Assembly: GCF_964188315.1 (NCBI RefSeq)
Contig: NC_135667.1
Location: 21,204,001-21,268,000 of the forward strand
Length of the DNA stretch: 64,000 nucleotides
Direction of reading: 5' to 3'
Origin: Podarcis muralis
Taxonomy: Eukaryota
Part shown: positions 1 to 64,000 of the stretch, piece by piece
Numbering within the stretch: the first letter of the stretch is position 1
Layout: each line of letters opens with the position of its first letter
The notes under the pieces: generated by a model
The model's input: the letters and a program-made list of their open reading frames with translations, nothing else
Databases searched by the model: none
Told to the model about the DNA's origin: nothing
Made by a program: the position numbers and the translations under genes

Positions 1-3
1 GGG

Positions 4-1695
4 GTGGCCACGGAGCACCATTTGGACCCCAGGGAAACAGGCAGTAATCTTAGTCTGGGTCTGGCCTGGTCCCCCATCAAGTTGACCCCCTTAAAAAACC
101 TTTTAGACCACTACCCCAACAGGACTGCAGCAGTGTACTTATGGGAGGGTTTCAGTACCGGTTTTAGAATCCCAGTTGCCTTTCTCCCTAATTCGGGAGA
201 CCCTCCAAACCAAAAGTCAGTGAGGGAGATGCCCGAGGTTGCCCAAAAGAAGATTAGTAAGGAAATCAAGGCAGGAAGGGTAGCCGGCCCCTTCCTAGTC
301 CCCCCAATTGAAGGCCTCCATATATCCCCGTTAGGCATAGTCCCCAAAAAAGCGCCCGGTGAGTATCGCATGATTCACAACCTTTCCTACCCTAAGGGCG
401 GGTCGGTCAATGATGCGATACCGCAGGAACTCTGCACAGTGAGATATGCCACTTTCGATCAAGCCGTACAGCTCATACGCAAGTTCGGTAAGGGGGCGCT
501 GCTGGCAAAATGTGACATTGAGTCAGCCTTTAGACTCCTGCCAGTTCATCCGGAAGATTTCCGGTGGCTTGGCTTCAAATTTGATGGGGCGTATTTTGTA
601 GACAAGGCAATGCCCATGGGCTGCTCGGTAGCCTGCGCAGCCTTCGAGGCATTCAGCACCTTCCTGGACTGGGCACTCCGCTTCAAAACTGGCGCGGAGG
701 GCGTGTCGCATTACCTGGACGACTTTATCCTCGTGGAGGATAGCAGGCCCAAATGCGCAGAGCTCCTTGAAGCATTCACATCGCTAGCGGGAGAATTGGG
801 GGTGCCGCTAGCCGCCGATAAAACGGAGGGCCCGGCAACGACAATGGTGTACTTAGGTATTGAGCTGGACACTGTCGCTCAAACCTCAAAACTTCCCAGG
901 GAAAAACTCACTGCACTTGGTGATCTCATTAGGCAACTACTCCCCCTAAGAAAAGTTACACTCAGGCAAATCCAGTCACTGTTAGGACACTTAAATTTTG
1001 CTTGCCGTGTGGTTTCCCCTGGCCGCCCATTCTGCGGCCGCCTTGCGAAGTTGTCAGCAGGACTGCGTTCCCCTCATCATAGGGTTCGGCTATCCAAGGA
1101 AGTGAAGGCTGACCTGGAAGTCTGGTTGGAGTTCTTGCAGAACTATAACGGTATTTCCATGTGGCAGGACAACCTTGCGCTGCAGGTCGACTTCCAGGTC
1201 CATTCGGATGCTTCCGGCTCCCTGGGGTTTGGTGTTTACTTTAGGGGCCAATGGTGTGCCCAGCGCTGGCCCGCCGCCTGGCAAGGGGGTCCCATCACGA
1301 GAGACTTAACCTTCCTTGAATTCTTCCCGATTGTAGTGGCGGTGCACTTGTGGCCTGAAACATTTAGTAATCATAGGGTGTGCTTCCACACCGACAACCA
1401 GGCCGTAGTGGCGGTACTTTCCAGGCAGGTCGCACGGTCACCAAGGGTAGGGGGCCTCCTGCGTTCTTTCGTTCTCAGGTGCTTAGAGCTCAACATACAC
1501 TTCTCAGCAAAATTTGTCCCTGGTGTAAATAATGACATTGCGGATGCTTTATCTCGCTTTCAGATGGACCGCTTCCGCTCGTTGGCACCGGATGCAGAGC
1601 TGCTGCCTCAGCCATTCCCGGAACATCTGTGGAAGCTCGGGGACCAGAGGCGTGGGGACCTGAGTCCTGGGAGCCAGAAGTCATTCAGGGAGTAA
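4..1695 (+). CDS. Reverse transcriptase-RNase H of Ngaro/DIRS element (probably 5'-incomplete)
   Basis: LGIVPKK..YRMIHNLS, LAKCDIESAFRLLP, MPMGCS, HYLDDF (RT); VHSDAS, LEFFPI, FHTDNQAVV, NDIADALSR (RNase H). No stops in 563 codons. Confidence 0.92.
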   Translation: MATEHHLDPRETGSNLSLGLAWSPIKLTPLKNLLDHYPNRTAAVYLWEGFSTGFRIPVAFLPNSGDPPNQKSVREMPEVAQKKISKEIKAGRVAGPFLVPPIEGLHISPLGIVPKKAPGEYRMIHNLSYPKGGSVNDAIPQELCTVRYATFDQAVQLIRKFGKGALLAKCDIESAFRLLPVHPEDFRWLGFKFDGAYFVDKAMPMGCSVACAAFEAFSTFLDWALRFKTGAEGVSHYLDDFILVEDSRPKCAELLEAFTSLAGELGVPLAADKTEGPATTMVYLGIELDTVAQTSKLPREKLTALGDLIRQLLPLRKVTLRQIQSLLGHLNFACRVVSPGRPFCGRLAKLSAGLRSPHHRVRLSKEVKADLEVWLEFLQNYNGISMWQDNLALQVDFQVHSDASGSLGFGVYFRGQWCAQRWPAAWQGGPITRDLTFLEFFPIVVAVHLWPETFSNHRVCFHTDNQAVVAVLSRQVARSPRVGGLLRSFVLRCLELNIHFSAKFVPGVNNDIADALSRFQMDRFRSLAPDAELLPQPFPEHLWKLGDQRRGDLSPGSQKSFRE

Positions 1696-2573
1696 TGGCC
1701 TCGGTGGCACCTTCCACTTTGAGATCGTATAAGAAGGCTTGGTCGGATTTTTTAAAATTCCGCAACAAAACCTGCGCCATCAGAAACAATGCCCCTCCCG
1801 TCAAACCTGAGGTGCTAGCTTACCTAGTTTACCTGAGACGCTTGGGCCGCGCCCCTAGAACCCTCAACCTTCAAGCCGCGGCAATTTCGTTCTTTTGCAA
1901 GGCGGTATTTTCCACCGATCCTTGTGACGATTTTGTTATACGAAGGACGCTAGAGGGTTGGCGTAGGCTACAGCCCCCAAGCCATGATATGGGGAGGCCG
2001 ATAACATTCGACATCCTCTCTCAGATCCATAAAAGATTGCGAACAGTATGCTGGTCTAGATATGAGGCAAGATTATTTTCAGCAGCTTACTCCATTGCCT
2101 TTTTTGGAGCCCTGCGTGTGGGGGAGTTAGTTTACGAAGCTGGTCAGCACGGTTTCTCCCGGGGCTTGCTGTTAAGTGACGTTACCCTGTCACGGGAGGA
2201 CCTGGTGGTACGGATACGCAGCTCTAAAACAGACCAGTATGGGAGGGGGGCTCTGGTTCAGCTTATGGCCACCGATAGCCCTGGTCCATGTCCAGTTAAA
2301 GACACAAGGCGCTTTTTATCCATGAGGGTCAATTCGGCAGGGCCTCTGTTGATACACGCAGATGGTTTACCTTTGACTCGTCACCAGTTCACTCGGGTCA
2401 TGCGCCTAGCACTGGCAGCATGTGGCATCCCCGCAGCAGATTTTGCTTCACACTCTTTCAGGATAGGAGCAGCCACCACGGCAATGCACCTGGGGCTTAC
2501 AGCTGAGAGGATCAGGGACGTAGGGCGCTGGAAATCTGACGCGTACAAACGCTACTTGAGAAAAAACTTGTGA
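1629..2573 (+). CDS. Tyrosine recombinase (integrase) of Ngaro/DIRS element
   Basis: FFGALRVGEL, IRSSKTDQ, HSFRIGAAT, GRWKSDAYKRY: R-K-H-x-x-R-W-Y catalytic set. The true start is likely the ATG at 1695. Confidence 0.92.
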   Translation: MEARGPEAWGPESWEPEVIQGVMASVAPSTLRSYKKAWSDFLKFRNKTCAIRNNAPPVKPEVLAYLVYLRRLGRAPRTLNLQAAAISFFCKAVFSTDPCDDFVIRRTLEGWRRLQPPSHDMGRPITFDILSQIHKRLRTVCWSRYEARLFSAAYSIAFFGALRVGELVYEAGQHGFSRGLLLSDVTLSREDLVVRIRSSKTDQYGRGALVQLMATDSPGPCPVKDTRRFLSMRVNSAGPLLIHADGLPLTRHQFTRVMRLALAACGIPAADFASHSFRIGAATTAMHLGLTAERIRDVGRWKSDAYKRYLRKNL

Positions 2574-2617
2574 CGGTGACTGACCATGGTCTGTTTTTTC
2601 ACTCTCCTACAGGTGAT

Positions 2618-3184
2618 ATGGGGGTGCGCGTCTGGATTATCGGGCACAGTATTGTGCATTGGGCCAGGGTCCGCGCCATCATTACCGGTCTCGGGCCGCA
2701 CCTGGGCCTACCTGATGTCACTATTTCCTGGGTTTCCCGGAGGGGAATGCGCTGGGCCGAGTTACTGCCCGCAGTTAAGGCCAGAGCTGCAGTGGAGGGC
2801 CCCCCAGATGCTCTATTAATACAATTGGGTGAAAACGACCTTGCCTACAGGAAGGCAGTGGACCTGCAGTGGCACATTTTTAGTGACTTCGATGAGCTGA
2901 AGGCCGCTTACCCGAATGTCACGATTATTTGGGCCTCACTGATGGAGAGGCGGATTTGGAGGGACTGCAGGTGCCCGATAGCTTTGAATAGGGCTAGAAA
3001 AGCCTTGGATCGGGCGGTGGTGCGTAGAGTGGCAGCCCTGGGGGGGATGGTCATCGGCCACCCGGGCATTCGTTTCAACCTTGAGGCCCTCTACCGGTAT
3101 GATGGCGTGCATCTTTCGGATGCTGGTAATGATGTTTGGCTTAGGGATATTGCAAAGGGGATAATGGAGTGGATTCAGGCATGA
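2618..3184 (+). CDS. SGNH/GDSL-type hydrolase ORF of Ngaro element
   Basis: IIGHSIVHW (block I Ser), RRGMRW (block II), LGENDL (block III), DGVHLS (block V Asp-x-x-His). First in-frame ATG at 2618. Confidence 0.8.
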   Translation: MGVRVWIIGHSIVHWARVRAIITGLGPHLGLPDVTISWVSRRGMRWAELLPAVKARAAVEGPPDALLIQLGENDLAYRKAVDLQWHIFSDFDELKAAYPNVTIIWASLMERRIWRDCRCPIALNRARKALDRAVVRRVAALGGMVIGHPGIRFNLEALYRYDGVHLSDAGNDVWLRDIAKGIMEWIQA

Positions 3185-3775
3185 GAGTATTGGCGGCGAG
3201 CTGCGGCTCGGTGGCGGTAGGCATTGGTAAGATGGGGTTAAGAGGATGTGTGGGGGGGGAGGAACGCCATCACCTCCCCCCAATGAACGAAGGGTGGTCC
3301 GTTAAAGGACTCCGGGGGGGCGTGGCCCTGTCCGAAGCCTATGGAGGTGAGGGCCAAAGGCACGCCCCAGAGCGGTGACCCGGGGGAGCTCCTAGCCGAC
3401 GTGCCTCGGCGGGAGACTCCCCCGATTAGTGTTAACCCTTCCCCGTGTCTCCAGCAAATGGGCTGGAGCCGGGTAGTCGATAGGACCAATGCCTAAGCCA
3501 ATGCCTCTCATTCCTGAATTCAATAAAGTTGTGGCCTAATTCGCCCAATTAACCTTAATTATGGTGTCTCGTGTGTTTATTTATCTTGGTGGGGGGCGGG
3601 AACTCGCCACGCAAAGTACCCACAAGGCCACATTCTTTTACTTGACCAAGGAATGATTTTTCTAACTATTATAACTTCACTACACCGAGGCTCACCAAGC
3701 CCAACCCCCAGCAAGGAAGGAATCTCAGCTGAAGAATCCCAGACAGATGGCCAGCCAACCTCTGCTTTAAAGTCT

Positions 3776-5400
3776 TGTTGTGCAAACCACAGGGGTGTGG
3801 GGCCTCCACCCAAGTCTTGTGGCCCCTCCCACTTCTGTGTAGGCAGCGCTAGTTGGGCTCAGTAAGCAACTACCCTCTTGGCTGAAGAGGTAGAAAAAAC
3901 AATCTGGGCAGCTTGGCAGGTCCCAAGCCCAGACCAGGAGGCTCTTGGTTCAAGGACCCTTCCCTCAGGCCATGAGCCCGCTGCTTGGAAGGGCGCATCA
4001 TTGCAAGGAAATCTGCAGCTCCTCCTAACTGACTGATATTCCAAGGACCAAATGAGAGTAGCAGCACTTCACCTCTGGCGACTGAACAACCTCTGATATC
4101 GTTCCTTGTTCTCTTCAGCCAGTTTTGGCCAAACCACACTGTGTTTCTTTTCTGATGCAGGTTCTTCTGACACTGAGGGGACATGGGACTCCCTGGCGGA
4201 TGTGGGAAGCGAGACCCTTCTGCAGGGGCAGGTGGGCAGGGTACTAGATTGCTCTGATCTACAAGAGACATCCAAATCCTTACAGGGGAAGCTGACACCT
4301 TCAGAATTATGCAGCACAAAGGTTTTACTTTTGTCATGAATTTGCGAGGCAGTCTTAGGCAAGCCACTCTCCATTTCAGCTCCTTTCTCCCATGTTCAAC
4401 ATGAGCAAAATAATGTTTGCATTCCTGCATTGTGGAGGTTGGACTGGATGCTCTTATTCAGTTAGTTAGCCTCTTTTGTCCACCATGTTGTCTCCATTGC
4501 AGTGGTTCTATGAGGTAGCAAGATGGCTGCCATTGCCACCTCCTATTTCCATAATAATTAATTTTTGTACCTCTTCCAACTGACTGGGTTGTTCCAGCTA
4601 CTCTGGGTGACTTACTAAAGAATTACTGGGCGGAGCCCATGACTGTTCAAGTGTTATAATAGTGTTTTGAATGTACAGTTGTACCTTGGTTTTCAAACAG
4701 CTTAGTCCTCAAACGTTTTGGCTCCCGCACGTTGCAAATCTGGAAGTGAATGTTCTGGTTTGCAAACTATTTTTGGATGACCAACGTCAGACGGGGCTTC
4801 CTGAAGCCAATTGGAAGCTGTGCTTTGGTTTCCAAACATTTTGGAAGTCGAATGGATTCTGGAATGGATTCCATTCGACTTCCAAGATACGACTGTGTAG
4901 AGCTCCTGTGGTGAAGTTGGAGGTGTGTGGTTTTAAGACATTTGGAAATAATAGAGAAAATGCAGGAACAAAAATATAAGACTATCTCCGGACCAGCCAG
5001 AAAATGGGAAGCCCCATTAAATTAATCAATATGAAATGTTTAATTGGATTGTTTTTATTTTTTTTATTTTGGATATGACATGGCAAGATTTCATATGTTC
5101 TTAATTGAGATGTTATTAATGAAAAATATTTATTTATTTATTTTAAAAGAGGCCAATGAGAATCCTTGTCTCCTCTCCTGATGAGCCTCCAGCCTGGGTC
5201 CTGGGCATTGCCGGCTCAAAGGAAGCCCTTCTCAAGAAGCAAAATAGTGTTTCCTGCCATCTTGGGCTCCTCCAGGGCTGCAAGCTCCCCTGCTAAAGAG
5301 AGATTCTCCCGTGGAAGGGACACTCCCGGGAGGTGGTGGACTCTCCTTCCTTGGAAGGTTTTAAGTGGCCGTCTGCCAGGGACGATTTGATTCCGGGAAT
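3776..5400 (+). repeat. Duplicon module A, copy 1 (contains a captured SCAN-ZNF internal exon at 4161-4231)
   Basis: Begins ttgttgtgcaaaccacaggggtgtgggg; near-identical copies at about 23860, 28266, 40082 and 45803; central part matches 12960-13330. Confidence 0.85.
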
Positions 5401-5603
5401 TGGACTAGATGACTCTGAGTGTCCCTCCCAACTCCATTATTTCCCCGCACCCCCCACCCCGTTCAGCGTAAATAGACTCCGGGAGAGCAGGGAGAGCTAA
5501 AAGCAGGTTTATTGGGGGTGGGCGGTGGGGAGGGACGTGGTCGAGGCTGCCACGTCCAGGCGGCACTTCTGCCGAGGGCGCCGGCTGCTTCTCTGGCCTA
5601 GCG

Positions 5604-6132
5604 TTATATGGAGAGCAGCCCGTTGCCGAAACACGCAGCCGAGCAGAAGATGCCCATTTCCACCTGGATGTCTGGGCTCGGCACCTGCAGGAGGGGCGAA
5701 GGCGGGGAGCGTTAGAGAGCACAGAGAGGCGCGAAGGGGCGAAGGAGGGACCCACGTCCGGAGCCCCCGCCCAACGGGGAGGGAGAGAGACTCACCCTGG
5801 AGTTGACGGGGTCCGCGAGTAGGTTCTGGGCGGGAAGGGCGCTCGGGTTGTCGAGGGCGCTGCCGAATAAGTTCAGGTTGATCCAGATTATCCTGGAGAT
5901 CTGCTCGCTCAAGAAGAGGGCTCTACGGGAGGAGGGGGAGAAGAAGGTCAGCTTGCGGGAAACGAGAGTAAAGAGGAGAAGGGCCGGGCCATGGCCTCGC
6001 CATCGGGAGAGGGTACTGCCCGACGGGGCGGGCTTACCTGGGCACAGCCTGGGCGCCGATGTCTGCGGAACGGGACGGGATCTCGGCCCAAACGGGCTGC
6101 ACGTGGCTCTGGTTGACTCCGCTCAGCGCCAT
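5604..6132 (-). CDS. Alpha-globin-derived 3-exon gene G1 (exons 6132-6038, 5922-5796, 5684-5604), 100 aa: MALSGVNQSHVQPVWAEIPSRSADIGAQAVPR/ALFLSEQISRIIWINLNLFGSALDNPSALPAQNLLADPVNSR/VPSPDIQVEMGIFCSAACFGNGLLSI
   Basis: GT-AG introns in phase 2 and phase 0; exon-1 CDS 95 nt; TGATAAAA at 6184-6177; AATAAA at 5513-5508; ungapped similarity to alpha-globin exon 1 and to LSDLHAHKLRVDPVNFK. Confidence 0.8.
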
Positions 6133-6173
6133 CCTGCCAGCTCAACCTCTTGGTGCCGTCGGAGCAGGGGCAG

Positions 6174-6200
6174 CCCTTTTATCACCGCCCGCCCTGCCCC
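6174..6200 (-). promoter_or_regulatory. TATA-position GATAAAA element with upstream GC box, G1 promoter (conserved in the other copies)
   Basis: GGGCGGGCGGTGATAAAAGGGC about 45-50 nt upstream of the ATG in G1-G5; CGATAAAAGG in G7; CATAAAAAGG in G8. Confidence 0.6.
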
Positions 6201-7157
6201 CCGGGTGGCATCTCCCTCGGCCTCTGCCAGCGCCTCCTTCCCTCCCTCGGCCTCGGCAAGGATCCGGGACGGGGCGCACGAGCCCTGGCAAGTGAGCATC
6301 GTCCTCGAAATTCCCGCTGCCTGCTGCCAGGCGGACACCGTCGAGCATCTTCTCTGGACGCTCCCTGGGCGATGATGGCTCGCTAGTCAAGACCCGCCCC
6401 GCCCCCCGCGAGGTCGGCCAGTCAGTCTTCTTCCCCCATTGATGTGCACGGCAAAGGGGCACGAAGGGAGGGGAGGAATGGGGCCTCGCAGAAAGCCGTG
6501 CGCGGAGGTTCTCTCTCAGGTCCTCGCCTGCGGGGGGTGGGGGTGGAAGCTGCGACCCAAATCGAACCAAATGGGTCGCTCCTTTGCCCACCAGGCGCGT
6601 CGCCGGCAGGACTGCAGGTGCGGGAGAGAGGAAGGATCAGTCCATCCAGCTGAATGGGGGCATTTGGCCCTCGGCGTCCTCCCCCCAAGGGACTCACAGG
6701 AAGCTTGGCTGGCAAGAAAGAAGGGGGGCGGGTTCTTGTGGGGATCAGGACTGGCGAAGCAGCAGGAAAGCAGAGACCGTTCTCCCCATTCCAAGTCTCC
6801 CAAAAGGGGAACATATTGAGGGTGGGGCTGAGAATCTAGTTCAGTTTACTTAAAAATACGCAAGACTGAAGAGTTCATGGAAGGCCTAACAGGTTTATGG
6901 AAATCAACAAAGGAGCAGATTTCAAGCAACAACTTGGAACATGAAAAGAAAGAACAACGCTTACCCAATCTATAGTTCAGCCCATCTAATTAGTGAGGTT
7001 AAATATATGTGGGAAGCAGACTGGATTATTAGAAATATATTTTAGGTTACTAAACTGCAGCCCAGTTCCAAACTGGACCATTTCCTACCAACCCTGAAAT
7101 GAGAAAGAAGAATTTTGTTTAATTGCTTATTCGTTAATTAGGATTCCAGGGGAAATG

Positions 7158-8200
7158 GAAGCCAGGCAAGAAGGCCCCGGCAGAAGAGTCTCTTGGGAGG
7201 GCAGCTGTGGGGGTAATGTGGGGCTGGTGCTCCATGCAGGCTTGCCATACTGGGGGAGGGAAGCAGGAGGAGAAGGCGTGAGCACTTTGGGGCATCACAA
7301 TTTTGCATGACCCCCCCCCCCAAGAAAACAGGATGTCCCAGACTGTTGACGGGCATGTGCCAGCCAGAGACCCTCTAGGTGAGTTTTGCAGACTACCAAT
7401 TGGGAACCGCTGATCTACAGTATTCCAAGTGTTTATGAACCACAGATTTGTAGAATGGCATTCTGGGAGCCACAGTCTTGTTTTTAAATGCATTTTCAAG
7501 TGACTCCCACCCAGCATGGAATGGGCCTTTTTCACAGCTGCAGAACACAGGGTTGGCCTTTTCATCCAGCTCTCCACTACCATCTTAAGGTCTCGATCCA
7601 CGTTGGCCACTGCCAATTCAAACCCATGAATATATATGTCTGGAGTTGAGATATGTCTTTTTGCATCACAGAATCATAGAGTTGGAAGGGATCCCGAGGC
7701 TCAACGAGCCCAACCCCCAGCAAGGAAGGAATCTCAGCTGAAGTATCCCAGACAGATGGACATCCAACCTCTGCTTTAAAATCTCCAAGGAAGGCAAGTC
7801 CACCACCTTCAGAGGGAGTCTGTTCCACTGTCAAACAGCTCTTGCTTTCAGAAAGTTATTCCAAGTGTTCACAGCGCTGCCCCCCCCAAGACAGCATTGC
7901 GGACGGCCTCAGCAACCTTAGCGCCCTGCTGGAGGAGGAGATGACCTTCCGAGGGAGTCTCTCTCCCTCCCTGTAGGGGGGCTCTGGAGGGGGTGTCCCT
8001 CCTTTCCTCTTTTGCACCCGCTCAATCCTCCCAGCCTAATGCTCCCCACCTCTGCTTCTCCTGCAGGTGCTGGGTAATATCATCATGGTGATGGCCACCT
8101 CAGAACCCAATTCCTAGGGACCGAGGTCCATTTGGGGTCCCCAATAAAGTATTGGAGGAGGCTGGGCCTCCACGAGACCAGCATCAGAGACCTCGCCCCC
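7158..8200 (+). repeat. Duplicon module C, copy 1
   Basis: Also at about 27250-28260, 35510-36315, 38480-40080 and 44200-45790; more diverged traces at 52380-52660 and about 55850. Confidence 0.8.
7890..8148 (+). pseudogene. Globin relic R1 (exon-2 3' end, intron 2, exon 3, polyA signal)
   Basis: GAC AGC ATT GCG GAC GGC CTC AGC AAC CTT AGC GCC CTG = DSIADGLSNLSAL; intron homologous to G intron 2 but donor GT lost; ctcctgcag acceptor at 8066; VLGNIIMVMATSEPNS*; AATAAA 8143-8148. Confidence 0.65.
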
Positions 8201-8220
8201 CAAAACACATCCAGCAATGG

Positions 8221-8640
8221 GACTTCCGGCGGCGGCGTGAACGGCAATGGCGGTCTCCTTCCAGTGGTGAAGGGGAAGCTCTGCAGAAACGGGTCGTCCG
8301 CTACGGCGAAGCAGAGACCCTTGCTGGAAACCCACAGGCAGCGATAGCCTGTGGCCGTGGGACTCGGCGGGCACCATCAGCGCCCCCAGAAACGGCGAAG
8401 GGACCTCGTAAGGGGCTCCGGAACGTGGAAGGGCTGGCGCGGTGCTGTGAGTTGATCGCTCTTTATGTGGAGTGAAGCCGCATAGCTGCTGTCGGTGAGC
8501 GCTGACCTTTTTTCCTGGGAACATTCGGCTACAAAAAGCAACAACCCGTGAGTAGGGGAACTGACTGAATTTGGGGCTAAATTGAATTAAATTCGGCCAA
8601 AGCGGGAGACGCAACCAGGAAGTCTGTCTCCCGGCTTTGC
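8221..8640 (+). mobile_element. Probable L1-type 5' UTR fragment
   Basis: Starts GACTTCCGG; shares ggagtgaagccgcat..gcactgac/gcgctgac..tttttcctg with the 5' end of the 53.3-55.4 kb element. Confidence 0.5.
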
Positions 8641-9969
8641 TTAAAGTTTCAAAGCAAGGCTTCGGAGAGGAACCTTCCTGCTCCGCCTCTCTGGAGATGG
8701 AGGGGGGGGGGGCAGAGTTTCAGCAGGAGAATCAGGAGCTTGTGGTGGAGGCGAGGCAGTCCTGGGGGTGAGTTAAAAAGAGGTCCCTGGAAGATGGAGA
8801 ACGCATCACCCATAGGGTGCTTTAGCTGGAGAGAGAAAAGGGAAATAAATGTAAATCCATAAAGATCAGGGGGTGCTTAGCAGCTACCCCTGCGATTATT
8901 AATTTCCCAACAATACATGCTTTCTAATCAATATTGTTACCCCCCCACCCCCGCAGCCCAAATTCTCCTTTAGCTGCTTGAGGTTCCAACCTGTGCAGCC
9001 GAAAGGGATGTGCTTTGCTTTCAGAAAAGTTGTGCAATTCATGCATACAAATGGGCAGGAGAACAGACCTTTTATCAGCTAGATAATAAACAGACACCCC
9101 TTGGATATCTCTACCATGGACAGAACTGAGTGCAATCCTGAGTCAATGCTGGACTCATAAATACCCCATCCCTTGCCTGAGCCATTTCTGGAAACAGTTT
9201 GAAGCCAGGTTAAATGCCCTGGATTCCCCCAAACAATTCTGAAAAGTACTGGTGATGCAAAGAGTGATGAGGACATTATTAGAAGCCTCTGATTCCTTCC
9301 AAGAACTACAATACCAAAAGACCCTTGGGCGGGAACCCTGAGATTAAACAGGTTTCATTTAAAAGCATAGTTTGAGAATGTTGAGAGAGGGCCAACCCTG
9401 GTTCACTAGCCTCTCCCTAATCTATACCAATATTTCTCTTTTTTTAACCATATCTCATCATTTCAGGCACAATTGCTTCTCATCACTCAGAGATGTCATA
9501 TTACTCTACAGATCATCATATCCTAATTAGGGCACTCACTTGAGTCAAGAAACGCTAGTTGATTCATTGTAGCTGTTTTAATTGATCGAATCTGCACCTT
9601 CATAAAACAACAGCCCTGGAGGAAAAAACTATTTTGCTCTTCATTTTTCAGTAATGCACACACACAGACGCTTTCTTAAAGAGACGTACCCTGCTACGTA
9701 AGATAGAAAAGGAAAACGTCTTTCCTGAGATGGTTGCCTGCCAGCACACATGCTGTTTGTAAGCATTAAAAAATGATTTTTTTGAAGAAAAAAATCTGCT
9801 GCCTGATTCGTTCACACTTGTTATCGTACAAAATAATTTGTAATTGGCTGATCTGATGTCTATTTAAACGATGTTGCTGTTACGATTCTTCCACGGCTGC
9901 CTCAAATCGCCTCATGTAGTCACTGATGGATGTGAGAGAGGGAGTTTTGGGGACCAAGAATGCAGGTTT

Positions 9970-10563
9970 TGTGGGAATATTCTGGGGTGCAGGAGAGGAT
10001 ATATTGACTAATTATATCCTTATCCAACTTGTGCTAACAAGTTCCCAAAATATCAGCAGAGTTTATATACATTCCCCTTTAAGTTCGCAACGGTAACGTG
10101 TGCACAGGTTCGCTAGAACCTATATAATAATTACTCTGGTAATTTCCCCTTTGTTCCCTCTTAAAATACAAGACACAACATAGTCTTTATAAAAGTATAA
10201 AAGAGTTTACTCACGTTCTGTTCACAACATGATCCCAGAAGGCAGACAGGCTTAAAAAGTTACATATACTTAGAATCTATCTTGTTGCAAGATAGACCTT
10301 ATCTCCTCTCTTGGCTGAGAGGCAAGAGGGCATCTTTACATGCTTCCTCATCGAAGGAAAATGGCAGAGAGAGAGAGATGGCTGCCTGCCCTGTGCTTTT
10401 GTCATTACCTGGACAGTTGAGGCCACACCCACCTCTGGTCACATGTGGAGGAAGTCCATCCCCAGGAAGTTTACCTGATTGCTGGACAGACATCACTCCC
10501 CATGTACTAATATGTACACTCTAGGAATGTTGTCATTGACTGCTCCTGTGTTTACATCCCACA
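9970..10563 (-). mobile_element. Solo LTR related to the copia LTRs
   Basis: TG...CA termini, 594 bp, 5-bp TSD GGTTT (9965-9969 and 10564-10568); clearly homologous to but diverged from 14256-14845. Confidence 0.9.
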
Positions 10564-13339
10564 GGTTTGAAGAGAGTGTGAAGGTGGTACCATGAGAGAA
10601 AAGATGGCTGCAGAGGAGGGGGCCGAGGCAGACCTGGGGACTGTGACCCAAGCGCCACTGAGCCTGCAAGGCATTAAAATGGAAGAGCAATCACCAGCAA
10701 CCCTCAGAATGGGACAAGCCCTAGAAAAATCGACACAGGCTTCCTGTGTCCTTCGTGCCAGGAAGCTCTTGCAATGGAAGGTGTCTCCACTGGTCAAGGA
10801 GGAGCCAGATGCAGGAAGGATCCAGCGCTGGGAAGTCTAAGGCCCAGAGACAGAGCATCCCCTTTCCTTTGGATGGGGGAGAGCAAGGCCCACCGAAACT
10901 GAACCTTGGGATGACATCCTGGCGCTTTTCGCTTACTTTGAGCACGTGGCCTACGCCTGCCGGTGGCCAAGGGAAGAGTTGGTGGCCCGGCTTTTGCCAG
11001 CCCTGGGCGGGGAGGCCCAAGAGGCTTACCTCAGTTTGGACACTAGCGACAGAAGGGACTATGGGAAAGTGAAGGCAGCCATCTTGAAGAGGGAACCCGT
11101 GGTGTCGGAGAAGCGGAGGAGGCACTTCCGGCAGTTCCAGTACCAGGAGTCAAGGGGGCCGAGGGATGCTTGCTGGCGGCTCTGGGAGCTGTGCCGTCGT
11201 TGGCTGAGGCCGGAGAGCCGAAGCAAAGAGCAGATCCTGGAGCTGCTGATCCTGGAGCAATTCCTGACCATCTTGCCAGAGGAGGTCCGGAGCCAAGTTT
11301 GGGAGCAAGTCCCAGAAACCTGTGCCCAGGCGGTGAACCTGGCTGAGAATTTTTTGGCAAGGCAGCAGGGGGCTGAGAGGCAGGTACTCCAGGTGAGAGG
11401 ATCCTGCAGTTCCTTCTTGATCCCTGGGGTCCCAAGTTGGTCTAACCATGCGGGAAGTTTTCCTTAGGCGCTTACGCGAGGGGAGACAAAGCACCTCTCT
11501 CCTCCTGATCACCATCTAATAAAATCCTTCTCATATAAAATGTCTTCATAAAGGCAAAGATGGTCAAAGCTGCTTTATGAGCTGTGAAAATCTGGTGCAC
11601 GAAGGCTTGGAATAATATATTTAATTTGTATAGACTTTAGCTGTATGGAGAACGATGTAAGTGCTTTGCCCAAAGTTAGAAGCAAAGAATGTCCATGTCC
11701 AAAGACATAAAATCTAAACAGACAGGACACAAAAGGCAGGGAAGAGAATTAGGAGATCAGGAGTGGGGAACCTGCTGCCCCCCAGATGTTGATGGACTCT
11801 GGCTCCCATCATCCCTGACTACTGGCCATGCCTGCTGGAGACCCCCAAGGAAAGAAGGCTTGGAGCCAGGGGACTGGTGGTGGGATGACGATGGGAGATC
11901 AGAGGGAGAAGAGGGACAGGCTTGGAGGAAGCAGTGTCAGAAGCTGAAGAGGTAACAGGGTTTAGTGAGCTGGGAGAATCTGTGGCAGAGAGAAGTCTAG
12001 AAGCAGAAGCAGGAGAGGAGGGAAGCAGATAAAGAAGTCAGGGGGTCTCCCCTCCTACTGTGACCAGCTCCCTTCCCTCTGGTATCCCAGGACCAGAAGG
12101 GGTTATGAAGAGGGAGGAGCAGAGACAGGCTTGCCAGCGGAGTCTCAGGTTGCTTGGGAAGGACCCAGAGAGAAGGAGATTTTGGCATCTTCTGAGTAGG
12201 AGCAAAACCTACTCAGAAGAGTTGTTGTGCTCATTAGGACTGGCTTCCCTGAGTTTATAATTTGTATGATTTATTGCTGGCTGGCTTCCTGACATTCTGA
12301 CATCAAATCATGCTGACTCGTGAGAGTCTCCAGTTCTGTCTCAAACCTTTGCTCCCCCAAGCTGTTCCAGGGAGTTTGTGCCAGGATGTCGAATGCTCAT
12401 TCCTACCAGCCCTGTTCCTGCATTGAGCGGGACCTTCCCTGCAATTTCAGGTGTCAGGGCCATTTGAGGACACCCTCGTGAGTTCCCCAAGGGCAGAGCT
12501 GGCTCCGTCAGACACCAGGCAGAGCCTCTTCTGCAGGAAGGCCAAGCAGGCAGGTGGCGGAGGAGATGCCAGCTCTCTGGGTGAGTAGTTGCTGCATTTT
12601 TGAAATTCAAGTTTACATAGGCGTTGCCATCTTCACGGGCGCATAGCTTGTACTGTTGTTTTAACTTAGAGTGTTGAGTTTAACTTAGAGTGTTGTTCTA
12701 AGTGTTAAGTCGCATGTGATTGGTGTGCCCCCCCCCCACAAAACCCAGAACTGCAGGTGATCAACTGGGTCACCCTACCCCTACATTTGCCTCCAGCTCT
12801 CCCCTTGAGCTCTCCCCAGTTCTGTAAAATTAGTGTGCAGCAACCCTGTTCACAGAGTTTTTTATGGGGCCATCCATACCAGCTGTTTCCGCCATGTCTT
12901 GGAAACAGCAGTACTATGTTCCAGTTCATGTGATGTCCCTTATTGGAGTTCCACTTCCTGGTTTTCAGGCCAGGGCTGATATCATTCCTTGCTCTCTTCA
13001 GCCAGTTTTGGTCAAACCACACTGCGTTTCTTTTCTGATGCAGGTTCTTCTGACACTGAGGGGACATGGGACTCCCTGGCCGACGAAGGGGGCCCTGGCG
13101 GATGTGGGAAGCGAGACCCTTCTGCAGGGCCAGGTGGGCAGGGTACTAGACTGCTGTTATATACAGGAGACATCCAAATCCTTACGGGGAGGCTAACGGC
13201 TTGAGAATTATGCAGCACAAAGTTTTACCTTTGTCATGAACTTGCTAGGCAGTCTTAGGCAAAAGCCACTCTCCGTTTCAGCTCCTATCCCCCATGCTCA
13301 ACACGGGCAAAATAATGTTGAGATTCCTGCATTGCGGCG

Positions 13340-13340
<1 letters not shown>

Positions 13341-13376
<36 letters not shown>
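13341..13376 (+). repeat. (GT)n microsatellite
   Basis: Uninterrupted gt run. Confidence 0.95.
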
Positions 13377-13377
<1 letters not shown>

Positions 13378-14255
13378 ACTAGATGACCCTTGGAACCCTT
13401 TCCAATTCTATGTTTCTATGATTTTTACAGAGTTGCCATAAGAAAGCCAGTATGGTTAGTGTTGGATTAGGACCTGGGAGACCCAGGTTCAGATCCAGAT
13501 GCAGCCATAAAGCTTACAGGGTGACCTTGTGCCAGTCACACTCATTCTCTCTCCTCTATTCCCCTTTATAATAATAAATTTTATTTATACCCCGCCCTCC
13601 CGAGGCAAGACTGGGCTCAGGGCGGCTAACACCAGATATAAAAACAATTGATTAAAATGCAACTTAAAAACAAGATTAAAATACAACATTAAGATGCAGC
13701 CTCATTTCAGTAGAAACTCAAATCAAAAACCTTTTGGGGATGAAAACATCCCCAAGCTACAATTAGAGAGCTACAATTCCCTTCGAAGAGGGATTGACTA
13801 TTAAACCACTCTGGGAATTGAGAGCATTGCGAAGGGAATAGAATGGTTTCCCAACAACTCTTTGCACCCTGAATAAACTGCCCTTCCCATAATTATTTAT
13901 GGAAAGGGGTGACCATTTAAAAAGGAATCACTGTGCTTGAGATGTAGGGTGTGAATGTGGGAGGAAAAAAACGAGAATTAATTGACTTGGCCAGTCATTG
14001 GCCAGACGCTACTTGCTATTGGGCTCCCTACTTTCTGCCTTGCTGGTCCAAACGGGCACCAGCTGTTCCTTACGTAAAACATTTCTTTTCTTTTTATTCA
14101 TTAGTGCATTTACACCCCACGCAGGGTTGGCTGGCTGCAAATACTCGGCTGTATCGTTTAGAGCCTTCCTCCTGCCAGCTTCAGGCCTTCAGTCTTCTTT
14201 TCTCTCTGGCAGCTGGTAGCTGTGGAGCGGCGTCCGGATTCTCTCCCCTCCCTGC

Positions 14256-17200
14256 TGTGGGAATGTTCTGGGGTGCAGGAGAGGATATATTGACTAATTA
14301 TATCCTAATCCAACTTGTGCTAACAAGTTCCCAAAATATCAGCAGAGTTTATAAACATTCCCCTTTTGGTGCGCAACGGTAACGTGTGCACAGGTTCGCT
14401 AGAACCTCTATAATAATTACCCTGGTAATTTCCCCTTTAGTTCCCTCTTAAAATACAAGACACGACACAGTCTTCATAAAAGTATAAAAGAGTTTACTCA
14501 CGTTCTGTTCACAATGTTATCCCAGAAGGCACAGCTTAAAAAGGTTACATACATTTAGGATCTATCTTATAGCAAGATAGGCCTTATCTCCTCTCTTGGC
14601 TGGGAGCCAAGAGAGCATCCTTAGATGTTTCCTCATCGAAGGAAAATGGCAGAGAGAGAGATGGCTGCCTGCCCTGTGCTTTTTGTCATTACCTGCACAG
14701 GTGAGGCCACACCCACCTCTGGTCACATGTGGAGGAAATCCGTCCCCAGGAAGTTTACCTGCTTGCTGGACAGACATCCCCCCATGTTCTAACATGTACA
14801 CTCTAGGAATGTTGTCATTGACTGCTCCTGTGTTTACATCCCACATACCCCTTCTCAGGCAATACAACATATACAAAATATAAACAACTTTATTCAACCA
14901 CCCAGAGTCCCAGCTTGACACGTAGATTCTGGAAACTCTCTCTTGGTAGGGGTTTCGTCAGGATGTCAGCAGTCATCTCTTGGGTGCTGCAGTAGGATAG
15001 TTCCACAAGTCCATCCTGGATCATCTGGCGTATGTAGTGGTACTTAACCCCAATGTGTTTTGTTCTGGCCAGGAACTTCTCACTCTGCGTCAGCTTCAGG
15101 CAACTTTGATTGTCCTCCAGCAAGCTGACAGGCCCTTTCCTCACCAACCCAAAGTCCTTTATGAGTTGATCAAGCCAGGCGATCTCTCTGCAGGCTTCTG
15201 TTGCTGCAACGTATTCTGATTCTGTGGAAGATAATGCTACACAGCTCTGTTTATAACTGCCCCATGAAATAGGTCCATCACCAAACATGAAAACATGACC
15301 ACTTGTTGATTTATAGTCAGCATTATCCCCAGCCCAATCAGCATCAGTATACCCAATCAACTTAGGGTCTCTGACGGCTGGTAACCTTAATTTACAATTC
15401 ATGGTACCCTTCAAATATCGCACCACCCTCTTTACACCTGCCCAATCATGCTCAGTGGGAGAATTCACTTTTCTGCTAAGAATCCCCACAGCATTAGCTA
15501 AGTCAGGTCTACATGTGGTAACTAAATACAAAAGTTTACCAATCGCCGACCTGTAGTCATTGTTGTCTGGCAACTGCTTCGAATCCTGCTGATTCTTCAG
15601 GAAGTCAGTAGCCATCGGTGTAGCAACTGGATGTGCGTCTTGCATCTGCATGTGCTCAACTAGCTCGTGGATCTTCTGTCTTTGGCTAAGAAGAAATGAT
15701 CCGTCCTCTTCTCTTTCCACCTGGATCCCGAGGTAGTACTGGACATCTCCTAGCTCCTTGACCTCCACCTCTTTACTAAGGTGCTTTACTATCTGTGTAT
15801 AGTCTCTCTCACTTGCTGTGGCAATAATCAGGTCATCAACGAATGCTAGGATATATGAGAATTGTCCATTATTTGACTTACTGTACAAGCACTTGTCAGC
15901 GTCGCCTTGCTTGTACCCAAGTTGCGTCAGCATTTTATGCAACTTCTGGTTCCAGGCTCTGGCAGCCTGTTTAAGTCCATAAAGTCCTTTCTGTAGTTTG
16001 CACACTAGATGTGCCTCATGTGGTTTTACAAAACCTTTGGGCTGTTTCATATAAATTTCTTCAGAAATCTGCCCATGTAGAAAAGCGGTAGCAATGTCAA
16101 TGTGTTTCACCCTCATTTTCTTGGAGGCTGCAATGCTTAAAAGCATTCTTACGCTGCTGTACCTCACAGTTGGTGCAAAAACTTCATCGTAGTCTTCACC
16201 AAAACGCTGTGAAAATCCCTGTGCTACAAGTCTAGCTTTGTAGCGCTGCACTTCTCCTTCTGACCCCTTCTTAACCTTGAAAACCCATTTACTGCCAATG
16301 GCCTTCTTACCGGGAGGCAGCTCAGTGAGTGTCCAGGTCTTGTTCTGATGCAGTGCATCCATCTCCTCCTGCGCGGCCTTCCTCCAGAGACTGGCTTCAG
16401 CAGCTGGCATCTCCTGTATCTCTTCCCAAGTGGAAGGTTCCTGTGGAAACGCCGACCCTGCAAAGTAGGACAGCCGTAATGGTGGGACACCTTTGTTGGT
16501 TCTGGATGAGATCCTGACCTCTGGTTCTGCGACCGCATCAGCTTCCTCATCCTCCTCCAACGCAGGCATGTCCCCATCTGAGTCCTCATCTTCGTCTCTG
16601 GTGCCGCCAGGGTTCTGGTCCTCTGCGTCTTCTGGTGCGTCGCCTGTAGGGGGCACTGTAACACTCGAAGGCAGATTATTACTTTGTGGGGTCTCAAAAG
16701 GGAAATATACAAACTCTTGAGTCCTTTCTGACTCATCTGAAGAATCCACAACAGTGTTCTTAGTGTCTACTTTTCCATATTCATCAAAATAAACCGCATG
16801 GTATGCATTTGTCTTACCAGTTTGTAAGTCCATAATTCTGTATCCTTTGCCTCCAGAAGCATATCCCACAAGGATACCTGCTTTTGCCCTGGAGTCAAGC
16901 TTGTGTCTGTGTTCTTTGGGCACGTGGAAGTAACACGGACTTCCAAACACACGTATGTGTGACAGATTGGGAGCTTTCCCATGCCAAAGTTCAAATGGTG
17001 TGCGCTCTGCACCTTTAGTTGGCAGTCTATTCTGCAAATAGACTGACGTGTATACTCCTTCGGCCCACAGCTTTTGTGGCAAACGTGCATCCTTTAGCAT
17101 GCACCTTGTCATGTCCATAATGGACCTAAACTTTCTCTCAGCTATGGCATTCTGCTGTGGTGTGTAAGGAATTGTGGTTACGTGTGCAATTCCTTCTCTG

Positions 17201-19778
17201 GCCAGGAGAGCCTGCACTTCATTTGAGCAGTACTCACCTCCATTGTCACTCATTAACACAGCTGGAGCTCTCTGGAATTTGTTCTTGACCATGGCAATGT
17301 ATTCCTGGAGCTTGTCCACTGTCTCACTCTTCTCTTTGAGGAAATATACAACACAAAATCTTGAAAAATCATCCAGAAATATTAAAATGTATCTATTCTT
17401 TCCCAGTGAGGGAACATTCATGGGTCCACATATGTCAGTGTGCACTATGTCAAGCACTTTGTTGCTTCTTTGTTCTGCACAACGTGGAAATGAAGGTTTT
17501 ATAGCCTTCTCAGTAATACAGCTTATGCACTTTGCTGGAGCTTTGTTGCTCTGCTTTACCTGCAAACCTCTTACAAGATTTCTTTTCTGTAGATCCAGAA
17601 TGGCGCTGGTGTCCCTGTGTCCTAGCCTTCTGTGCCATAAGTCCAGATCTGCTTCATCCTTCTGGCTGGAATGTGCCACTTTTGCAGACTGGTTCTCTGA
17701 AAGATCAAGCTCATATACACCATTTATTAGCTTTGCTTGAGCAAACACTTTGCCACTTCTAGTCACTTTACATTCTCCATTTCCAAATGTGACCTGGAAA
17801 CCTTTCTTGTCCAAAGTGGACACGCTGATTAAATTGCAACTCAGCTCTGGAACATACAAAACTCTAGAGATTGTGTTCTCAATGCATTCATTGTTTATAT
17901 TGCATTTCAGGCTCATGGAACCTGCACCTTTTGCTTTAACAATGTTGCCATCTGCAATCTCAATTTCAGATCCTTCTTCATCATTTATTTCATTAATCTC
18001 ATTAAAATAGTCCTTTTTATATGAAAAATGCGAACTGGCACCTGAATCTAAAATCCATTTGTTACGTTTATTTTCACGATTCTGGACAGCTAAGTTCCTT
18101 TCTTGCAGTAACCATGTGCATTCACATTTCCCCTTCTTTTCCCCTTTTGGCTGAAAGGGGTGGGGTTTCTTGGCTTTAGGAGCTCTGCAGTTCTTTGCAA
18201 TGTGTCCTTCTTTGTTACAATTGAAGCAAATCACTTTCTTAGGCATCTCTTTGGACTTTGTACATTGCCTAGATGCATAACTGCTGTCCTTGCTTCTAGC
18301 ATTCCTCACTGGAGATTCAGCTCTATCTCTGCATTCTTCTTTTAAATAACCAATCAAGTCTTTAAAAGTCAGACCTTGTCTATGATCCATCAAACTTACA
18401 AATGTGCTAAAGCGTGGTCCAAGTGATGATAACAAAAATGCTATCTTTGTATCCTCATCAAAAGCTTTGGGAGTCAGATCAATTCTTTGAATAATCTCAG
18501 TAAACTTGTTGATGTGCTCTGTGAATTCCTCTTTTGAATTCATCCTCAATCTGGTTAATTTACACACCAAGTTTCTGAAGCTGTTTATGCTAGATTCTCC
18601 ATACACGCGTTCAATATCTCTTAAGATTTGAGATGCATCATCTGTACTATTTATTAATGATAGCTGCTCATCACGAAGTCCACTCAAAATTATGTGTCTA
18701 GCTTCGCTGTTCATGCGTTTCCAAGCACTTATCTTGGCTAAATCTCCCTCAGACGATCCCGTAGGTTGAGGGTTTAAAGCTTCCAAAATATGCTTATAAT
18801 CTAAACATGCTATCAAGCGCTGCTTCCAGTGTATGAAATTGTATTCATTCAGCACAGGCATTCCAAGCTTTGCATCACTATCAAAAGCTGCTCTAGCCAT
18901 CTTAAAATCCAAAATTTGAAAATTCTTCAAAATTTCAAAATTTCTCAAAATTTTAAAATCAAAATCTCAAAAATCTCAAAATGCAAAACAATTCTTCACT
19001 GCCTTGGGTCACTGTGAACTCTGAGGGAAGGGGGGGGGGTTGCTTAATCCCCACTGCACAATGGAACAAAGGACCATGTGCTTACCAGGAAGTTAACTCA
19101 GAAAAAATACTACTCAACTCAAAATCACAATCCAACGCAATCCTTCAAAAATACGCAGAAATATGCAATACTGGGCCCACTAACCCTTTGTGGGAATGTT
19201 CTGGGGTGCAGGAGAGGATATATTGACTAATTATATCCTAATCCAACTTGTGCTAACAAGTTCCCAAAATATCAGCAGAGTTTATAAACATTCCCCTTTT
19301 GGTGCGCAACGGTAACGTGTGCACAGGTTCGCTAGAACCTCTATAATAATTACCCTGGTAATTTCCCCTTTAGTTCCCTCTTAAAATACAAGACACGACA
19401 CAGTCTTCATAAAAGTATAAAAGAGTTTACTCACGTTCTGTTCACAATGTTATCCCAGAAGGCACAGCTTAAAAAGGTTACATACATTTAGGATCTATCT
19501 TATAGCAAGATAGGCCTTATCTCCTCTCTTGGCTGGGAGCCAAGAGAGCATCCTTAGATGTTTCCTCATCGAAGGAAAATGGCAGAGAGAGAGATGGCTG
19601 CCTGCCCTGTGCTTTTTGTCATTACCTGCACAGGTGAGGCCACACCCACCTCTGGTCACATGTGGAGGAAATCCGTCCCCAGGAAGTTTACCTGCTTGCT
19701 GGACAGACATCCCCCCATGTTCTAACATGTACACTCTAGGAATGTTGTCATTGACTGCTCCTGTGTTTACATCCCACA
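14256..19778 (-). mobile_element. Full-length Ty1/copia LTR retrotransposon
   Basis: LTRs 14256-14845 and 19189-19778 (590 bp each, TG..CA, no difference seen by eye); TSD CCTGC (14251-14255, 19779-19783); PBS-like GGTTAGTGGGCCCAG next to the 5' LTR; PPT GAGAAGGGGTA next to the 3' LTR. Confidence 0.97.
14890..18900 (-). CDS. Copia gag-pol polyprotein (single ORF, about 1336 aa from the ATG at 18900)
   Basis: CFNCNKEGHIAKNC knuckle, WILDSGASSH protease, LWHRRLGH and TDICGP/SDNGGEY/ERK integrase, KARLVAQG and FVDDLI RT, TDADWAG/EDNQ/ADILTK RNase H, in PR-IN-RT-RH order. Confidence 0.96.
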   Translation of the reverse strand: MARAAFDSDAKLGMPVLNEYNFIHWKQRLIACLDYKHILEALNPQPTGSSEGDLAKISAWKRMNSEARHIILSGLRDEQLSLINSTDDASQILRDIERVYGESSINSFRNLVCKLTRLRMNSKEEFTEHINKFTEIIQRIDLTPKAFDEDTKIAFLLSSLGPRFSTFVSLMDHRQGLTFKDLIGYLKEECRDRAESPVRNARSKDSSYASRQCTKSKEMPKKVICFNCNKEGHIAKNCRAPKAKKPHPFQPKGEKKGKCECTWLLQERNLAVQNRENKRNKWILDSGASSHFSYKKDYFNEINEINDEEGSEIEIADGNIVKAKGAGSMSLKCNINNECIENTISRVLYVPELSCNLISVSTLDKKGFQVTFGNGECKVTRSGKVFAQAKLINGVYELDLSENQSAKVAHSSQKDEADLDLWHRRLGHRDTSAILDLQKRNLVRGLQVKQSNKAPAKCISCITEKAIKPSFPRCAEQRSNKVLDIVHTDICGPMNVPSLGKNRYILIFLDDFSRFCVVYFLKEKSETVDKLQEYIAMVKNKFQRAPAVLMSDNGGEYCSNEVQALLAREGIAHVTTIPYTPQQNAIAERKFRSIMDMTRCMLKDARLPQKLWAEGVYTSVYLQNRLPTKGAERTPFELWHGKAPNLSHIRVFGSPCYFHVPKEHRHKLDSRAKAGILVGYASGGKGYRIMDLQTGKTNAYHAVYFDEYGKVDTKNTVVDSSDESERTQEFVYFPFETPQSNNLPSSVTVPPTGDAPEDAEDQNPGGTRDEDEDSDGDMPALEEDEEADAVAEPEVRISSRTNKGVPPLRLSYFAGSAFPQEPSTWEEIQEMPAAEASLWRKAAQEEMDALHQNKTWTLTELPPGKKAIGSKWVFKVKKGSEGEVQRYKARLVAQGFSQRFGEDYDEVFAPTVRYSSVRMLLSIAASKKMRVKHIDIATAFLHGQISEEIYMKQPKGFVKPHEAHLVCKLQKGLYGLKQAARAWNQKLHKMLTQLGYKQGDADKCLYSKSNNGQFSYILAFVDDLIIATASERDYTQIVKHLSKEVEVKELGDVQYYLGIQVEREEDGSFLLSQRQKIHELVEHMQMQDAHPVATPMATDFLKNQQDSKQLPDNNDYRSAIGKLLYLVTTCRPDLANAVGILSRKVNSPTEHDWAGVKRVVRYLKGTMNCKLRLPAVRDPKLIGYTDADWAGDNADYKSTSGHVFMFGDGPISWGSYKQSCVALSSTESEYVAATEACREIAWLDQLIKDFGLVRKGPVSLLEDNQSCLKLTQSEKFLARTKHIGVKYHYIRQMIQDGLVELSYCSTQEMTADILTKPLPRESFQNLRVKLGLWVVE

Positions 19779-21239
19779 CCTGCACCAACCAGAAATGAAG
19801 ACTATGGAGAGAGGCTTGTGGGAGCTGAGGGGCTCCCAGCACACCTGATCGCCGCCAGCAGGGGCAGCGCGTACCTGTGTTCCCAATGCGGGAAAGGGTT
19901 TTGTTGGCCGTCGGCGTTGGCCGTCCACCAGAAGACCCACATGGGGGAGAAGCGGCACCGCTGCGCTGAGTGCGGGAAGCGCTTTGGCCAGCGCAGCCAT
20001 TTGACGGTGCAGCGGAGGATCCACTCGGGAGAGAAGCCGTACGGGTGTCCTCAGTGCGGGAAGCAGTTTGTCGACTCCTCTCACCTCACCAAGCACCAGA
20101 GGACACACTTGGGGGACAGGCCCCAGCACTGCGCTGAGTGTGGGCGAAGGTGTGCCAATAAACGCTCGCTCGTGCAGCACCAGCGAATTCACAGCAGGGA
20201 GAAGTCCTAGGCCTGGGGATGAGCCTAGGCCCCTCTTGAGATTCAGGGGCTGAGTTATATTGCTGTAAGGCGGAGATTTGGCCCTCTAGGTATCACTGGT
20301 CTGCAGCTGCCATCATTGCTGGCCATGCTGGCTGTGACGGAGGACCGAAGGTTCAGTTCCTCATTCCTGGTGTAACTGAAGAGAAAGGAGCCCCTGTTTC
20401 CACCCTTTGTCCCCCTGGGGGAAGAAACCAACAGATGCTCAGGGGTCTCTGGGGGTTTTCCTGTCTCTCACAGCTACAATAAACCTACCATTAAAATTAT
20501 GGACTGGTCATTTCTTCGTCAGAGGGCAAACGGGCAAATTTAGCAGGGGATCAAATACTTCCCCCCTCTCACTGTATATAGCAATGAGGAAGCATGCTTG
20601 GGTGAGCTGGTCCTGCAGGTCGGTAGTAGCAGCCAGCTGTGCCTAGCGCTCTGAATATCAAACAGAATTCTTCCCAGCCCTTGGAGCCCTTTTGGAATGT
20701 AAAAAAAATATGTTTTCTTTTAAAATTAATGCATTGACAAATAAGTAGATAAGAAGGCGTTCATGTTTCAGGAGCCTACTTGAAATATAAAGGGAATGAC
20801 ATCTGAACCGGTGTTTGATTTGGTGGTATGTATGTCATTCAGTTCTGAAGGTGGGCTGAAGAATTTGTTGTTATATCTGCCTTCACAACATGAAAGCGTT
20901 TGTGACTGAATTTTACCCCAGGTCAGAGAGGTGTCATTGAGTATAGGAGGTGTGATCAGAATCCATATTTGTTTCTCTTAAAAACAGGCATGACCTCTAA
21001 CAGAAGAGGTGATTGTAAATGAACTTAACGGAAGATAGTCAGGCCTACCAGACCAATGGGCCTGTACATTTATCTCTTCCCCCTCCCCATTACACATCTT
21101 TTAGAGTGGTCTAAAATTTTGATTTCTTCTCCAGGGCCAACACTTGGGCAAAGTGACGTCTGGTGCCCCCCCCCCCAATCGATAAGTCCTGGTGGGCTAT
21201 CCTGACTATGGCAAGGGCAAAAAGAGCAGTGGTCTAGGC

Positions 21240-22658
21240 CAGTGTTTCCCAACCGGTGTTCCGCGGCACACTAGTGTGCCGCGGAACGTTGCCTTGTGTT
21301 CCGTGGGAGGGAGGCGGGCGAGTCGGGCGGCGAGAGGCGGGGCGGCGGCGGCGAGCACACGCGGGGCGGCGAGCAAGCTCCCTCCCATATCCCATCATCG
21401 CTCGCTTCGGCCGGCCTACTGGAGAAAGGCGCGAAAACCTCGCGCATGCGCAGGCCTTCCGCCTGTGACAGCCCAGTAGGCCGGCCGAAGCGAGCGGCGA
21501 TGGGATGTGGGAGGGAGCTCGCTCGCCGCCCCGCGTGTGCTCGCCGCCCGACTCGCCCGCCTCCCTCCCACGGCACACCAGCCTACCTCCGTGGGAGGGA
21601 GGCGGGCGAGTCGGGCGGCGAGAGGCGGGGCGGCGGCGGCGAGGAGAGGCCGCCCAGCGCGGGGCTCTCGCCATCTGCCTGCCTGGCTGCCTGCGAGCTC
21701 GGCGGGCAGCGCTTCCGCCCGCAGCGCCCGCCTCGCGGCTCTCATTCCCTGCCCCTGCCAAAGCTCACCCAACCAAGCCGCGCTCTCCTTCCTGCCTCGC
21801 TTTGCTGCCTCCTCCCCCCCCACCCCCAAAGCTTGGAGGTTCCCCGGCAGGAAGAAGGGAACTTAATCCTCTCCAAGGGCTGCGGAAAACAGACATGCAA
21901 ATGGGGGCTTGCCAGCTCTTCAAGCGCCGCCGGCTTTCTTCGGGAATTACCGCCCGCTGAGCCCGGTAACGCTGACAGGCCGAGCCGCGGGGCTTGGCAG
22001 CGCAGCCGGCAGAGTGTGGGAAAGGGCGGCCGCCACGCGCCGGGCAAGGCGAGACTCGACGGGGAGGACACCGGCAGCAGCGCCCCCCCCCCCCAGAAAC
22101 CCACTCCGGGCAGGTAATTCACAGAGAGTGGACAGAAGGAAGCCTTAAAGGGCTTCAGCCTCCCAGAGTGGCGGGGAATAATAATAATAATAATAATAAT
22201 GATAATAATAAAATTGACAGGGGGTGTTTTTCTAGGTGAGGGGGTGGGGACTGTAATAACAAAAAAATCAGCTCTATATCAACCGCTGTTTTGCAATGAG
22301 GAATTGCAAATAAGGAAGATCAAAAGGAGAATGTTTTTTGGGGGGGGACTCTCTTCCTCTTCCTCCTCCTCCTCTCGTTCTTGCTCCTCTTCCTGGCAAA
22401 AGGGCTGCTGAGACCCCTTCTCTCTTGGGTGCCGGTGGGTGCTGTGACGTTGACGCTGCTGTGGCAAGTGCCTTTACTTAGCAGAGTGCATTCCCCTTTA
22501 CACAGGAGGGGAGGGGAAAAAATTGAAACTTACACTTTCGTGCGTCCCTCCCGGCGCGACGCTGCGCGCTGACGTCACGGGGCTGTAATGGTGGTGTGCC
22601 TCGAGATTTTTTTCATCAAACAAGTGTGCCTTTGCCCAAAAAAGGTTGGGAAACAGTG
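21240..22658. mobile_element. Non-autonomous hAT (Charlie-like) DNA transposon, GC/CpG-rich
   Basis: TIRs CAGTGTTTCCCAAC / GTTGGGAAACAGTG (1 mismatch); 8-bp TSD GTCTAGGC (21232-21239, 22659-22666); no transposase ORF. Confidence 0.9.
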
Positions 22659-23407
22659 GTCTAGGCAGCTTGAGGCAGCCATTTTACGTGGGGCATTGTG
22701 GGTAATTAAAATGGCTGGTGCTGGGCTAGAAAAATAATGATGACAAGCAAGCATCAGCGATGGACTCCAAGGATGCTTGGTAGTTTACCAGCAGGAACTC
22801 ACCGTTAAGACAGTGTTCATGGAAGACAATCTTACTTAGCTACGAGCGACTGCCAAAGAAGAAGATGAAGGTGAGGTCCCCCGCTTCAGCGCTGTAGACC
22901 ATGGACAGGACTCTCCTGGGAGATGGTAAACTCGCCTTTCTGGGAGGTATCTTTTTCTTAAAAAATAAATAAATAGATTTTATTAAAGGATTTACTTGGG
23001 TTACAAAAGTTCATGCATTGTTTCTGTTTTCAGTTGGTAGAGTCTTTTCTACAGATCAGTTATTCTGGGAGGTTTTTAAGCAGAGAAGTTTTAGTTGAGA
23101 TTCCTGCATTGCCGGGGGTTGGAGTAGAATGTAGATGACTCTGGGGGTCCCTTCCCACGCTACAATTCCATGATTCCCTGCCACCCCTGGATCAGCTCAG
23201 CCCAAGGAGACTCCAGGAGAGCAGTGAGAGAGCTTAAAGCAGCAGTGGGCAGTGGGCGCTGGTTGCTTCTGCGGTCTAGAGGTACTTAGAGGTCAGCACC
23301 AGACAGCGATGAGGCCGTCTGCATGCTTTGGCTCAGCATCTGTGAGAGAGTGGTGGAAGCAAGGAGAGTTAGGCAGCAAAGCAGAAGCAGCAAAGGAGGG
23401 ACGGAGG

Positions 23408-23860
23408 TGTGGGAATGTTAAGGAAGGCAGGAGGGGATATATTGTTTTGATATCCCTTCTCACTCATGCTAGTGAATAAACAGCAGAGCACATTCCCTTT
23501 GCATCTGACTGGAAGTAAGTTGATGCTTCATTAGAATCCTTTAATTAAGCAATCCAGTCTGGCTTGGCCAGTCTGAATGGTTCTCGGTAACTTTCCCCTT
23601 TACTTCCCTCTTAATATAATAACGACACAACACAGTCTTCTTTAAAAGTAAGATTTATTTTTTAAACTCACATTCAGTTCACAGCAGTAATCTGAAGGCA
23701 GGCTTTATCTTGTGGTTACAGTGAAAAGAAGTCTGAGCTACATCTCAGACTTTCTGCTTGTGGGCTCCATCCTATGTGAAGGATGAGTCATGTGCTGGCT
23801 AAGAGCCAGAAGAGCGAGAGTCTAAGGCATGGGTAGGCAAACTAAGCTTAATTTCCCTGT
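23408..23860 (-). mobile_element. Diverged LTR fragment distantly related to the copia LTRs
   Basis: tgtgggaatgtt..ggatatattg start and ttcccctttacttccctcttaa..acgacacaacacagtcttc shared with 14256-14845. End approximate. Confidence 0.55.
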
Positions 23861-25400
23861 TGTTGTGCAAACCACAGGGGTGTGGGGCCTCCCCCAAAGC
23901 GTTGTGGCCCCTTCCACTTCTGTGTCGGCAGCGCTAGTTGGGCTCAGTAAGCAACCTCCCTCTTGGCTGAAGAGGTAGAAAAAACAATCTGGGCAGCTTG
24001 GCAGGTCCCAAGCCCAGACCAGGAGGCTCTTGGTTCAAGGTCCCTTCCCTCAGGCCATGAGCCCGCTGCTTGGAAGGGCGCATCATTGCAAGGAAATCTG
24101 CAGCTCCTCCAAACTGACTGATAGTCTAAGGACCAAATGAGAGTAGCAGCACTTCACCTCTGGCGACTGAGCAACCTCTGATATCATTCCTTCTTCTCTT
24201 CAGCCAGTTTTGGCCAAACCACAGTGTGTTTCTTTTCTGATGCAGGTTCTTCTGACACAGAGGGAACATGAGACTCCCTGGCAGACGTGGGAAGCGAGAC
24301 CCTTCTGCAGGGGCAGGTGGGCAGGCTACTAGACTGCTCTGATCTACAAGAGACATCCAAATCCTTACAGGGGAAGCTGACACCCTCAGAATTATGCAGC
24401 ACAAAGGTTTCACTTTTGTCATGAACTTGCGAGGCAGTCTCAGGCAAGCCACTCTCCATTTCAGCTCCTTTCCCCCATGTTCAACATGAGCAAAATAATG
24501 TTCACATTGCTGCATTGTGGAGGTTGGACTGGGTGCTCTTATTCAGTTAGTTAGCCTCTTTTGTCCACCATGTTGTCTCCATTGCAGTGGTTCTATGAGG
24601 TAGCAAGATGGCTGCCATTGCCACCTCCTATTTCCATAATAATTACTTTTTGTACCTCTTCCAACTGACTGGGTTGTTCCAGCTACTCTGGGTGACTTAC
24701 TAAAGAATTATTGGGCGGAGCCCATGACTGTTCGAGTGTTATAGTAGTGTTTTGAATGTACAGTCGTACCTTGGTTTTCAAACAGCTTAGTCCTCAAACG
24801 TTTTGGTTCCCGAACATTGCAAATCTGGAAGTGAATGTTCCGGTTTCCAAACGTTTTGGAAGTCGAACGGATTCTGGAATGGAGTCCAATCGACTTCCAA
24901 GATACGACTGTGTAGAGCCGGTGTGGTGAAGTTGGTGGTGTGTGGTTTGAAGACATTTGGAAATAATAGAGGAAATGCAGCAAAAAAAAAAAATAAGACT
25001 ATCTCCGGACCAGCCAGAAAATGGGAAGCCCCATTAAATTAATCAATATGAAATGTTTAATTGGATTGTGTTTTTTTTTTGGGATATGACGTGGCAAGAT
25101 TTGAGATGTTATTAATGAAAAAATAAAATTTATTTATTTATTTATTCATTTTAAAAGAGGCCAATGAGAATCCTTGTCTCCTCTCCTGATGAGCCTCCAG
25201 CCTGGGTCCTGGGCATTGCCGGTTAAAGGGAAGCCCTTCTCAAGAAGGAAAACGGTGTTTCCTGCCATCTTGGGCCCCTCCAGGGCTGCAAGCTCCCCTG
25301 CTGTAGAGAGATTCTCCCGTGGAAGGGACACTCCAGGGAGGTGGTGGACTCTCCTTCCTTGGAAGGTTTTAAGTGGCCGTCTGCCAGGGACGATTTGATT
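23860..25400 (+). repeat. Duplicon module A, copy 2
   Basis: Near-identical to 3776-5400. Confidence 0.85.
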
Positions 25401-25622
25401 CCGGGGGTTAGACTAGATGACTTTGAGTGTCTTTCCCAACTCCATTATTTCCCCGCACCCCCCACCCCGTTCAGCCTAAATAGACTCCGGGAGAGCAGTG
25501 AGAGCTAAAAGCAGGTTTATTGGGGGTGGGGGTGGGGGTGGGGGTGGGGAGGGACGTGGTCGAGGCTGCCACGTCCAGGCGGCACTTCTGCGGAGGACGC
25601 CGGCTGCTTCTCTCGCCTAGCG

Positions 25623-26159
25623 TTATATGGAGAACCCCCCGTCGCCGAAATACGCAGCCGAGCAGAAGATGCCCATTTCCAGCTGGATGTCTAGGCTCGG
25701 CAGCTGTGGGAGCGGCGAAGGGGGGGAGCGTTAGAGAGGACAGAGAGGCGCGAAGGAGGGACCCACGTCTGGGGCCCCCGCCCGACGGGGAGGGAGACAG
25801 ACTCACCCTGGAGTTCACGGGGTCCGCGAGCAGGTTCTGGGCGGGCAGGGCGCTCAGGTTGCTGGGGTCGCCCTCGCCGTCATCCATAACGAGGTGGCAG
25901 CCTAACTGGAAGAGGATAATCTTCAGTTCCTCCTCTGAGGGGCCGGTGCTACGGGAGGAGGGGGAGAAGAAGGTCAGCTTGCGGGAAACGAGAGTAAAGA
26001 GGAGAAGGGCCGGGCCATGGCCTCGCCATCGGCAGAGGGTCCCTGCCCGACGGGGCGGGCTTACCTGGGCACAGCCCGGGCGCCGATATCTGCGGAACGG
26101 GACGGGATCTCGGCCCAAACGGGCTGCACGTGGCTCTGGTTGACTCCGCTCAGCGCCAT
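25623..26159 (-). CDS. Alpha-globin-derived gene G2 (exons 26159-26065, 25948-25807, 25703-25623), 105 aa: MALSGVNQSHVQPVWAEIPSRSADIGARAVPS/TGPSEEELKIILFQLGCHLVMDDGEGDPSNLSALPAQNLLADPVNSR/LPSLDIQLEMGIFCSAAYFGDGGFSI
   Basis: Same splice signals as G1, open spliced frame, AATAAA at 25521-25516. Confidence 0.8.
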
Positions 26160-28265
26160 CCTGCCAGCTCAACCTCTTGGTGCCGTCGGAGTAGGGGCAG
26201 CCCTTTTATCACCGCCCGCCCTGCCCCCCGGGTGGCGTCTCCCTCGGCCTCTGCGAGCGCTTCCTTCCCTCCCTCGGCCTCGGCAAGGATCCGGGACGGG
26301 GCGCACGAGCCCTGGCAAGTGAGCATCCTCCTCGCAATTCCCGCTGCCTGCTGCCAGGCGGACACCGTCGAGCATCTTCGCTGGACGCTCCCTGGGCGAT
26401 GATGACTCGGTAGTCCTGACACCCCCCCACCGCCCTGCGAGGTCGGCCAGTCAGTCTTCTTCCCCCATTGCTGCGCACGGCAGAGGGGCACGAGGGCAGG
26501 TCCTCGCCTGCGGGGGTGGAAGCTACGACCCAAATCGAACCAAATGGGTCGCTCCTTTGAACGCCAGGCCAATCGCCGGCAGGACTGCAGGTGCGGGAGA
26601 GAGGAAGGATCAGTCCATCCAGCTGAATGGGGGCATTTGGCCCTCGGCGTCCTCCCCCCAAGGGACTCACAGGAAGCTTGGCTGGCAAGAAAGAAGGGGG
26701 GCGGGTCCTTGTGGGGATCAGGACTGGCGAAGCAGCAGGAAAGCAGAGACCGTTCTCCCCATTCCAAGTCACCCAAAAGGGGAACATATTGAGGGTGGGG
26801 CTGAGAATCTAGTTCAGTTTACTTAAAAATACGCAGGACTGAAGAGTTCATGGAAGGCCTAACAGGTTTATGGAAATCAACAAAGGAGCAGATTTCAAGC
26901 AACAACTTGGAACATGAAAAGAAAGAACAACGCTTATCCAATCTATAGTTCAGCCCATCTACCGTAATTAGTGAGGTTAAATATATGTGGGAAGCAGACT
27001 GGATTATTAGAAATAATTTTAGGTTACTAAACTGCAGCCCAGTTCCAAACTGACCATTTCCTACCCACCCTGAAATGAGAAAGAAGAATTTTGTTTAATT
27101 GCTTATTTGTTAATTAGGATTCATGGGGAAATGGTCCAGTTTGGAACTGAGCCCCAGTTCAGTAGCCTAGAAATTACTATGTGTTGAGAGTGCAAAGTTG
27201 GAGGCAGCAGGGAGCCCTCAAGACTGTCCTGGAAGGAACTCCAGGGGATGAGCAACCAGGGATGATAAATTGACACCTTCGCCACAGACTGCAAGCAATG
27301 GTTCATTTCCTGTGTTCACCAAAGTGGGTGGTCATTATAGGTGTCCAAGGTGGGTCACCTACACATACATTCCTATCCACACCAAACCAAATGGTTATTA
27401 GAGGTCATTATGCAGGCCATTATGCAGGGACCTGCCCATGTATACCTATCCAAACACAGACATACACTTTTGGTGCACACTTATGAGTGGCAGAGTGGGT
27501 GTAGGCCACATCTATGAGAAGGTGGAAGTGTGAGTGGCAGCAGAATTCCCCGGTTCAGCTAACCCAGAAGCTAAAAGAGGAGGATCGTCTGTGACCTTGC
27601 AGGCCATTTCTCCCCTTGTCCACCAAAGGCTGAGCATGGAAGCCAGGCAAGAAGACACCTGCAGAAGAGTCTCTTGGGAGGGCAGCTGTGGGGGTAATGT
27701 GGGGCTGGTGCTCTATGCAGGCTGGCCATACTGGGGGAGGGAAGGAGGAGGAGAAGGCGTGAGCCCTTTGGGGCATCACAATTTTGCATGACACCCCCCC
27801 CCCAAGAAGACAGGATGTCCCAGACTGTTGACGGGTATGTGCCAGCCACAGACCCTCTAGGTGAGTTTTGCAGACTACCAATTGGGAACCGCTGATCTAC
27901 AGTATTCCAAGTGTTTTTGCACCACAGATTTGTGAATGGCATTCTGGGAGCCACAGTCTTGTTTTTAAATGCATGTTCAAGTGACCCCCACCCAGCATGG
28001 AATGGGCCTTTTTCACAGCTGCAGAACACAGGGTTGGCCTTTTCCTCCAGCTCTCCACTACCATCTTAAGGTCTCGATCCAGATTGGCCACTGCCAGTTC
28101 AGACCCAGGAATATATATGTGTGGAGTTAAGATATGTCTTTTTGCATCACAGAATCATAGAGTTGGAAGGGATCCCGAGGCTCACCAAGCCCAACCCCCA
28201 GCAAGGAAGGAATCTCAGCTGAGGAATCCCAGACAGATGGCCAGCCAACCTCTGCTTTTAAAGTC

Positions 28266-29335
28266 TTGTTGTGCAAACCACAGGGGTGTGGGGCCTCCAC
28301 CCAAGTCTTGTGGCCCCTCCCACTTCTGTGTAGGCAGCGCTAGTTGGGCTCAGTAAGCAACTACCCTCTTGGCTGAAGAGGTAGAAAAAACAATCTGGGC
28401 AGCTTGGCAGGTCCCAAGCCCAGACCAGGAGGCTCTTGGTTCAAGGACCCTTCCCTCAGGCCATGAGCCCGCTGCTTGGAAGGGCGCATCATTGCAAGGA
28501 AATCTGCAGCTCCTCCTAACTGACTGATATTCCAAGGACCAAATGAGAGTAGCAGCACTTCACCTCTGGTGACTGAACAACCTCTGATATCGTTCCTTGT
28601 TCTCTTCAGCCAGTTTTGGCCAAACCACACTGTGTTTCTTTTCTGATGCAGGTTCTTCTGACACTGAGGGGACATGGGACTCTCTGGCGGATGTGGGAAG
28701 CGAGACCCTTCTGCAGAGGCAGGTGGGCAGGGTACTAGACTGCTCTGATCTACAAGAGACATCCAAATCCTTACAGGGGAAGCTGACACCTTCAGAATTA
28801 TGCAGCACAAAGGTTTTACTTTTGTCATGAATTTGCGAGGCAGTCTTAGGCAAGCCACTCTCCATTTCAGCTCCTTTCTCCCATGTTCAACATGAGCAAA
28901 ATAATTTTTGCATTCCTGCATTGTTGCAAATGCCAAACGTTGCAAATCTGGAAGTGGCTGTTCCAGTTTGCAAACTATTTTTGGAAGCCTAATGTCAGAC
29001 GGGGCTTCCTGAAGCCAATCAGAGGCCGCGCTTTGGTTTCCAAACGTTTTGGAAGTCGAACGGATTCTGGAATGGATTCCATTCGACTTCCAAGATACGA
29101 CTGTGTAGAGCTGGTGTGGTGAAGTTGGGGGTGTGTGGTTTGAAGACATTTGGAAATAATAGAGGAAATGCAGGAACACAAATATAGGACTATCTCCGGA
29201 ACAGCCAGAAAATGGGAAGCCCCATTAAATTAATCAATATGAAATGTTTAATTGGATTGTTTTTTTGTTTTTGTTTTTTTGGATATGACGTGGCAAGATT
29301 TGAGATGTTATTAATTTAGATGTTATTAATGAAAA
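28266..29335 (+). repeat. Duplicon module A, copy 3 (truncated by a MITE and L1)
   Basis: Matches 3776-5140. Confidence 0.8.
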
Positions 29336-29343
29336 AATAATTA

Positions 29344-30243
29344 CCGTATTTTTCGCACCATAGGACGCACCTTTTCCCTCCTAAAAAGCAAGGGAAAATG
29401 TGTGTGCGTCCTATGGAGCGAATGCAGGGGGAGGCAGGCGGGAAAAGCCCCCAAGAGCCGCACACAAGCTCCGTGCGCTCTTGCGGGCTTTTCCACAGGC
29501 GGGAGAAGGGACTGACTGGCCGCATCAGTCCCTTCTCCCACCTCCCAGGAAAGCCAGGAGAAGCCGTGATCTCTTTAAAGGAGTTGCGCAGCTTCTGCGG
29601 GCTTTTGCGAGAGGTGAGGGAATCCCCCCACCTCCCAGGTAAGCCAGAAGAAGCCGTGCAGCCCTTTTAAAGTGTGCGCGGCTTCTGCCGGTTTTGCGGG
29701 AGGTGGGGGAATTCCCCCACCTCCCAGAAAAGCCAGAAGAAGCCGCGATCTCTTTAAAGGAGTTGGCGGCTTCTGCGGGCTTTTGCGAGAGGTGAGGGAA
29801 TCCCCCCACCTCCCAGGAAAGCCAGGAAAGCCCTGCGCAGCATCTCCCGGCAAGGAGAGGCTGCATGGGGCTAAAGGAGTAGCCTAAACAGCGAGCGGGA
29901 TCCATCCCGCCCCCTGCCTTGGCTTGCTCCATAGCTGCGCGCAACCCCTCCGGCAAGGAGAGGCTGCACGGGGCTATGGATTCTTTAGCCCCACGCAGCC
30001 TCTCCCGGGAGGGGGAGGCTGCACGGGGCTAAAGGGGAAGCCAAAACAGTGAGCGGGATCCATCCCGCCCCCTGCCTTGGCTTGCTCCATAGCTGCGCGC
30101 AACCCCTCTGGCAGGGAGAGGTTGTGCGCAGCCTGTACGCTGCTCTTTGGGGCTGGGGGGGGGGAGATTTTTTTCTTGATTCCCCCCCCTAAAAACTGGG
30201 TGTGCCCTATGGTCCAGTGCGCCCTATGGTGCGAAAAATTTAC
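29344..30243. mobile_element. Non-autonomous Tc1/pogo-type (Tigger/Tc2-like) element with internal ~60-bp tandem repeats
   Basis: TA then CCGTATTTTTCGCACCATAGGACGCAC at the left; GTGCGCCCTATGGTGCGAAAAAT at the right; repeated gcttttgcgagaggtgagggaatcccccacctccc units. Confidence 0.75.
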
Positions 30244-30244
30244 A

Positions 30245-32583
30245 GGGGATGGGGGTAGGACAAGGTTTTGAAAATGGTATAGGTGCAATTTATTCAGAAC
30301 AAAAGGCAAAATTAATTGTGAATAATGTGATGACAGAAGAGTTTAAGATTGAAAAAGGGACACGACAAGGTTGCCCAATTTCTCCATTGCTTTTTATATC
30401 GGTCCTAGAGGTTTTGCTAAATATGATTAGAAAGGACCAAGAGGTTAAAAGTATACAGGTGGGAGCTAAACAGTATAAATTGAAAGCATTTGCTGATGAT
30501 TTAGTATTGACCTTACAGGAGCCAGAACCTAGTACTAAAAGGGTATTGAAACTGATTCAAGAATTTGGACAGGTTGCAGGTTTTAAGTTGAATAAGATGA
30601 AAACCAAGGTTCTAGAGAAAAATTTAACTATGAATGAGAGAGAGAGGTTTCAGGAGGAGACAGGACTAACATTGGTTAAAAAAGTGAAATATTTAGGGGT
30701 TAACATGACTGCTAAAAATGTGAACCTATTTAAGGATAATTATGAAAAATGTTGGACTGAAGTGAAAAAGGATTTAGAAGTATGGACAAATTTGAAGCTA
30801 TCATTGTTAGGCCGAATTGCTATGATAAAAATGAATGTGCTGCCAAGGATGTTATTTTTGTTCCAAACATTGCAAATATTGGATAAGATGGATTGTTTCA
30901 AGAAGTGGCAGAAGGATATTTCTAGATTTGTTTGGCAGGGCAAGAAGCCTCAAATAAAATTTAAGATATTAACGGATGCTAAAGAAAGAGGTGGATTTGC
31001 CCTGCCAGACCTTAAACTTTATTATGAATCAGCTGCTTTTTGTTGGCTGAGAGAATGGCTGCTTCTTGAAAATACTGAAGTGTTGGACTTAGAAGGTTTT
31101 AACAATGTATTCGGATGGCATGCATATTTGTGGTATGATAAGGTAAAAGCACATAAAGCATTTAAAAATCATATTGTCAGAAAAGCATTGTTTAATGTTT
31201 GGATAAGATATAAAGATTTGTTAGGGAAAAAAACCCCAAGATGGTTGTCACCAATGGAAGCAAAGGGACAGAAAAAACTCAATATGGAGGCCAAATGGCC
31301 GAAATATTGGGAAATTCTGGAACAAGATGGAGAGAGAATAAAATTGCAGAGCTTTGAAAAATTGAAAAACAAAGTGCGAGATTGGCTCCATTACTATCAA
31401 ATAATGGAGGCATACAAATTGGATAAAAAAGTTGGTTTCCAGGTGGAAAAATCAAAATTGGAAACAGAATTGTTAGATCCAAAAAACTAAGAATTTGTCA
31501 AGAATGTATAACTTGCTGTTGAAATGGAACACTCAGGATGAAACGGTGAAATCAGCTATGATTAAATGGGCACAAGATGTTGGACATAACATAATGATGG
31601 CTGACTGGGAACAGTTATGGACCACAGGTATGAAGTTCACGGCATGTAATGCTTTAAGAGAAAATTTAATGAAAATGATTTATAGGTGGTACATGACACC
31701 AGTTAAGCTTCAAAAAATCTACCATTTGCCCGATAATAAATGTTGGAAATGTAATGAGACTGAAGGTAAATTCTTTCACCTTTGGTGGACATGCCCAAGG
31801 ATTAAGGCATTCTGGGAGATGATTTATAATGAAATGAAGAAGGTATTTAAATATACCTTCCTGAAGAAACCAGAGGCCTTTCTCCTGGGCATGGTCGGCC
31901 AATTGGTGTTAAAGAAGAATAGAACTTTTTTTATGTATGCAACAACAGCAGCAAGAATACTCATCGCGAAATATTGGAAGACACAAGATTTACCCACCAG
32001 GGAAGAATGGCAGATGAAGTTGATGGACTATATGGAACTGGCGGAAATGACTGGCAGAATCCGAGACCAGGGAGAAGAGTCGGTGGAAGAAGACTGGAAA
32101 AAGTTTAAAGACTATTTACAGAAATACTGCAAAATTAATGAATGTTGGAATGAAGTTATATGTTGGAATGAAGTTATATGGCTTTAGTAGAAATGTTATA
32201 AGGAATTAAGTATAAATAGATCATTAGAGCATTAAAGGGAAAAATAAGGTTAGAATGTGTTAAGACAATTATAGGATAGAAACTAGAGGAAGATGGAAAG
32301 GAATTGCTGAAACAATCAATAGAAGTGGAATACAAAAAGGGAGGTGTGAGGAGGTCGTGGAAATAAGGGAAAGAAGGATAAAATATTGAAATTGGACTGT
32401 GTTTTAAATGGTTTTTGTTTTGTTTTGTTAGTTGTATGTTAGTGTTTTGTAGTTTTATTTATTATTATTATTGTTGTTGTTGTTGTTGTTGTATTGTATT
32501 ATTGTATGTTTTTTCTTTTTTTGGTTTTTTGTAGTGTTGTGTTCAATTTGTTGGAAAACTAATAAATATTATCATATAAAAAA
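30245..32583 (+). mobile_element. 5'-truncated L1-clade LINE (ORF2 RT to C-terminus, 3' UTR, A tail)
   Basis: KGTRQGCPISPLLF, AFADD, YLGV, CWKC..HLWWTC; reading frame broken at about 31490; AATAAA then an A-rich tail at about 32560-32583. Confidence 0.9.
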
Positions 32584-33212
32584 GGAAGGTTTTAAGCAGA
32601 GGGTGGATGGCCGCCTGCCAGGGACGATTTGATTCCGGGGGTTGGACTAGATGACTCTGAGTGTCCCTCCCAACTCCATTATTTCCCCCCACCCCCCCAC
32701 CCCGTTCAGCCTAAATAGACTCCGGGAGAGCAGTGATATTTATTACTTTTCCCACAATTTAAACACAACAAAACAAACAAAAAACAAAAAGAACAATACA
32801 ATACAAAAACACTAAATAACATAACCAAGCAAAAACAGTTTAAAACACTTTCCATATCTTATCCAACTTTGCACTCTCAACACATAGTGACTCTGAATCT
32901 GCACCCGCTCCTTAAACTTGTTACTGTACTTCTTTCAAGTCTAAGACTGGAATGATTAGAGGCGCCCTCTTTGTTGGTGCTGGTGGTGTTTGTGTTCCTT
33001 GAGATCCACCGGAAGAATCTTGTTCCACCACTTGCTGTGTAGCAACAAATATTGAACAAAGAAGGGCATCTGTTTCATACCCAAGTGTTTGTGCAAGGCT
33101 TTCCCATAAATAGGTTTATGACAATAAACAGAAGAAGACACTTCAAGCAACAACTTGGAACGCAAAAAGAAAGAATAATACTGACCCAATCTCTAGTTCT
33201 GAAGGACAGATT

Positions 33213-33470
33213 GTGAAGCTGAGGCTCCAGTACTTTGGCCACCTCATGAGAAGAGAAGACTCCCTGGAAAAGACCCTGATGTTGGGAAAGATGGAGGGCA
33301 CAGGGAGAAGGGGACGACAGAGGACGAGATGGTTGGACAGTGTTCTCGAAGCTACGAGCATGAGTTTGACCAAGCTGCAGGAGGCCGTGAAAGACAGGAG
33401 GGCCTGGCGTACTCTGGTCCATGGGGTCACGAAGAGTCGGACACGACTAAACAACTAAACAACAACAAAT
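33213..33470 (+). mobile_element. RTE-BovB LINE 3' end
   Basis: KLRLQYFGHLMRREDSLEKTLMLGK..AWRTLVHGVTKSRTRLN* followed by a caac-rich tail. Confidence 0.9.
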
Positions 33471-33839
33471 CGATAGTTCAGCCCAGCGTAACTGAGCTGT
33501 AATTTCTAGGCTACTGAACTGGGGCTCAGTTCCAAACTGGACCATTTCCCTTGGAATCCTAATTAAGGAATAAGCAATTAAACAAAATTATTCTTTCTCA
33601 TTTCAGGGTTGGTAGGAAATAGTCGAGTTCGGAACTGAGCTGCAGTTCAGTAACCTAAAATATATGTCTAATAATCCAGTCTGCTTCCCACATATATTTG
33701 ACCTCACCAATTAGACTGGGCTGAACTATAGATTGGGTAAGCATTGTTCTTTCTTTTCACGTTCCAGTTGTTGCTTGAAATCTGCTCCTTTGTTTATTTC
33801 CATAAACCTGTTACGCCTTGCATGAACTATCCAGTCCTG

Positions 33840-34064
33840 ACAAAAAAAATTCCTTCCAGTAGCACCTTAAAGACCAACTAAGTTAGTTCTTGGTATGAGC
33901 TTTCGTGTGCATGCACACTTCTTCAGATACTGGGGCTGTATCTGAAGAAGTGTGCATGCACACGAAAGCTCATACCAAGAACTAACTTAGTTGGTCTTTA
34001 AGGTGCTACTGGAAGGAATTTTTTTTGTTTTGACTATGGCAGACCAACACGGCTACCCATCTGT
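33840..34064. mobile_element. Penelope-like element terminus in inverted (hairpin) arrangement
   Basis: About 88-bp arms (aaattccttccagtagcacc..cttcagatac and its reverse complement) with a short loop; flanking duplication TATCCAGTCCTG; the same terminus follows the Penelope ORF end at 46.8-47.1 kb. Confidence 0.7.
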
Positions 34065-34793
34065 ATCCAGTCCTGCGTATTTTTAAGTTAAGTGAACTAG
34101 ATTCTCAGCCCCACCCTCAATATGTTCCCCTTTTGGGTGGCTTCGAATGGGGAGAACGGTCTCTGCTTTCCTGCTGCTTCGCCAGTCCTGGTCCCCACAA
34201 GGACCCGCCCCCCTTCTTTCTTGCCAGCCAAGTTTCCGGGGAGTCCCTTGGGGAGAGGACGCCGAGGACCAAATGCCCCCATTCAGCTGGATGGACTGAT
34301 CCTTCCTCTCTCCCGAATCTGCAGTTCTGCCGGCGACTGGCCTGGCGGTTCGATTTGGTTCGATTTGGGTCGCAGCTTCCACCCCCTCCCCCGCAGGCGA
34401 GGACCTGAGAGAGAACCTCCGCGCCCGGCTTTCTGGGAAGCCCCATTCCTCCCTTCCCCTCGTTCCCCTCTGCCGTGCGCAGCAATGGGGGAAGAAGACT
34501 GACTGGCCGACCTCGCGGGTGTGTGTGTGTGTGTCAGGACTACCGAGTCATCATCGCCCAGGGAGCGTCCAGCGAAGATGCTCGACGGTGTCCGCCTGGC
34601 AGCAGGCAGCGGGAATTGCGAGGAGGATGCTCGCTTGCCAGGGCTCGTGCGCCCCGTCCCGGATCCTTGCCCAGGCCGTGGGAGGCAAGGATGCGCTGGC
34701 AGAGGCCGGGGGAGACGCCACCCGGGGGACAGGGCGGGCGGTGATAAAAGGGCTGCCCCTGCTCCGACGACACCAAGAGGTTGAGCTGGCAGA

Positions 34794-35342
34794 ATGGCGC
34801 TGAGCGGAATCAACCAGAGCCACGTGCAGCCCGTTTGGGCCGAGATCCCGTCCCGTTCCGCAGACATCGGCGCCCGGGCTGTGCCCAGGTAAGCCCGCCC
34901 CGTCGGGCAGGGACCCTCTCCCGATGGCGAGGCCATGGCCCGACACATCTCCTCTTTATTGTCGTAAGCTGACCTTCTTCTCCCCCTCCTCCCGTAGAAT
35001 CGTCTCCTTGGGGGAGTACGTCTCCAAGTTATTGTGCAGGATCAACACGGGCTCATATGCCCGCGCCCTGGAGGAAGGCGAGGGCGACCGCAGAAACCTG
35101 AGCGTCCTGCCCGCCCAGAACCTGCTGGCGGACCCCGTCAACTCCAGGGTGAGTCTGTCTCCCTCCCCGTCGGGCGGGGGCTCCAGACGTGGGTCCCTCC
35201 TTCGCCCCTTCGCCCCTTCGCGCCGCTCCGTCCTCTCTAACGCTCCCCGCCTTCGCCTCTCCCACAGCTGCCGAACCAAGACACCGAGGAGGAAATGGAC
35301 GTCTTCAGCGAGGCTGTGCTCATCATCAACGCGCTGCTCTAA
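34794..35342 (+). CDS. Alpha-globin-derived gene G3 (exons 34794-34888, 34998-35148, 35268-35342), 106 aa: MALSGINQSHVQPVWAEIPSRSADIGARAVPR/IVSLGEYVSKLLCRINTGSYARALEEGEGDRRNLSVLPAQNLLADPVNSR/LPNQDTEEEMDVFSEAVLIINALL
   Basis: TGATAAAA 34742-34749; GTAAG..CTGAC..TAG and GTGAG..CAG introns; TAA followed in frame by TAC CGC TAG (Y-R-stop); AATAAA 35435-35440. Confidence 0.82.
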
Positions 35343-36512
35343 TACCGCTAGGCCAGAGAAGCAGCCGGCGCCCTCCGCAGAAGTGCCGCCTGGACGTGGC
35401 AGCCTCGAGCACGTCCCTCCCCACCCCCACCCCTAATAAACCTGCTTTTAGCTCTCACTGCTCTCCCGGAGTCTATTTAGGCTGAACGGGGTGGGGGGGG
35501 GGGTGCGGGATCAGCAACCAGGGATGATAAGTTGACACCTTCACCGCAGACTGTTCATTTCCTGTGTTCACCAAAGTGGGTGGTCATTATAGGTGTCCAG
35601 GGTGGGTCACCTACACATACATTCCTATCCACACCAAACCAAGTGGTTATTAGAGGTCATTATGCAGGCCATTATGCAGGGACCTGCCCATGTATTCCTA
35701 TCCAAACACAGACATACACTTTTGGTGCACGCTTATGAGTGGCAGAGTGGGTGTAGGCCACATCTATGAGAAGGCAGAAATGTGAGTGGCATCAGAATTC
35801 CCTGGTTCCGCTAACCCAAGAGCTAAAAGAAGAGGAGCGTGTGTGACCTTGCAGGCCATTTCTCCCCTTGTCCACCAAAGGCTGAGCATGGAAGCCAGGC
35901 AAGAAGGCACCTGCAGAAGAGTCTCTTGGGAGGGCAGCTGTGGGGGTAATGTGGGGCTGGTGCTCTATGCAGGCTGGCCATACTGGGGGAGGGAAGGAGG
36001 AGGAGAAGGCGTGAGCACTTTGGGGCATCACAATTTTGCATGACACCCCCCCCCCAAGGAAACAGGATGTCCCAGACTGTTGACGGGCATGTGCCAGCCT
36101 AGGTGAGTTTCGCAGACTACCAATTGGGAACCGCTGATCCACAGTATTCCAAGTGTTTTTGCACCACAGATTTGTAGAATGGCATTCTGGGAGCCACAGT
36201 CTTGTTTTTAAATGCATTTTCAAGTGAACCCCACCCAACATGGAATGGGTCTTTTTCACAGCTGCAAAACACAGGGTTGGCCTTTTCATCCTGCTCTCCA
36301 CTACCATCTTAAGGTCGGACTAGATGACTCTGAGTTTCCCTCCCAACTCCATTATTCCCCCACCCCACCCCGTTCAGCCTAAATAGACTCCAGGAGAGCA
36401 GTGAGAGCTAAAAGCAGGTTTATTGGGGTGGGGGGGGGGAGGGACGTGGTCGAGGCTGCCACGTCCAGGCGGCACTTCTGCGGAGGGCGCCGGCTGCTTC
36501 TTTCGCCTAGCG

Positions 36513-37065
36513 TTATATGGAGAACACCCCATCGCCGAAGCACGCAGCCGAGCTGAAGATGCCCATTTCCACCTGGATGTCTGGGCTCGGCACCTGCAGG
36601 AGGGGCGAAGCGGGGAGCGTTAGAGAGGACGGAGCGGCGCGAAGGGGCGAAGGAGGGACCCACGTCTGGAGCCCCCGCCCGACGGGGAGGGAGACAGACT
36701 CACCCTGGAGTTGACGGGGTCCGCGAGCAGGTTCTGGGCGGGCAGGGGGCTCGGGTTGCTGCGGTTGCCCTCGCCTTCCTCCAGGTCGCGTAAGTATGAG
36801 TCCAGGTCGATACAGGTGAATACCTCGAGGATGTACTCCTCTAAAAGGCCGTTTCTACGGGAGGAGTGGGAGAAGAAGGTCAGCTTGCGGGAAACGAGAG
36901 TAAAGAGGAGAAGGGCCGGGCCATGGCCTCGCCATCGGCAGAGGGTCCCTGGCCGACGGGGCGGGCTTACCTGGGCACAGCCTGGACGCCGATGTCTGCG
37001 GAACGGGACGGGATCTCGCCCCAAACGGGCTGCACGTGGCTCTGGTTGACTCCGCTCAGCGCCAT
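36513..37065 (-). CDS. Alpha-globin-derived gene G4 (exons 37065-36971, 36854-36704, 36593-36513), 108 aa: MALSGVNQSHVQPVWGEIPSRSADIGVQAVPR/NGLLEEYILEVFTCIDLDSYLRDLEEGEGNRSNPSPLPAQNLLADPVNSR/VPSPDIQVEMGIFSSAACFGDGVFSI
   Basis: Same splice signals, open spliced frame, AATAAA at 36424-36419. Confidence 0.8.
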
Positions 37066-39658
37066 CCTGCCAGCTCAACCTCTTGGTGCCGTCGGAGCAG
37101 GGGCAGCCCTTTTATCACCGCCCGCCCTGTCCCCCGGGTGGCGTCTCCCCCGGCCTCTGCCAGCGCGTCCTTGCCTCCCACGGCCTGGGCAAGGATCCGG
37201 GACGGGGCGCACGAGCCCTGGCAAGCGAGCATCCTCCTCGCAATTCCCGCTGCCTGCTGCCAGGCGGACACCGTCGAGCATCTTCGCTGGACGCTCCCTG
37301 GGCGATGATAACTCGGTAGTCCTGACACCCGCCCCCCCGCGAGGTCGGCCAGTCAGTCTTCTTCCCCCATTGCTGCGCACGGCAGAGGGGAACAAGGGGA
37401 AGGGAGGAATGGGGCCTCCCAGAAAGCCGTGCGCGGAGGTTCTCTCTCAGGTCCTCGCCTGCGGGGGAGGGGGTGGAAGCTGCGACCCAAATCGAACCAA
37501 ATGGGTCGCTCCTTTGCCCGCCAGGCCAGTCGCCGGCAGGACTGCAGATGCGGGAGAGAGGAATGATCAGTCCGTCCAGCTGAATGGGGGCATTTGGTCC
37601 TCGGCGTCCTCTCCCCAAGGGACTCCCCGGAAACTTGGCTGGCAAGAAAGAAGGGGGGCTGGTCCTTGTGGGGACCAGGACTGGCGAAGCAGCAGGAAAG
37701 CAGAGACCGTTCTCCCCATTCCAAGACACCCAAAAGGGGAACATATTGAGGGTGGGGCTGAGAATCTAGTTCAGTTTCCTTAAAAATACGCAGGACTGGA
37801 TAGTTCATGCAAGGCGTAACAGGTTTATGGAAATAAACAAAGGAGCAGATTTCAAGCAACAACTTGGAACGTGAAAAGAAAGAACAATGCTTACCCAATC
37901 TATAGTTCAGCCCAGTCTAATTGGTGAGGTCAAATATATGTGGGAAGCAGATTGGATTATTAGACATATATTTTAGGTTACTAAACTGCAGCCCAGTTCC
38001 AAACTGGACCATTTCCTACCAACCCTGAAATGAGAAAGAAGAATTTTGTTTAATTGCTTATTCGTTAATTAGGATTCCAGGGGAAATGGTCGAGTTTGGA
38101 ACTAAGCCCCAGTTCAGTAGCCTAGAAATTACAGCTCAATTATGCTGGGCTGAACTAGAGAGTGGGTCAGTATTATTCTTTCTTGTTACGTTCCAAGTTG
38201 TTGCTTGAAACCTCTTCTTCTGTTTATTGTCATAAACCTATTTATGGGAAAGCCTTGCACAATCACTTGGGTATGAAACAGATTCCCCTCTTTGTTCAAT
38301 ATTTGGTGCTGGACACAGCAAGTGGTGGAACAAGATTCTTCCGGTGGATCTCAAGGAACACAAACACCACCAACACCAACAAAGAGGGCGCCTCTAATCA
38401 TTCCAGTCTTAGACTTGAAAGAAGTACAGTAACAAGTTTAAGGAGCGGGTGCAGATTCAGAGTCACTATGTGTTGAGAGTGCAAAGTTGGAGGCAGCAAG
38501 GAGCCCTCAAGACTGTCCTGGAAGGAACTCCAGGGGATGAGCAACCAGGGATGATAAGTTGACACCTTCGCCACAGACTGCAACCAACGGTTCATTTCCT
38601 GTGTTCACCAAAGTGGGTGGTCATTATAGGTGTCCAGGGTGGGTCACCGACACATACATTCCTATCCACACCAAACCAAGTGGTTATTAGAGGCAATAGA
38701 GGCCATCATGCAGGGACCTGGCCATGTATTCCTATCCAAACACAGACATACACTTTTGGTGCACGCTTATGAGTGGCAGAGTGGGTGTAAGCCACATTTA
38801 TGAGAAGGCAGAAACATGAGTGGCATCAGAATTCCCCGGTTCAGCTAACCCAGAAGCTAAAAGAAGAGGAGCGTGTGTGACCTTGCAGGCCATTTCTCCC
38901 CTTGTCCACGAAAGGCTGAGCATGGAAGCCAGGCAAGAAGGCCCCGGCAGAAGAGTCTCTTGGGAGGGCAGCTGTGGGGGTAATGTGAGGCTGGTGCTCC
39001 ATGCAGGCTTGCCATACTGGGGGAGGGAAGCAGGAGGAGAAGGCGTGAGCACTTTGGGGCATCACAATTTTGCATTACCCCCCCCCCCCAAGAAAACAGG
39101 ATGTCCCAGACTGTTGACGGGCATGTGCCAGCCAGAGACCCTCTAGGTGAGTTTCGCAGACTACCAATTGGGAACCGCTGATCCACAGTATTCCAAGTGT
39201 TTTTGCACCACAGATTTGTAGAATGGCATTCTGGGAGCCACAGTCTTGTTTTTAAATGCATTTTCAAGTGACTCCCACCCAGCATGGAATGGGCCTTTTT
39301 CACATTTGCAGAACACAGGCGTGGCCTTTTCATCCAGCTCTCCACTACCATCTTAAGGTCTTGGTCCAAGTTGGCCACTGCCAGTTCAGACCCAGGAATA
39401 TATATGTCTGGAGTTAAGATATGTCTTTTTTTGCATCACAGAATCATAGAGTTGGAAGGGATCCCGAGGCTCAACGAGCCCAACCCCCAGCAATGAAGGA
39501 ATCTCAGCTGAAGTATCCCAGACAGATGGACATCCAACCTCTGCTTTAAAATCTCCAAGGAAGGCGAGTCCACCACCTTCAAAGGGAGTCTGTTCCACCC
39601 TTAAACAGCTCTTGCTTTCAGAAAGTTATTCCAAGTGTCCACAGCGCCCCCCCCCCAA

Positions 39659-39917
39659 GACAGCATTGCGGACGGCCTCAGCAACCTGAGCGCCCTGCTG
39701 GAGGAGGAGATGATCTTCCAAGGGAGTCTCTCTCTCTCCCCTTAGGGGGGCTCTGGAGGGGGCGTCCCTCCTTTCCTCTTTTGCACCCGCTCAATCCTCC
39801 CAGCCTAATGCTCCCCACCTCTGCTTCTCCTGCAGCTGCTGGGTAATATCATCATGGTGATGGCCACCTCAGAATCCAATTCCTAGGGACCGAGGTCCAT
39901 TTGGGGTCCCCAATAAA
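39659..39917 (+). pseudogene. Globin relic R2
   Basis: As R1; exon 3 from 39836 reads LLGNIIMVMATSESNS*; AATAAA 39912-39917. Confidence 0.65.
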
Positions 39918-40081
39918 GTATTTGAGGAGGCTGGGCCTCCACGAGACCAGCATCAGAGACCTCGCCCCCCAAAACATACCCAGCAATGACAATCAGTCTG
40001 CACTCTGTGTCCATTGAGGGTTCTCAGTTCTTGGGCAATTGGGAGAGTTCTTCCCCTTTGGGATTTTTCTTAATTTCCCTT

Positions 40082-41600
40082 TTGTTGTGCAAACCACAGG
40101 GGTGTGGGGCCTCCCCCCAAGCCTTGTGGCCCCTTCCACTTCTGTGTCGGCAGCGCTAGTTGGGCTCAGTAAGCAACTACCCTCTTGGCTGAAGAGGTAG
40201 AAAAAACAATCTGGGCAGCTTGGCAGGTCCTAATCCCAGACCAGGAGGTTCTTGGTTCAAGGTCCCTTCCCTCAGGCCATGAGCCCGCTGCTTGGAAGGG
40301 CGCATCATTGCAAGGAAATCTGCAGCTCCTCCAAACTGACTGATATTCCACGGACCAAATGAGAGTAGCAGCACTTCACCGCTGGCGACTGAGCAACCTC
40401 TGATATCGTTCCTTGTTCTCTTCAGCCAGTTTTGGCCAAACCACACTGTGTTTCTTTTCTGATGCAGGTTCTTCTGACACTGAGGGGACATGGGACTCCC
40501 TGGCAGACGTGGGAAGCGAGACCCTTCTGCAGGGGCAGGTGGGCAGGCTACTAGACTGCTCTGATCTACAAGAGACATCCAAATCCTTACAGGGGAAGCT
40601 GACACCCTGAGAATTACCGTATGCAGCACAAAGATTTTACTTTTGTCATGAACTTGCTAGGCAGTCTCAGGCAAGCCACTCTCCATTTCAGCTCCTTTCC
40701 CCCATGTTCAACATGAGCAAAATAATGTTCGCATTCCTGCATTGTGGGGGTTGGACTGGATGCTCTTATTCAGTTAATTAGCCTTTTTTTGTCCACCATT
40801 TTGTCTCCACTGCAGTGGTTCTATGATGTAGCAAGATGGCTGCCATTGCCACCTCCTATTTCCATAATAATTAATTTTTGTACCTCTTCCAACTGACTGG
40901 GTTGTTCCAGCTACTCTGGGTGACTTACTAAAGAATTATTGGGCAGAGGCCATGACTGTTCAAGTGTTATAATAGTCTTTTGAATGTACAGTCGTACCTT
41001 GGTTTTCAAACAACTTATTCCTCGAACGTTTTGGCTCCCGAACATTGCAAATCTGGCAGTGACTGTTCTGGTTTGCAAACTATTTTTGGAAGCCGAATGT
41101 CAGACGGGGCTTCCTGAAGCCAATCGGAAGCTGTGCTTTGGTTTCCAAACAGCCAGAAAATGGGAAGCCCCATTCAATTAATCAATATGAAATGTTTAAT
41201 TGGATTGTTTTTATTTATTTTTTATTTTGGATATGACATGGCAAGATTTCATATGTTCTTAATTGAGATGTTATTAATGAAAAATTAATTAAAAAATATT
41301 TATTTATTTATTTATTTATTTATTTTAAAAGAGGCCGATGAGAATCCTTGTCTCCTCTCCTGATGAGCCTCCAGCTTGGCTCCTGGGCATTGCCCGATAA
41401 AAGGAAGCCCTTCTCAAGAAGCAAAATGGTGTTTCCTGCCATCTTGGGCCCCTCCAGGCCTGCAAGCTCCCCTGCTGTAGAGATATTCTCCCGTGGAAAG
41501 GACACTCCCGGGAGGTGGTGGACTCTCCTTTCTTGGAAGGTTTTAAGCAGAGGGTGGGTGGCCGCCTGCCAGGGACGATTTGATTCCGGGGATTGGACTA
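40082..41600 (+). repeat. Duplicon module A, copy 4
   Basis: Matches 3776-5400 with an internal deletion near 41150. Confidence 0.8.
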
Positions 41601-41793
41601 GATGACTCTGAGTGTCCCTCCCAACTCCATTATTTCCCCGCCCCGCCCCCACCCTGTTCAGCCTAAATAGACTCCAGGAGAGCAGTGAGAGCTAAAAGCA
41701 GGTTTATTGGGGGTCGGGGGAGGGACGTGGTCGAGGCTGCCACGTCCAGGCAGCACTTCTGCGGAGGGCGCCGGCTGCTTCTCTGGCCTAGCG

Positions 41794-42340
41794 TTATATG
41801 GAGCGAAAACCGTTGACGATGCACGCAGCCGAGCAGAAGATGCCCATTTCCAGCTGGATGTCTGGGTACGGCACCTGCAGGAGGGGCGAAGGCGGGGAGC
41901 GTTAGAGAGGACGGAGCGGCGCGAAGGGGCGAAGGAGGGACCCACGTCTGGAGCCCCCGCCCGACGGGGAGAGAGAGAGACTCACCCTGGAGTTGACGGG
42001 GTCCGCCAGCAGGTTCTGGGCGGGCAGGGCGCTCAGGTTTCTGCGGTCGCCCTCGCCTTCCTCCAGGGCGCGGGCATATGAGCCCATGTTGATCCTGCAC
42101 AATAACTTGGAGACGTACTCCCCCAAGGTGACGATTCTACGGGAGGAGGGGGAGAAGAAGGTCAGCTTACGACAATAAAGAGGAGATGTGTCGGGCCATG
42201 GCCTCGCCATCGGGAGAGGGTCCCTGCCCGACGGGGCGGGCTTACCTGATCACAGCCCGGGCGCCGATGTCTGCGGAACGGGACGGGATCTCGGCCCAAA
42301 CGGGCTGCACGTGGCTCTGGTTGACTCCGCTCAGCGCCAT
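41794..42340 (-). CDS. Alpha-globin-derived gene G5 (exons 42340-42246, 42136-41986, 41874-41794), 108 aa: MALSGVNQSHVQPVWAEIPSRSADIGARAVIR/IVTLGEYVSKLLCRINMGSYARALEEGEGDRRNLSALPAQNLLADPVNSR/VPYPDIQLEMGIFCSAACIVNGFRSI
   Basis: Same splice signals, open spliced frame, AATAAA at 41708-41703. Confidence 0.8.
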
Positions 42341-43440
42341 CCTGCCAGCTCAACCTCTTGGTGCCGTCGGAGCAGGGGCAGCCCTTTTATCACCGCCCGC
42401 CCTGTCCCCCGGGTGGCGTCTCCCCCGGCCTCTGCCAGCGCGTCCTTGCCTCCCACGGCCTGGGCAAGGATCCGGGACGGGGCGCACGAGCCCTGGCAAG
42501 CGAGCATCCTCCTCGCAATTCCCGCTGCCTGCTGCCAGGCGGACACCGTCGAGCATCTTCGCTGGACGCTCCCTGGGCGATGATAACTCGGTAGTCCTGA
42601 CACCCGCCCCCCCGCGAGGTCGGCCAGTCAGTCTTCTTCCCCCATTGCTGCGCACGGCAGAGGGGAACGAGGGGAAGGGAGGAATGGGGCCTCCCAGAAA
42701 GCCGGGCGCGGAGGTTCTCTCTCAGGTCCTCGCCTGCGGGGGTGGGGGTGGGGGTGGAAGTTGCGACCCAAATCGAACCAAATAGAACCAAATCGAACCG
42801 CCAGGCCAGTCGCCGGCAGGACTGCAGATTCGGGAGAGAGGAAGGATCAGTCTGTCCAGCTGAATGGGGGCATTTGGTCCTCGGCGTCCTCTCCCCAAGG
42901 GACTCCCCGGAAACTTGGCTGGCAAGAAAGAAGGGGGGCGGGTCCTTGTGGGGACCAGGACTGGCGAAGCAGCAGGAAAGCAGAGACCGTTCTTCCCATT
43001 CCAAGCCACCCAAAAGTGGAACATATTGAGGGTGGGGCTGAGAATCTAGTTCACTTTACTTAAAAATACGCAGGACTGAAGAGTTCGTGCAAGGCGTAAC
43101 AGGTTTATGGAAATAAACAAAGGAGCAGATTTCAAGCAACAACTTGGAACATGAAAAGAAAGAACAACGCTTACCCAATCTATAGTTCAGCCCAGTCTAA
43201 TTGGTGAGGGTAAATATATGTGGGAAGCAGACTGGTTTATTAGAAATATATTTTAGGTTACTAAACTGCAGCTCAGTTCCAAACTGGACCATTTCCTACC
43301 AACCCTGAAATGAGAAAGAAGAATTTTGTATAATTGCTTATTCGTTAATTAGGATTCCAAGGGAAATGGTCCAGTTTGGAACTGAGCCCCAGTTCAGTAG
43401 CCTAGAAATTACAGCTCAGTTACGCTGGGCTGAACTATCG

Positions 43441-43712
43441 ATTTGTTGTTGTTTAGTTGTTTAGTCGTGCCTGACTCTTCTTGACCCCATGGACCAGAGT
43501 ACGCCAGGCCCTCCTGTCTTTCACGGCCTCCTGCAGCTTGGTCAAACTCATGCTCGTAGCTTCGAGAACACTGTCCAACCATCTCGTCCTCTGTTGTCCC
43601 CTTCTCCTTGTGCCCTCCATCTTTCCCAACATCAGGGTCTTTTCCAGGGACTCTTCTCTTCTCATGAGGTGGCCAAAGTACTGGAGCCTCAGCTTCACGA
43701 TCTGTCCTTCAG
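43441..43712 (-). mobile_element. RTE-BovB LINE 3' end (duplicate of the 33.2-kb insertion)
   Basis: Same translation and same flanks as 33213-33470, in inverted orientation. Confidence 0.9.
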
Positions 43713-45392
43713 AACTATAGATTGAGTCAGTATTATTCTTTGTTTTTACTTTCCAAGTTGTTGCTTGAAGACTCTTCCTCTGTTTTTCCCCATAAACCTA
43801 TTTATGGGAAAGCCTTGCACAAACACTTGGGTATGAAACAGATGCCCTTCTTTGTTCAATATTTGTTGCTACACAGCAAGTGGTGGAACAAGATTCTTCC
43901 GGTGGATCTCAAGGAACACAAACACCACCAGCACCAACAAAGAGGGCGCCTCTAATCACTCCAGTCTTAGACTTGAAAGAAGTACAGTAACAAGTTTAAG
44001 GAGCGGGTGCAGATTCAGAGTCACTATGTGTTGAGAGTGCAAAGTTGGATAAGATATGGAAAGTGTTTTAAACTGTTTTTGTTTGGTTATGTTATTTAGT
44101 GTTTTTGTATTGTATTGTTCGTTTTGTTTTTTGTTTGTTTTGTTGTGTTTAAATTGTGGGAAAAGTAATAAAAACCTTTTTTTTTAAAAAAAAAAAGAGA
44201 GAGAGTGCAAAGTTGGAGGCAGCAGGGAGCCCTCAAGACTGTCCTGGAAGGAACTCCAGGGGATCAGCAACCAGGGATGATAAGTTGACACCTTCGCCAC
44301 AGACTGCAACCAACGGTTCATTTCCTGTGTTCACCAAAGTGGGTGGTCATAATAGGTGTCCAGGGTGGGTCACCGACACATACCGTACATTCCTATCCAC
44401 ACCAAACCAAGTGGTTATTAGAGGCAATAGAGGCCATCATGCAGGGACCTGGCCATGTATTCCTATCAAAACACAGACATACACTTTTGGTGCACGCTTA
44501 TGAGTGGCAAAGTGGGTGTAAGCCACATCTATGAGAAGGCAGAAACATGAGTGGCAGCAGAATTCCCCGGTTCAGCTAACCCAAAAGCTTAAAGAAGAGG
44601 AGCGTGTGTGACCTTGCAGGCCATTTCTCCCCTTGTCCACGAAAGGCTGAGCATGGAAGCCAGGCAAGAAGGCACCTGCAGAAGAGTCTCTTGGGAGGGC
44701 AGCTGTGGGGGTAATGTGGGGCTGGTGCTCTATGCAGGCTTGCCATACTGGGGGAGGGAAGGAGGAGGAGAAGGCGTGAGCACTTTGGGGCATCACAATT
44801 TTGCATGAACCCCCCCCCCCCAAGAAAACAGGATGTCCCAGACTGTTGACGGGCATGTGCCAGCCACAGACCCTCTAGGTGAGTTTCGCAGACTACCAAT
44901 TGGGAACCGCTGATCCACAGTATTCCAAGTGTTTTTGCACCACAGATTTGTAGAATGGCATTCTGGGAGCCACAGTCTTGTTTTTAAATGCATTTTCAAG
45001 TGACCCCCACCCAGCATGGAATGGGCCTTTTTCACATTTGCAGAACACAGGCGTGGCCTTTTCATCCAGCTCTCCACTACCATCTTAAGGTCTCGGTCCA
45101 AGTTGGCCACTGCCAGTTCAGACCCAGGAATATATATGTCTGGAGTTAAGATATGTCTTTTTTTGCATCACAGAATCATAGAGTTGGAAGGGATCCCGAG
45201 GCTCATCGAGCCCAACCCCCAGCAATGAAGGAATCTCAGCTGAAGTATCCCAGACAGATGGACATCCAACCTCTGCTTTAAAATCTCCAAGGAAGGCGAG
45301 TCCACCACCTTCAAAGGGAGTCTGTTCCACCCTTAAACAGCTCTTGCTTTCAGAAAGTTATTCCAAGTGTCCACAGCGCCCCCCCCCCCCAA

Positions 45393-45637
45393 GACAGCAT
45401 TGCGGACGGCCTCAGCAACCTAAGCGCCCTGCTGGAGGAGGAGATAACCTTCTGAGGGAGTCTCTCTTCCTCCCCGTAGGGGGGCTCCTCCTTTCCTCTT
45501 TTGCACCCGCTCAATCCTCCCAGCCTAATGCTCCCCACCTCTGCTTCTCCTGCAGCTGCTGGGTAATATCATCATGGTGATGGCCACCTCAGAACCCAAT
45601 TCCTAGGGACCAAGGTCCATTTGGGGTCCCCAATAAA
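45393..45637 (+). pseudogene. Globin relic R3
   Basis: As R1; exon 3 from 45556 reads LLGNIIMVMATSEPNS*; AATAAA 45632-45637. Confidence 0.65.
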
Positions 45638-45802
45638 GTTTTTGAGGAGGCTGGGCCTCCACGAGACCAGCATCAGAGACCTCGCCCCCCAAAACATACC
45701 CAGCAATGACAATCTGTCTGCACTCTGTGTCCATTGAGGGTTCTCAGTTCTTGGGCAATTGGGAGAGTTCTTCCCCTTTGGGATTCTTCTTAATTTCCCT
45801 GT

Positions 45803-46660
45803 TGTTGTGCAAACCACAGGGGTGTGGGGCCTCCCCCCAAGCCTTGTGGCCCCTCCCACTTCTGTGTAGGCAGCGCTAGTTGAGCTCAGTAAGCAACCTC
45901 CCTCTTGGCTGAAGAGGTAGAAAAAACAACCTGGGCAGCTTGGCAGGTCCCAAGCCCAGACCAGGAGGCTCTTGGTTCAAGGCCCCTTCCCTCAGGCCAT
46001 GAGCCCGCTGCTTGGAAGGGCCCATCATTGCAAGGAAATCTGCAGCTCCTCCTAACTGACTGATATTCTAAGGACCAAATGAGAGTAGCAGCACTTCACC
46101 TCTGGCGACTGAGCAACCTCTGATATCATTCCTTCTTCTCTTCAGCCAGTTTTGGCCAAACCACAGTGTGTTTCTTTTCTGATGCAGGTTCTTCTGACAC
46201 AGAGGGGACATGGGACTCCCTGGCAGACGTGGGAAGCGAGACCCTTCTGCAGGGGCAGGTGGGCAGGGTACTAGACTGCTCTGATCTACCAGAGACATCC
46301 AAATCCTTACAGGGGAAGCTGACACCTTTAGAATTATGCAGCACAAAGGTTTTACTTTTGTCATGAACTTGCTAGGCAGTCTCAGGCAAGCCACTCTCCA
46401 TTTCAGCTCCTTTCCCCCATGTTCAACATGAGCAAAATAATGTTCGCATTCCTGCATTGTGGGGGTTGGACTGGATGCTCTTATTCAGTTAATTAGCCTC
46501 TTTTGTCCACCATTTTGTCTCCATTGCAGTGGTTCTATGAGGTAGCAAGATGGCTGCCATTGCCACCTCCTATTTCCATAATAATTAATTTTTGTACCTC
46601 TTCCAACTGACTAGGTTGTTCCAGCTACTCTGGGTGACTTACTAAAGAATTACTGGGCGG
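45803..46660 (+). repeat. Duplicon module A, copy 5
   Basis: Matches 3776-4635. Confidence 0.8.
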
Positions 46661-46662
46661 AG

Positions 46663-46747
46663 GCCGGGTGCCGATGTCTGTGGAACGGGACGGGATCTCG
46701 GCCCAAACGGGCTGCACACGGCTCTGGTTCGCTCAGCTCAGCGCCAT
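46663..46747 (-). pseudogene. Globin-derived exon-1 fragment G6
   Basis: ATGGCGCTGAGC..GTGCAGCCCGTTTGGGCCGAGATCCCGTCCCG..GACATCGGCACC; no splice donor or later exons; a Penelope fragment abuts the ATG. Confidence 0.75.
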
Positions 46748-47104
46748 CCAATGTCTTTGTTCAGACCAAACTTAAAACCATGGAGAGACCTGGTCTGAAC
46801 AAAGACATTGGATTCTTATCCCATTATACACGACAAAGCCATTTTTCACCTTCTCACCCCTTGCTTTTTCCTGTAAGACCTATTGCAGTCGTTAAGAGTC
46901 GTCAACAGGCTCATCACAGCTATCTGCCAATCACCCATTCCCACCACCCTTCTGAGTAATACCCCTCCCCACCTTCTCACTATATAGAAGGATCTGGCAA
47001 CTTCTGTTTCAGTGTATCTGAAGAAGTGTGCATGCACACAAAAGCTCATACCAAGAACTAACTTAGTTGGTCTTTAAGGTGCTACTGGAAGGAATTTTTT
47101 TTGT
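46748..47104 (+). mobile_element. Penelope-like element 3' fragment with an inverted 5' segment
   Basis: PGLNKDIGFLSHY (C-terminus typical of PLE GIY-YIG ORFs); 21-bp inversion ccaatgtctttgttcagacca / tggtctgaacaaagacattgg. Confidence 0.7.
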
Positions 47105-48556
47105 TATAAAATTTAACTTGAACATTAACATCCTTAGATCTTTTCATTTTGAAATTAAACATATTAATTCATCACTTAACTTATATAAAATCTTAAGCCA
47201 ATTAACTATCTGGAAGCTGTTTCCAATTAATTTAACTTAACATATTTAACTAAATAATCATTAAATTTAGTCCATTCTTCCTGATACTCCTCCTCCTTCT
47301 GGTCGTGGACTCTTCCGGTTAGGTCGGCTAGCTCAGAAAAATCCATCTTCTTCATCTGCCATTCTTCCACCGTTGCTAATTCTTGCGTTTTCCACTTTTT
47401 AGCTAGTAAAATTCGAGAAACAGTTGTGCATACAAAAATAATTTAACATCTTTCTTGGGAAATTCCAAACCTGTTCTTCCCAGAAGAAAGGCCTCTGGTT
47501 TCTTTATAAATGTATATTTCAACATCCCCCCCCCCCAATTCATTAGAAATCTTTCCCCAGAAGTCTTTCACCTTGGGGCAGGTCCACCACATATGATAAA
47601 AGGTTCCTTCCTTTTCTTTACATTTCCAACATAGATTGTCACAGTTATGATATATCTTTGCTAATTTTACAGGAGTCAAATACCATCTGTACATCATTTT
47701 CATTAGATTTTCCTTTAATACGGTACATGCAGTGAACTTGACCCCTTTCTTCCACAATCTTTCCCAATCCTCAAACATTATATTATGTTCTACATATCTT
47801 GCCCAATCTATCATCACAGATTTAACTTGTTCATCTTTTGTATGCCACTCCAAAAATAACTTATACATTTTAGATAAATTTTTACCTTTAGTATCCAACA
47901 CCTCCGTCTCGAACTTAGATTTTTCAGAAGCAAAACCGTTTTTTTTATCCAATTTGTACGATTCATTAATCTGGTGATAATGTAACCGGTTTAACTTATT
48001 TTTAACTTGATCAAATGGTTTTAATTTGTAACCTTCTTCATCTTCCAATAATAAATCAGAGTATCTCAACCATTTGGTATCCATATTTAGTTTTTTCTGG
48101 GCCTTTGCTTCCATTGGTGAAAGCCATCTGGGCGTCTTTCTTTCTAAAAGATCTTTCTATTTTATCCAAACACTATACAACGATTTCCTAACTACATGGT
48201 TTTTAAATGCTTTATGGGCCTTTACCTTATCATACCATAAATATGCATGCCAACAGAACACATGGTCAAATCCCTCCAAATCTAACAGGTCTGTATCTTC
48301 TAATTGCATCCATTCTTTAATCCAACAAAGTGCAGCAGCTTCAAAATAAATTTTTAAGTCTGGCAGGGAGAATCCCCCTCTTTCTTTAGAATCTGTAAGT
48401 AGTTTATATTTAATTCTGGGTTTCTTCCCCTGCCAGATAAATCTAGATAATGCTTTTTGCCATTCTTTAAAACATTTCACATTATCTATACTTGGGAGGG
48501 CTTGAAACAAAAAAAGTGTCTCTGGCAGCACATTCATCTTAATCCAAGCAATAACT
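47105..48556 (-). mobile_element. Degenerate L1-clade LINE 3' fragment
   Basis: IKMNVLP..KERGGFSLPDL..AYLWYDKVKAHKAFKNH and CWKC..HMWWTC, homologous to 30245-32583, with frameshifts. Confidence 0.88.
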
Positions 48557-49257
48557 TGCAACATCAAAGGAAAGAATAACACTTGCCCAATCTATAGCCT
48601 AGTGTAACTGGTAAGGTTAAATATGTGGGAGACCCAGACAGGATTATTAGGAATATATTTATAGGGTACTGAACGGGAGCCAGTTCCAAACTGGACCATT
48701 TCCCCTGGAATCCTAATTGAATCACTCACACATAAGCATATCAACAACATAAATATTCTTCCTTATTTCAGGATTGGTAGGAAATGGTCCAGTTTGGAAC
48801 TGGGCCCCAGTTCAGGGGCCTTGACTTTAACAGGAGCCCATATATTTAACTTCACCAATTAGCCTGGGCTGAACTACAGATTGGGTAAGTGTTACGTTCT
48901 TTCTTTTGACATTGCAAGTTGTTTTGAGTCTGTTCCAATGTTTATTCCCATAAACTTATTATGTCTTGCATGAGCACTTCAGTCGTGCATATTTTTCAGT
49001 AGGCTAAACTAGATTCTCAGCCCCACCCGCAATATGTTACATTTGGGGAGTTTGGCAATCTGGGTATGAATTGGATGCCCTTCATTGTTCAATATTTGGT
49101 GCTGGGTCCAGCAAGCGGTGGGACCAGATTCTTTGGGTGGATCTCTAGGAAAAGAAACAGTAGCCCAGCACCAACAGGAAGCTTCTAAAGAGAAATTGCT
49201 CAGTTTTCCATGTGACAGCTCTTAGGATATTTGAAGATGCCTATAATTTATAAGCTA

Positions 49258-49610
49258 GGTAAAGGTAAAGGGACCCCTGACCATTAGGTCCAGTTGTGAC
49301 CAACTCTGGCGTTGCGGCGCTCATCTTGCTTTACTGGCCGAGGGAGCCGGCATACAGCTTCCGGGTCATGTGGCCAGCATGACTAAGCCGCTTCTGGTGA
49401 ACCAGAGCAGCACACAGAAACGCCGTTTACCTTCCCACCAGAGTGGTACCTATTTATCTACTTGCACTTTGACGTGCTTTCGAACTGCTAGGTTGGCAGG
49501 AGCAGGGACTGAACAACAGGAGCTCACCCCGTCGCAGGGATTCGAACCGCCGACCTTCTGATTGGCAAGTCCTAGGCTCTGTGGTTTAACCCACAGCACC
49601 ACCCGGTCCC
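49258..49610 (-). mobile_element. Sauria SINE
   Basis: tRNA-like head (ggttcgaatccc), gtcatgtggccagcatgac core, acctttacct tail; flanking duplication taatttataagcta. Confidence 0.9.
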
Positions 49611-50212
49611 TTTAATTTATAAGCTAAACTTCCCCAAATCCCTCAACCGTTCCTCATCAGGCTTGGTTTGCACGGGACACTTGTTCCGTTGAATTGCACT
49701 TGCCATGTTACTGCCCATTCACTCATTTCGGAGGGGTCCTTTTGGAGACCCTTTCTTCCTTTCACCCCCCCCCCAATGTACTATCATCCTCAACTTTGGC
49801 CACTTCACTGGTCTTTTCTAGCGCTGGACTGTTGAGGAACAAATTAAAAAGAAAGAAACCTGCTCTTTTCCCTTCCCGATCCTTGGAGAACTCCGCTTTC
49901 CCCTTCTGTCCATGGGGAGAACTTCCTGCTTCCTGCTGCTTCACCAGCTCCTGATGCCCTCGTGGAACACTCCTCTTCTGAATGGCGGGAGGCATCAGGA
50001 ATGGCAGGGAAGCTACTCCCTTGCCAGGGCTCGTACGCCCCGTCCGGAATCCCAGCCAAGGCCGTGGGAGGCTGGGACGCGGGAGAGGCAGCAGTGCCGA
50101 CGGAAGGAAGAGCCCGAGAGAGACGCCACTCGCGGGGGCGGGGAGGCTGGGGTGGACGGCGATAAAAGGTCTGCCCTCGCTCCGACGGCACCGAAGAGGT
50201 TGAGCTGGCAGG

Positions 50213-50737
50213 ATGGCGCTGAGCGGAGTCAACCAGAGCCACGTGCAGCCCGTTTGGGTCGAGATCCCGTCCCGTTCCGCAGACATCGGCGCCCAGGTTA
50301 TGCCCATGTAAGCCCGCCCCGTCGGGCAGGGACCCTCTCCCGGTGGCGAGGCCATGGCCCGGCCCTTCTCCTCTTTACTCTCGTTTCCCGCAAGCTGACC
50401 TTCTTTTCCCCCTCCTCCCGTAGAGGTCACCTCTTGAGCGAGACTATCTCCAGGTTAATCTGCAACATCGACCTGAACACATTCATCCGCGCCCAGAGCC
50501 TCCCCAGCAACCTGAGCGCCCTGCCCGCCCAGAACCTGCTCGCGGACCCCGTCAACTCCAGGGTGAGTCTCTCTCCCTCCCCGTCACGTGGTTCCCTCCT
50601 TCGCGCAGCTCCGTGCTCTTTAACGCTCCCCGCCTTCGCCCCTCTAGCAGCTGCCGAACCAAGACACCCAGGAGGAAATGGACATCTTCACCAAGGCTGC
50701 GCTCCTCGTCAACGTGCTGCTCTCCATATACCTCTAG
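50213..50737 (+). CDS. Alpha-globin-derived gene G7 (exons 50213-50307, 50424-50562, 50651-50737), 106 aa: MALSGVNQSHVQPVWVEIPSRSADIGAQVMPI/GHLLSETISRLICNIDLNTFIRAQSLPSNLSALPAQNLLADPVNSR/LPNQDTQEEMDIFTKAALLVNVLLSIYL
   Basis: GATAAAAG at 50161; canonical splice sites; ends TCC ATA TAC CTC TAG at the ancestral stop; AATAAA 50817-50822. Confidence 0.8.
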
Positions 50738-53170
50738 GACAAAGAAGCAGCCGGCGCCCTCCGCAGAAGTGCCGCCTGGACGTGGCAGCCTCGACCATGT
50801 CCCACCCCCGACCCCCAATAAACCTGCTTTTAGCTTTCACTGCTCTCCCGGAGTCTATTTAGGCTGAACGGGGGGGGGGGGATAATGGAGTTGGGAAGGA
50901 CACTCAGAGTCATCTAGTCCAATCCCCGGAATCAAATCGTCCCTGGCAGACGGCCATCCATCCTCTGCTTAAAACCTTCCAAGGAAGGAGAGTCCACCAC
51001 CTCCCGGGAGTGTCCCTTCCAAGGTAGGCAGCTATAGCAGGGGAGCTTGCAGGCCTGGAGGGGCCCAAGATGACAGGGAACACCATTTTGCCTCTCGAGA
51101 AGGGCTTCCTTTCATTAATAACATCTCAATTAATAACATATCAAATCTTGCTATGTCATATCCAAAATAATAAAAACAATCCAATTAAACATCTGAACAC
51201 CCCCCCCCCAACCTGCTTTTAGGTCTCACTGATCTCCCGGAGTCTCCTTACACGGGCAAATCACAGAACTGTAGAGTTGGGAGGGAAACTCAGAGTCATC
51301 TAGTCCAACCCCCTGCAATGCAGGAATCTGAACCAAATCGTCGCTGACAGGTGGCCATCCAACCTCTGCTTAAAACCTTCCGGGAGTGTCCCTTCCAAGG
51401 CAGAATAGCTCTATAGCAGGGGACCTGCAGTTTGGAGTAGCATTCTCTGACTATGTCCAGAGTACATTATTGACACTTTTGAGGAATTCCAGTGGACCTC
51501 CGTCCTGGATCAGGATAAAAGAGTCCACATCACAGGGTTAGCCTTAAGCTCCAGGTAGCCTTAAGCTCCAATATCTGCTGTTGAATAAATTAACCATCAG
51601 GCTGGCATGCAATGTTTGCCTCATGCCTCCAGAGTTTTGCATGGACAAATTACATATTTTTTCTTATGCAACTATCCCTCCACCTCCTCTTGTGTCCCTT
51701 TTTTCAACATGATTATAGGTTTAGTTTGTTGTTTCCTCAGTTCTGGAAACTTCTGTTAACAATCCTGCTGTTAGTTAACCTTGCTGTTAGTTAATTTGCT
51801 GCAAATTGCCAGAGCTACTCCAGTATTCATGGCTGCTGCTACTTTTACGACTCCTGTCTGACCAACAAGCATCTTGGGACGGAGGCAATAAGCAGATTGT
51901 GCTATAAATGACAGGTTGTAATACTGGAACTGAGGGCCTACGAATGAAGTGGATGGACAGAAGTTTCAGAACAGGGATGGGGCCTGAATGTCCTAAAAGG
52001 GACATTCCAGAATCAAATAGGAAACCAGGATGGCTTCTGTAAATCTGGGGTTGTCCCTAGAGAATTGGAGGATCTGGTGTCTTAGAAACATATTTATGAT
52101 AATCCAGCCTGGTTCTCCCATTATTTAATCTCACCTATTAGACTGGTCTGAATTACAGATTGGCTAAGGGTTCCTTTTTCTTTTCATGTTCCAAGTTGTT
52201 GTTCAAAGTCTGTTCCTCTGTTTATTTCGACAAACCTATTATGTTGTGTGTATTTTTATGTAGGCTGAACTAAATGTCCAGCCTCAGGCTCAATATGTTA
52301 CCTTTGGGGTGTTTGGCAAGATGGGTATTAATCGGATGACTTTGAGCAAGTGGAGGGAATGGGTGAAAACGAAGAGTCACTGTGTGTTGAGGGCGCTAAC
52401 TTGGAGGCAGGAGGAAGCCCTCCAGACATTCCTGTGAAGAACTCCAGGGGCTTTACCAGGGCCTTGGCTGTGGACTTCAACCAATGTTTTCTTTCCTGTG
52501 TTCACCAAAGCAGGTGGGTATTATAGGTGTGGCACAGTGGGTGCACACCGCTAGAAGGCAGAAACGTGAGTGGCATCAGAATCCCTGGGTTAACTAAACC
52601 AGAAGTTAAGGAGAAGAGGGGCGAGTGTGGCCTTGCAGGCAGGAAGGCACATTAAGAAGAAACCCCACAGTCATCTAGTCCAGGCCTCTGCAATGCAGGA
52701 ATCTCAGCTAAAGCATCCCTGACAAGTGGCCAGTCAACCTTTGCTTAAAACCCTCCCAGAGAGGAGAGTCCACCACCTCCCGAGAAAGTCTGTTTCAGAA
52801 CAGATGTATAGCAGGGCCTGGAGGGAGCCAATTATTAGGAGAGCACCGTTTTGCCCTTGGAGAAGGGCTCCGTGTTTGCTGGCAATACCAACACCCCAGG
52901 CTGGAGGTTCTTCAGGAGAGGAGACAAGAATTCCCACTGGTTTCAATGCTCAGTGGATTTGCTCCCAAGACCAAGCTGTTCAGCATTGAAAGCACACAGC
53001 ACCAACTTGGCCACACCCGCTCTATGCATTTAAAACACTATGGGCAGCCATGACTTCCCCAAAATAATCCTGGGAACTGTAGTTGGGCGTTGAGAGTTGT
53101 TAGGAGACCCCTATTTCCCTCCCAGAGCTACCATACTAAGAGTGGTTTAACAACCAATCCTTCTTCCCAA

Positions 53171-55531
53171 TACAGTGGTACCTCGGGTTAAGAACGTAAT
53201 TCGTTCTGGAGGTCCATTCTTAACCTGAAACTGTTCTTAACCTGAAGCACCACTTTAGCTAATGGGGCCTCCTGCTGCTGCCGCACAATTTCTGTTCTCA
53301 TCCTGAGGTAAAGTTCTTTTTTTTTTTTTAAATGATATTTATTAAGAATTTAAAATTACAGAAAAAAAGGAAAAAGAAAAAAAGAGAAAATAGAGAAAAT
53401 AGATTAAACAGTACAAGTCAAAAAAAGAAAAAGAAAAAAGAGTACAAAACACACAATGCATCAAAATCAAAAACAATTAAAAACAAATCCAATATTCCCA
53501 TATCCTTATCTTCATAAACTTGTTTCATCGACCTCCTCACACCTCCCTTTTTTGTATTCTAATTATTAATTATCTCAGCATATCCTTTCCATCTTTCACT
53601 ATATTCTGTCCTTTGGTTGTCTTAATTTATTTTAACCTTATCTTACCATAAAAAACCCTAAAACTTAAAAACTTATTTGTACACAACTCCTTATAACATT
53701 TCTACTAAAGCCAAATAGTTTCATTCCAACATTTTTCTAACACTCATTAATTTTACAATATTTCTCTAAATGAATTTTTAAACTATCTTCCAATTTTCAT
53801 CCACCGTCTCTTCTTCCTGGTCTCGGGTTCTGTCAGTCCTTTCTATCTATTCCATCTAGTCCATCAACCTGGTGATCTTCTGTCCGAGGCTCTTAACTCT
53901 TTTCCATGTCCCTTCTGCAGATCTTCTTCATATTTGTACCTGCACTTTACTTTGTCTTCTGCTGATCTTGTTCTTAATTTCCTTCCTTTGTCACTGAGGA
54001 GTAGATCTCGGGGAAACTCCAACCTAACAATGTCTTTATCCCTTCTCGACAGGTCAGCCCATTCTCCATGGTCAGCACTGAAATCCAAAAGATATTCCAA
54101 AGCATACTTCAATGTCCCTCCAAAGTTAAAGGCCCCCACAACTCCAGTCTCCCCCTGGTCCAAAACCAGATCTCAAAAGCCAAAACATCCCTGCATAGGG
54201 GGATCTGTCCAACTTCCCATCTCCAATCCAGACGGGACTCCATCTCTCCAAATCTGACTCACTCCAGATTCGGTCATCAGAGACAACAGCTTATGTTCCT
54301 GCAGGGCCGCAGCTCTCTCCACTTGTATTACTTGAGGTTCAACAACAACCACCTCCTTTGTCTTCACCACAGCTTGCCCTGTCAAAGCAGATTCCTGAGT
54401 CAGTTCCTGAGCAGGTTCTATATAGGTGTTCACTGTTTGTCCAAAATTATCAATTGCAGTAGTCATCAAATCCATCTTCTCATGAAGCTGTTTCAATAAG
54501 GCACTTGTTTTGCAAAAAGCAATCACTAAGGCTTCTTCTGCCCACATTCTTGTTCAAGGTCATGTCTAGTTCTAACGATCTTTAATCTCTACAGCTGTAG
54601 AGTTCCCCAGGTCCACTCCAACAACAGTTTCAAAAGCTCCCTCTAGAGGAAACAATTTCTATTTGTATCCATCCTTTTAAAAGCAGATCCAGCAACAAAA
54701 TTACTTTCGTTTTTCAAATATTTTTTCCCTCTTTAGTGCAAAAAGAAACATTGGAATCAATATGTTTCTGTTATTTAACTATCTGTCAACGTACGTTTTA
54801 TTCACAGTCAATGAACTTTCCCAAAACGTCTGTCTTCTTGACAGCCCGTTCCCAGGTTCAAGACGGTAGAAATTTATCTTTCTTTACTCTCTCTCCTGCA
54901 GGCTTGAACAGTCTAAGATTTCCCCCCTCTTCTCCTGCTTCCAAGGGGGGTTTAGTAGTTTAAACCAATGGAAATTTAATCCTTTATGAAAAACTTTGCA
55001 GACTTTAGCTCGCAATGTCTTTGCTTCAATCTATTTACAAAAGCGGAAGGCGGACTTCCTGTTTAGAACCTTCCCGCTTCGGTGCCAAATTACGGTGTTT
55101 AGTATTCCAATTTTCCGTTCTACTCACAGGTAGTTGTTTAAAGTCTAATTGTCCGCAGGAAAAAGTCAGTGCTCTCCGGCAACAGCAATGCGGCTTCACT
55201 CCGTGAAAAGAGCAGTCGATTCGAAGCACCGCGCCGCTCACCCCACGTCGCTCCGGATCCCCAAAACCGGGTTTCCCCGCGAGTAGGGTGCCAGCCGAAT
55301 CCCATGTCCACAGGCTTCTCCCGCCTGTGGTTTTTAGTGGGTCTCCGCCTCGCCGTGGCGGTCCAGACCCTAATTTCCACGAAGCAGATTCCTCCCGATC
55401 AGAGGAAATCTGCCATTGCCGGAGGCGCTAACCCGGAAGTCCTCCTGAGGTAAAGTTCTTAACCCGATGTACTATTTCTGGGTTAGTGGAGTCTGTAACC
55501 TGAAGCGTCTGTAACCCAAGGCACCTCTGTA
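53171..55531. mobile_element. Tc1/mariner-type MITE split by the 53.3-55.4 kb insertion (arms 53171-53318 and 55444-55531)
   Basis: TA-CAGTGGTACCTCGGGTTAAG at the left; AACCCAAGGCACCTCTG-TA at the right. Confidence 0.75.
53319..55443 (-). mobile_element. Non-autonomous L1-related element (5' UTR, decayed ORF, L1 ORF2 tip and 3' UTR, poly-A)
   Basis: TSD TCCTGAGGTAAAGTTCTT on both sides; T-run at 53317-53330; 3' part homologous to the end of 30245-32583; no endonuclease or RT in between. Confidence 0.7.
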
Positions 55532-56549
55532 ATAATTCCCAATTCTGTGGAAATTGTAGCCTAGTGAAGGGTCCCCTAGCACCTCTCACACCCTTATCAA
55601 ACTACAGGATTATTTGGGGGAAAGCCATGACTGTTCAAGTGGTATGAGTGCTCTAGATATATAGCCAGGATGTGGCCTTTGTTTAGCTATGCACAGAACT
55701 CAGGATAGTTATCTCTTCTTTATCTGCTACACCAAGCAGTGGAAAGAAAGGCATGAGGATTGGGAGTGGTAAAGACTCTGAGATGATGCTTACCCTGACT
55801 TGCTACTTCTGCTTGGGTGCCATGATCTGGCACATGATCACAGCTCTCCAAAACAGGATGTCCCAGGCAGCTGATGGGTAGGTTCCACGGACGCCCTGGG
55901 TGGGTCACACAGAACCCCTGAGGTCCACGGACCACTGACTGGGAACCACTGGTTTAGAGAAAAGGCAAGGAAAGGATGCCATGATTGGAATCTATAACAT
56001 GATGCCAGGTGTGGGACAAGTTTTTCTCCCTCTCTCGTCACACTATTACTTGTGTAATTCTAGTAGGTGGAATTGCTTGCAGAAATGTGCACCTTAAGCA
56101 AACAGTTGAACAAAAACACACATCTAAGGAGAAATGCACATTGGAAAAGCTGGCATATTTTGTGAGGGCTTTAAAACAAAATCACCAGCTGATGTACGAG
56201 TGTGGCGAACTGAACTCAGGATTGTAAAAAGGGGAAACTGAGAAATATCGGAATTGTCCCATCTTTCCACATACAGCCATTCTTTACCTTCCGGAACAAA
56301 CTCCATCCTCTCTTGTGACCATCAGCTCTTGGGGTCATAGTTTCAGAGTTCTTGCCTACAGTGGCTGCTGCTGTCAGTGCTTGGCAGCCTTGGAAGGTTT
56401 TAAGCCGAGGATGGATGGCCACCTGCCAGGGACGACTTGGTTCAGATTCCTGCATTGCAGGGGGTTGGACTAGATGACTCTGAGTGTCCCTCCCAACTCT
56501 ACAATTCTGTGATTTGAGTTCCACTTTTAAATATAGAGGTCTGGATGGA

Positions 56550-57130
56550 AGAAAAATGAATATTTTCAAGAAAGAGCTTCTCCGAGATTTGGTGTTGGTT
56601 ATAAAGGACTACCAAAAAACCCGGCAAAAAGGAACTGAGAGAGAATTAAGGGCCTCGGATGTGAGGGCTCCAGGCTGATAGTAGATAGACTGATGGATAT
56701 TGGGGATCGAAACCGGGAAAGGGGGGCTGGAGTTTGGGAATCCAAAGGGCGTACAATTATATTTTGAACTTTTCTTCTTTTTTATTTTGTTTTGTTATGA
56801 GTATGAAAAAGGGGAATTCGTGGAAGGGAAATGGGGTCAACCTTAGAAAAAGATTTTAAATGTTTAAAGACTGTGGACTATAAAGGGAAAGTGGTTACAT
56901 AAAAAGAATTAAATTGAATAATGGGCTAAATATAATAAGATTAAAAACTGGGGACAAGAACTTGTTGAATTAAATAAATGGAAATGGAATACAAGAAGGG
57001 GAGGTGTGGGGAAGTCTTGGAAAGATGTTATTGAAAGTAAGGTTCAAATGTAAATGTTTTCTTTTTTTCTTTTTTCTTTTTTTTGGATTTTCTGAAAATT
57101 TTTAATAAATATGATATTAAAAAAAAAATA
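56550..57130 (+). mobile_element. 3' fragment of a relative of the 53.3-55.4 kb element
   Basis: ORF end RELRASDVRAPG* matches KELRASDRRSPG*; followed by an L1-like 3' UTR, AATAAA and an A tail. Confidence 0.55.
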
Positions 57131-57337
57131 CAATTCTGTGATTTCTCCGCACCCCAGTCCAGCCTAAGGAGATTCGGGGAGAGCAGTGAGAGCTAAAAGC
57201 AGGTTTATTGGGGGCGGGGGGGGGGAGGTCGAGTCTGCCACGTCCAGGCGGCACTTCTGCGGAGGGTGCGGCTGCTTCTCTGGCCTAAGGTCAGCATGAC
57301 GGGGCTGCGGCGGCTGTCGATGGAGACGCTGGCGCTG

Positions 57338-57766
57338 TTATCTAGGAGCCCGGACGTTGACGTCCATTATCACCTGGATGTCTGGCCTCGGCAGCTGCGG
57401 GAGGGGCGAAGGCGGGGAGCGTTAGACGGAGAGGACGGAGCGGCGCGAAGGGGTGAAGGAGGGACCCATGTCCGGAGCCCCCGCCCGACGGGGAGGGAGA
57501 GAGACTCACCCTGGAGTAGAAGGGGTCCGCAAGCGGGTTCCCGCTGTCGATGGCGCGGACGACGCTGGAGGCGATGGCCGCTGCGTACAGCCTGCAGGAG
57601 ACGAGAGTAAAGAGGAGAAGGGTCGGGCTATGGCCTCGCCATCGGGAAAGGGTCTCTGCCGGACGGGGCGGGCTTACCTGACCCCTGTTCTGATGTTTTC
57701 AGAAAGGGACGGGATCTCGGCCCAAACGGGCTGCACGTGGCTCTGGCTGGCTCCGCTCAGCGCCAT
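57338..57766 (-). CDS. Divergent alpha-globin-derived gene G8 (exons 57766-57678, 57591-57510, 57394-57338), 75 aa: MALSGASQSHVQPVWAEIPSLSENIRTGVR/LYAAAIASSVVRAIDSGNPLADPFYSR/LPRPDIQVIMDVNVRAPR
   Basis: CATAAAAA box, canonical splice sites, AATAAA at 57209-57204. Shorter with an early stop, so it may be a pseudogene. Confidence 0.6.
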
Positions 57767-59775
57767 CCTTGCACTTCAACCTCTTCGGTGCCGTCGGAGA
57801 CCGAGGAGCCCTTTTTATGCCGTCCATCCCACCCCCGGGGGCAGGGACGCGGACTTATAAAAAATATTGGGGGGGCCCGGGAAAGCTCATGAATAATAAA
57901 TAAGCTCATGAATATGCAAATAAAGTGGCGCCGCCTCCTCGTGAGCGAATAGGGGAGAGCGTGCTGCGCCTATTAATCAGCTCCAAAGGAAATTGGGTGG
58001 AGCTTTTGCTCGGGAGGGAGGGCAGGAGGCATGCAGCCCGCCCCTCCCTGTGCATTTTGGGCTGGGGGAGGGGCGGCGATGGCGCTCTGCTGGAGGGGCG
58101 CCGGAGATTATTGGGGGGGCGGAGCCCCCCCAAACGAATTTTTGAGGGGGCTCGGGCCCCCTCAAGCCCCATGGAGTCGGCGCCTATGCCCGGGGGGCGT
58201 GTCCCCCTCGGCTTGCTCCTGCCGTCGGCGCTGCGTTCATGCACGACTTTCCCATAAATAGGTTTATGGGAATTAACAGAGAAGGAGACTCCAAACAATA
58301 ACTTGGAACATCAAAAGAAAGAATAACACTTGCCCAATCTATAGCCTAGTAACTGGTAAGGTTAAATATGTGGGAGACCGAGACAGGATTATTAGCAATA
58401 TATTTATAGGGTACTGAACTGGGAGCCAGTTCCAAACTGGACCATTTCCCCTGGAATCTTAATTGAATCACGCACACATAAGCAAATCATAAATATTCTT
58501 CCTTATTTCAGGATTGGTGGGAAATGGTCCAGTTTGGAACTGGGCCCCAGTTTAGGAGCCTTGAAATGTATTTCTGAACATCCAGCTTGGTTCTCCCATA
58601 TATTTAACTTCACTAATTAGACTGGGCTGAACTACAGATTGGGTAAGTGTTACGTTCTTTCTTTTGACATTGCAAGTTGTTTTGAGTCTGTTCCTATGTT
58701 TATTCCCATAAACTTACTATGTCTTGCATGAACACTTCAGTCGTGCATATTTTTCAGTAGGCTGAACTAGATTCTCAGCCCCACCCGCAATATGTTACAT
58801 TTGGGGAGTTTGGCAATGTGGGAATGAATCGGATGCTCTTCATTGTTCAATATTTGGTGCTGGGTCCAGCAAGCGGTGGGACAAGATTCTTTGCGTGGAT
58901 CTCTAGGAAAAGAAACAGCAGCCCAGCACCAAGAGGAAGCTTCTAAAGAGAAATTGCTCAGTTTTCCATGGCACAGCTCTTAGGGTATCTGAAGGTGCCT
59001 ATAATTTCTGCATGAAGAGAAAATGAAGCCTGGGCCGAGTATGGTTTGTGGGAATCAAAACATATTTGCATATATTTGGGTGTGGAGGGGTTTGCATAAA
59101 TTGCATAAATGAGGGAAGAGCGGAGCAATCACTGATTAGCTGGATGTTGGCTGGAAGAGGAGAGAAGCAAGCAAGAGAAAAAAAAGTATTATGCTGTTCC
59201 AAGCCTTGCCTATCATGTAGAGTGGACAGCAGGTGGAGTAGAACAGTGTTTACCAAATTTGCGTCTCCTGCTGTGGATGAACCACAACTCCCATCATCCC
59301 TAGCAAGCAGGACCAGTGGTCAGGGATGATGGGAACGGTAGTCCAAAAACAGCTGGAGACCCACGTTTGGAAGACACTATACTAGAATCATGAATTGTGG
59401 GCTTCCTGAGTGGGCTTTGCAGCACTCTGAAGATGGCAATAACTGAAGAGGTTTTGGGAGTTTCCCTTCTCCCCTCTTGTGGCCCTTGATTCTCACAGTC
59501 CCTCATTTTCAACAGGGTGATGCTAAAAGAGAATTGAAAGGCTAGCAAAATTAGCCTCATCCCACTGACTCATCCTCACTAGCAAAGGGCTCATTAACCC
59601 CTTCTGCAACCCCTGAATGTGAACAACAAGCAGAGGCCTCTCGGCTCCCGTTTACTATCAGAGGTCTCCTCACAGCATTTATGTCTGTTGCTACTTTTAC
59701 AGTTCCTGCCTGAAGAACAAGCATCTTGAGACTGAGGCAATAAGCAGATTGTGCTATAAATGCCTGGTTGTAATA

Positions 59776-59891
59776 CAGTGGTACCTCGGGTTAAGAACTT
59801 AATTCGTTCTGGAGGTAATATTTCTGGGTTAGCGGAGTCTGTAACTGGAAGGGTATGTAACCTCAAGCGTATGTAACCCAAGGTACCACTG
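59776..59891. mobile_element. Short Tc1/mariner MITE
   Basis: TA TSD; TIR CAGTGGTACCTCGGGTTA / TAACCCAAGGTACCACTG; paralogous empty site ggttgtaatactggaactgagggcc at about 51915-51940. Confidence 0.85.
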
Positions 59892-60346
59892 TACTGGAAC
59901 TGAGGGCCTAAGAATGAAGTGGACGGACAGAAGTTGCCAGGAATGAAGAAATGTTGAAATAAAACAAAGCTACAAAGAATTACTACATAAGTGGGTTGTC
60001 AAGAAACAATGACCAAGAGGTGGAACTTAGGTCTTGTTAAAGGCCTGGCAGATGTTGGTAGGAGCAGAGCCTGTGCTTGTATTAAACTGGAGGCAGAGTG
60101 GGCCAGTGGCCCTTCCTTTTTGTGAGCACTCCCTTAGCTACTGTTCTTAAACGGCTATGGGGAGCGTAGGGGCATGATTTGACTAAAATTTGGGACAGTC
60201 AGTGGGTAGGGCTTGTGGATTTCACTAAGCCTGTATCTTTTCCCTCATAATTTGAGTGGAGACTCGTTTTAACTCCTGCGGTTAGTACTTGCTAAGGAGT
60301 GAAGGAATTGTAGAGGGTTTTTATGTGTATGAGTATACAACCTCCT

Positions 60347-60714
60347 GGGACGTGGGTGGCGCTGTGGGTTAAACCACAGTGCCTAGGACTTGCCGATCGG
60401 AAGGTCGGCGATTCGAATCCCCGCGACAGGGTGAGCTCCCATTGCTCGGTCCCTGCTCCTGCCAACCTAGCAGTTCTAAAACTTGTCAGAGTGCAAGTAG
60501 ATAAATAGGTACCACTCCGGCGGGAAGGAAAACGGCGTTTCCGTGCGCTGCTCTGGTTCGCCAGAAGCGGCTTAGTCACGCTGGCCACATGACCCAGAAA
60601 AGCTGTCTTCAGAATCGGACAAACGTTGGCTCCCTTGGCCAGTAAAGCGAGATGAGCGCCGCAACTCCAGAGTTGGTCATTACTGGACCTAACGGTCAGG
60701 GTTCCCTTTACCTT
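60347..60714 (+). mobile_element. Sauria SINE
   Basis: GGGACGTGGGTGGCGCTGTGGGTTAAACC head..cccttta cctt tail; TSD tatacaacctcc; empty site in the inverted paralog at about 62892-62910. Confidence 0.9.
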
Positions 60715-62287
60715 TTATACAACCTCCAAAGGTGACACCATTTTTTATAATCTGGTGAAATCCCCACTCAGGTACAGGACAGAGTCCTCAGACTGTCTTG
60801 CACTTAAGACTTTCTTGCACTCAGCGCCTTGGAATTACATGGGTAACAGTTTTTAAAAAACAAAATATATGGAGCTCACAGCAAGCTGCTGTTATCTCAG
60901 AAGCCAGCTTTTACCAGAGAGTGGCTGCCTCATGGACATGCTAGACTCTCCAGTACCTCAGGGCGGCTGTGAAGCTGAGAGATCTTATTTGAAGATTTTA
61001 ACAGTGGGTAGCAGGCTCACCAAGTCCTAGACTAGTTAGGTAGTGAAGAGGGGAGTATTCTGCTGGTATAAACCTCATCAGAGTTGTACCGATGGGTCAG
61101 AAGGGAGGACTCTAGAACACATAGGGTGGTGGTCAACTAACTCCTTCTTGTAGGAGACCCATTGAAGTTAACGAACCCAAGTTAACCATGTCCATTAGCA
61201 TAAATGGGTCTGCTTGGAGTAGGACTTGTGTTGAATCCCACCCCTAGTATCAGCCATGTAGGACCTTATTAGGTCCATAGCTGTCAACCAACAGATTTGA
61301 AAGTAAGGGACCAGCAGCCAATATAAGGGACATGCAGCCTCACCTGTTCCAGGCACTCCAGTCTTCCTGTCCTCCTGCAGTCTGGTCAAACTCATGCTGG
61401 TAGCTTCAAGAACACTGTGCAACCAACTTTGTAACCAGAGGTTCAACTGAATAGAATTTGAATCACATGCACCACAAGGCCTATGCAGCCTCAACTTAAG
61501 ATGGCTCCCCGGTCTGGCTTTGCACTGCTAAGTTTGCAGTAGCACGTGCAACAAAATGGCGCCCAGCATTCAAAAACCCCCTCGGCTTGCATTAACTAGC
61601 CACACACAAGGCATGCAAGCTCCACCCCCGTCGTTCTTAGACTTCTTATTGGGTGAGCAGCACAGCCAAGCAACACAGTTGGAGCCTCCCTCCTCCCTGG
61701 CCGGCAGGGAGGGAGGGAGAGGAGCTGCTTCCTTTGAAATTTAAGGGACAACATTTAAGGGACATTTATCAATAAGGGACAGCAGCGGGACATGGCACTG
61801 GAATAAGGGACTGTCCCTTCAAATAAGGGACACGTGACAGCTATGATCAGGTCGTTTTGACAGTCATCATAAGCACCAAAGCAAAGGCCACGAATTGTTA
61901 GTAACTTTGCTTGGAAAGTTCTTATAGTACTTCGATCTCCAAACACTTCATGTATGCTCCTAATTTTATACCAGCAGAGGTTGGGCAAGTTTTGACAAGG
62001 AATAATTTAGGAGTTACTGCAGTGTCTCACAATTTGTTACTTAGATGAAGTGGGGTGAGGGTTGATATCTAGAAAGGGGGCAGTGCCAAGCAGCCTGGTT
62101 TCCTCCTGCAATTTGGGTGCCAACCAGCCAGGGGAAAACAATAGTCAAGCACTCTTGACTTCCAGGAGAGTGGTTTTGTTTGTGTGTGTGTGCAAAAGCC
62201 ACAATTTTGGAGCTGGTTTTCAGAATTTTTGGAGTAAAACTAGAATGCAAAGCGTTATTTTCCATCTTATGAACACACTTGAACTTG

Positions 62288-62290
<3 letters not shown>

Positions 62291-62331
<41 letters not shown>

Positions 62332-62345
62332 CCACACACACACAT
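62291..62345 (+). repeat. (CA)n microsatellite
   Basis: Long ca run. Confidence 0.95.
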
Positions 62346-63693
62346 ACACCGCAACAAGCCAGACTGTTAAGCTCACCATTTCATACTTGGCTGCAAGAGA
62401 CTGCAAGATGCGTGTTGTTGGTGGTTGCAGGTTTGTGCCTCCTCATAGGCAAGCAGAGACCCACAGATCTGAGCCAGCCTTGGTAGCCAGCCAGAATTTG
62501 CACTTGCCACTCGCTTTACTTCTCCTCATAATGGGGGAGAAATGTCACGCTGAGCTCTGGAGGTTTTTTCAGACCTAATAAATACTAGAGGGACAAGCCT
62601 TCTCTCAAGCTCCAAATCCATGTGTGTGTTGAGGGAACTTCCTCAATGCTCTTCCAAGAGGCTCCACATGAGGGCCAGGAAAATCCCCTGCCCTTCTCTG
62701 AGCTAAGGAGAAGGCAGAATAATCTCCCAGGTTTAGGGCTGAGTTTTGGGCCTAGGATGAGATCTGTCACTGTTACCCACGTAATTCCAAGGCGCTGAGT
62801 GCAGGAAAGTCTGAAGTGCAAGACGGTCTGAGGACTCTGCCCTGTACCTGAGTGGGGATTTCACCAGATTACAAAAAATGGTGTCACCTGTGGAGGTTGT
62901 ATACTCATACACATAAAAACCCTCTACAATTCCTTCACTCCTTAGCACAGGTGTAAACCAGCATATCAGCAAGTACTAACCATGGGAGTGAAAATGAGGC
63001 TCCACTCAAATTATGAGGGAAAAGGTGCCGGTTTAGTGAAATCCACAAGCCCTACCCATTGACTGTCCCAAACTTAAGTCAAATCATGCCCCTACGCTCT
63101 CCATAGCCGTTTAAGAACAGTAGCTAAGGGAGTTTTCACAAAAAGGAAGGGCCACTGGCCCACTCTGCCTCCAGTTTAATACAAGCACAGGCTCTGCTCC
63201 TACCAACATTTGCCAGGCCTTTAACAAGGCCTACTTAGTCACTGTTTGTTGACAACCCAGTTATGTAGTAATTCTTTGTAGCTTTGTTTTATTTCAACAT
63301 TTCTTCAGTCCTGGCTACTTGGAGGTTGACAGCCACTAGCAAAGTCTCTGCCATGGTAGAAGGGAGATTTCCTCCCACAAAGTCCTAACACCAAAGAGCA
63401 GAAAAGCAGTATCATCCACTACCATGTTTGTTCCTTAGGAATAAGGTTGCCCTTGTTCCTCTTCTAGCTATTTGATTATGATTCTTTAAAAAGAAATGTC
63501 ATTCCTATTTTAATAGTGCTTTTTTGTTACTGGATGAGAGACTATTCCTTGGTGAAAGTTACCCCTCTCACTCACTCTTGTTAGCTGGGTTGTGCAAATT
63601 AAGATTCAGCAATAACTGAACAAAACCTGAAAGCTTTGCTGGTCAAGGAGCTGGAAAGAAGGCCATCTTCAAGATTTGAAATATCTTCTAAAG

Positions 63694-64000
63694 CAGGGGT
63701 CTGCAACCTTTAAGACAAAAAGAGCCACTTGGACCCGTTTCCGAAGGGAAAAAAACAAGGAGCTGCAAAACTCGTCATTATAAAAATAACTTTTTTGTCA
63801 CTTTTTTATTATTTCTTTGTTTGACCCCTCAGAATTACTCCTCCTCATAGAAATAAATGTTAAATTAACAAGTTATCTTTTTGTGTGTGTGTGTTCTTCA
63901 CTCCCCTTCAAAACAGTGACCAGCGTACATGCCCCCTTTCAATGCAGTGACCAGCGTACATGCCCCCTACAATGTAGCGGGCGGGCGGGAAGGTGATGTT
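63694..64000. mobile_element. Left end of a hAT-type MITE running off the window
   Basis: CAGGGGTCTGCAACCTT terminus preceded by TTCTAAAG (Charlie-like target); short internal tandem repeat cagtgaccagcgtacatgcccc. Confidence 0.55.

Follow-up and report, generated by a model that had tools for sequence, protein, structure and literature searches.

Alpha-globin-derived genes form a Podarcis-specific family of rapidly diversifying, predicted non-heme small proteins

Analysis of a 64,000-nucleotide stretch of the Podarcis muralis genome (the window; chromosome OZ076966.1, about 21.2 Mb) revealed a cluster of small three-exon genes descended from alpha-globin. With a probability of roughly 0.62, these genes constitute a real, transcribed, protein-coding and Podarcis-specific family, in which a DNA-duplicated gene of the alpha-A type was relocated, lost heme binding, and gave rise to recognition or conflict proteins. 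An oxygen carrier has probably been recycled here into a new protein family.

One unit was searched against the window by BLAST, and the copies were aligned seven ways and spliced in silico. This confirmed the inventory of the preliminary description, namely, seven units of three exons each, whose spliced frames are open over 75 to 108 amino acids (aa), together with one exon-1 fragment and three relics:

5488..6226 (-): main-type gene, 100 aa; exons 6132-6038, 5922-5796 (127 nt), and 5684-5604; TATA-like GATAAAAGG at about 6182, AATAAA at about 5513
7955..8070 (+): old relic; exon-2 end, intron 2, and exon-3 start of a diverged globin-derived copy
25496..26253 (-): main-type gene, 105 aa; exons 26159-26065, 25948-25807 (142 nt), and 25703-25623; product identical to NCBI LOC144325097 (P0006)
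34700..35460 (+): main-type gene, 106 aa; exons 34794-34888, 34998-35148 (151 nt), and 35268-35342; fossil alpha-globin Y-R-stop directly past its stop
36399..37159 (-): main-type gene, 108 aa; exons 37065-36971, 36854-36704, and 36593-36513; product identical to LOC144325310 (P0004)
39717..39839 (+): old relic; copy of the 7955-8070 relic, within an approximately 5.7-kb repeat unit
41683..42434 (-): main-type gene, 108 aa; exons 42340-42246, 42136-41986, and 41874-41794; product identical to LOC144325096 (P0001)
45458..45559 (+): old relic, third copy
46653..46747 (-): isolated exon-1 fragment, 88% identical to exon 1
50109..50842 (+): main-type gene, 106 aa; exons 50213-50307, 50424-50562 (139 nt), and 50651-50737; corresponds to LOC144325095, with NCBI isoforms X1, X2, and X3
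57184..57815 (-): relic-type gene, 75-aa open frame; ATG at 57766, 89-nt exon 1 to 57678, exon 2 57591-57510 using the original globin acceptor, exon 3 from 57394; premature stop ahead of the conserved ..LT..-stop tail

Exon 1 measures 95 nt in six copies of the window alignment, every intron of the seven units has GT-AG borders, and all copies have GATAAAAGG about 50 nt 5' of the ATG as well as an AATAAA roughly 90 nt past the stop. The exon-2 ending LSALPAQNLLADPVNSR occurs six times in the six-frame translation of the window. Chance is excluded as an explanation, because the copies share 83 to 93% identity across roughly 750 nt and the products of three of them match P. muralis NCBI gene products exactly. 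The genes are embedded in tandem and inverted duplications of 5.3 to 5.7 kb with 90 to 97% identity. Their locus is a region of SCAN-zinc-finger genes outside the alpha-globin cluster.

In an exhaustive HMM search covering 1.84 billion representatives, matches to the family came from P. muralis and P. lilfordi only, with no orthologue outside the genus Podarcis, in agreement with the proposed lineage specificity. The family had also been called hidden, which does not hold: gene models for uncharacterized proteins already exist at NCBI and in the P. lilfordi annotation. The NCBI label is only "uncharacterized LOC1443250xx," and RefSeq gives no domain annotation. A search of the published literature found no paper describing these Podarcis genes. 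The preliminary description knew of no account of such a family; a conceptual precedent exists in the rodent ESP family (PMC7826187).

The descent of the family from alpha-globin, already proposed in the preliminary description, is solid at the level of sequence and gene structure. A family profile searched against the PDB matched 107 chains, of which the best 60 were all hemoglobin alpha, with E=2.6e-5 for the best single-domain chain. The intronless P. lilfordi copy (P0009) matched alpha-A chains with E=1.5e-8 over alpha residues 2-39 and 68/79-141, and globins made up 95 of the 100 nearest clusters in the ESM atlas. The human alpha-globin gene (HBA) has a 95-nt first coding exon that ends within an Arg codon, and its second intron, in phase 0, follows DPVNF-K. 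In the lizard alignments, exon 1 ends in AG|G within a split Arg codon, exon 2 ends in ..GACCCCGTCAACTCCAGG|GT, and a phase-0 second intron after DPVN.. and a fossil KYR-stop are visible. Comparison with sauropsid alpha-A globin revealed the same 95-nt exon 1 with its split Arg codon, the same phase-0 second intron after DPVN-x-(K/R), residues L3, S4, V11, W15, G26, A27, and R32, the LSxL..DPVN block, and a remnant of the H helix; the ..LTSKYR tail is kept in relic-type copies. In contrast to alpha-A globin, the lizard proteins are about 35 to 40 residues shorter, the G helix is mostly deleted, and the first 11 codons of exon 2 are now intron. Both globin introns are kept in all cluster copies, and the C-termini of the copies differ and end at newly acquired stops.

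Alignment of LSALPAQNL with the globin segment LSDLHAHKL places Pro opposite the proximal His87 (F8) in all copies, and the region of the E helix and distal His (E7) is hypervariable, without a conserved His. As judged from these residues, the family proteins are non-heme because the proximal His is replaced by Pro in every copy, which bears out the earlier claim. A HMMER search against PF00042 had been suggested as a check; hmmscan of three members with E values up to 10 matched no Pfam family, PF00042 included. The products are acidic, about 100 to 108 aa long, and without a membrane span. No signal peptide was found, and the first 20 residues have a mean Kyte-Doolittle hydropathy of about 0.1. 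AlphaFold2 returned a low-confidence model with only two helices (residues 36-58 and 86-107); with a pLDDT of 54 and a pTM of 0.23, no fold can be claimed. Two constant modules were distinguished, exon 1 (the remnant of helices A/B) and the motif NLSALPAQNLLADPVNSR (end of the F helix, FG corner, and start of the G helix). The two variable helices correspond to a part of exon 2, formerly the CD/E-helix region, and a part of exon 3, formerly the H helix.

Comparison of the copies revealed introns and untranslated regions (UTRs) that differ by about 4 to 9%, a 5' part of exon 2 that differs by 30 to 59%, and an exon 3 that differs by 8 to 32%. In the alignment, the jump in divergence begins exactly at the first base past the intron-1 acceptor. 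On an 11-copy tree, parsimony gave 0.16 to 0.27 changes per site for the introns, 0.29 for the 3' UTR, 0.18 for exon 1, 1.68 for the variable part of exon 2, and 0.71 for exon 3. The variable helices change 3 to 10 times faster than the adjacent introns, and the exon-2 variable part 6 to 10 times faster. Copies L3a and L3b differ at 13 of 81 positions in exon 3 versus 8 of 657 elsewhere (P=1e-8). The genes at 34700..35460 and 41683..42434 differ at 23 of 81 positions in exon 3 versus 17 of 668 elsewhere (P=6e-14), with 21 nonsynonymous and no synonymous codon differences. The variable helices are shuffled among paralogues as exon cassettes. In the variable part, synonymous sites diverge about three times as much as the introns do, which indicates that the contrast partly reflects old cassettes with homogenized flanks, beyond rate acceleration alone.

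Maximum-likelihood codon models gave omega values of 2.87 for the exon-2 variable part (P=6e-4), 2.64 for exon 3 (P=0.013), about 1 for exon 1, and 0.28 for the constant motif (P=0.02), the last denoting purifying selection; these estimates come from small samples (29 to 33 codons, 9 to 11 sequences) and can be inflated by recombination or gene conversion, by alignment uncertainty in the variable part, and by multinucleotide mutations. Tree-based counts agreed with them, and eight independent close pairs showed 66.8 nonsynonymous versus 9.2 synonymous changes (P=0.012). Exon 2 is 127, 130, 139, 142, or 151 nt long, always 1 mod 3, and all of its indels (at least five) are in frame, while intron indels measure 1, 7, 8, and 16 to 27 nt. 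No stop codon was found among about 130 changes, where 3 to 6 were expected (P=0.003 to 0.04). As a neutral control, the relic-type gene at 57184..57815 and the P. lilfordi copy L002:5513-6204 are about 9% apart, with exons as divergent as introns (P=0.26). The L002 copy, which has lost the acceptor and diverged uniformly, fits an unprocessed globin pseudogene. For the window copies this assignment is contradicted by seven of seven open spliced frames and by segment omega values of 2.9, 2.6, and 0.28. The family does not evolve neutrally, as proposed earlier: omega exceeds 1 in the variable parts and stays below it in the constant motif, and the frames are preserved.

Each gene lies under a CpG island (GC content, 0.60 to 0.65; observed/expected ratio, 0.68 to 0.84, compared with 0.19 to 0.47 in the 3' flanks). 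A dispersed P. lilfordi copy at L001:10001-10297, the only intronless form, lacks both introns exactly at the predicted junctions, carries a 14-nt target-site duplication, ends past the AATAAA, and keeps ..VLTSKYR. Because this processed retrocopy is present, a spliced germline mRNA must once have existed. In RNA runs from three studies, the share of sampled words recovered for the gene at 50190-50842 reached 0.48, and the strand of the reads in run X15 fits sense transcription of both convergent genes. In four RNA runs, coverage was very low and sense, and contigs and reads mostly continued through intron 1. A look for spliced reads had been suggested as a check; none crossing a junction was seen in these four runs of very low coverage. 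When intron 1 is retained, a TAA follows the split Arg codon directly, so that such transcripts code for 32 aa only. The NCBI models of LOC144325095 comprise a spliced form (X3) and two forms that keep intron 1 and start 5' of the TATA element (X1 and X2).

In the favored reading, an alpha-A-type globin gene would have been duplicated at the DNA level with its introns and promoter-proximal region, moved to the SCAN-zinc-finger region, and subsequently lost heme binding. The constant parts may provide a shared scaffold or docking element and the two variable helices a recognition surface whose diversity is maintained. The products would then bind or antagonize partners in some system of evolutionary conflict or recognition, either intracellularly or after release by cell lysis or holocrine secretion. 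The CpG islands and the retrocopy argue for activity in the germline. An amplified, leakily transcribed globin pseudogene is an unlikely alternative. A dead alpha-globin copy would have been multiplied passively with the segmental duplications of about 5.7 kb, its open frames being a by-product of youth and its variable patches being drifted segments spared by gene conversion. The highly similar tandem and inverted repeats (5.3 to 5.7 kb, 90 to 97% identity), low expression with frequent retention of intron 1, loss of all heme ligands, poor AlphaFold2 model, neutral appearance of the relic-type copies, and raised synonymous divergence of the variable part are all consistent with it. However, drift does not yield dN/dS values of 2.6 to 2.9 beside 0.28 in the adjoining motif, would not avoid every stop codon, and does not explain an onset of divergence exactly at a splice acceptor, at least five in-frame indels beside intron indels of 1, 7, 8, and 16 to 27 nt, or the CpG island retained in every copy.

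Two narrower functional explanations were given little weight. Conflict proteins of erythroid or germ cells, aimed at blood parasites, erythrocytic viruses, or intragenomic conflict, are improbable; an inherited globin-type promoter would be active in nucleated red cells, and the variable helices would track a fast-evolving target. A GATA-type TATA box with upstream CCACCC and GC boxes is the typical layout of erythroid globin promoters, and the lizard genes keep such a box (TGATAAAAGG) with CCACCC and GC boxes ahead of it. The germline activity suggested by the CpG islands and the retrocopy would fit, and low-level reads across unrelated RNA studies are expected if the transcript is blood-borne or broadly expressed. 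These promoter motifs are short, however, and the retrocopy and isoforms X1 and X2 start upstream of the TATA element, which may therefore not be the promoter in use. Similarly doubtful are chemosignals convergent with rodent ESPs, which would be released, without a signal peptide, from holocrine epidermal (femoral) glands or the like and read by the vomeronasal system, with the variable helices encoding species or individual identity. Lineage-specific expansion and diversifying selection suit signaling proteins, and lacertid femoral secretions contain a protein fraction studied for chemical communication, according to the accessible parts of that literature. The ESPs are the sole known alpha-globin-derived, non-heme, fast-evolving small-protein family, and beta-globin is reported to be a ligand of the vomeronasal receptor Vmn2r88 (PMC7826187). 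Against this, a signal peptide is missing, hemoglobin goes unmentioned in the portions available of the femoral-gland proteomics papers found, and the link is one of pure analogy.

The rodent ESP family arose from a retrotransposed intronless alpha-globin fused to a CRISP2 signal-peptide exon (Niimura et al. 2020, PMC7826187), and its members are secreted pheromones with known V2R receptors (PMC7826187). Like the lizard family, the ESPs are alpha-globin derived, non-heme, and helix rich (PMC7826187); both families are lineage restricted and tandemly expanded and vary highly in length and sequence across paralogues and species. The lizard genes differ in keeping both globin introns and the globin 5' region, in lacking a signal peptide, and in their probable origin by DNA duplication. 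Membership in the ESP family was rejected, given an N-terminus that is globin exon 1 without a CRISP2 signal-peptide exon and cluster copies that contain introns; the two families originated independently, in rodents and in lacertid lizards. By analogy, alpha-globin could have been recruited a second time, independently and convergently, to build a hypervariable family of ligands or recognition proteins, a rather speculative reading that we consider unlikely as a whole. The globin remnants would then serve as the scaffold, and the two helices of the former heme pocket, diversified by positive selection and exon-cassette shuffling, would encode identity or track a fast-evolving vomeronasal receptor, blood parasite, or germline conflict element.

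Venom phospholipase A2 (PLA2) isozymes of crotaline snakes and conotoxins likewise combine conserved introns and UTRs with accelerated coding segments, dN > dS, and tandem arrays; they are toxins that carry signal peptides, are secreted, and are built on disulfide scaffolds. The lizard family resembles them in its tandem array and in introns and UTRs that are far more conserved than the coding segments, but it has neither a signal peptide nor a cysteine framework, and its variable parts are two helices of a dismantled globin. In this compact vertebrate family, conserved introns occur together with accelerated exons and exon-cassette shuffling. Bacterial non-heme globins (the N-domain of the stressosome protein RsbR and photoglobin) also reuse the globin lineage without heme, as ancient sensor domains with a complete globin fold (PMC8717448). 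The lizard proteins, in contrast, are truncated, recent, and vertebrate specific. Their intact gene structure and the surviving intermediates (relic-type genes, the retrocopy with ..VLTSKYR, and the intronized start of exon 2) make the stepwise dismantling of a classic fold traceable. Vertebrate globins (Hb, Mb, Ngb, Cygb, GbX, GbY, GbE, and Adgb) are regarded as a well-cataloged repertoire. A heme-free alpha-globin offshoot under diversifying selection would, if true, add a new branch to it and would be only the second conversion of hemoglobin into something else, after the rodent ESPs.

BLAST analysis of the window with the unit at 34700-35460 (+) as the query revealed six more complete units together with a lone exon-1 fragment and several relics. 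Spliced in silico at conserved GT-AG sites, the six main-type copies carry open frames of 100 to 108 aa, and the relic-type copy (57815-57184) encodes 75 aa if spliced via the original globin acceptor. This confirmed the seven units with open spliced frames of 75 to 108 aa, the exon-1 fragment, and the relics of the preliminary description. All copies share a GATAAAAGG element approximately 50 nt 5' of the ATG, an ATG in a good Kozak context, an exon 2 that ends in ..DPVNSR followed by GT, and AATAAA approximately 90 nt past the stop codon. The first coding exon comprises 95 nt (89 nt in the relic-type copy). Three encoded proteins are identical to the NCBI P. muralis products of LOC144325096, LOC144325097, and LOC144325310, and a fourth equals LOC144325095 isoform X3 except for one NAGNAG-encoded Gln. 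These matches place the window at approximately 21.20-21.27 Mb of chromosome OZ076966.1 (GCA_964188315.1). The exon-3 acceptor of the gene starting at 50109 (50644-50651) is a tandem TAG/CAG that gives rise to NCBI isoforms one Gln apart; the same difference separates the family protein P0005 from the 106-aa reading obtained here, and P0012 from P0010. A (GT)n microsatellite (34515-34535) is located approximately 260 nt 5' of the ATG at 34794, within sequence that is conserved upstream of the genes.

The family had been proposed to descend from alpha-globin. A Pfam scan of single members gave no match; the globin homology is seen only via a family profile or the relic-type member. An eight-member profile searched against all PDB sequences matched 107 chains, of which the 60 listed were all hemoglobin alpha (best single chain, E=2.6e-5). 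The intronless P. lilfordi member P0009, which has kept more ancestral sequence, matched alpha-A chains of birds and turtles (E=1.5e-8) over residues 2-39 and 68/79-141 of the alpha chain, with the terminal VLTSKYR within the match; its 60 best matches contained no alpha-D chain. In a protein-language-model atlas, Pfam Globin accounted for 95 of the 100 nearest clusters, and the first named one was "hemoglobin alpha embryonic." A profile search of 1.84 billion representatives, in which globins fall below significance owing to database size, returned only family members and one spurious bacterial S-layer protein. A word-indexed search for lizard alpha-globins with P0009 yielded 16 candidates, all of them family members.

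The gene structure agrees with the PDB profile search, the P0009 match, and the atlas in indicating an alpha-globin origin. The 95-nt exon 1, the split AG/G Arg codon, and the phase-0 intron after DPVN-x-R are kept, and the TAA of the main-type copies sits one or two codons ahead of a fossil, still in-frame ..(Y)R-TAG. In the main-type copies, the CAG of the original intron-1 acceptor has become CAA, and splicing uses a new acceptor located 33 nt further downstream. The skipped 33 nt still encode L-T-F-F-S-P-S-S-R, compared to M-F-L-S-F-P-T-T-K in alpha-globin, and exon 2 together with this piece measures 184 nt, compared to 205 nt in alpha-globin. The variable 5' part of exon 2 therefore occupies the place of the former CD corner and E helix. 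The constant motif (the conserved exon-2 end) corresponds to the end of helix F, the FG corner, and the start of helix G, and exon 3 to a retained H helix with most of helix G deleted. The possibility that unrelated sequence had replaced exon 2 was rejected because the cassettes still align to each other as nucleotides. Every copy has Pro aligned with the proximal His87, and no distal His is conserved among the copies, which would make globin-style heme binding impossible, as had been expected for a non-heme family.

Comparison of the six main-type copies of the window revealed that the divergence jump begins at the first base past the acceptor AG.

Mean pairwise differences among the six main-type window copies
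Exon 1: 4%
Intron 1: 4%
Exon 2, 5' part: 38% (up to 59%)
Intron 2: 8.5%
Exon 3: 20%
3'UTR: 5.5%

Parsimony on a tree of 11 copies gave 0.16 to 0.27 changes per site in the introns, 1.68 in the exon-2 variable part, and 0.71 in exon 3. Omega was estimated with ML codon models (IQ-TREE, GY+F1X4) on a separate tree for each segment.

Omega by segment, with P against omega=1
Exon-2 variable part: 2.87 (P=6e-4)
Exon 3: 2.64 (P=0.013)
Constant motif: 0.28 (P=0.02)
Exon 1: 1.08 (not significant)

Counts based on reconstructed ancestral states agree with these models, and eight independent close pairs with unambiguous alignment gave 66.8 nonsynonymous versus 9.2 synonymous changes (P=0.012). Exon-2 lengths of 127, 130, 139, 142, and 151 nt all preserve the frame; intron indels measure 1, 7, 8, and 16-27 nt. 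No stop codon arose from approximately 130 variable-part changes, compared to 3 to 6 expected. As an internal control, the relic-type 57815 copy and its dead P. lilfordi counterpart are approximately 9% apart uniformly, with exons equal to introns. With omega above 1 in the variable parts, omega below 1 in the constant motif, and frames kept, neutral evolution throughout, which the preliminary description had named as its counter-case, does not hold.

Between the 34700 and 42434 genes, exon 2 shows 3/151 differences and exon 3 shows 23/81, where 21 codon differences are nonsynonymous and 0 synonymous. Exon 3 of the 34700 gene has a near match in a P. lilfordi gene, with 4/81 differences, and another pair of family copies (L3a and L3b) shows 8/657 differences outside exon 3 and 13/81 within. 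The near-identity across species and the contrast within this pair indicate that exon-3 types predate the species split and recombined with different exon-2 types; the variable segments have been reassorted between paralogues. Synonymous sites of the variable part have diverged approximately three times as much as the introns, which fits old cassettes with flanks homogenised by conversion. Two processes thus contribute to the exon/intron contrast, the maintenance of diversity and an acceleration of change.

In the most probable reading (about 0.6), the genes form a protein family that is young and functional. Its constant part would serve as a scaffold or docking element, and two variable helices may form a diversified recognition surface. 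The main rival, a passively amplified, leaky pseudogene in which the variable patches simply escaped gene conversion, seems unlikely; it leaves unexplained why omega exceeds 1 in some segments and falls below 1 in a neighbouring one, why divergence changes so abruptly at an exon boundary, why the indels keep the frame, and why stops are absent. Concerning the role of a functional family, only analogy and short promoter motifs suggest that the proteins might be a chemosignal released by holocrine glands or, alternatively, an erythroid or germline conflict protein.

The proteins have neither a signal peptide nor a convincing membrane span. Most members carry a net charge between 0 and -10 (+2 in one P. 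lilfordi relic-type member). A C-terminal hydrophobic stretch represents the former H helix; a tail-anchor or membrane protein was rejected because this stretch spans only about 15 residues (KD 1.4-2.0). AlphaFold2 with an 8-sequence alignment gave a low-confidence model (pLDDT 54) with two helices only, residues 36-58 and 86-107, and in this model both coincide with the two variable segments.

Spliced RNA-seq reads, proposed earlier as a check, were not found: over 33800-38200, neither the three contig runs nor the single raw-read run yielded splice junction reads, only sparse unspliced pieces, and the RNA contigs run through intron 1. NCBI lists one fully spliced isoform of LOC144325095 and two retaining intron 1, which begin upstream of the TATA-like element. 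When intron 1 is retained, a TAA directly follows the split Arg codon, so only a 32-aa peptide results. In RNA run X15, 13 reads cover the exon-1/intron-1 border, none lie in intron 2, and a few lie in exon 3 or the 3'UTR; every read is on the strand expected for sense RNA of the two convergent genes. RNA runs from three studies contained as much as 0.48 of the words sampled from the 50190-50842 gene. No RNA-assembly contig encoded exactly P0005 or P0001 (the LOC144325096 product); only the genome record was found. The SINE-like repeat at 33800-34093, just upstream of one family gene, showed very high word depth (thousands) and many loose ends in all RNA runs examined; it is either highly transcribed or very high-copy.

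Evidence for past splicing came from P0009, which lies on another chromosome of P. lilfordi:
L001:9805-10652 (OX395140.1), processed retrocopy of a relic-type member with a 14-nt target-site duplication, adjoining a GRAM/RabGAP-TBC gene

Both introns are gone, with their ends precisely where the splice junctions were predicted. The retrocopy spans from approximately 180 nt 5' of the ATG to approximately 20 nt past AATAAA, ends in a short run of A, and lies between the two copies of the 14-nt direct repeat (9805-9818 and 10639-10652); a tRNA-derived SINE was later inserted in its 3'UTR. This retrocopy indicates that a correctly spliced, polyadenylated family mRNA was once present in the germ line, and its 5' end indicates that the source transcript began upstream of the presumed promoter. 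Each gene is surrounded by a CpG island of 1.2-1.5 kb (GC 0.60-0.65; observed/expected 0.68-0.84, compared to 0.19-0.47 in 3' flanks), which argues against germline methylation of the young duplicates.

The upstream neighbourhood of the window (L003) contains two further copies and one relic, 7-14 kb away, and the syntenic place in P. lilfordi holds at least three copies and one dead copy, adjoining SCAN-zinc-finger genes. Family genes are carried by a 5.3-5.7-kb repeat unit, tandem or inverted with 90-97% identity (36317-46665, 3685-8219, and 23847-28924). Each unit includes an older globin relic, so amplification of the unit must have been preceded by an earlier round of copies derived from globin. 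The large ORFs of the window are transposon genes and were rejected as partners of the family. The features are as follows:
7955-8070, older globin relic
39717-39839, older globin relic
45458-45559, older globin relic
4-3184 (+), three successive ORFs: reverse transcriptase, tyrosine-recombinase N-terminal SAM-like domain, and GDSL/SGNH hydrolase
14890-18948 (-), intact gag-pol ORF of a Ty1/copia-type LTR retrotransposon, 1352 aa (gag, zinc knuckle, integrase, RVT_2)
30249-31490, additional reverse transcriptase ORF
21001-22250, CpG island without a family gene (GC 0.64, observed/expected 0.83), with an internal inverted repeat at ~21293-21590

The Ty1/copia-type element is possibly still active, and we take the combination at 4-3184 to be typical of Ngaro/DIRS-like retroelements. 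Beside the CpG island without a family gene, 20501-21239 is 95-97% identical to sequence flanking SCAN-zinc-finger genes in L003 and in L004, a locus outside the window.

No paper on the LOC identifiers or the UniProt entry was found in the literature searched. A survey of lacertid hemoglobins discarded BLAST hits unless they were <1e-8 and of normal globin length, cutoffs by which the family genes would have been missed. Among known systems, the ESP pheromones of rodents come nearest; in that family, the mature part derives from a retrotransposed alpha-globin joined to a CRISP2 signal exon (PMC7826187). In contrast to the ESPs, the lizard family arose by DNA duplication with introns kept, its proteins have no signal peptide, and it belongs to a different lineage. 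The lizard family is a new, independent instance of an ESP-like event, outside the ESP family.

What the first reader, a model, noticed from the sequence alone, without database searches (positions are those of the whole stretch)
5796..5922. Heme-binding residues are eliminated in every copy
Seen: the codon aligned to proximal His F8 is Pro (CCC or CCT-type, one change from CAC) in G1-G5 and G7, and that segment is deleted in G8. No His is conserved across copies in the region where distal His E7 should be, Phe CD1 is absent, and exons 2 and 3 are much shorter than the 68 and 42 codons of alpha-globin. Known: F8 His and CD1 Phe are near-invariant in heme-binding globins. Inference: these cannot be oxygen carriers, so any function is heme-independent.
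Basis: partly seen in the sequence, partly recalled or inferred. Interest (0 to 1): 0.75.

Follow-up and report, generated by a model that had tools for sequence, protein, structure and literature searches.

The report
Haemoglobin-derived lizard genes without haem pocket
The wall lizard carries a cluster of small genes descended from haemoglobin alpha that lost their haem-holding residues once, in a common ancestor, so they cannot carry oxygen, yet most copies still look like working genes of unknown function.

Summary
Window 5796-5922 (minus strand) is exon 2 of one of seven three-exon, alpha-globin-derived genes, plus one dead relic, in Podarcis muralis.

- **F8:** HMMER alignments to solved alpha chains put Pro (CCC) on proximal His87 in six copies. 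The seventh (c8/G8) has Asp there.
- **Other pocket residues:** Phe98 (G5) is Ser and Leu101 (G8) is Pro. The CD1-aligned residue is never Phe. No His lies in the E7 bracket in the window copies. In 7 of 11 copies examined the only His is His10 (helix A).
- **Size:** exon 2 has 27-50 codons against 68; exon 3 has 18-28 against 42.
- **Fold:** Pfam Globin does not match. AlphaFold gives no confident fold.

The loss is one ancestral event that was then copied. P. lilfordi paralogues and a processed retrocopy carry the same Pro. The F8 segment changes at the intron rate, so selection for Pro is not shown.

The genes are probably alive. ORFs and splice sites are intact, all coding length changes are in frame, and two coding patches diverge about five times faster than non-coding DNA (pN/pS 1.6). 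RNA evidence is thin.

The scan reported this family before, on DNA just upstream (s1-184743, s1-184761) and on this window (s1-188849).

The parts
5796..5922 (-). c1 exon 2 (the finding): 127 nt, 42 codons plus one split codon; the 5' two thirds are hypervariable between copies, the 3' 54 nt are conserved
5832..5834 (-). c1 codon CCC (Pro) aligned to proximal His87 (F8) of alpha-globin
5799..5801 (-). c1 codon TCC (Ser) aligned to haem-contact Phe98 (G5)
   Evidence: the haem-contact role is from established knowledge
5679..5681 (-). c1 codon CCG (Pro) aligned to Leu101 (G8)
5923..5955 (-). 3' end of c1 intron 1: the former start of globin exon 2 (about 10 codons, reads LTFFSPSSR in frame, alpha 32-40), intronised after the old acceptor AG became AA
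   Evidence: P0010 reads it in frame
6038..6132 (-). c1 exon 1, 95 nt, phase-2 end as in alpha-globin; aligns to alpha residues 2-31; contains the only His (His10)
5604..5684 (-). c1 exon 3, 26 codons plus stop; co-linear with alpha exon 3 but with an internal deletion and a new stop two codons before the old TAG
6177..6183 (-). c1 TATA-like box GATAAAA, which also forms a TGATAA (GATA-type) motif
5508..5513 (-). c1 polyadenylation signal AATAAA
25623..26159 (-). c2 gene (exons 26159-26065, 25948-25807, 25703-25623; 105 aa = P0003, LOC144325097); F8 codon CCC at 25845-25843
34794..35342 (+). c3 gene (exons 34794-34888, 34998-35148, 35268-35342; 106 aa); F8 codon CCC at 35110-35112
36513..37065 (-). 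c4 gene (exons 37065-36971, 36854-36704, 36593-36513; 108 aa = P0001, LOC144325310); F8 codon CCC at 36742-36740
41794..42340 (-). c5 gene (exons 42340-42246, 42136-41986, 41874-41794; 108 aa = P0002, LOC144325096); F8 codon CCC at 42024-42022
46653..46747 (-). c6: dead relic, exon 1 only, with a stop at codon 5 (MALS*)
50213..50737 (+). c7 gene (exons 50213-50307, 50424-50562, 50651-50737; 106 aa, LOC144325095); uses the original globin stop TAG; F8 codon CCC at 50524-50526
57338..57766 (-). c8 gene, short type (exons 57766-57678, 57591-57510, 57394-57338; 75 aa); keeps the original exon-2 acceptor; F8-aligned codon GAC (Asp) at 57548-57546

Best explanation
These genes belong to a family seen so far only in Podarcis. 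The family descends from a single duplicate of an alpha-globin gene.

Shown: the ancestor of the family lost the haem pocket once. His87 (F8) became Pro by one base change (CAC to CCC), Phe98 (G5) became Ser, and Leu101 (G8) became Pro. The C-CD-E region was then removed or overwritten in two ways. In the short lineage (c8, P0009) alpha residues 40-78 are deleted. In the long lineage (c1-c5, c7) the exon-2 acceptor moved 33 nt downstream, 8-16 codons were lost, and the remainder diverged beyond recognition. The G-H region also lost about 7 codons. Segmental duplication of units of at least 4 kb then spread the pocket-less gene into an array, so every copy inherits the loss. No copy can hold haem in the globin manner or carry oxygen.

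Inferred: most copies are still live protein-coding genes. They would make a roughly 100-aa cytosolic protein (no signal peptide) built from a constant alpha-globin A/B-helix remnant, a variable middle, a constant 'LPAQNLLADPVNSR' linker, and a variable, moderately hydrophobic C-terminal helix. The two variable patches would form a binding surface that is being diversified, partly by point change and partly by swapping modules between copies. The Pro at F8 is a frozen relic of the original inactivation and shows no sign of being a selected feature.
For: Homology to alpha-globin:
- The family profile hits only haemoglobin alpha chains in the PDB; the best single chain has E 2.6e-5.
- P0009 alone reaches E 1.5e-8. 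Its residues 3-40 align to alpha 2-39 and residues 43-98 to alpha 79-141, with an identical VLTSKYR end.
- Intron phases and positions are those of alpha-globin.

Pocket loss.

Single ancestral event:
- Pro at F8 is present in nine long copies of two species and in the P0009 retrocopy of the short lineage.
- The F8 segment differs between copies by 0.058, against 0.043-0.069 for the introns. Its share of variable columns does not differ from the introns (p=0.55). Its syn/nonsyn pattern is neutral-like.

Evidence that the genes are alive:
- Seven copies in the window have a TATA box, ATG, canonical GT-AG sites, an open frame and AATAAA.
- Variable-patch lengths are 72, 75, 84, 87 and 96 nt, all multiples of three. 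Intron length changes include 1 and 7 nt as well as other sizes.
- Across four independent closest pairs, the patches give pN 0.221 and pS 0.136 against 0.041 for non-coding DNA. pN/pS is 1.62, binomial p=0.035; pN against non-coding gives p=5e-27.
- Flanks of the duplication units are 94-96% identical over kilobases, so about 5% is the true neutral baseline.
- A processed retrocopy in P. lilfordi has a 14-nt target-site duplication and exact exon-exon junctions, which proves past germline transcription and splicing.
- In the RNA run X15, 5 reads fall on exons only, with the expected strand.
- NCBI models these genes as protein-coding.
Against: - Purifying selection is not detectable in the constant coding parts: 8 synonymous against 16 nonsynonymous variants, p=0.25; exon 1 ratio about 1.07.
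- pS in the patches is also about three times the non-coding rate. A mutational or module-swapping input therefore exists, and pN/pS above 1 is only modestly significant.
- The +2 frame of exon 2 is stop-free in 6 of 9 copies, so the absence of stops is weak evidence in this GC-rich DNA.
- RNA support is 5 reads in about 12% of one run, and they may come from paralogues.
- No transcript contig encodes any member exactly: each protein is on one contig only, the genome.
- AlphaFold gives pLDDT 52 and pTM 0.18, and Foldseek finds nothing.
- Dead members exist: c6, and l_c in P. lilfordi.
Confidence: 0.6

Rival explanations
1. The array is a set of unprocessed alpha-globin pseudogenes. One duplicate was inactivated (His87 to Pro, plus deletions) and was then copied passively by segmental duplication. 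The open frames survive only because the copies are young (about 5% divergence) and GC-rich. The variable patches result from a local mutational process or from patchy gene conversion between older, diverged modules. Any transcription is leftover promoter activity.
For: - The substitution pattern in exon 1 and the F8 segment is neutral-like.
- pS in the patches is also raised above the non-coding rate.
- Exon-2 and exon-3 module types assort independently between copies, which shows exchange between copies.
- The +2 frame is often stop-free too.
- RNA coverage is very low.
- There is no confident fold.
- Dead members c6 and l_c exist.
Against: - At least six independent length changes in the coding patches are all multiples of three, while neighbouring introns carry changes of 1 and 7 nt as well as other sizes. 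My rough estimate of the chance probability is about (1/3)^6.
- pN exceeds pS in independent pairs (1.62, p=0.035), and m1/l_a show 10 nonsynonymous against 0 synonymous changes in the exon-2 patch.
- All splice sites, start codons, TATA boxes and poly(A) signals are intact in seven of eight window copies.
- Neutral decay cannot exceed the neutral rate of about 5% measured in kilobases of flank.
Confidence: 0.28
2. The loci act as RNA and not as protein. They would be transcribed globin-derived non-coding RNAs, for example modulating expression of true globin genes. A human beta-globin pseudogene RNA is reported to work this way, though I recall that from memory and did not check it here.
For: The most conserved parts are the promoter, exon 1, the introns and the 3'UTR. 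A retrocopy and a few reads show that transcripts exist.
Against: Those conserved parts are no more conserved than kilobases of flanking non-coding DNA, so nothing points to RNA-level constraint. In-frame length changes and the nonsynonymous excess point to the reading frame.
Confidence: 0.07
3. The proteins still bind haem or another tetrapyrrole through a non-canonical ligand such as His10, a Cys or a Met.
For: His10 is invariant in all copies, and several copies carry Cys in exon 3. Sequence alone cannot exclude loose haem binding.
Against: - No candidate ligand other than His10 is conserved, and His10 lies in helix A, far from the globin pocket.
- The pocket walls (CD corner, most of E, part of G-H) are missing or replaced.
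- Pro at both F8 and G8 would break the F and G helices.
- Pfam Globin does not match.
Confidence: 0.03

Closest known systems
Vertebrate haemoglobin alpha subunit (Pfam Globin PF00042; sauropsid alphaA/alphaD genes)
   Same: Clear sequence descent (E 1.5e-8 to 2.6e-5, alpha chains only). Same three-exon layout and intron phases. Alpha-type N-terminus, FG corner 'DPVN', and a relic 'LTSKYR*' end.
   Different: No proximal or distal His and no CD1 Phe. G5 and G8 are replaced. 35-65 residues are missing. The Pfam model does not match and no globin fold is predicted.
Unprocessed alpha-globin pseudogenes, and weakly expressed alpha-like genes such as mammalian theta- and mu-globin (from general knowledge)
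   Same: Duplicates of alpha-globin with doubtful or absent protein product, retained promoters and low transcription.
   Different: Here the gene is amplified to at least eight copies in the window, with more upstream according to scan notes. ORFs and splice sites are intact, all coding length changes are in frame, and two patches change faster than neutral. Theta and mu keep their haem ligands.
Non-haem globins of bacteria and algae: the RsbR N-domain, phycobiliproteins, photoglobin (PMC8717448; PMC4976288)
   Same: Members of the globin superfamily that have given up haem and work through other interactions.
   Different: Those keep the complete globin fold and are ancient families. This family is a young vertebrate derivative with large deletions and no predicted fold.
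Fast-evolving tandem families with constant non-coding DNA and hypervariable coding patches, such as toxin or defensin families (general knowledge, as an analogy of mode only)
   Same: Near-identical introns, UTRs and first exon. Variable, always in-frame coding patches with more replacement than silent change.
   Different: No signal peptide (N-terminal hydropathy about 0), no cysteine framework, and a different ancestry. Secretion and target are unknown.

Membership tests
Globin / haemoglobin alpha subunit | Significant sequence similarity to alpha-globins | tested here: met
   Profile against the PDB hits only alpha chains, best single chain E 2.6e-5. P0009 alone reaches E 1.5e-8.
Globin / haemoglobin alpha subunit | Three exons with introns at the alpha-globin positions (after codon 31 in phase 2; after codon 99 in phase 0) | tested here: met
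   Exon 1 is 95 nt and ends AG|gt. Exon 2 ends ...VNSR|gt, aligned to ...VNFK99.
Globin / haemoglobin alpha subunit | Proximal His at F8 | tested here: not met
   Pro (CCC) in c1-c5 and c7, Asp in c8.
Globin / haemoglobin alpha subunit | Phe at CD1 | tested here: not met
   The aligned residue is L, G, V or H. The region is deleted in the short lineage.
Globin / haemoglobin alpha subunit | Distal His (or Gln) at E7 in an intact E helix | tested here: not met
   No His in the E7 bracket of any window copy. His10 is the only His in 7 of 11 copies.
Globin / haemoglobin alpha subunit | Matches the curated family model and has the full 3-on-3 helical fold of about 140 residues | tested here: not met
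   Pfam Globin gives no match at E<=10 for nine members. The proteins are 75-108 aa. AlphaFold gives pLDDT 52 and Foldseek gives no match. The fold result is weak evidence because the model is poor.
Globin / haemoglobin alpha subunit | Binds haem | not testable with these tools
   Needs recombinant protein and hemin titration.
Non-haem globins (RsbR N-domain, phycobiliproteins, photoglobin) | Complete globin fold kept without haem ligands | tested here: inconclusive
   Alpha residues 40-78 are absent in the short type. The long type lost 8-16 codons plus 10 intronised codons. No confident model was obtained.
Globin pseudogene | Disabling lesions (stops, frameshifts, lost splice sites) | tested here: not met
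   None in c1-c5, c7 or c8. Present only in c6 (stop at codon 5) and in l_c of P. lilfordi.
Globin pseudogene | Neutral evolution of the former coding sequence | tested here: inconclusive
   Exon 1 and the F8 segment are neutral-like. The two patches exceed the neutral rate with pN/pS 1.62, p=0.035.

The most novel reading that the evidence does not exclude
This would be the first vertebrate haemoglobin derivative recruited to a haem-independent role and expanded into a diversifying multigene family. The retained alpha-globin-type promoter, whose TATA box doubles as a TGATAA (GATA-type) motif, would drive expression in the lizard's nucleated red cells. The two variable patches would form a target-binding surface in an arms race, for example with the intra-erythrocytic haemogregarines common in Podarcis.
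Probability: 0.1. Interest if true: 0.9.

Novelty: new variant of a known kind. Interest (0 to 1): 0.6.

Why it matters
Globins are the textbook case of conserved structure and function. In vertebrates their duplicates are thought either to stay oxygen binders or to decay as pseudogenes. A young, amplified alpha-globin derivative that lost the whole haem pocket, yet keeps its reading frame and diversifies two patches, would be a third outcome and a clean natural example of a new protein arising from the wreck of an old fold.

For this particular finding the practical lesson is narrower. The haem loss is real and complete. It was a single ancestral event, and the Pro at F8 shows no sign of being selected. 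The open question is therefore what the surviving frame does. How each copy lost haem needs no separate answer.

Tried and rejected
1. I tried to obtain true lizard alpha-globin sequences for a DNA-level alignment. This used the last word search without gain. The exhaustive profile search lists only E<=0.001, so it returned no alpha-globins either. I did the residue mapping from the alpha-chain stretches and numbering printed by HMMER instead.

2. A PDB search with the piece of isoform P0010 that reads the intronised stretch plus exons 2-3 (P0010:146-231) gave no match at E<=10.

3. AlphaFold on the 8-sequence alignment gave pLDDT 52 and pTM 0.18. Foldseek against the PDB gave no match. Neither result counts for or against a residual fold.

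5. RNA evidence: the indexed 'RNA?' runs X1 and X3 hold promoter or intron sequence with paralogue-like differences and are probably DNA. Only X15 gave exon-restricted reads, and only five of them.

6. I rejected the idea that the constant parts are merely homogenised while the patches show the true age. Kilobases of non-coding flank are just as similar, at 94-96%.

7. I rejected a tail-anchor or transmembrane reading of the C-terminus, because the maximum 19-residue hydropathy of 1.0-1.6 is borderline at best.

8. The weak blastn hits at 7955-8070, 39717-39839 and 45458-45488 are matches to pyrimidine-rich intron 2, not globin exons.

9. P0011, a bacterial S-layer repeat protein at 37 bits, is a spurious hit.

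Full report
**What lies at the coordinates.** The window is Podarcis muralis DNA. The protein of copy c4 is 100% identical to NCBI 'uncharacterized protein LOC144325310 [Podarcis muralis]'. Read on the minus strand, 5922-5796 is exon 2 of a compact three-exon gene (c1):
- a TATA-like GATAAAA at 6183-6177;
- ATG at 6132;
- exon 1 at 6132-6038, ending AG|gtaagc;
- exon 2 at 5922-5796, bounded by cccgtag| and |gtgagt;
- exon 3 at 5684-5604;
- AATAAA at 5513-5508.

It encodes a 100-aa product.

**Family inventory.** blastn and tblastn find seven such genes and one relic in the 64 kb:

| Copy | Strand | Product |
|---|---|---|
| c1 | - | 100 aa |
| c2 | - | 105 aa |
| c3 | + | 106 aa |
| c4 | - | 108 aa |
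| c5 | - | 108 aa |
| c6 | - | exon 1 only, stop at codon 5 |
| c7 | + | 106 aa |
| c8 | - | 75 aa, short type |

. The rest of the window is mostly retrotransposon sequence, and there is no true globin gene. Copies c1-c5 sit in segmental duplications of at least 4 kb whose non-coding flanks are 94-96% identical.

**Descent from alpha-globin.**
- Pfam's Globin model does not match any of nine family proteins even at E<=10.
- phmmer of c4 against PDB sequences returns almost only haemoglobin alpha chains, best E 0.004.
- A profile of eight members returns only alpha chains among the listed hits. The best single chain has E 2.6e-5, and bird and turtle alphaA chains are prominent.
- The P. lilfordi member P0009 alone reaches E 1.5e-8.
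- Exon 1 aligns to alpha residues 2-31. Exon 2 ends at the alpha exon-2 end (VNSR on VNFK99). Intron phases are those of alpha-globin.
- The old end 'LTSKYR' followed by TAG is still readable in several copies, behind newer stop codons.

**The haem residues.** I took the numbering from the alpha-chain stretches that HMMER printed. Residues 2-49 include Phe43. Residues 78-141 include His87, Phe98 and Leu101.
- *F8.* 'S-A-L-P-A-Q-N-L-L-A-D-P-V-N-S-R' lies on 'S-D-L-H-A-H-K-L-R-V-D-P-V-N-F-K'. The His87 position is therefore Pro, with codon CCC in all six long copies of the window and CCT in one P. lilfordi copy.
- *c8.* The segment is present and co-linear in c8, with GAC (Asp) at that codon.
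- *Two further contacts.* Phe98 (G5) is Ser and Leu101 (G8) is Pro in every window copy. That these residues contact haem is textbook knowledge, which I recalled and did not test.
- *CD1 and E7 in the short lineage.* In c8 and P0009, HMMER shows alpha residues 40-78 simply absent.
- *CD1 and E7 in the long lineage.* The original acceptor (cag|G in c8) reads caa|G. Splicing now uses an AG 33 nt downstream. The skipped stretch still reads in frame as LTFFSPSSR in eight of nine copies (LTFFSHSSR in c4/m4), matching MFLSFPTTK with Pro37 in register. NCBI's intron-retaining isoform P0010 reads it the same way. Counting from that old start, the residue at alpha position 43 is L, G, V or H, never Phe. 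Bracketing E7 from the old start and from F8 gives windows of 9-17 residues that contain no His in any P. muralis copy.
- *Alignment-free count.* His10 in exon 1 is the only histidine in 7 of 11 copies. The extra His of m2, m7, l_a and l_c are at four different positions. No Cys, Met or Tyr is conserved in the old pocket region.
- *Exon sizes.* Exon 2 has 27-50 codons against 68. Exon 3 has 18-28 codons against 42.

**One loss, not many.** Four P. lilfordi cluster copies (l_a to l_d from L002/L003) and the P0009 locus were aligned with the window copies.
- Pro at F8 is present in all nine long copies of both species.
- It is also present in P0009, which belongs to the short lineage by its exon-2 start.
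- Only c8 and l_c have changed the four codons 'LPAQ' further, to IDSG and LGTG.

The simplest history is a single CAC to CCC change, together with the G5 and G8 changes, in the family's ancestor. Lineage-specific deletions and duplication followed.

**Is the Pro selected?** Nothing indicates that it is.
- The 54-nt constant 3' part of exon 2 that holds the Pro differs between long copies by 0.058 on average, against 0.043 and 0.069 for the two introns.
- Its share of variable columns does not differ from the introns (p=0.55).
- Together with exon 1 it shows 8 synonymous and 16 nonsynonymous variant codons, which does not differ from neutral expectation (p=0.25).

**Are the genes alive?**

*Evidence for:*
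- All seven full copies keep the promoter box, start codon, GT-AG sites, open frame and poly(A) signal.
- The variable part of exon 2 is 72, 75, 84, 87 or 96 nt long, and exon 3 carries two 3-nt changes. That makes at least six length changes, all in frame. The introns carry changes of 1 and 7 nt as well as other sizes.
- The two patches differ by 0.39 and 0.27 on average.
- In four phylogenetically independent closest pairs, pN is 0.221 and pS is 0.136, against 0.041 for non-coding DNA. pN/pS is 1.62 (p=0.035), and pN against non-coding gives p=5e-27.
- The pair m1/l_a has 10 replacement and 0 silent changes in the exon-2 patch.

*Evidence against, or weakening:*
- pS is also raised about threefold.
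- Exon-2 and exon-3 types assort independently. m3 and m5 share the exon-2 patch but differ at 19 replacement sites in exon 3. Exchange of older modules between copies therefore contributes to the divergence.
- Stop avoidance is weak evidence, because the +2 frame is stop-free in 6 of 9 copies.

**Transcription.** P0009 in P. lilfordi lies on another chromosome, between unrelated genes.
- It lacks both introns exactly at the predicted junctions.
- It ends in AATAAA and a short A run.
- It is flanked by a 14-nt direct repeat, AAAGGTAATCAGGG, at L001:9805 and 10639.

It is therefore a processed retrocopy. It shows that a spliced family mRNA, already carrying Pro at F8, existed in the germline. 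It also carries about 180 nt of promoter, so its template began upstream of the TATA box, as NCBI's isoforms X1 and X2 of LOC144325095 do.

Direct RNA evidence is thin. In bulk RNA run X15, of which about 12% was read, five reads fall on exon 1, the 3' part of exon 2, and exon 3 with the 3'UTR of c4. None falls on introns or flanks, and all have the orientation expected for a minus-strand RNA. All five fit only in part, and four are 95-99% alike, so they may come from paralogues.

**Structure.** AlphaFold on the 8-member alignment predicts three helices (36-46, 49-58, 86-106) at pLDDT 52 and pTM 0.18. Foldseek against the PDB finds nothing. The proteins have no N-terminal hydrophobic segment. 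Net charge ranges from 0 to -10, and the C-terminal stretch is moderately hydrophobic.

**Spread and prior knowledge.**
- A profile search of 1.84 billion cluster representatives finds only Podarcis proteins, plus one spurious bacterial repeat protein. This shows absence from annotated proteins, not from genomes.
- No paper in the library links Podarcis with this family.
- The recognised non-haem globins are bacterial and algal families that keep the whole fold (PMC8717448).
- The scan itself reported the family earlier, on DNA 7-14 kb upstream and on this window.

**Reading.**
- *Shown:* alpha-globin ancestry; complete loss of the canonical haem ligands and several pocket residues; a single origin for that loss; duplication in units of several kb; past splicing and transcription.
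- *Inferred:* that most copies still encode a protein whose two variable patches matter; what that protein binds is unknown.
- *Main rival:* a young pseudogene array with patchy exchange between copies.

Noticed in passing
L001:9805-10652 (P. lilfordi OX395140.1): A processed retrocopy of a short-type family member (P0009, 98 aa, ORF still open). It has a 14-nt target-site duplication. It carries about 180 nt of promoter upstream of the TATA box, which implies an upstream-initiated template RNA. A tRNA-like SINE is inserted in its 3'UTR at about 10316-10560.
   Followed up: yes
window 46653-46747 (-): c6 is an exon-1-only relic of the family with a stop at codon 5 (MALS*). It shows what a truly dead copy looks like next to the intact ones.
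   Followed up: partly
window 6175-6184, 26204-26210, 34743-34749, 37110-37116, 42385-42391, 50161-50167: The TATA-like box of all long copies reads TGATAAAAGG, so it doubles as a GATA-type motif. c8 has CATAAAAAGG instead. This might hint at erythroid control but was not tested.
   Followed up: no
window exon 2 and exon 3 of c1-c7; L002: Exon-2 patch types and exon-3 types assort independently. c3 and c5 share exon 2 but not exon 3. c1 and c4 share the exon-3 class 'VPSPDIQVEMGIF', while c3, c7 and l_b share 'LPNQDTQEEMD'. This indicates exchange of modules between copies.
   Followed up: partly
window 14890-18948 (-): An uninterrupted 1352-aa copia-type gag-pol ORF (gag, zinc knuckle, integrase, RVT_2). 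It is an apparently intact LTR retrotransposon inside the array.
   Followed up: no
window 4-3184 (+) and 30249-32187 (+): Further reverse-transcriptase ORFs. The first is followed by an ORF with a weak phage-integrase SAM-like match, which could mean a DIRS-like element.
   Followed up: no
L002 (P. lilfordi OX395138.1), copies at 15088 (-) and 3402 (-): l_c is a dead short-type copy: acceptor CCG, donor GTATGA, exon 2 of 79-80 nt out of frame. The annotated 145-aa P0007 looks like a mis-spliced model of l_d, whose exon 2 ends GGG|gt where the other copies have AGG|gt.
   Followed up: partly
window 34794-37065: c3 and c4 form a convergent (tail-to-tail) inverted pair, with their poly(A) signals about 1 kb apart. 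Overall the array mixes orientations (-,-,+,-,-,-,+,-).
   Followed up: no

Follow-up and report, generated by a model that had tools for sequence, protein, structure and literature searches.

Downstream shift of the intron 1 acceptor in a Podarcis-restricted mini-gene family of apparent alpha-globin descent

Where does the second exon begin in a gene whose canonical intron 1 acceptor no longer features an AG dinucleotide, and from which sequence was the replacement acceptor obtained? This question is raised by a tandem array of small genes in Podarcis muralis. The stretch of DNA analyzed here (in the following referred to as the window; 64,000 nucleotides, with 0 runs of N) maps to the P. muralis record OZ076966.1, as given by the coordinates of the fetched loci, and comprises seven three-exon mini-genes (G1, G2, G3, G4, G5, G7, and G8) as well as truncated relics. 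Exon 1, the two introns, and the 3' UTR hardly differ between the copies, and exons 2 and 3 are hypervariable. Family members are designated ‘uncharacterized protein’ by NCBI, and a literature search yielded no paper on the mini-gene family. In an exhaustive profile search of 1.84 billion proteins, the family was restricted to Podarcis. Two truncated relics consisting of the end of exon 2, intron 2, and a short exon 3 were located directly behind a SINE-like repeat (window positions 7890-8110 and 39650-39890, plus strand), and an isolated exon 1 fragment was found at positions 46653-46749 (minus strand).

Judging from sequence comparisons, the mini-genes represent a tandem family descended from alpha-globin. 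The family member P0009, encoded by a retrocopy of Podarcis lilfordi described below, matched bird alpha-A chains with E = 1.5e-8 (phmmer), its residues 3-40 being aligned to residues 2-39 of the human alpha chain. A family profile compared with alpha chains achieved E = 2.6e-5 for 3cy5_A and about 1e-5 overall. No Pfam family, including Globin (PF00042), was reported at E values up to 10 for P0001, P0005, P0007, P0008, P0009, and the G1 exon translations, and the profile search of 1.84 billion proteins returned no globins at E 0.001. Vertebrate alpha-globin genes are composed of three exons, with intron 1 residing in codon 31 and intron 2 after codon 99. The mini-genes share with them the length and phase of exon 1, the position of the intron 1 donor, and the DPVN motif at the exon 2 terminus. 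Codon 31 is split by intron 1 between its second and third bases, exon 1 having a length of 95 nt (Met, 30 codons, and AG). In contrast to alpha-globin, the mini-genes apparently lack residues 32-48, their helix G is shortened, their exons 2 and 3 are hypervariable, and a Pro occupies the position of the proximal His. The latter residue (F8, alpha 87) is replaced in the same way in all copies, the Pro of LPAQN being placed opposite His87 in the phmmer alignment.

Six copies (G1, G2, G3, G4, G5, and G7) were found to carry CAA or TAA where G8 has CAG, followed by an invariant TAG exactly 30 nt downstream (Table 1). A preliminary description of the locus had reported CAA for G1, G2, G4, and G7, TAA for G3 and G5, and TAG 30 nt further downstream, and all of these letters and distances were confirmed. 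The same applies to the intron 1 lengths given there: G8 has the shortest intron 1 (86 nt), followed by G3 and G5 (109 nt each), G1 (115 nt), and the copies G2, G4, and G7 (116 nt each). The 21-nt context featuring CAA occurs exactly four times in the window (G1, G2, G4, and G7; chance expectation none), and the corresponding G8 context, in which CAG precedes GCTGTAC, occurs once (57605-57585). Read in the exon frame, the 30 nt encode LTFFSPSSR, as previously described, with the exception of G4, where the translation is LTFFSHSSR. The AAG one base past the old site, which had been predicted to yield AGC and then TGA if used, is also present. Concerning G3 and G5, the TAA resulted from a 7-nt deletion removing the old pyrimidine tract together with the C of CAA, and not from a C-to-T exchange. 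The arrangement of CAA, 30 nt, and TAG was additionally detected in three P. lilfordi genes and in two more P. muralis genes. Given its presence in these genes, the shift predates the species split as well as the amplification of the family.

Table 1. Positions of acceptor-related features of the mini-genes in the window.
Feature	Position	Strand	Remarks
G1 exon 1, coding	6038..6132	-	ATG at 6132-6130; 31 codons plus AG; family aligns to alpha residues 2-39
G1 intron 1 (present definition)	5923..6037	-	115 nt, GT..TAG
G1 CAA, remnant of the ancestral acceptor	5953..5955	-	CAG in G8, in the P. lilfordi relic, and at the retrocopy junction
G1 residual AAG, 1 nt past the old site	5952..5954	-	use would give AGC-TGA
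G1 30 nt at the present 3' end of intron 1, probably derived from exon 2	5923..5952	-	near-invariant across six copies
G1 CTGAC, candidate branch point	5947..5951	-	branch A 25 nt from intron end; presumed role
G1 new acceptor TAG	5923..5925	-	used in G2 RNA and NCBI models
G1 exon 2	5796..5922	-	127 nt; hypervariable from the first base
G1 exon 3, coding, including stop	5604..5684	-	whole gene 6132-5604
G2 CAA (25981-25979), 30 nt, and TAG	25949..25981	-	exon 2 from 25948; junction in RNA contig
G3 TAA, 30 nt, and TAG	34965..34997	+	exon 2 from 34998
G4 CAA, 30 nt, and TAG	36855..36887	-	exon 2 from 36854; NCBI model P0007
G5 TAA, 30 nt, and TAG	42137..42169	-	exon 2 from 42136; NCBI model P0001
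G7 CAA, 30 nt, and TAG	50391..50423	+	exon 2 from 50424; donor AT/GT; P0006, P0010
G8 retained ancestral CAG, predicted acceptor	57592..57594	-	exon 2 = 57591-57510

Evidence for the use of the downstream TAG was obtained from X1, which, like X2, consists of contigs of a sequencing run that is only presumed to represent RNA, though these contigs carry spliced joints. In record 2 of the X1 contigs (depth 85.8), the match stops at the last base of exon 1, and the next 27 letters correspond to nucleotides 1-27 of G2 exon 2. All seven listed differences from G4 (7/7) agree with G2, and the junction string is absent from the window DNA. The TAG junction, for which the preliminary description had suggested a check at the RNA level, was hence found for G2. 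Furthermore, four NCBI proteins equal the exon-by-exon translations across the TAG junction, namely P0001 (G5, LOC144325096), P0005 (G2, LOC144325097), P0007 (G4, LOC144325310), and P0006 (G7, isoform X3 of LOC144325095); no counterpart among the NCBI proteins was identified for G1, G3, and G8. Based on the G2 RNA contig and the NCBI models for G2, G4, G5, and G7, TAG is the acceptor in use. A joint between exon 1 and AAG was not listed among the contigs; as the coverage by raw reads was almost nil, AAG may nevertheless be used to a minor extent. In the raw-read runs X13 and X14, approximately 20 reads were assigned to G3/G4, most of them stemming from a different globin paralogue with the same intron 1 start.

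The distribution of variability among the copies changes at the same position. In total, 2 out of 30 columns were variable before the TAG boundary vs. 24 out of 30 after it (Fisher p = 7.5e-9), and pairwise divergence amounted to 0.022 in the 30 nt compared to 0.223 in exon 2. This jump, located exactly at the end of TAG, indicates that fast protein-level change begins at the proposed exon boundary. Under the TAG exon model, the ORFs of all seven mini-genes are intact, with lengths between 100 and 108 aa (75 aa for G8), and the exon 2 lengths of the six copies (127-151 nt) all keep the frame set by the TAG junction.

It was also considered that the copies devoid of the old AG might be non-coding, with intron 1 being retained (stop after AGG-TAA) or AAG being used (AGC-TGA), and the TAG junction representing a minor by-product. 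The preliminary description had named these two outcomes as decisive against coding function, and one of them, intron 1 retention, does occur for transcripts of G1 and G7. The sole RNA contig of G1 (X1 record 1, depth 6.4) keeps intron 1 and has intron 2 spliced, and the same was observed for G7 in X2 record 6 (intron 2 spliced) and in the intron-retaining NCBI isoform P0010; the lack of NCBI protein models for G1 and G3 points in the same direction. However, the spliced G2 contig exceeds the retained G1 contig in depth (85.8 vs. 6.4), the exon 2 lengths are in frame with all ORFs intact, and the switch in variability at TAG would hardly be expected if the spliced form were not translated. Moreover, retention in G7 has its own cause, as the donor of this copy (window 50306-50309) reads AT/GT instead of AG/GT. 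Non-coding copies are thus a very improbable interpretation, and use of TAG as the acceptor of translated mini-genes is preferred.

Further observations refer to the transcripts and their annotation. The intron-retaining NCBI isoform of G7 contains a 231-aa ORF that reads through the 30 nt (KLTFFSPSSRR). At the exon 3 acceptor of G7 (window 50640-50653), NCBI isoform X3 includes an extra Gln at the exon 2/exon 3 junction, which fits a TAGCAG tandem acceptor. The X13 and X14 raw reads at window positions 34885-34923 match only the end of exon 1 and the start of intron 1, with one base being different. Outside this segment, they diverge in both directions, and they resemble unspliced RNA from a different, more canonical alpha-like globin. 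Transcripts start well upstream of the TATA-like GATAAAAGG box (window 37066-37200, upstream of G4, and equivalent regions). The X1 contig reaches at least 400 nt upstream of the G2 ATG, and the start of the G7 isoform P0010 is also located far upstream. The retrocopy begins 182 nt before the ATG (L001:9819-10000).

Past use of the old acceptor is recorded in the genome of P. lilfordi. The region L001:9819-10638 (record OX395140.1) harbors an intronless, contiguous ORF translating to P0009. It is enclosed by a target-site duplication in the form of a perfect 14-nt direct repeat (9805-9818 and 10639-10652), the 3' repeat being preceded by AATAAA and a short A run, and it resides on OX395140, the P. 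lilfordi array being located on OX395138. This region is a processed retrocopy and, as such, a fossil mRNA. In the retrocopy, exon 1 is joined to GCTGTTC..., encoding LFAASP, which was aligned to alpha residues 32-37 (phmmer). In addition, an older relic in the P. lilfordi array (L004:15036-15392) features CAG immediately followed by GCTGTTAGCC and a full-length exon 2 of 207 nt. Together, the retrocopy junction and the CAG of the relic indicate that the CAG position is ancestral and was once used. The P. muralis DNA examined yielded no counterpart of the relic exon 2 and its ancestral acceptor.

The retrocopy (L001:9805-10652) represents an early family member with an intact 98-aa ORF still ending in VLTSKYR and with a SINE inserted in its 3' UTR; it is neighbored by a RabGAP-TBC gene on one side and by another gene on the other side. 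The G8-type copy of P. lilfordi (L002, minus strand, start at ~6109), which is unannotated, carries CCG instead of the ancestral CAG, and the G8-type copies of both species possess an in-frame AG 27 nt downstream. In the P0002 gene of P. lilfordi (L002:~10190-10200), a G-to-A exchange turns CCCGTAG into CCAGTAG, i.e., a tandem CAG/TAG acceptor, and the annotated P0002 model takes the upstream CAG, adding one Ser. Just before the window, the P. muralis sequence (L003:12309-12908) contains only that portion of the old relic which spans intron 2 and exon 3; it is 98.7% identical to P. lilfordi.

Regarding the origin of the 30 nt, the preliminary description had interpreted them as the first 10 codons of exon 2, with the Pro representing the conserved C2 Pro37. 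Placed in this register (codons 32-41), they show an identity of 15/30 to the relic, compared to a relic-to-mini-gene identity of 0.75-0.81 for the adjoining intron 1; at an expected identity of 0.77, the probability of 15/30 is P = 0.001. Arranged as GCTG followed by nt 29-53 of the relic exon, they match in 24/29 positions, which equals the identity of the flanking intron, and TAG is aligned to a TAG of the relic at exon nt 51-53. Global alignments of the 30 nt plus exon 2 of the six copies resulted in a single 24-nt gap right after GCTG, with TAG on TAG. Relic nt 53 was the best split for G1, G2, G4, and G7 irrespective of the setting; G3 and G5 gave this result under two of four settings and were split at relic nt 33 under some gap settings. 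Counted from the exon start, relic nt 29-31 correspond to codon 41, and residues 39-49 of the human chain read TKTYFPHFDLS. In the preferred register, the T-F-F of the mini-genes would be equivalent to T41-Y42-F43, and the new AG would be located at codon 48/49. The relic itself exhibits 85% pyrimidines before its own TAG, and the P. lilfordi model P0003 uses this TAG as an acceptor.

Hence, the 30 nt probably consist of GCTG and alpha codons 41-49 (the TYFPHFDLS region), a placement for which the relic serves as a single outgroup originating from the other species. The assignments to the first 10 codons of exon 2 and to Pro37 are accordingly probably incorrect. A shuffle test of the 30 nt against the relic gave p = 0.04. 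When the initial 36 nt of the individual exon 2 sequences were locally aligned to the relic, the matches lacked significance and differed from copy to copy. Alignments of the 30 nt with exon 2 of G8, of the retrocopy, and of the G8-like copy of P. lilfordi were no better than shuffles, as these lineages have deletions of their own and evolve fast, and direct homology to them was discarded. A phmmer comparison of the relic translation downstream of TAG with solved structures gave no match, and a word search for lacertid alpha-globins using the retrocopy protein recovered family members only.

Two further explanations for the 30 nt were weighed against this placement. According to one of them, the 30 nt still represent alpha codons 32-41 in register, including Pro37, and loss of the AG preceded the conversion of coding sequence into a branch point and a pyrimidine tract, by which splicing was rescued in frame. 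It is in agreement with the GCTG start shared with G8, the relic, and the retrocopy, with a CCC at the sixth codon, which both the retrocopy (LFAASP) and the relic (LLATHP) also have, with the split of G3 and G5 near relic nt 33 under some gap settings, and with a 12-13-nt local match located 17 nt inside exon 2 in G1, G3, and G5. Nevertheless, this explanation is rather unlikely: the identity of 15/30 is far below that of the intron, the sequences of G8, the retrocopy, and the P. lilfordi G8-like copy are no closer than shuffles, about 15 directed substitutions would be needed vs. one deletion, and the relic already possesses TAG and 85% pyrimidines at the matching place. It is scarcely credible that the 30 nt are not former exon sequence at all and instead constitute an inserted or tandem copy of the intron's own pyrimidine tract and acceptor. 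The two sites do resemble each other, with TCCCG directly before CAA or TAG and CCTTCT at the start of either tract, but local alignments to the upstream intron end and to the end of intron 2 were no better than shuffles (591/2000 and 600/2000, respectively), and the 24/29 match to relic exon sequence speaks for an exonic origin.

The placement at codons 41-49 also bears on the splice signals. The only yTnAy motifs in intron 1 are CTGAC and TTTAC (TTTAT in G3 and G5), with AAG lying between them. TTTAC, the presumed old branch point, is separated from the intron end by 46 nt (39 nt in the case of G3 and G5), compared to 16 nt in G8. The leftover AAG lies 4 nt upstream of the branch A of CTGAC, and the pyrimidine tract before TAG reaches 90-95%. 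We propose that, in the common ancestor, intron 1 was spliced at the position typical of globins, with CAG preceding G in codon 31, and that TAG and its pyrimidine-rich stretch would already have been present in exon 2, originating from alpha codons 41-49. CTGAC would have arisen, at a suitable distance, where a 24-nt deletion of codons 33-40 brought GCTG next to ACC. With CTGAC as the putative branch point, TAG would be the first AG downstream, and AAG would be out of play. The old AG, then dispensable, would have decayed and been lost in the lineage leading to G1-G5, G7, and their P. lilfordi counterparts, the TAG 30 nt downstream keeping the frame. At the protein level, alpha residues 32-48, i.e., the C helix and the CD corner, would have been removed.

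An alternative in-frame acceptor may have arisen before the old AG disappeared. The preliminary description had proposed that the skipped nucleotides now supply CTGAC and a pyrimidine tract, and they do form a good new 3' splice site; remodeling was not needed, however, as the relic already features both the pyrimidine-rich stretch and TAG. Its proposal that the AG loss was rescued by intronized coding sequence holds insofar as the AG was lost and the skipped stretch sits at the former start of exon 2. The implied order of loss first and rescue later is less compelling, a prior cryptic or alternative acceptor being at least as likely. Taken as a whole, the explanation comprising a deletion-made CTGAC, a pre-existing TAG, and decay of the old AG in a globin-derived family is regarded as likely to be correct.

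Comparable events are known from other systems. In human globin thalassaemia alleles, cryptic 3' splice sites are activated after loss of the natural acceptor. As in the mini-genes, a globin intron loses its natural AG, and the role passes to an AG further downstream within the next exon, equipped with its own pyrimidine tract. However, the thalassaemia case is pathological, whereas the mini-gene shift is evolutionary, with a gene product that is no longer a haem protein, and became fixed, in frame, in at least 11 paralogues of two species with the ORF intact. Tandem (NAGNAG-type) or other in-frame alternative acceptors likewise consist of two acceptors separated by a multiple of three and lead to in-frame isoforms, which makes them a plausible intermediate before decay of the AG. 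They differ from the mini-genes, in which the two sites are 30 nt apart (53-54 nt prior to the proposed deletion) and only one of them has an AG today.

Intron sliding and the intronization of exonic sequence are known kinds of boundary shifts (PMC2891723, PMC2740785, and PMC3538075). Such cases resemble the mini-genes in that the boundary moves, coding bases become intron, and the shift is a multiple of three. They are usually inferred from annotation alone, whereas the mini-genes offer a retrocopy featuring the old junction, a relic featuring the old exon, and an RNA contig featuring the new junction. A further difference is that the new branch-point motif of the mini-genes was apparently made by a deletion. 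The event is a clear-cut natural example of an already known type of boundary shift and involves no new mechanism.

The move of this exon-intron boundary is unusually well documented, and its proposed cause, a deletion giving rise to a branch point, is simple. For the unstudied, Podarcis-restricted family, the correct exon model is now fixed, and, under the codon 48/49 placement, the part of the globin fold that was removed would comprise residues 32-48 instead of 32-41. Only tentatively, and with more doubt than confidence, can it be suggested that the 24-nt deletion creating CTGAC switched splicing to the pre-existing in-frame TAG and that the resulting loss of the entire C helix and CD corner was the founding step of the haem-less, hypervariable Podarcis mini-proteins, which would subsequently have been amplified to a dozen or more copies.

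Follow-up and report, generated by a model that had tools for sequence, protein, structure and literature searches.

The analysed stretch of the Podarcis muralis chromosome record OZ076966.1 (positions 21,204,001–21,268,000; 64 kb, below called the window) carries several copies of a small three-exon gene that are nearly identical to each other except at the start of exon 2. A preliminary description, made from the sequence alone, noted that this part of the exon is barely alignable among the copies while remaining in frame, and ascribed it to selection that preserves the reading frame and diversifies one surface of the protein. Here we ask what these genes are, how far the divergence of the exon exceeds that of its surroundings, and which processes may have produced it.

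Gene copies, their structure and transcripts

Self-comparison of the window yielded seven gene copies and one solo exon-1 relic. Two further P. muralis copies (L005) are located 7 and 11 kb before the window, and four to five copies are present at the syntenic position in P. lilfordi; intact copies number at least nine in P. muralis and four to five in P. lilfordi. The array lies outside the alpha-globin cluster and is flanked by SCAN zinc-finger genes. The encoded proteins comprise 101–108 amino acids. Exon 1 is almost unchanged among the copies and between the two species.

The copy c25k, on the minus strand, illustrates the structure. The coding part of exon 1 (26065..26159, 95 nt) begins with the ATG at 26159 and ends in phase 2. 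It is followed by intron 1 (25949..26064, 116 nt, GT..AG), the 142-nt exon 2 (25807..25948) with an AG acceptor and a GT donor, intron 2 (25704..25806, 103 nt), and the coding part of exon 3 with the stop codon (25623..25703, 81 nt, LPSLDIQLEMGIFCSAAYFGDGGFSI and the stop). The AATAAA polyadenylation signal at 25516..25521 is invariant across the copies. Exon 2 is in frame with the 95-nt exon 1 and translates as ..TGPSEEELKIILFQLGCHL.. Its hypervariable 5' part (25879..25948, 70 nt, codons 32–55, S TGPSEEELKIILFQLGCHLVMDD), hereafter the patch, is the core of the finding; the conserved 3' part (25807..25878) spans 72 nt and encodes GEGDPSNLSALPAQNLLADPVNSR. The product of 105 amino acids (P0003) is listed by NCBI as "uncharacterized protein LOC144325097".

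Exon 2 of the other copies in the window was found at 5796..5922 (c5k, minus strand, 127 nt, type A), 34998..35148 (c35k, plus strand, 151 nt, type C, an inverted copy), 36704..36854 (c36k, minus strand, 151 nt), 41986..42136 (c41k, minus strand, 151 nt, type C), 50424..50562 (c50k, plus strand, 139 nt, type D) and 57510..57591 (c57k, minus strand, 82 nt, type E). The last of these uses an older upstream acceptor and is devoid of the hypervariable segment. The last ~33 nt of intron 1 resemble the former start of a globin exon 2, and the upstream acceptor there is used by the type-E copy and by a retrocopy described below. The seven exon-2 lengths (127, 142, 151, 151, 151, 139 and 82 nt) and the five peptides quoted in the preliminary description were all reproduced. 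The proteins of c36k, c41k, c25k and c50k equal NCBI "uncharacterized protein" models of P. muralis, that of c36k being 100% identical to LOC144325310, and c50k is the positional orthologue of the P. lilfordi gene for P0008 (Pl_P8).

Searches against 5.8 billion proteins and 1.84 billion representatives retrieved the family only from P. muralis and P. lilfordi; a match to a bacterial S-layer protein was rejected as spurious. No Rfam match was found in the whole window.

As evidence for transcription, we used Logan contigs of RNA runs. One contig splices 26065 to 25948 across the 116-nt intron 1, and a second one (word depth 494) spans all of exon 2 and enters the first 8 nt of exon 3; the contig ends at 25807 continue with CTGCCGAG, the beginning of exon 3. 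Exon 1 is likewise covered by an RNA contig. Relative to the assembly, one RNA contig has three mismatches in the 142 exon-2 positions (one replacement and two silent changes). Contigs from two other RNA runs have identical flanks, with 75 or 78 differing letters in place of the variable part, and therefore represent transcripts of paralogues; a contig of run X3 carries exon 2 of c50k. In a few raw reads of run X21, the first mate is on the plus strand, as expected for RNA from the minus strand. Isoforms listed by NCBI also support transcription and splicing of the family. An exact-protein look-up of P0003 returned the genome assembly only and no transcript assembly.

The gene for the P. lilfordi protein P0009 is a processed retrocopy that lies on a different chromosome. 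It lacks both introns precisely, carries a poly(A) remnant just after AATAAA and has a SINE in the 3'UTR. This copy uses the same older upstream exon-2 acceptor as c57k. As the retrocopy is processed, an ancestral member of the family must have been spliced, and transcribed in the germ line. Its exon 1 is 13% diverged, and hence the family is older than its flanks suggest. The 5' end of the retrocopy is situated ~65 nt before the ATG and coincides with an RNA contig start at 26219. This suggests that transcription of c25k starts near 26220, upstream of the TATA-like GATAAAAG.

Relationship to haemoglobin alpha

PDB sequence searches returned haemoglobin (Hb) alpha chains nearly exclusively, together with one unrelated chance match at E 1.5. 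The Hb alpha E-value was 0.004 for c36k; the family profile reached 2.6e-5, and the retrocopy protein P0009 reached 1.5e-8. As a lead only, globins made up 94 among the 100 feature matches listed in Atlas. Exon 1 aligns with Hb alpha residues 2–35 and the end of exon 2 with residues 73–108. Profile positions 37–94 align with chain residues 56–113, and the variable segment roughly matches the E helix and EF corner of globins. The conserved 3' part of exon 2 is what remains of the F helix and FG corner of alpha-globin, exon 3 of c25k is a remnant of the H helix, and the B–D helices and the G helix are absent.

The gene structure agrees with this alignment. With 95 coding nucleotides, exon 1 ends in phase 2, placing intron 1 after codon 31 as in vertebrate globin genes. 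Exon 2 ends in phase 0 after ..DPVNSR, of the general form ..DPVN-x-K/R, which matches the globin intron 2 after the FG corner. In c57k and three P. lilfordi copies, which look older, the ending ..LTSKYR is retained in frame, up to its own stop codon, behind a premature stop, and P0009 ends in ..VLTSKYR. The residues that bind haem, by contrast, are gone: LSALPAQ aligns to LSDLHAH, with proline at the position of the proximal F8 histidine, and the distal-histidine (E7) region is either inside the hypervariable segment or removed. No Pfam match, including Globin PF00042, was obtained for three family proteins even at E≤10. Given the similarity to Hb alpha, combined with the loss of the haem histidines, the shortness of the proteins and the lack of a Pfam Globin match, these genes are descendants of globins but not working globins. 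The family originated from haemoglobin alpha and no longer has a haem pocket.

The likeness to Hb alpha thus extends to the three exons, their phases, the A helix (with the W14 equivalent kept) and the DPVN motif of the FG corner; the differences are in length (101–108 as against ~141 amino acids) and in the amplification of the family outside the alpha-globin cluster. The location of this cluster in lacertids has been described, and the same preprint finds no positively selected codon in canonical lacertid Hb alpha (10.1101/2025.06.04.657811). The present family is not mentioned in the accessible text of the sauropsid and lacertid globin surveys (PMC5786229, 10.1101/2025.06.04.657811). In the literature searched we found no description of this globin-derived family, and NCBI lists its products as uncharacterized only.

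The N-terminus, MALSGVNQSHVQPVWAEIPSRS, is a polar globin A helix and has no hydrophobic leader. The number of cysteines varies from zero to three per protein, and their positions are not conserved. Having neither a signal peptide nor a cysteine scaffold, the product is presumably cytosolic.

A loose amphipathic motif had been reported to recur in the variable segment. Its hydrophobic columns (36, 40, 43, 44, 47, 52 and 56) are indeed chemically conserved, as expected for the inner face of the former E helix, but the hydrophobic moments of single peptides were not significant, and we dropped the amphipathic helix as a reading of individual copies. The suggestion that variation is concentrated on one surface was not supported, as the selected and the other columns were inseparable on a 100-degree helical wheel (R=0.15, permutation P=0.72). 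Taking the motif for a BH3-like segment or a nuclear export signal was considered by eye and discarded as non-specific. An AlphaFold2 model from an 8-sequence alignment was too poor to be of use (pLDDT 54, pTM 0.20), with low-confidence helices at 37–52 and 83–102.

Divergence, reading frame and replacement changes in exon 2

When 13 copies were aligned, the ~80 columns at the beginning of exon 2 were conspicuous. Among the eight full P. muralis copies, the mean pairwise distance in the variable part is 0.354, with the maximum of 0.60. The means for the other regions are much lower (exon 1, 0.039; intron 1, 0.045; intron 2, 0.072; 3'UTR, 0.056). The maximum-likelihood tree length per site is 2.24 in the variable part and 0.17–0.31 in the non-coding parts. 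In a sliding profile of three 4-kb repeat units, the background is 0–0.10, and the single sharp peak of 0.36–0.56 sits exactly on the first 70–80 nt of exon 2, with a smaller bump at exon 3. The near identity of exon 1 and intron 1 around a barely alignable segment, as initially described, is thus borne out. The divergence of the patch does not match that of the introns, exceeding it 7–13 fold, and the peak is real and far beyond chance. For comparison, repeat units within P. muralis differ by 4–5%, and the unique flanks of P. muralis and P. lilfordi by 3.5–4.2%.

The reading frame is preserved throughout the patch. At least four indel events have occurred there (3, 9, 12 and 21 nt), all of them multiples of three, whereas none of the eight intron indels in the same copies (1, 7, 8, 8, 31, 4, 1 and 1 nt) is in frame (Fisher P≤0.007). 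No stop codons were found in exon 2 of any copy from either species, as had been claimed for the window; since stops are also missing from 22–38% of shuffled sequences, and the +2 frame is almost open as well, this is weak evidence for any single copy. Still, the in-frame indels and the open exons of 11 copies from two species uphold the proposal that selection keeps the frame, and all P. lilfordi copies, where frameshifts could have spoken against it, are in frame. In the 3' third of exon 2, omega is 0.14–0.6; two of the five models place it significantly below 1 (0.28, P=0.02; 0.11, P=7e-4), and a mutation-spectrum test was not significant. Constraint on this part is thus supported by some of the codon models. 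Exon 1 has omega of about 1.

In order to avoid equilibrium assumptions, we compared per-region parsimony counts of silent and replacement changes with the spectrum of 212 polarised non-coding changes from the same repeat units. In the variable patch, 17 silent and 121 replacement changes were counted, with 39.5 silent changes expected (omega-hat 2.86; P for fewer silent changes 3.9e-6). The divergence is therefore far from mostly synonymous, and amino-acid change in the 5' part is well above each of the neutral references applied. The values for the conserved part of exon 2 (seven silent, 5.2 expected, and eight replacement changes; omega-hat 0.60) and for exon 1 (four silent, 4.6 expected, and 12 replacement changes; omega-hat 1.21) were not significant. 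Measured by tree length, replacement changes per site in the patch accumulate at 6.7 times the non-coding rate. The pooled NG86 pN/pS of the patch is 1.74, and the closest cross-species pair, c5k and Pl_P8, has no silent and 10 replacement differences there. Exon 3 is a second fast-changing segment, with six silent (16.3 expected) and 50 replacement changes (omega-hat 3.42, P=9e-4).

Codon models, applied to only 11 sequences from two species, were less uniform. For the patch, omega was 2.9–3.5 under GY or MG with F1X4 (P=6e-4 to 7e-5), 1.7 under MG-F3X4 (P=0.10) and 0.83, not significant, under GY-F3X4 or GY-F. The estimate varies with the codon-frequency model, since 60% of third positions are C and no more than 4% are T, which also makes the silent-site count uncertain; omega above 1 in the patch is not robust to this choice. 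The M1a and M2a site models were fitted to the 51 codons of exon 2 in 10 distinct sequences. Under MG-F3X4, M2a improved on M1a (2dlnL=13.3, P=0.0013, with recombination among the copies evident and inflating such tests), with 36% of sites assigned omega 3.1; the posterior exceeded 0.8 at twelve sites, all of them within columns 33–53. Under GY-F3X4, which fits worse than MG-F3X4 by ~19 log-likelihood units at an equal number of parameters, the gain was 3.1 (P=0.21). Site tests thus agree with diversifying selection under one codon-frequency model and not under the other. For the diversifying selection postulated in the preliminary description, the replacement excess over the mutation spectrum speaks in favour, and omega of 0.83 under GY-F3X4 does not.

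Silent changes are informative as well. Their rate is 3.2 times the non-coding rate in the patch and about 2.6 times across exon 2, while silent changes in exons 1 and 3 equal the non-coding rate. Selection on amino acids alone would not predict this. According to the codon table, several of the "silent" patch differences are six-fold convergences of Leu or Arg codons, and a part of the excess is therefore only apparent. For the same reason, silent divergence at identical amino acids (0.22), which hinted at very old lineages, was set aside and replaced by parsimony counts. The residual silent excess fits a deeper history of exon 2.

The copies are also mosaic. Two in-frame deletions, of 21 and 9 nt, are each common to P. 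muralis and P. lilfordi copies and define patch types, and the nearest neighbours of the copies change from segment to segment. In particular, L5a and L5b are the same in the patch and yet ~10 replacements apart in exon 3, and c41k, L5a and L5b agree over the initial 22 nt of the patch and diverge thereafter. Between the positional orthologues c50k and Pl_P8, the flanks are 95.8% identical, but the patch types and the forms of exon 3 differ. As the types are trans-specific and mosaic among the copies, short-tract conversion or segment exchange contributes to the pattern; given the raised silent rate in addition, point mutation plus selection is not the whole story. A search of the 64-kb window and of five related loci gave no donor cassettes for the variable segment.

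Explanations and comparison with known systems

The explanation that we favour, and consider moderately probable, is diversifying selection on the ~25-codon E-helix remnant of an expressed, haem-less, globin-derived family, acting together with duplication of the units and gene conversion. The 4-kb units are young or are homogenised by gene conversion and unequal crossing-over, their divergence (about 4–5%) being of the same order as that between the two species (~4%). The ~25 codons with which exon 2 begins accumulate replacements about seven times faster than the adjacent non-coding DNA, with the frame and a set of hydrophobic positions kept. This is most probably driven by diversifying positive selection on the putative binding surface of a small cytosolic protein, into which, we infer, the transcripts are translated; the N-terminal helix and the FG-corner remnant would serve as the constant scaffold. 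The types of the variable segment may predate the split of the species, with short conversion tracts moving them between copies. Such conversion of old types would also account for the silent divergence of exon 2 being about 2.6-fold that of the introns.

The types common to both species could alternatively mean that the peak reflects age and not ongoing positive selection: lineages of the variable segment would be old, the flanks homogenised by concerted evolution, and conversion blocked by heterology in the segment itself. The two deletions that define shared types, the segment-wise change of nearest neighbours, the differing types of c50k and Pl_P8, the raised silent divergence of exon 2 and the age implied by the diverged exon 1 of the retrocopy are all as this history predicts. 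We nevertheless think it unlikely, because divergence between the species within a type is still 4–11 times the neutral ~4% and consists mainly of replacements, as in the pair c5k and Pl_P8, and the replacement-to-silent ratio exceeds the mutational expectation. Moreover, the units are ~95% identical over 4 kb, not merely beside the exon, and many of the "silent" differences are six-fold Leu/Arg convergences rather than old neutral changes. A local mutational process might instead exchange short exon segments wholesale, by switching similar to ASSET (accelerated segment switch in exons), template switching or error-prone repair, with only frame and stop codons filtered. Sharp patch borders, the 3.2-fold silent rate, kappa of 1.2–1.4 in the patch as opposed to 2–10 elsewhere, and omega of about 1 under GY-F3X4 are in line with such a process, and ASSET has been described for three-finger toxins (PMC2474615, PMC2711939). 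Being blind to codons, however, it should yield the mutational ratio of replacement to silent changes, and the observed excess (P=3.9e-6) departs from that. In addition, types A, C and D are mostly distinguished by single-base changes at codons that align well, the loci searched contained no donor cassettes, and the 5' border of the patch falls on the splice acceptor, to which a mutational process is blind; we regard this origin as decidedly unlikely.

That the copies are decaying transcribed pseudogenes, dead relics of globins with an unconstrained patch whose open frames are luck in GC-rich DNA, seems very improbable. The lack of a Pfam match, the lost haem histidines, omega of about 1 in exon 1 and the ease with which exon 2 and its +2 frame stay open by chance would all be explained. 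Unconstrained sequence, however, cannot outpace the neighbouring introns 7–13 fold, nor would it confine in-frame indels to the patch. The transcripts are spliced, and splice sites, start codon and polyadenylation signal are intact in 11 copies from two species; low omega in the 3' part of exon 2, significant in some models only, also argues against decay.

Several known systems resemble the pattern on which diversifying selection is proposed here. Accelerated evolution is established for the three-finger toxin and PLA2 families of snake venoms (PMC2474615, PMC2711939, PMC6062510), and ASSET was described for viperid three-finger toxins (PMC2474615, PMC2711939). As in the lizard family, these are small three-exon tandem genes whose introns and UTRs are far more alike than short exon segments, with radical differences of exon segments between paralogues. 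The toxin genes also have an excess of replacements, which in the lizard patch is clear from the spectrum-calibrated count but varies with the codon model (omega 0.83–3.5). Unlike the toxins, the lizard proteins have neither a signal peptide nor a cysteine scaffold, derive by their similarity from a globin and occur in a non-venomous lacertid. Another parallel is provided by the peptide-binding exons of MHC genes, where lineages of the variable exon are older than the species and the introns and form mosaics via short conversion tracts; silent divergence of these exons is also raised, and the introns are homogenised. Patch types in the lizards are likewise common to two species, with the flanks grouping otherwise, although here the diversity is among the paralogues of an array and the proteins are unrelated. 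Conopeptide precursors combine a conserved N-terminal coding part and UTRs with a hypervariable segment, in which both silent and replacement rates are raised, and the roles of a mutator and of selection are debated. They differ from the present case in being secreted, cysteine-framed mollusc peptides in which the variable part is the whole mature peptide.

Rapid amino-acid change of this kind is a common hallmark of proteins engaged in evolutionary arms races, and the preliminary description called the pattern typical of host-pathogen, reproductive or genetic-conflict proteins, a link that would be conjectural here. We can extend the selection hypothesis one step further, to a reading that is quite unlikely as it stands. 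A new recognition scaffold may have been made out of half a globin, with the A-helix and FG-corner parts holding the hypervariable E and H remnants as contact surfaces in an intracellular arms race. One possible variant would involve expression in nucleated red cells and action against intra-erythrocytic haemogregarines, which are common in Podarcis. In another, the family would take part in germ-line genetic conflict or be related to drive, a possibility raised by the germ-line transcription that the processed retrocopy implies.

Whatever the selective agent might be, a 4-kb unit with a target of 25 codons, present in two species at different copy numbers, constitutes a compact natural experiment. 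The locus could help to separate positive selection, gene conversion and local hypermutation, which is the same question that is posed by snake toxins and conopeptides. Vertebrate globins are a textbook gene family evolving under purifying selection and concerted evolution. A haem-less, lineage-specific offshoot of about ten copies, evolving in the manner of toxin or immune genes, would, if true, be an unexpected fate for a haemoglobin gene, and the family in Podarcis would then be the first instance of a vertebrate haemoglobin gene yielding a haem-less, diversifying multigene family.

Fast-changing segments in exons 2 and 3

The second fast-changing segment of the family genes is exon 3 (25623-25703 in c25k and the equivalent segments in all copies). 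It has accumulated 50 replacement and 6 silent changes (P = 9e-4), with silent divergence at the non-coding level. Within its first 15 codons, no silent difference was found in any pair of copies. Two P. muralis copies located 7 and 11 kb before the window, L5a (L005:5482-6192) and L5b (L005:9940-10653), are ∼10 replacements apart in exon 3 and identical in the hypervariable patch at the start of exon 2.

In this patch, the codon table for all copies shows 83% G+C at third codon positions, comprising 60% C and only 4% T. The G+C-rich third positions persist despite divergence of ∼35-60%. By contrast, C>T and G>A changes predominate in the local non-coding spectrum. Some factor maintains the C-ending codons in the patch, and because they are kept, codon models disagree on the patch.

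Transcription start and the c50k transcripts

The TATA-like GATAAAAG box lies inside RNA contigs (26160-26400 and beyond). One of these begins at 26219, matching the 5' end of the processed retrocopy found in P. lilfordi, while a second, spliced contig extends upstream beyond 26400. Transcription therefore starts, from one site or several, upstream of what looks like a TATA box.

The exon-1 donor context of c50k (50213-50430) is CAT|GTAAGC instead of CAG|GTAAGC. Intron 1 of this copy is retained in the NCBI isoforms X1 and X2 (231-232 aa), and also in an RNA contig of run X3; the retaining forms start at an ATG further upstream and stay in frame across the intron.

Retrocopy, exon-1 relic, and transposons

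The P. lilfordi retrocopy (OX395140.1, L004:9933-10640) derives from an early family member and precisely lacks both introns. It carries a poly(A) remnant and a SINE insertion within the 3'UTR, uses the older exon-2 acceptor (RLF..), shared with c57k, and retains an intact 98-aa ORF ending in ..VLTSKYR. In addition, a family exon 1 survives in the window as an isolated relic (46653-46749, 89% identical); an indel breaks its frame, and neither exon 2 nor exon 3 lies close to it.

Among transposons, we found an apparently intact Ty1/copia-type LTR retrotransposon with an uninterrupted ORF of 1352 aa encoding gag, zinc knuckle, integrase, and RVT_2 domains (14890-18948, minus strand), and a LINE-type reverse transcriptase ORF (30249-32187, plus strand). 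In the ORF at 4-2573 (plus strand), which is possibly DIRS-like, a reverse transcriptase precedes a region that weakly matches the phage-integrase N-terminal SAM-like domain (E 7e-4, 20.3 bits against the cut-off of 27).

Orthologous positions in P. muralis and P. lilfordi

The copy number of the family in P. muralis is roughly double that in P. lilfordi. Two pairs are positional orthologues: c57k and the P. lilfordi copy with the short exon 2 (55440-59661 and L002:4269-7614), and c50k and Pl_P8 (49162-53318 and L002:1-4289). The flanks of c50k and Pl_P8 are 95.8% identical, yet their exon-2 types differ, as do their exon-3 forms, derived short in c50k and ancestral long in Pl_P8.
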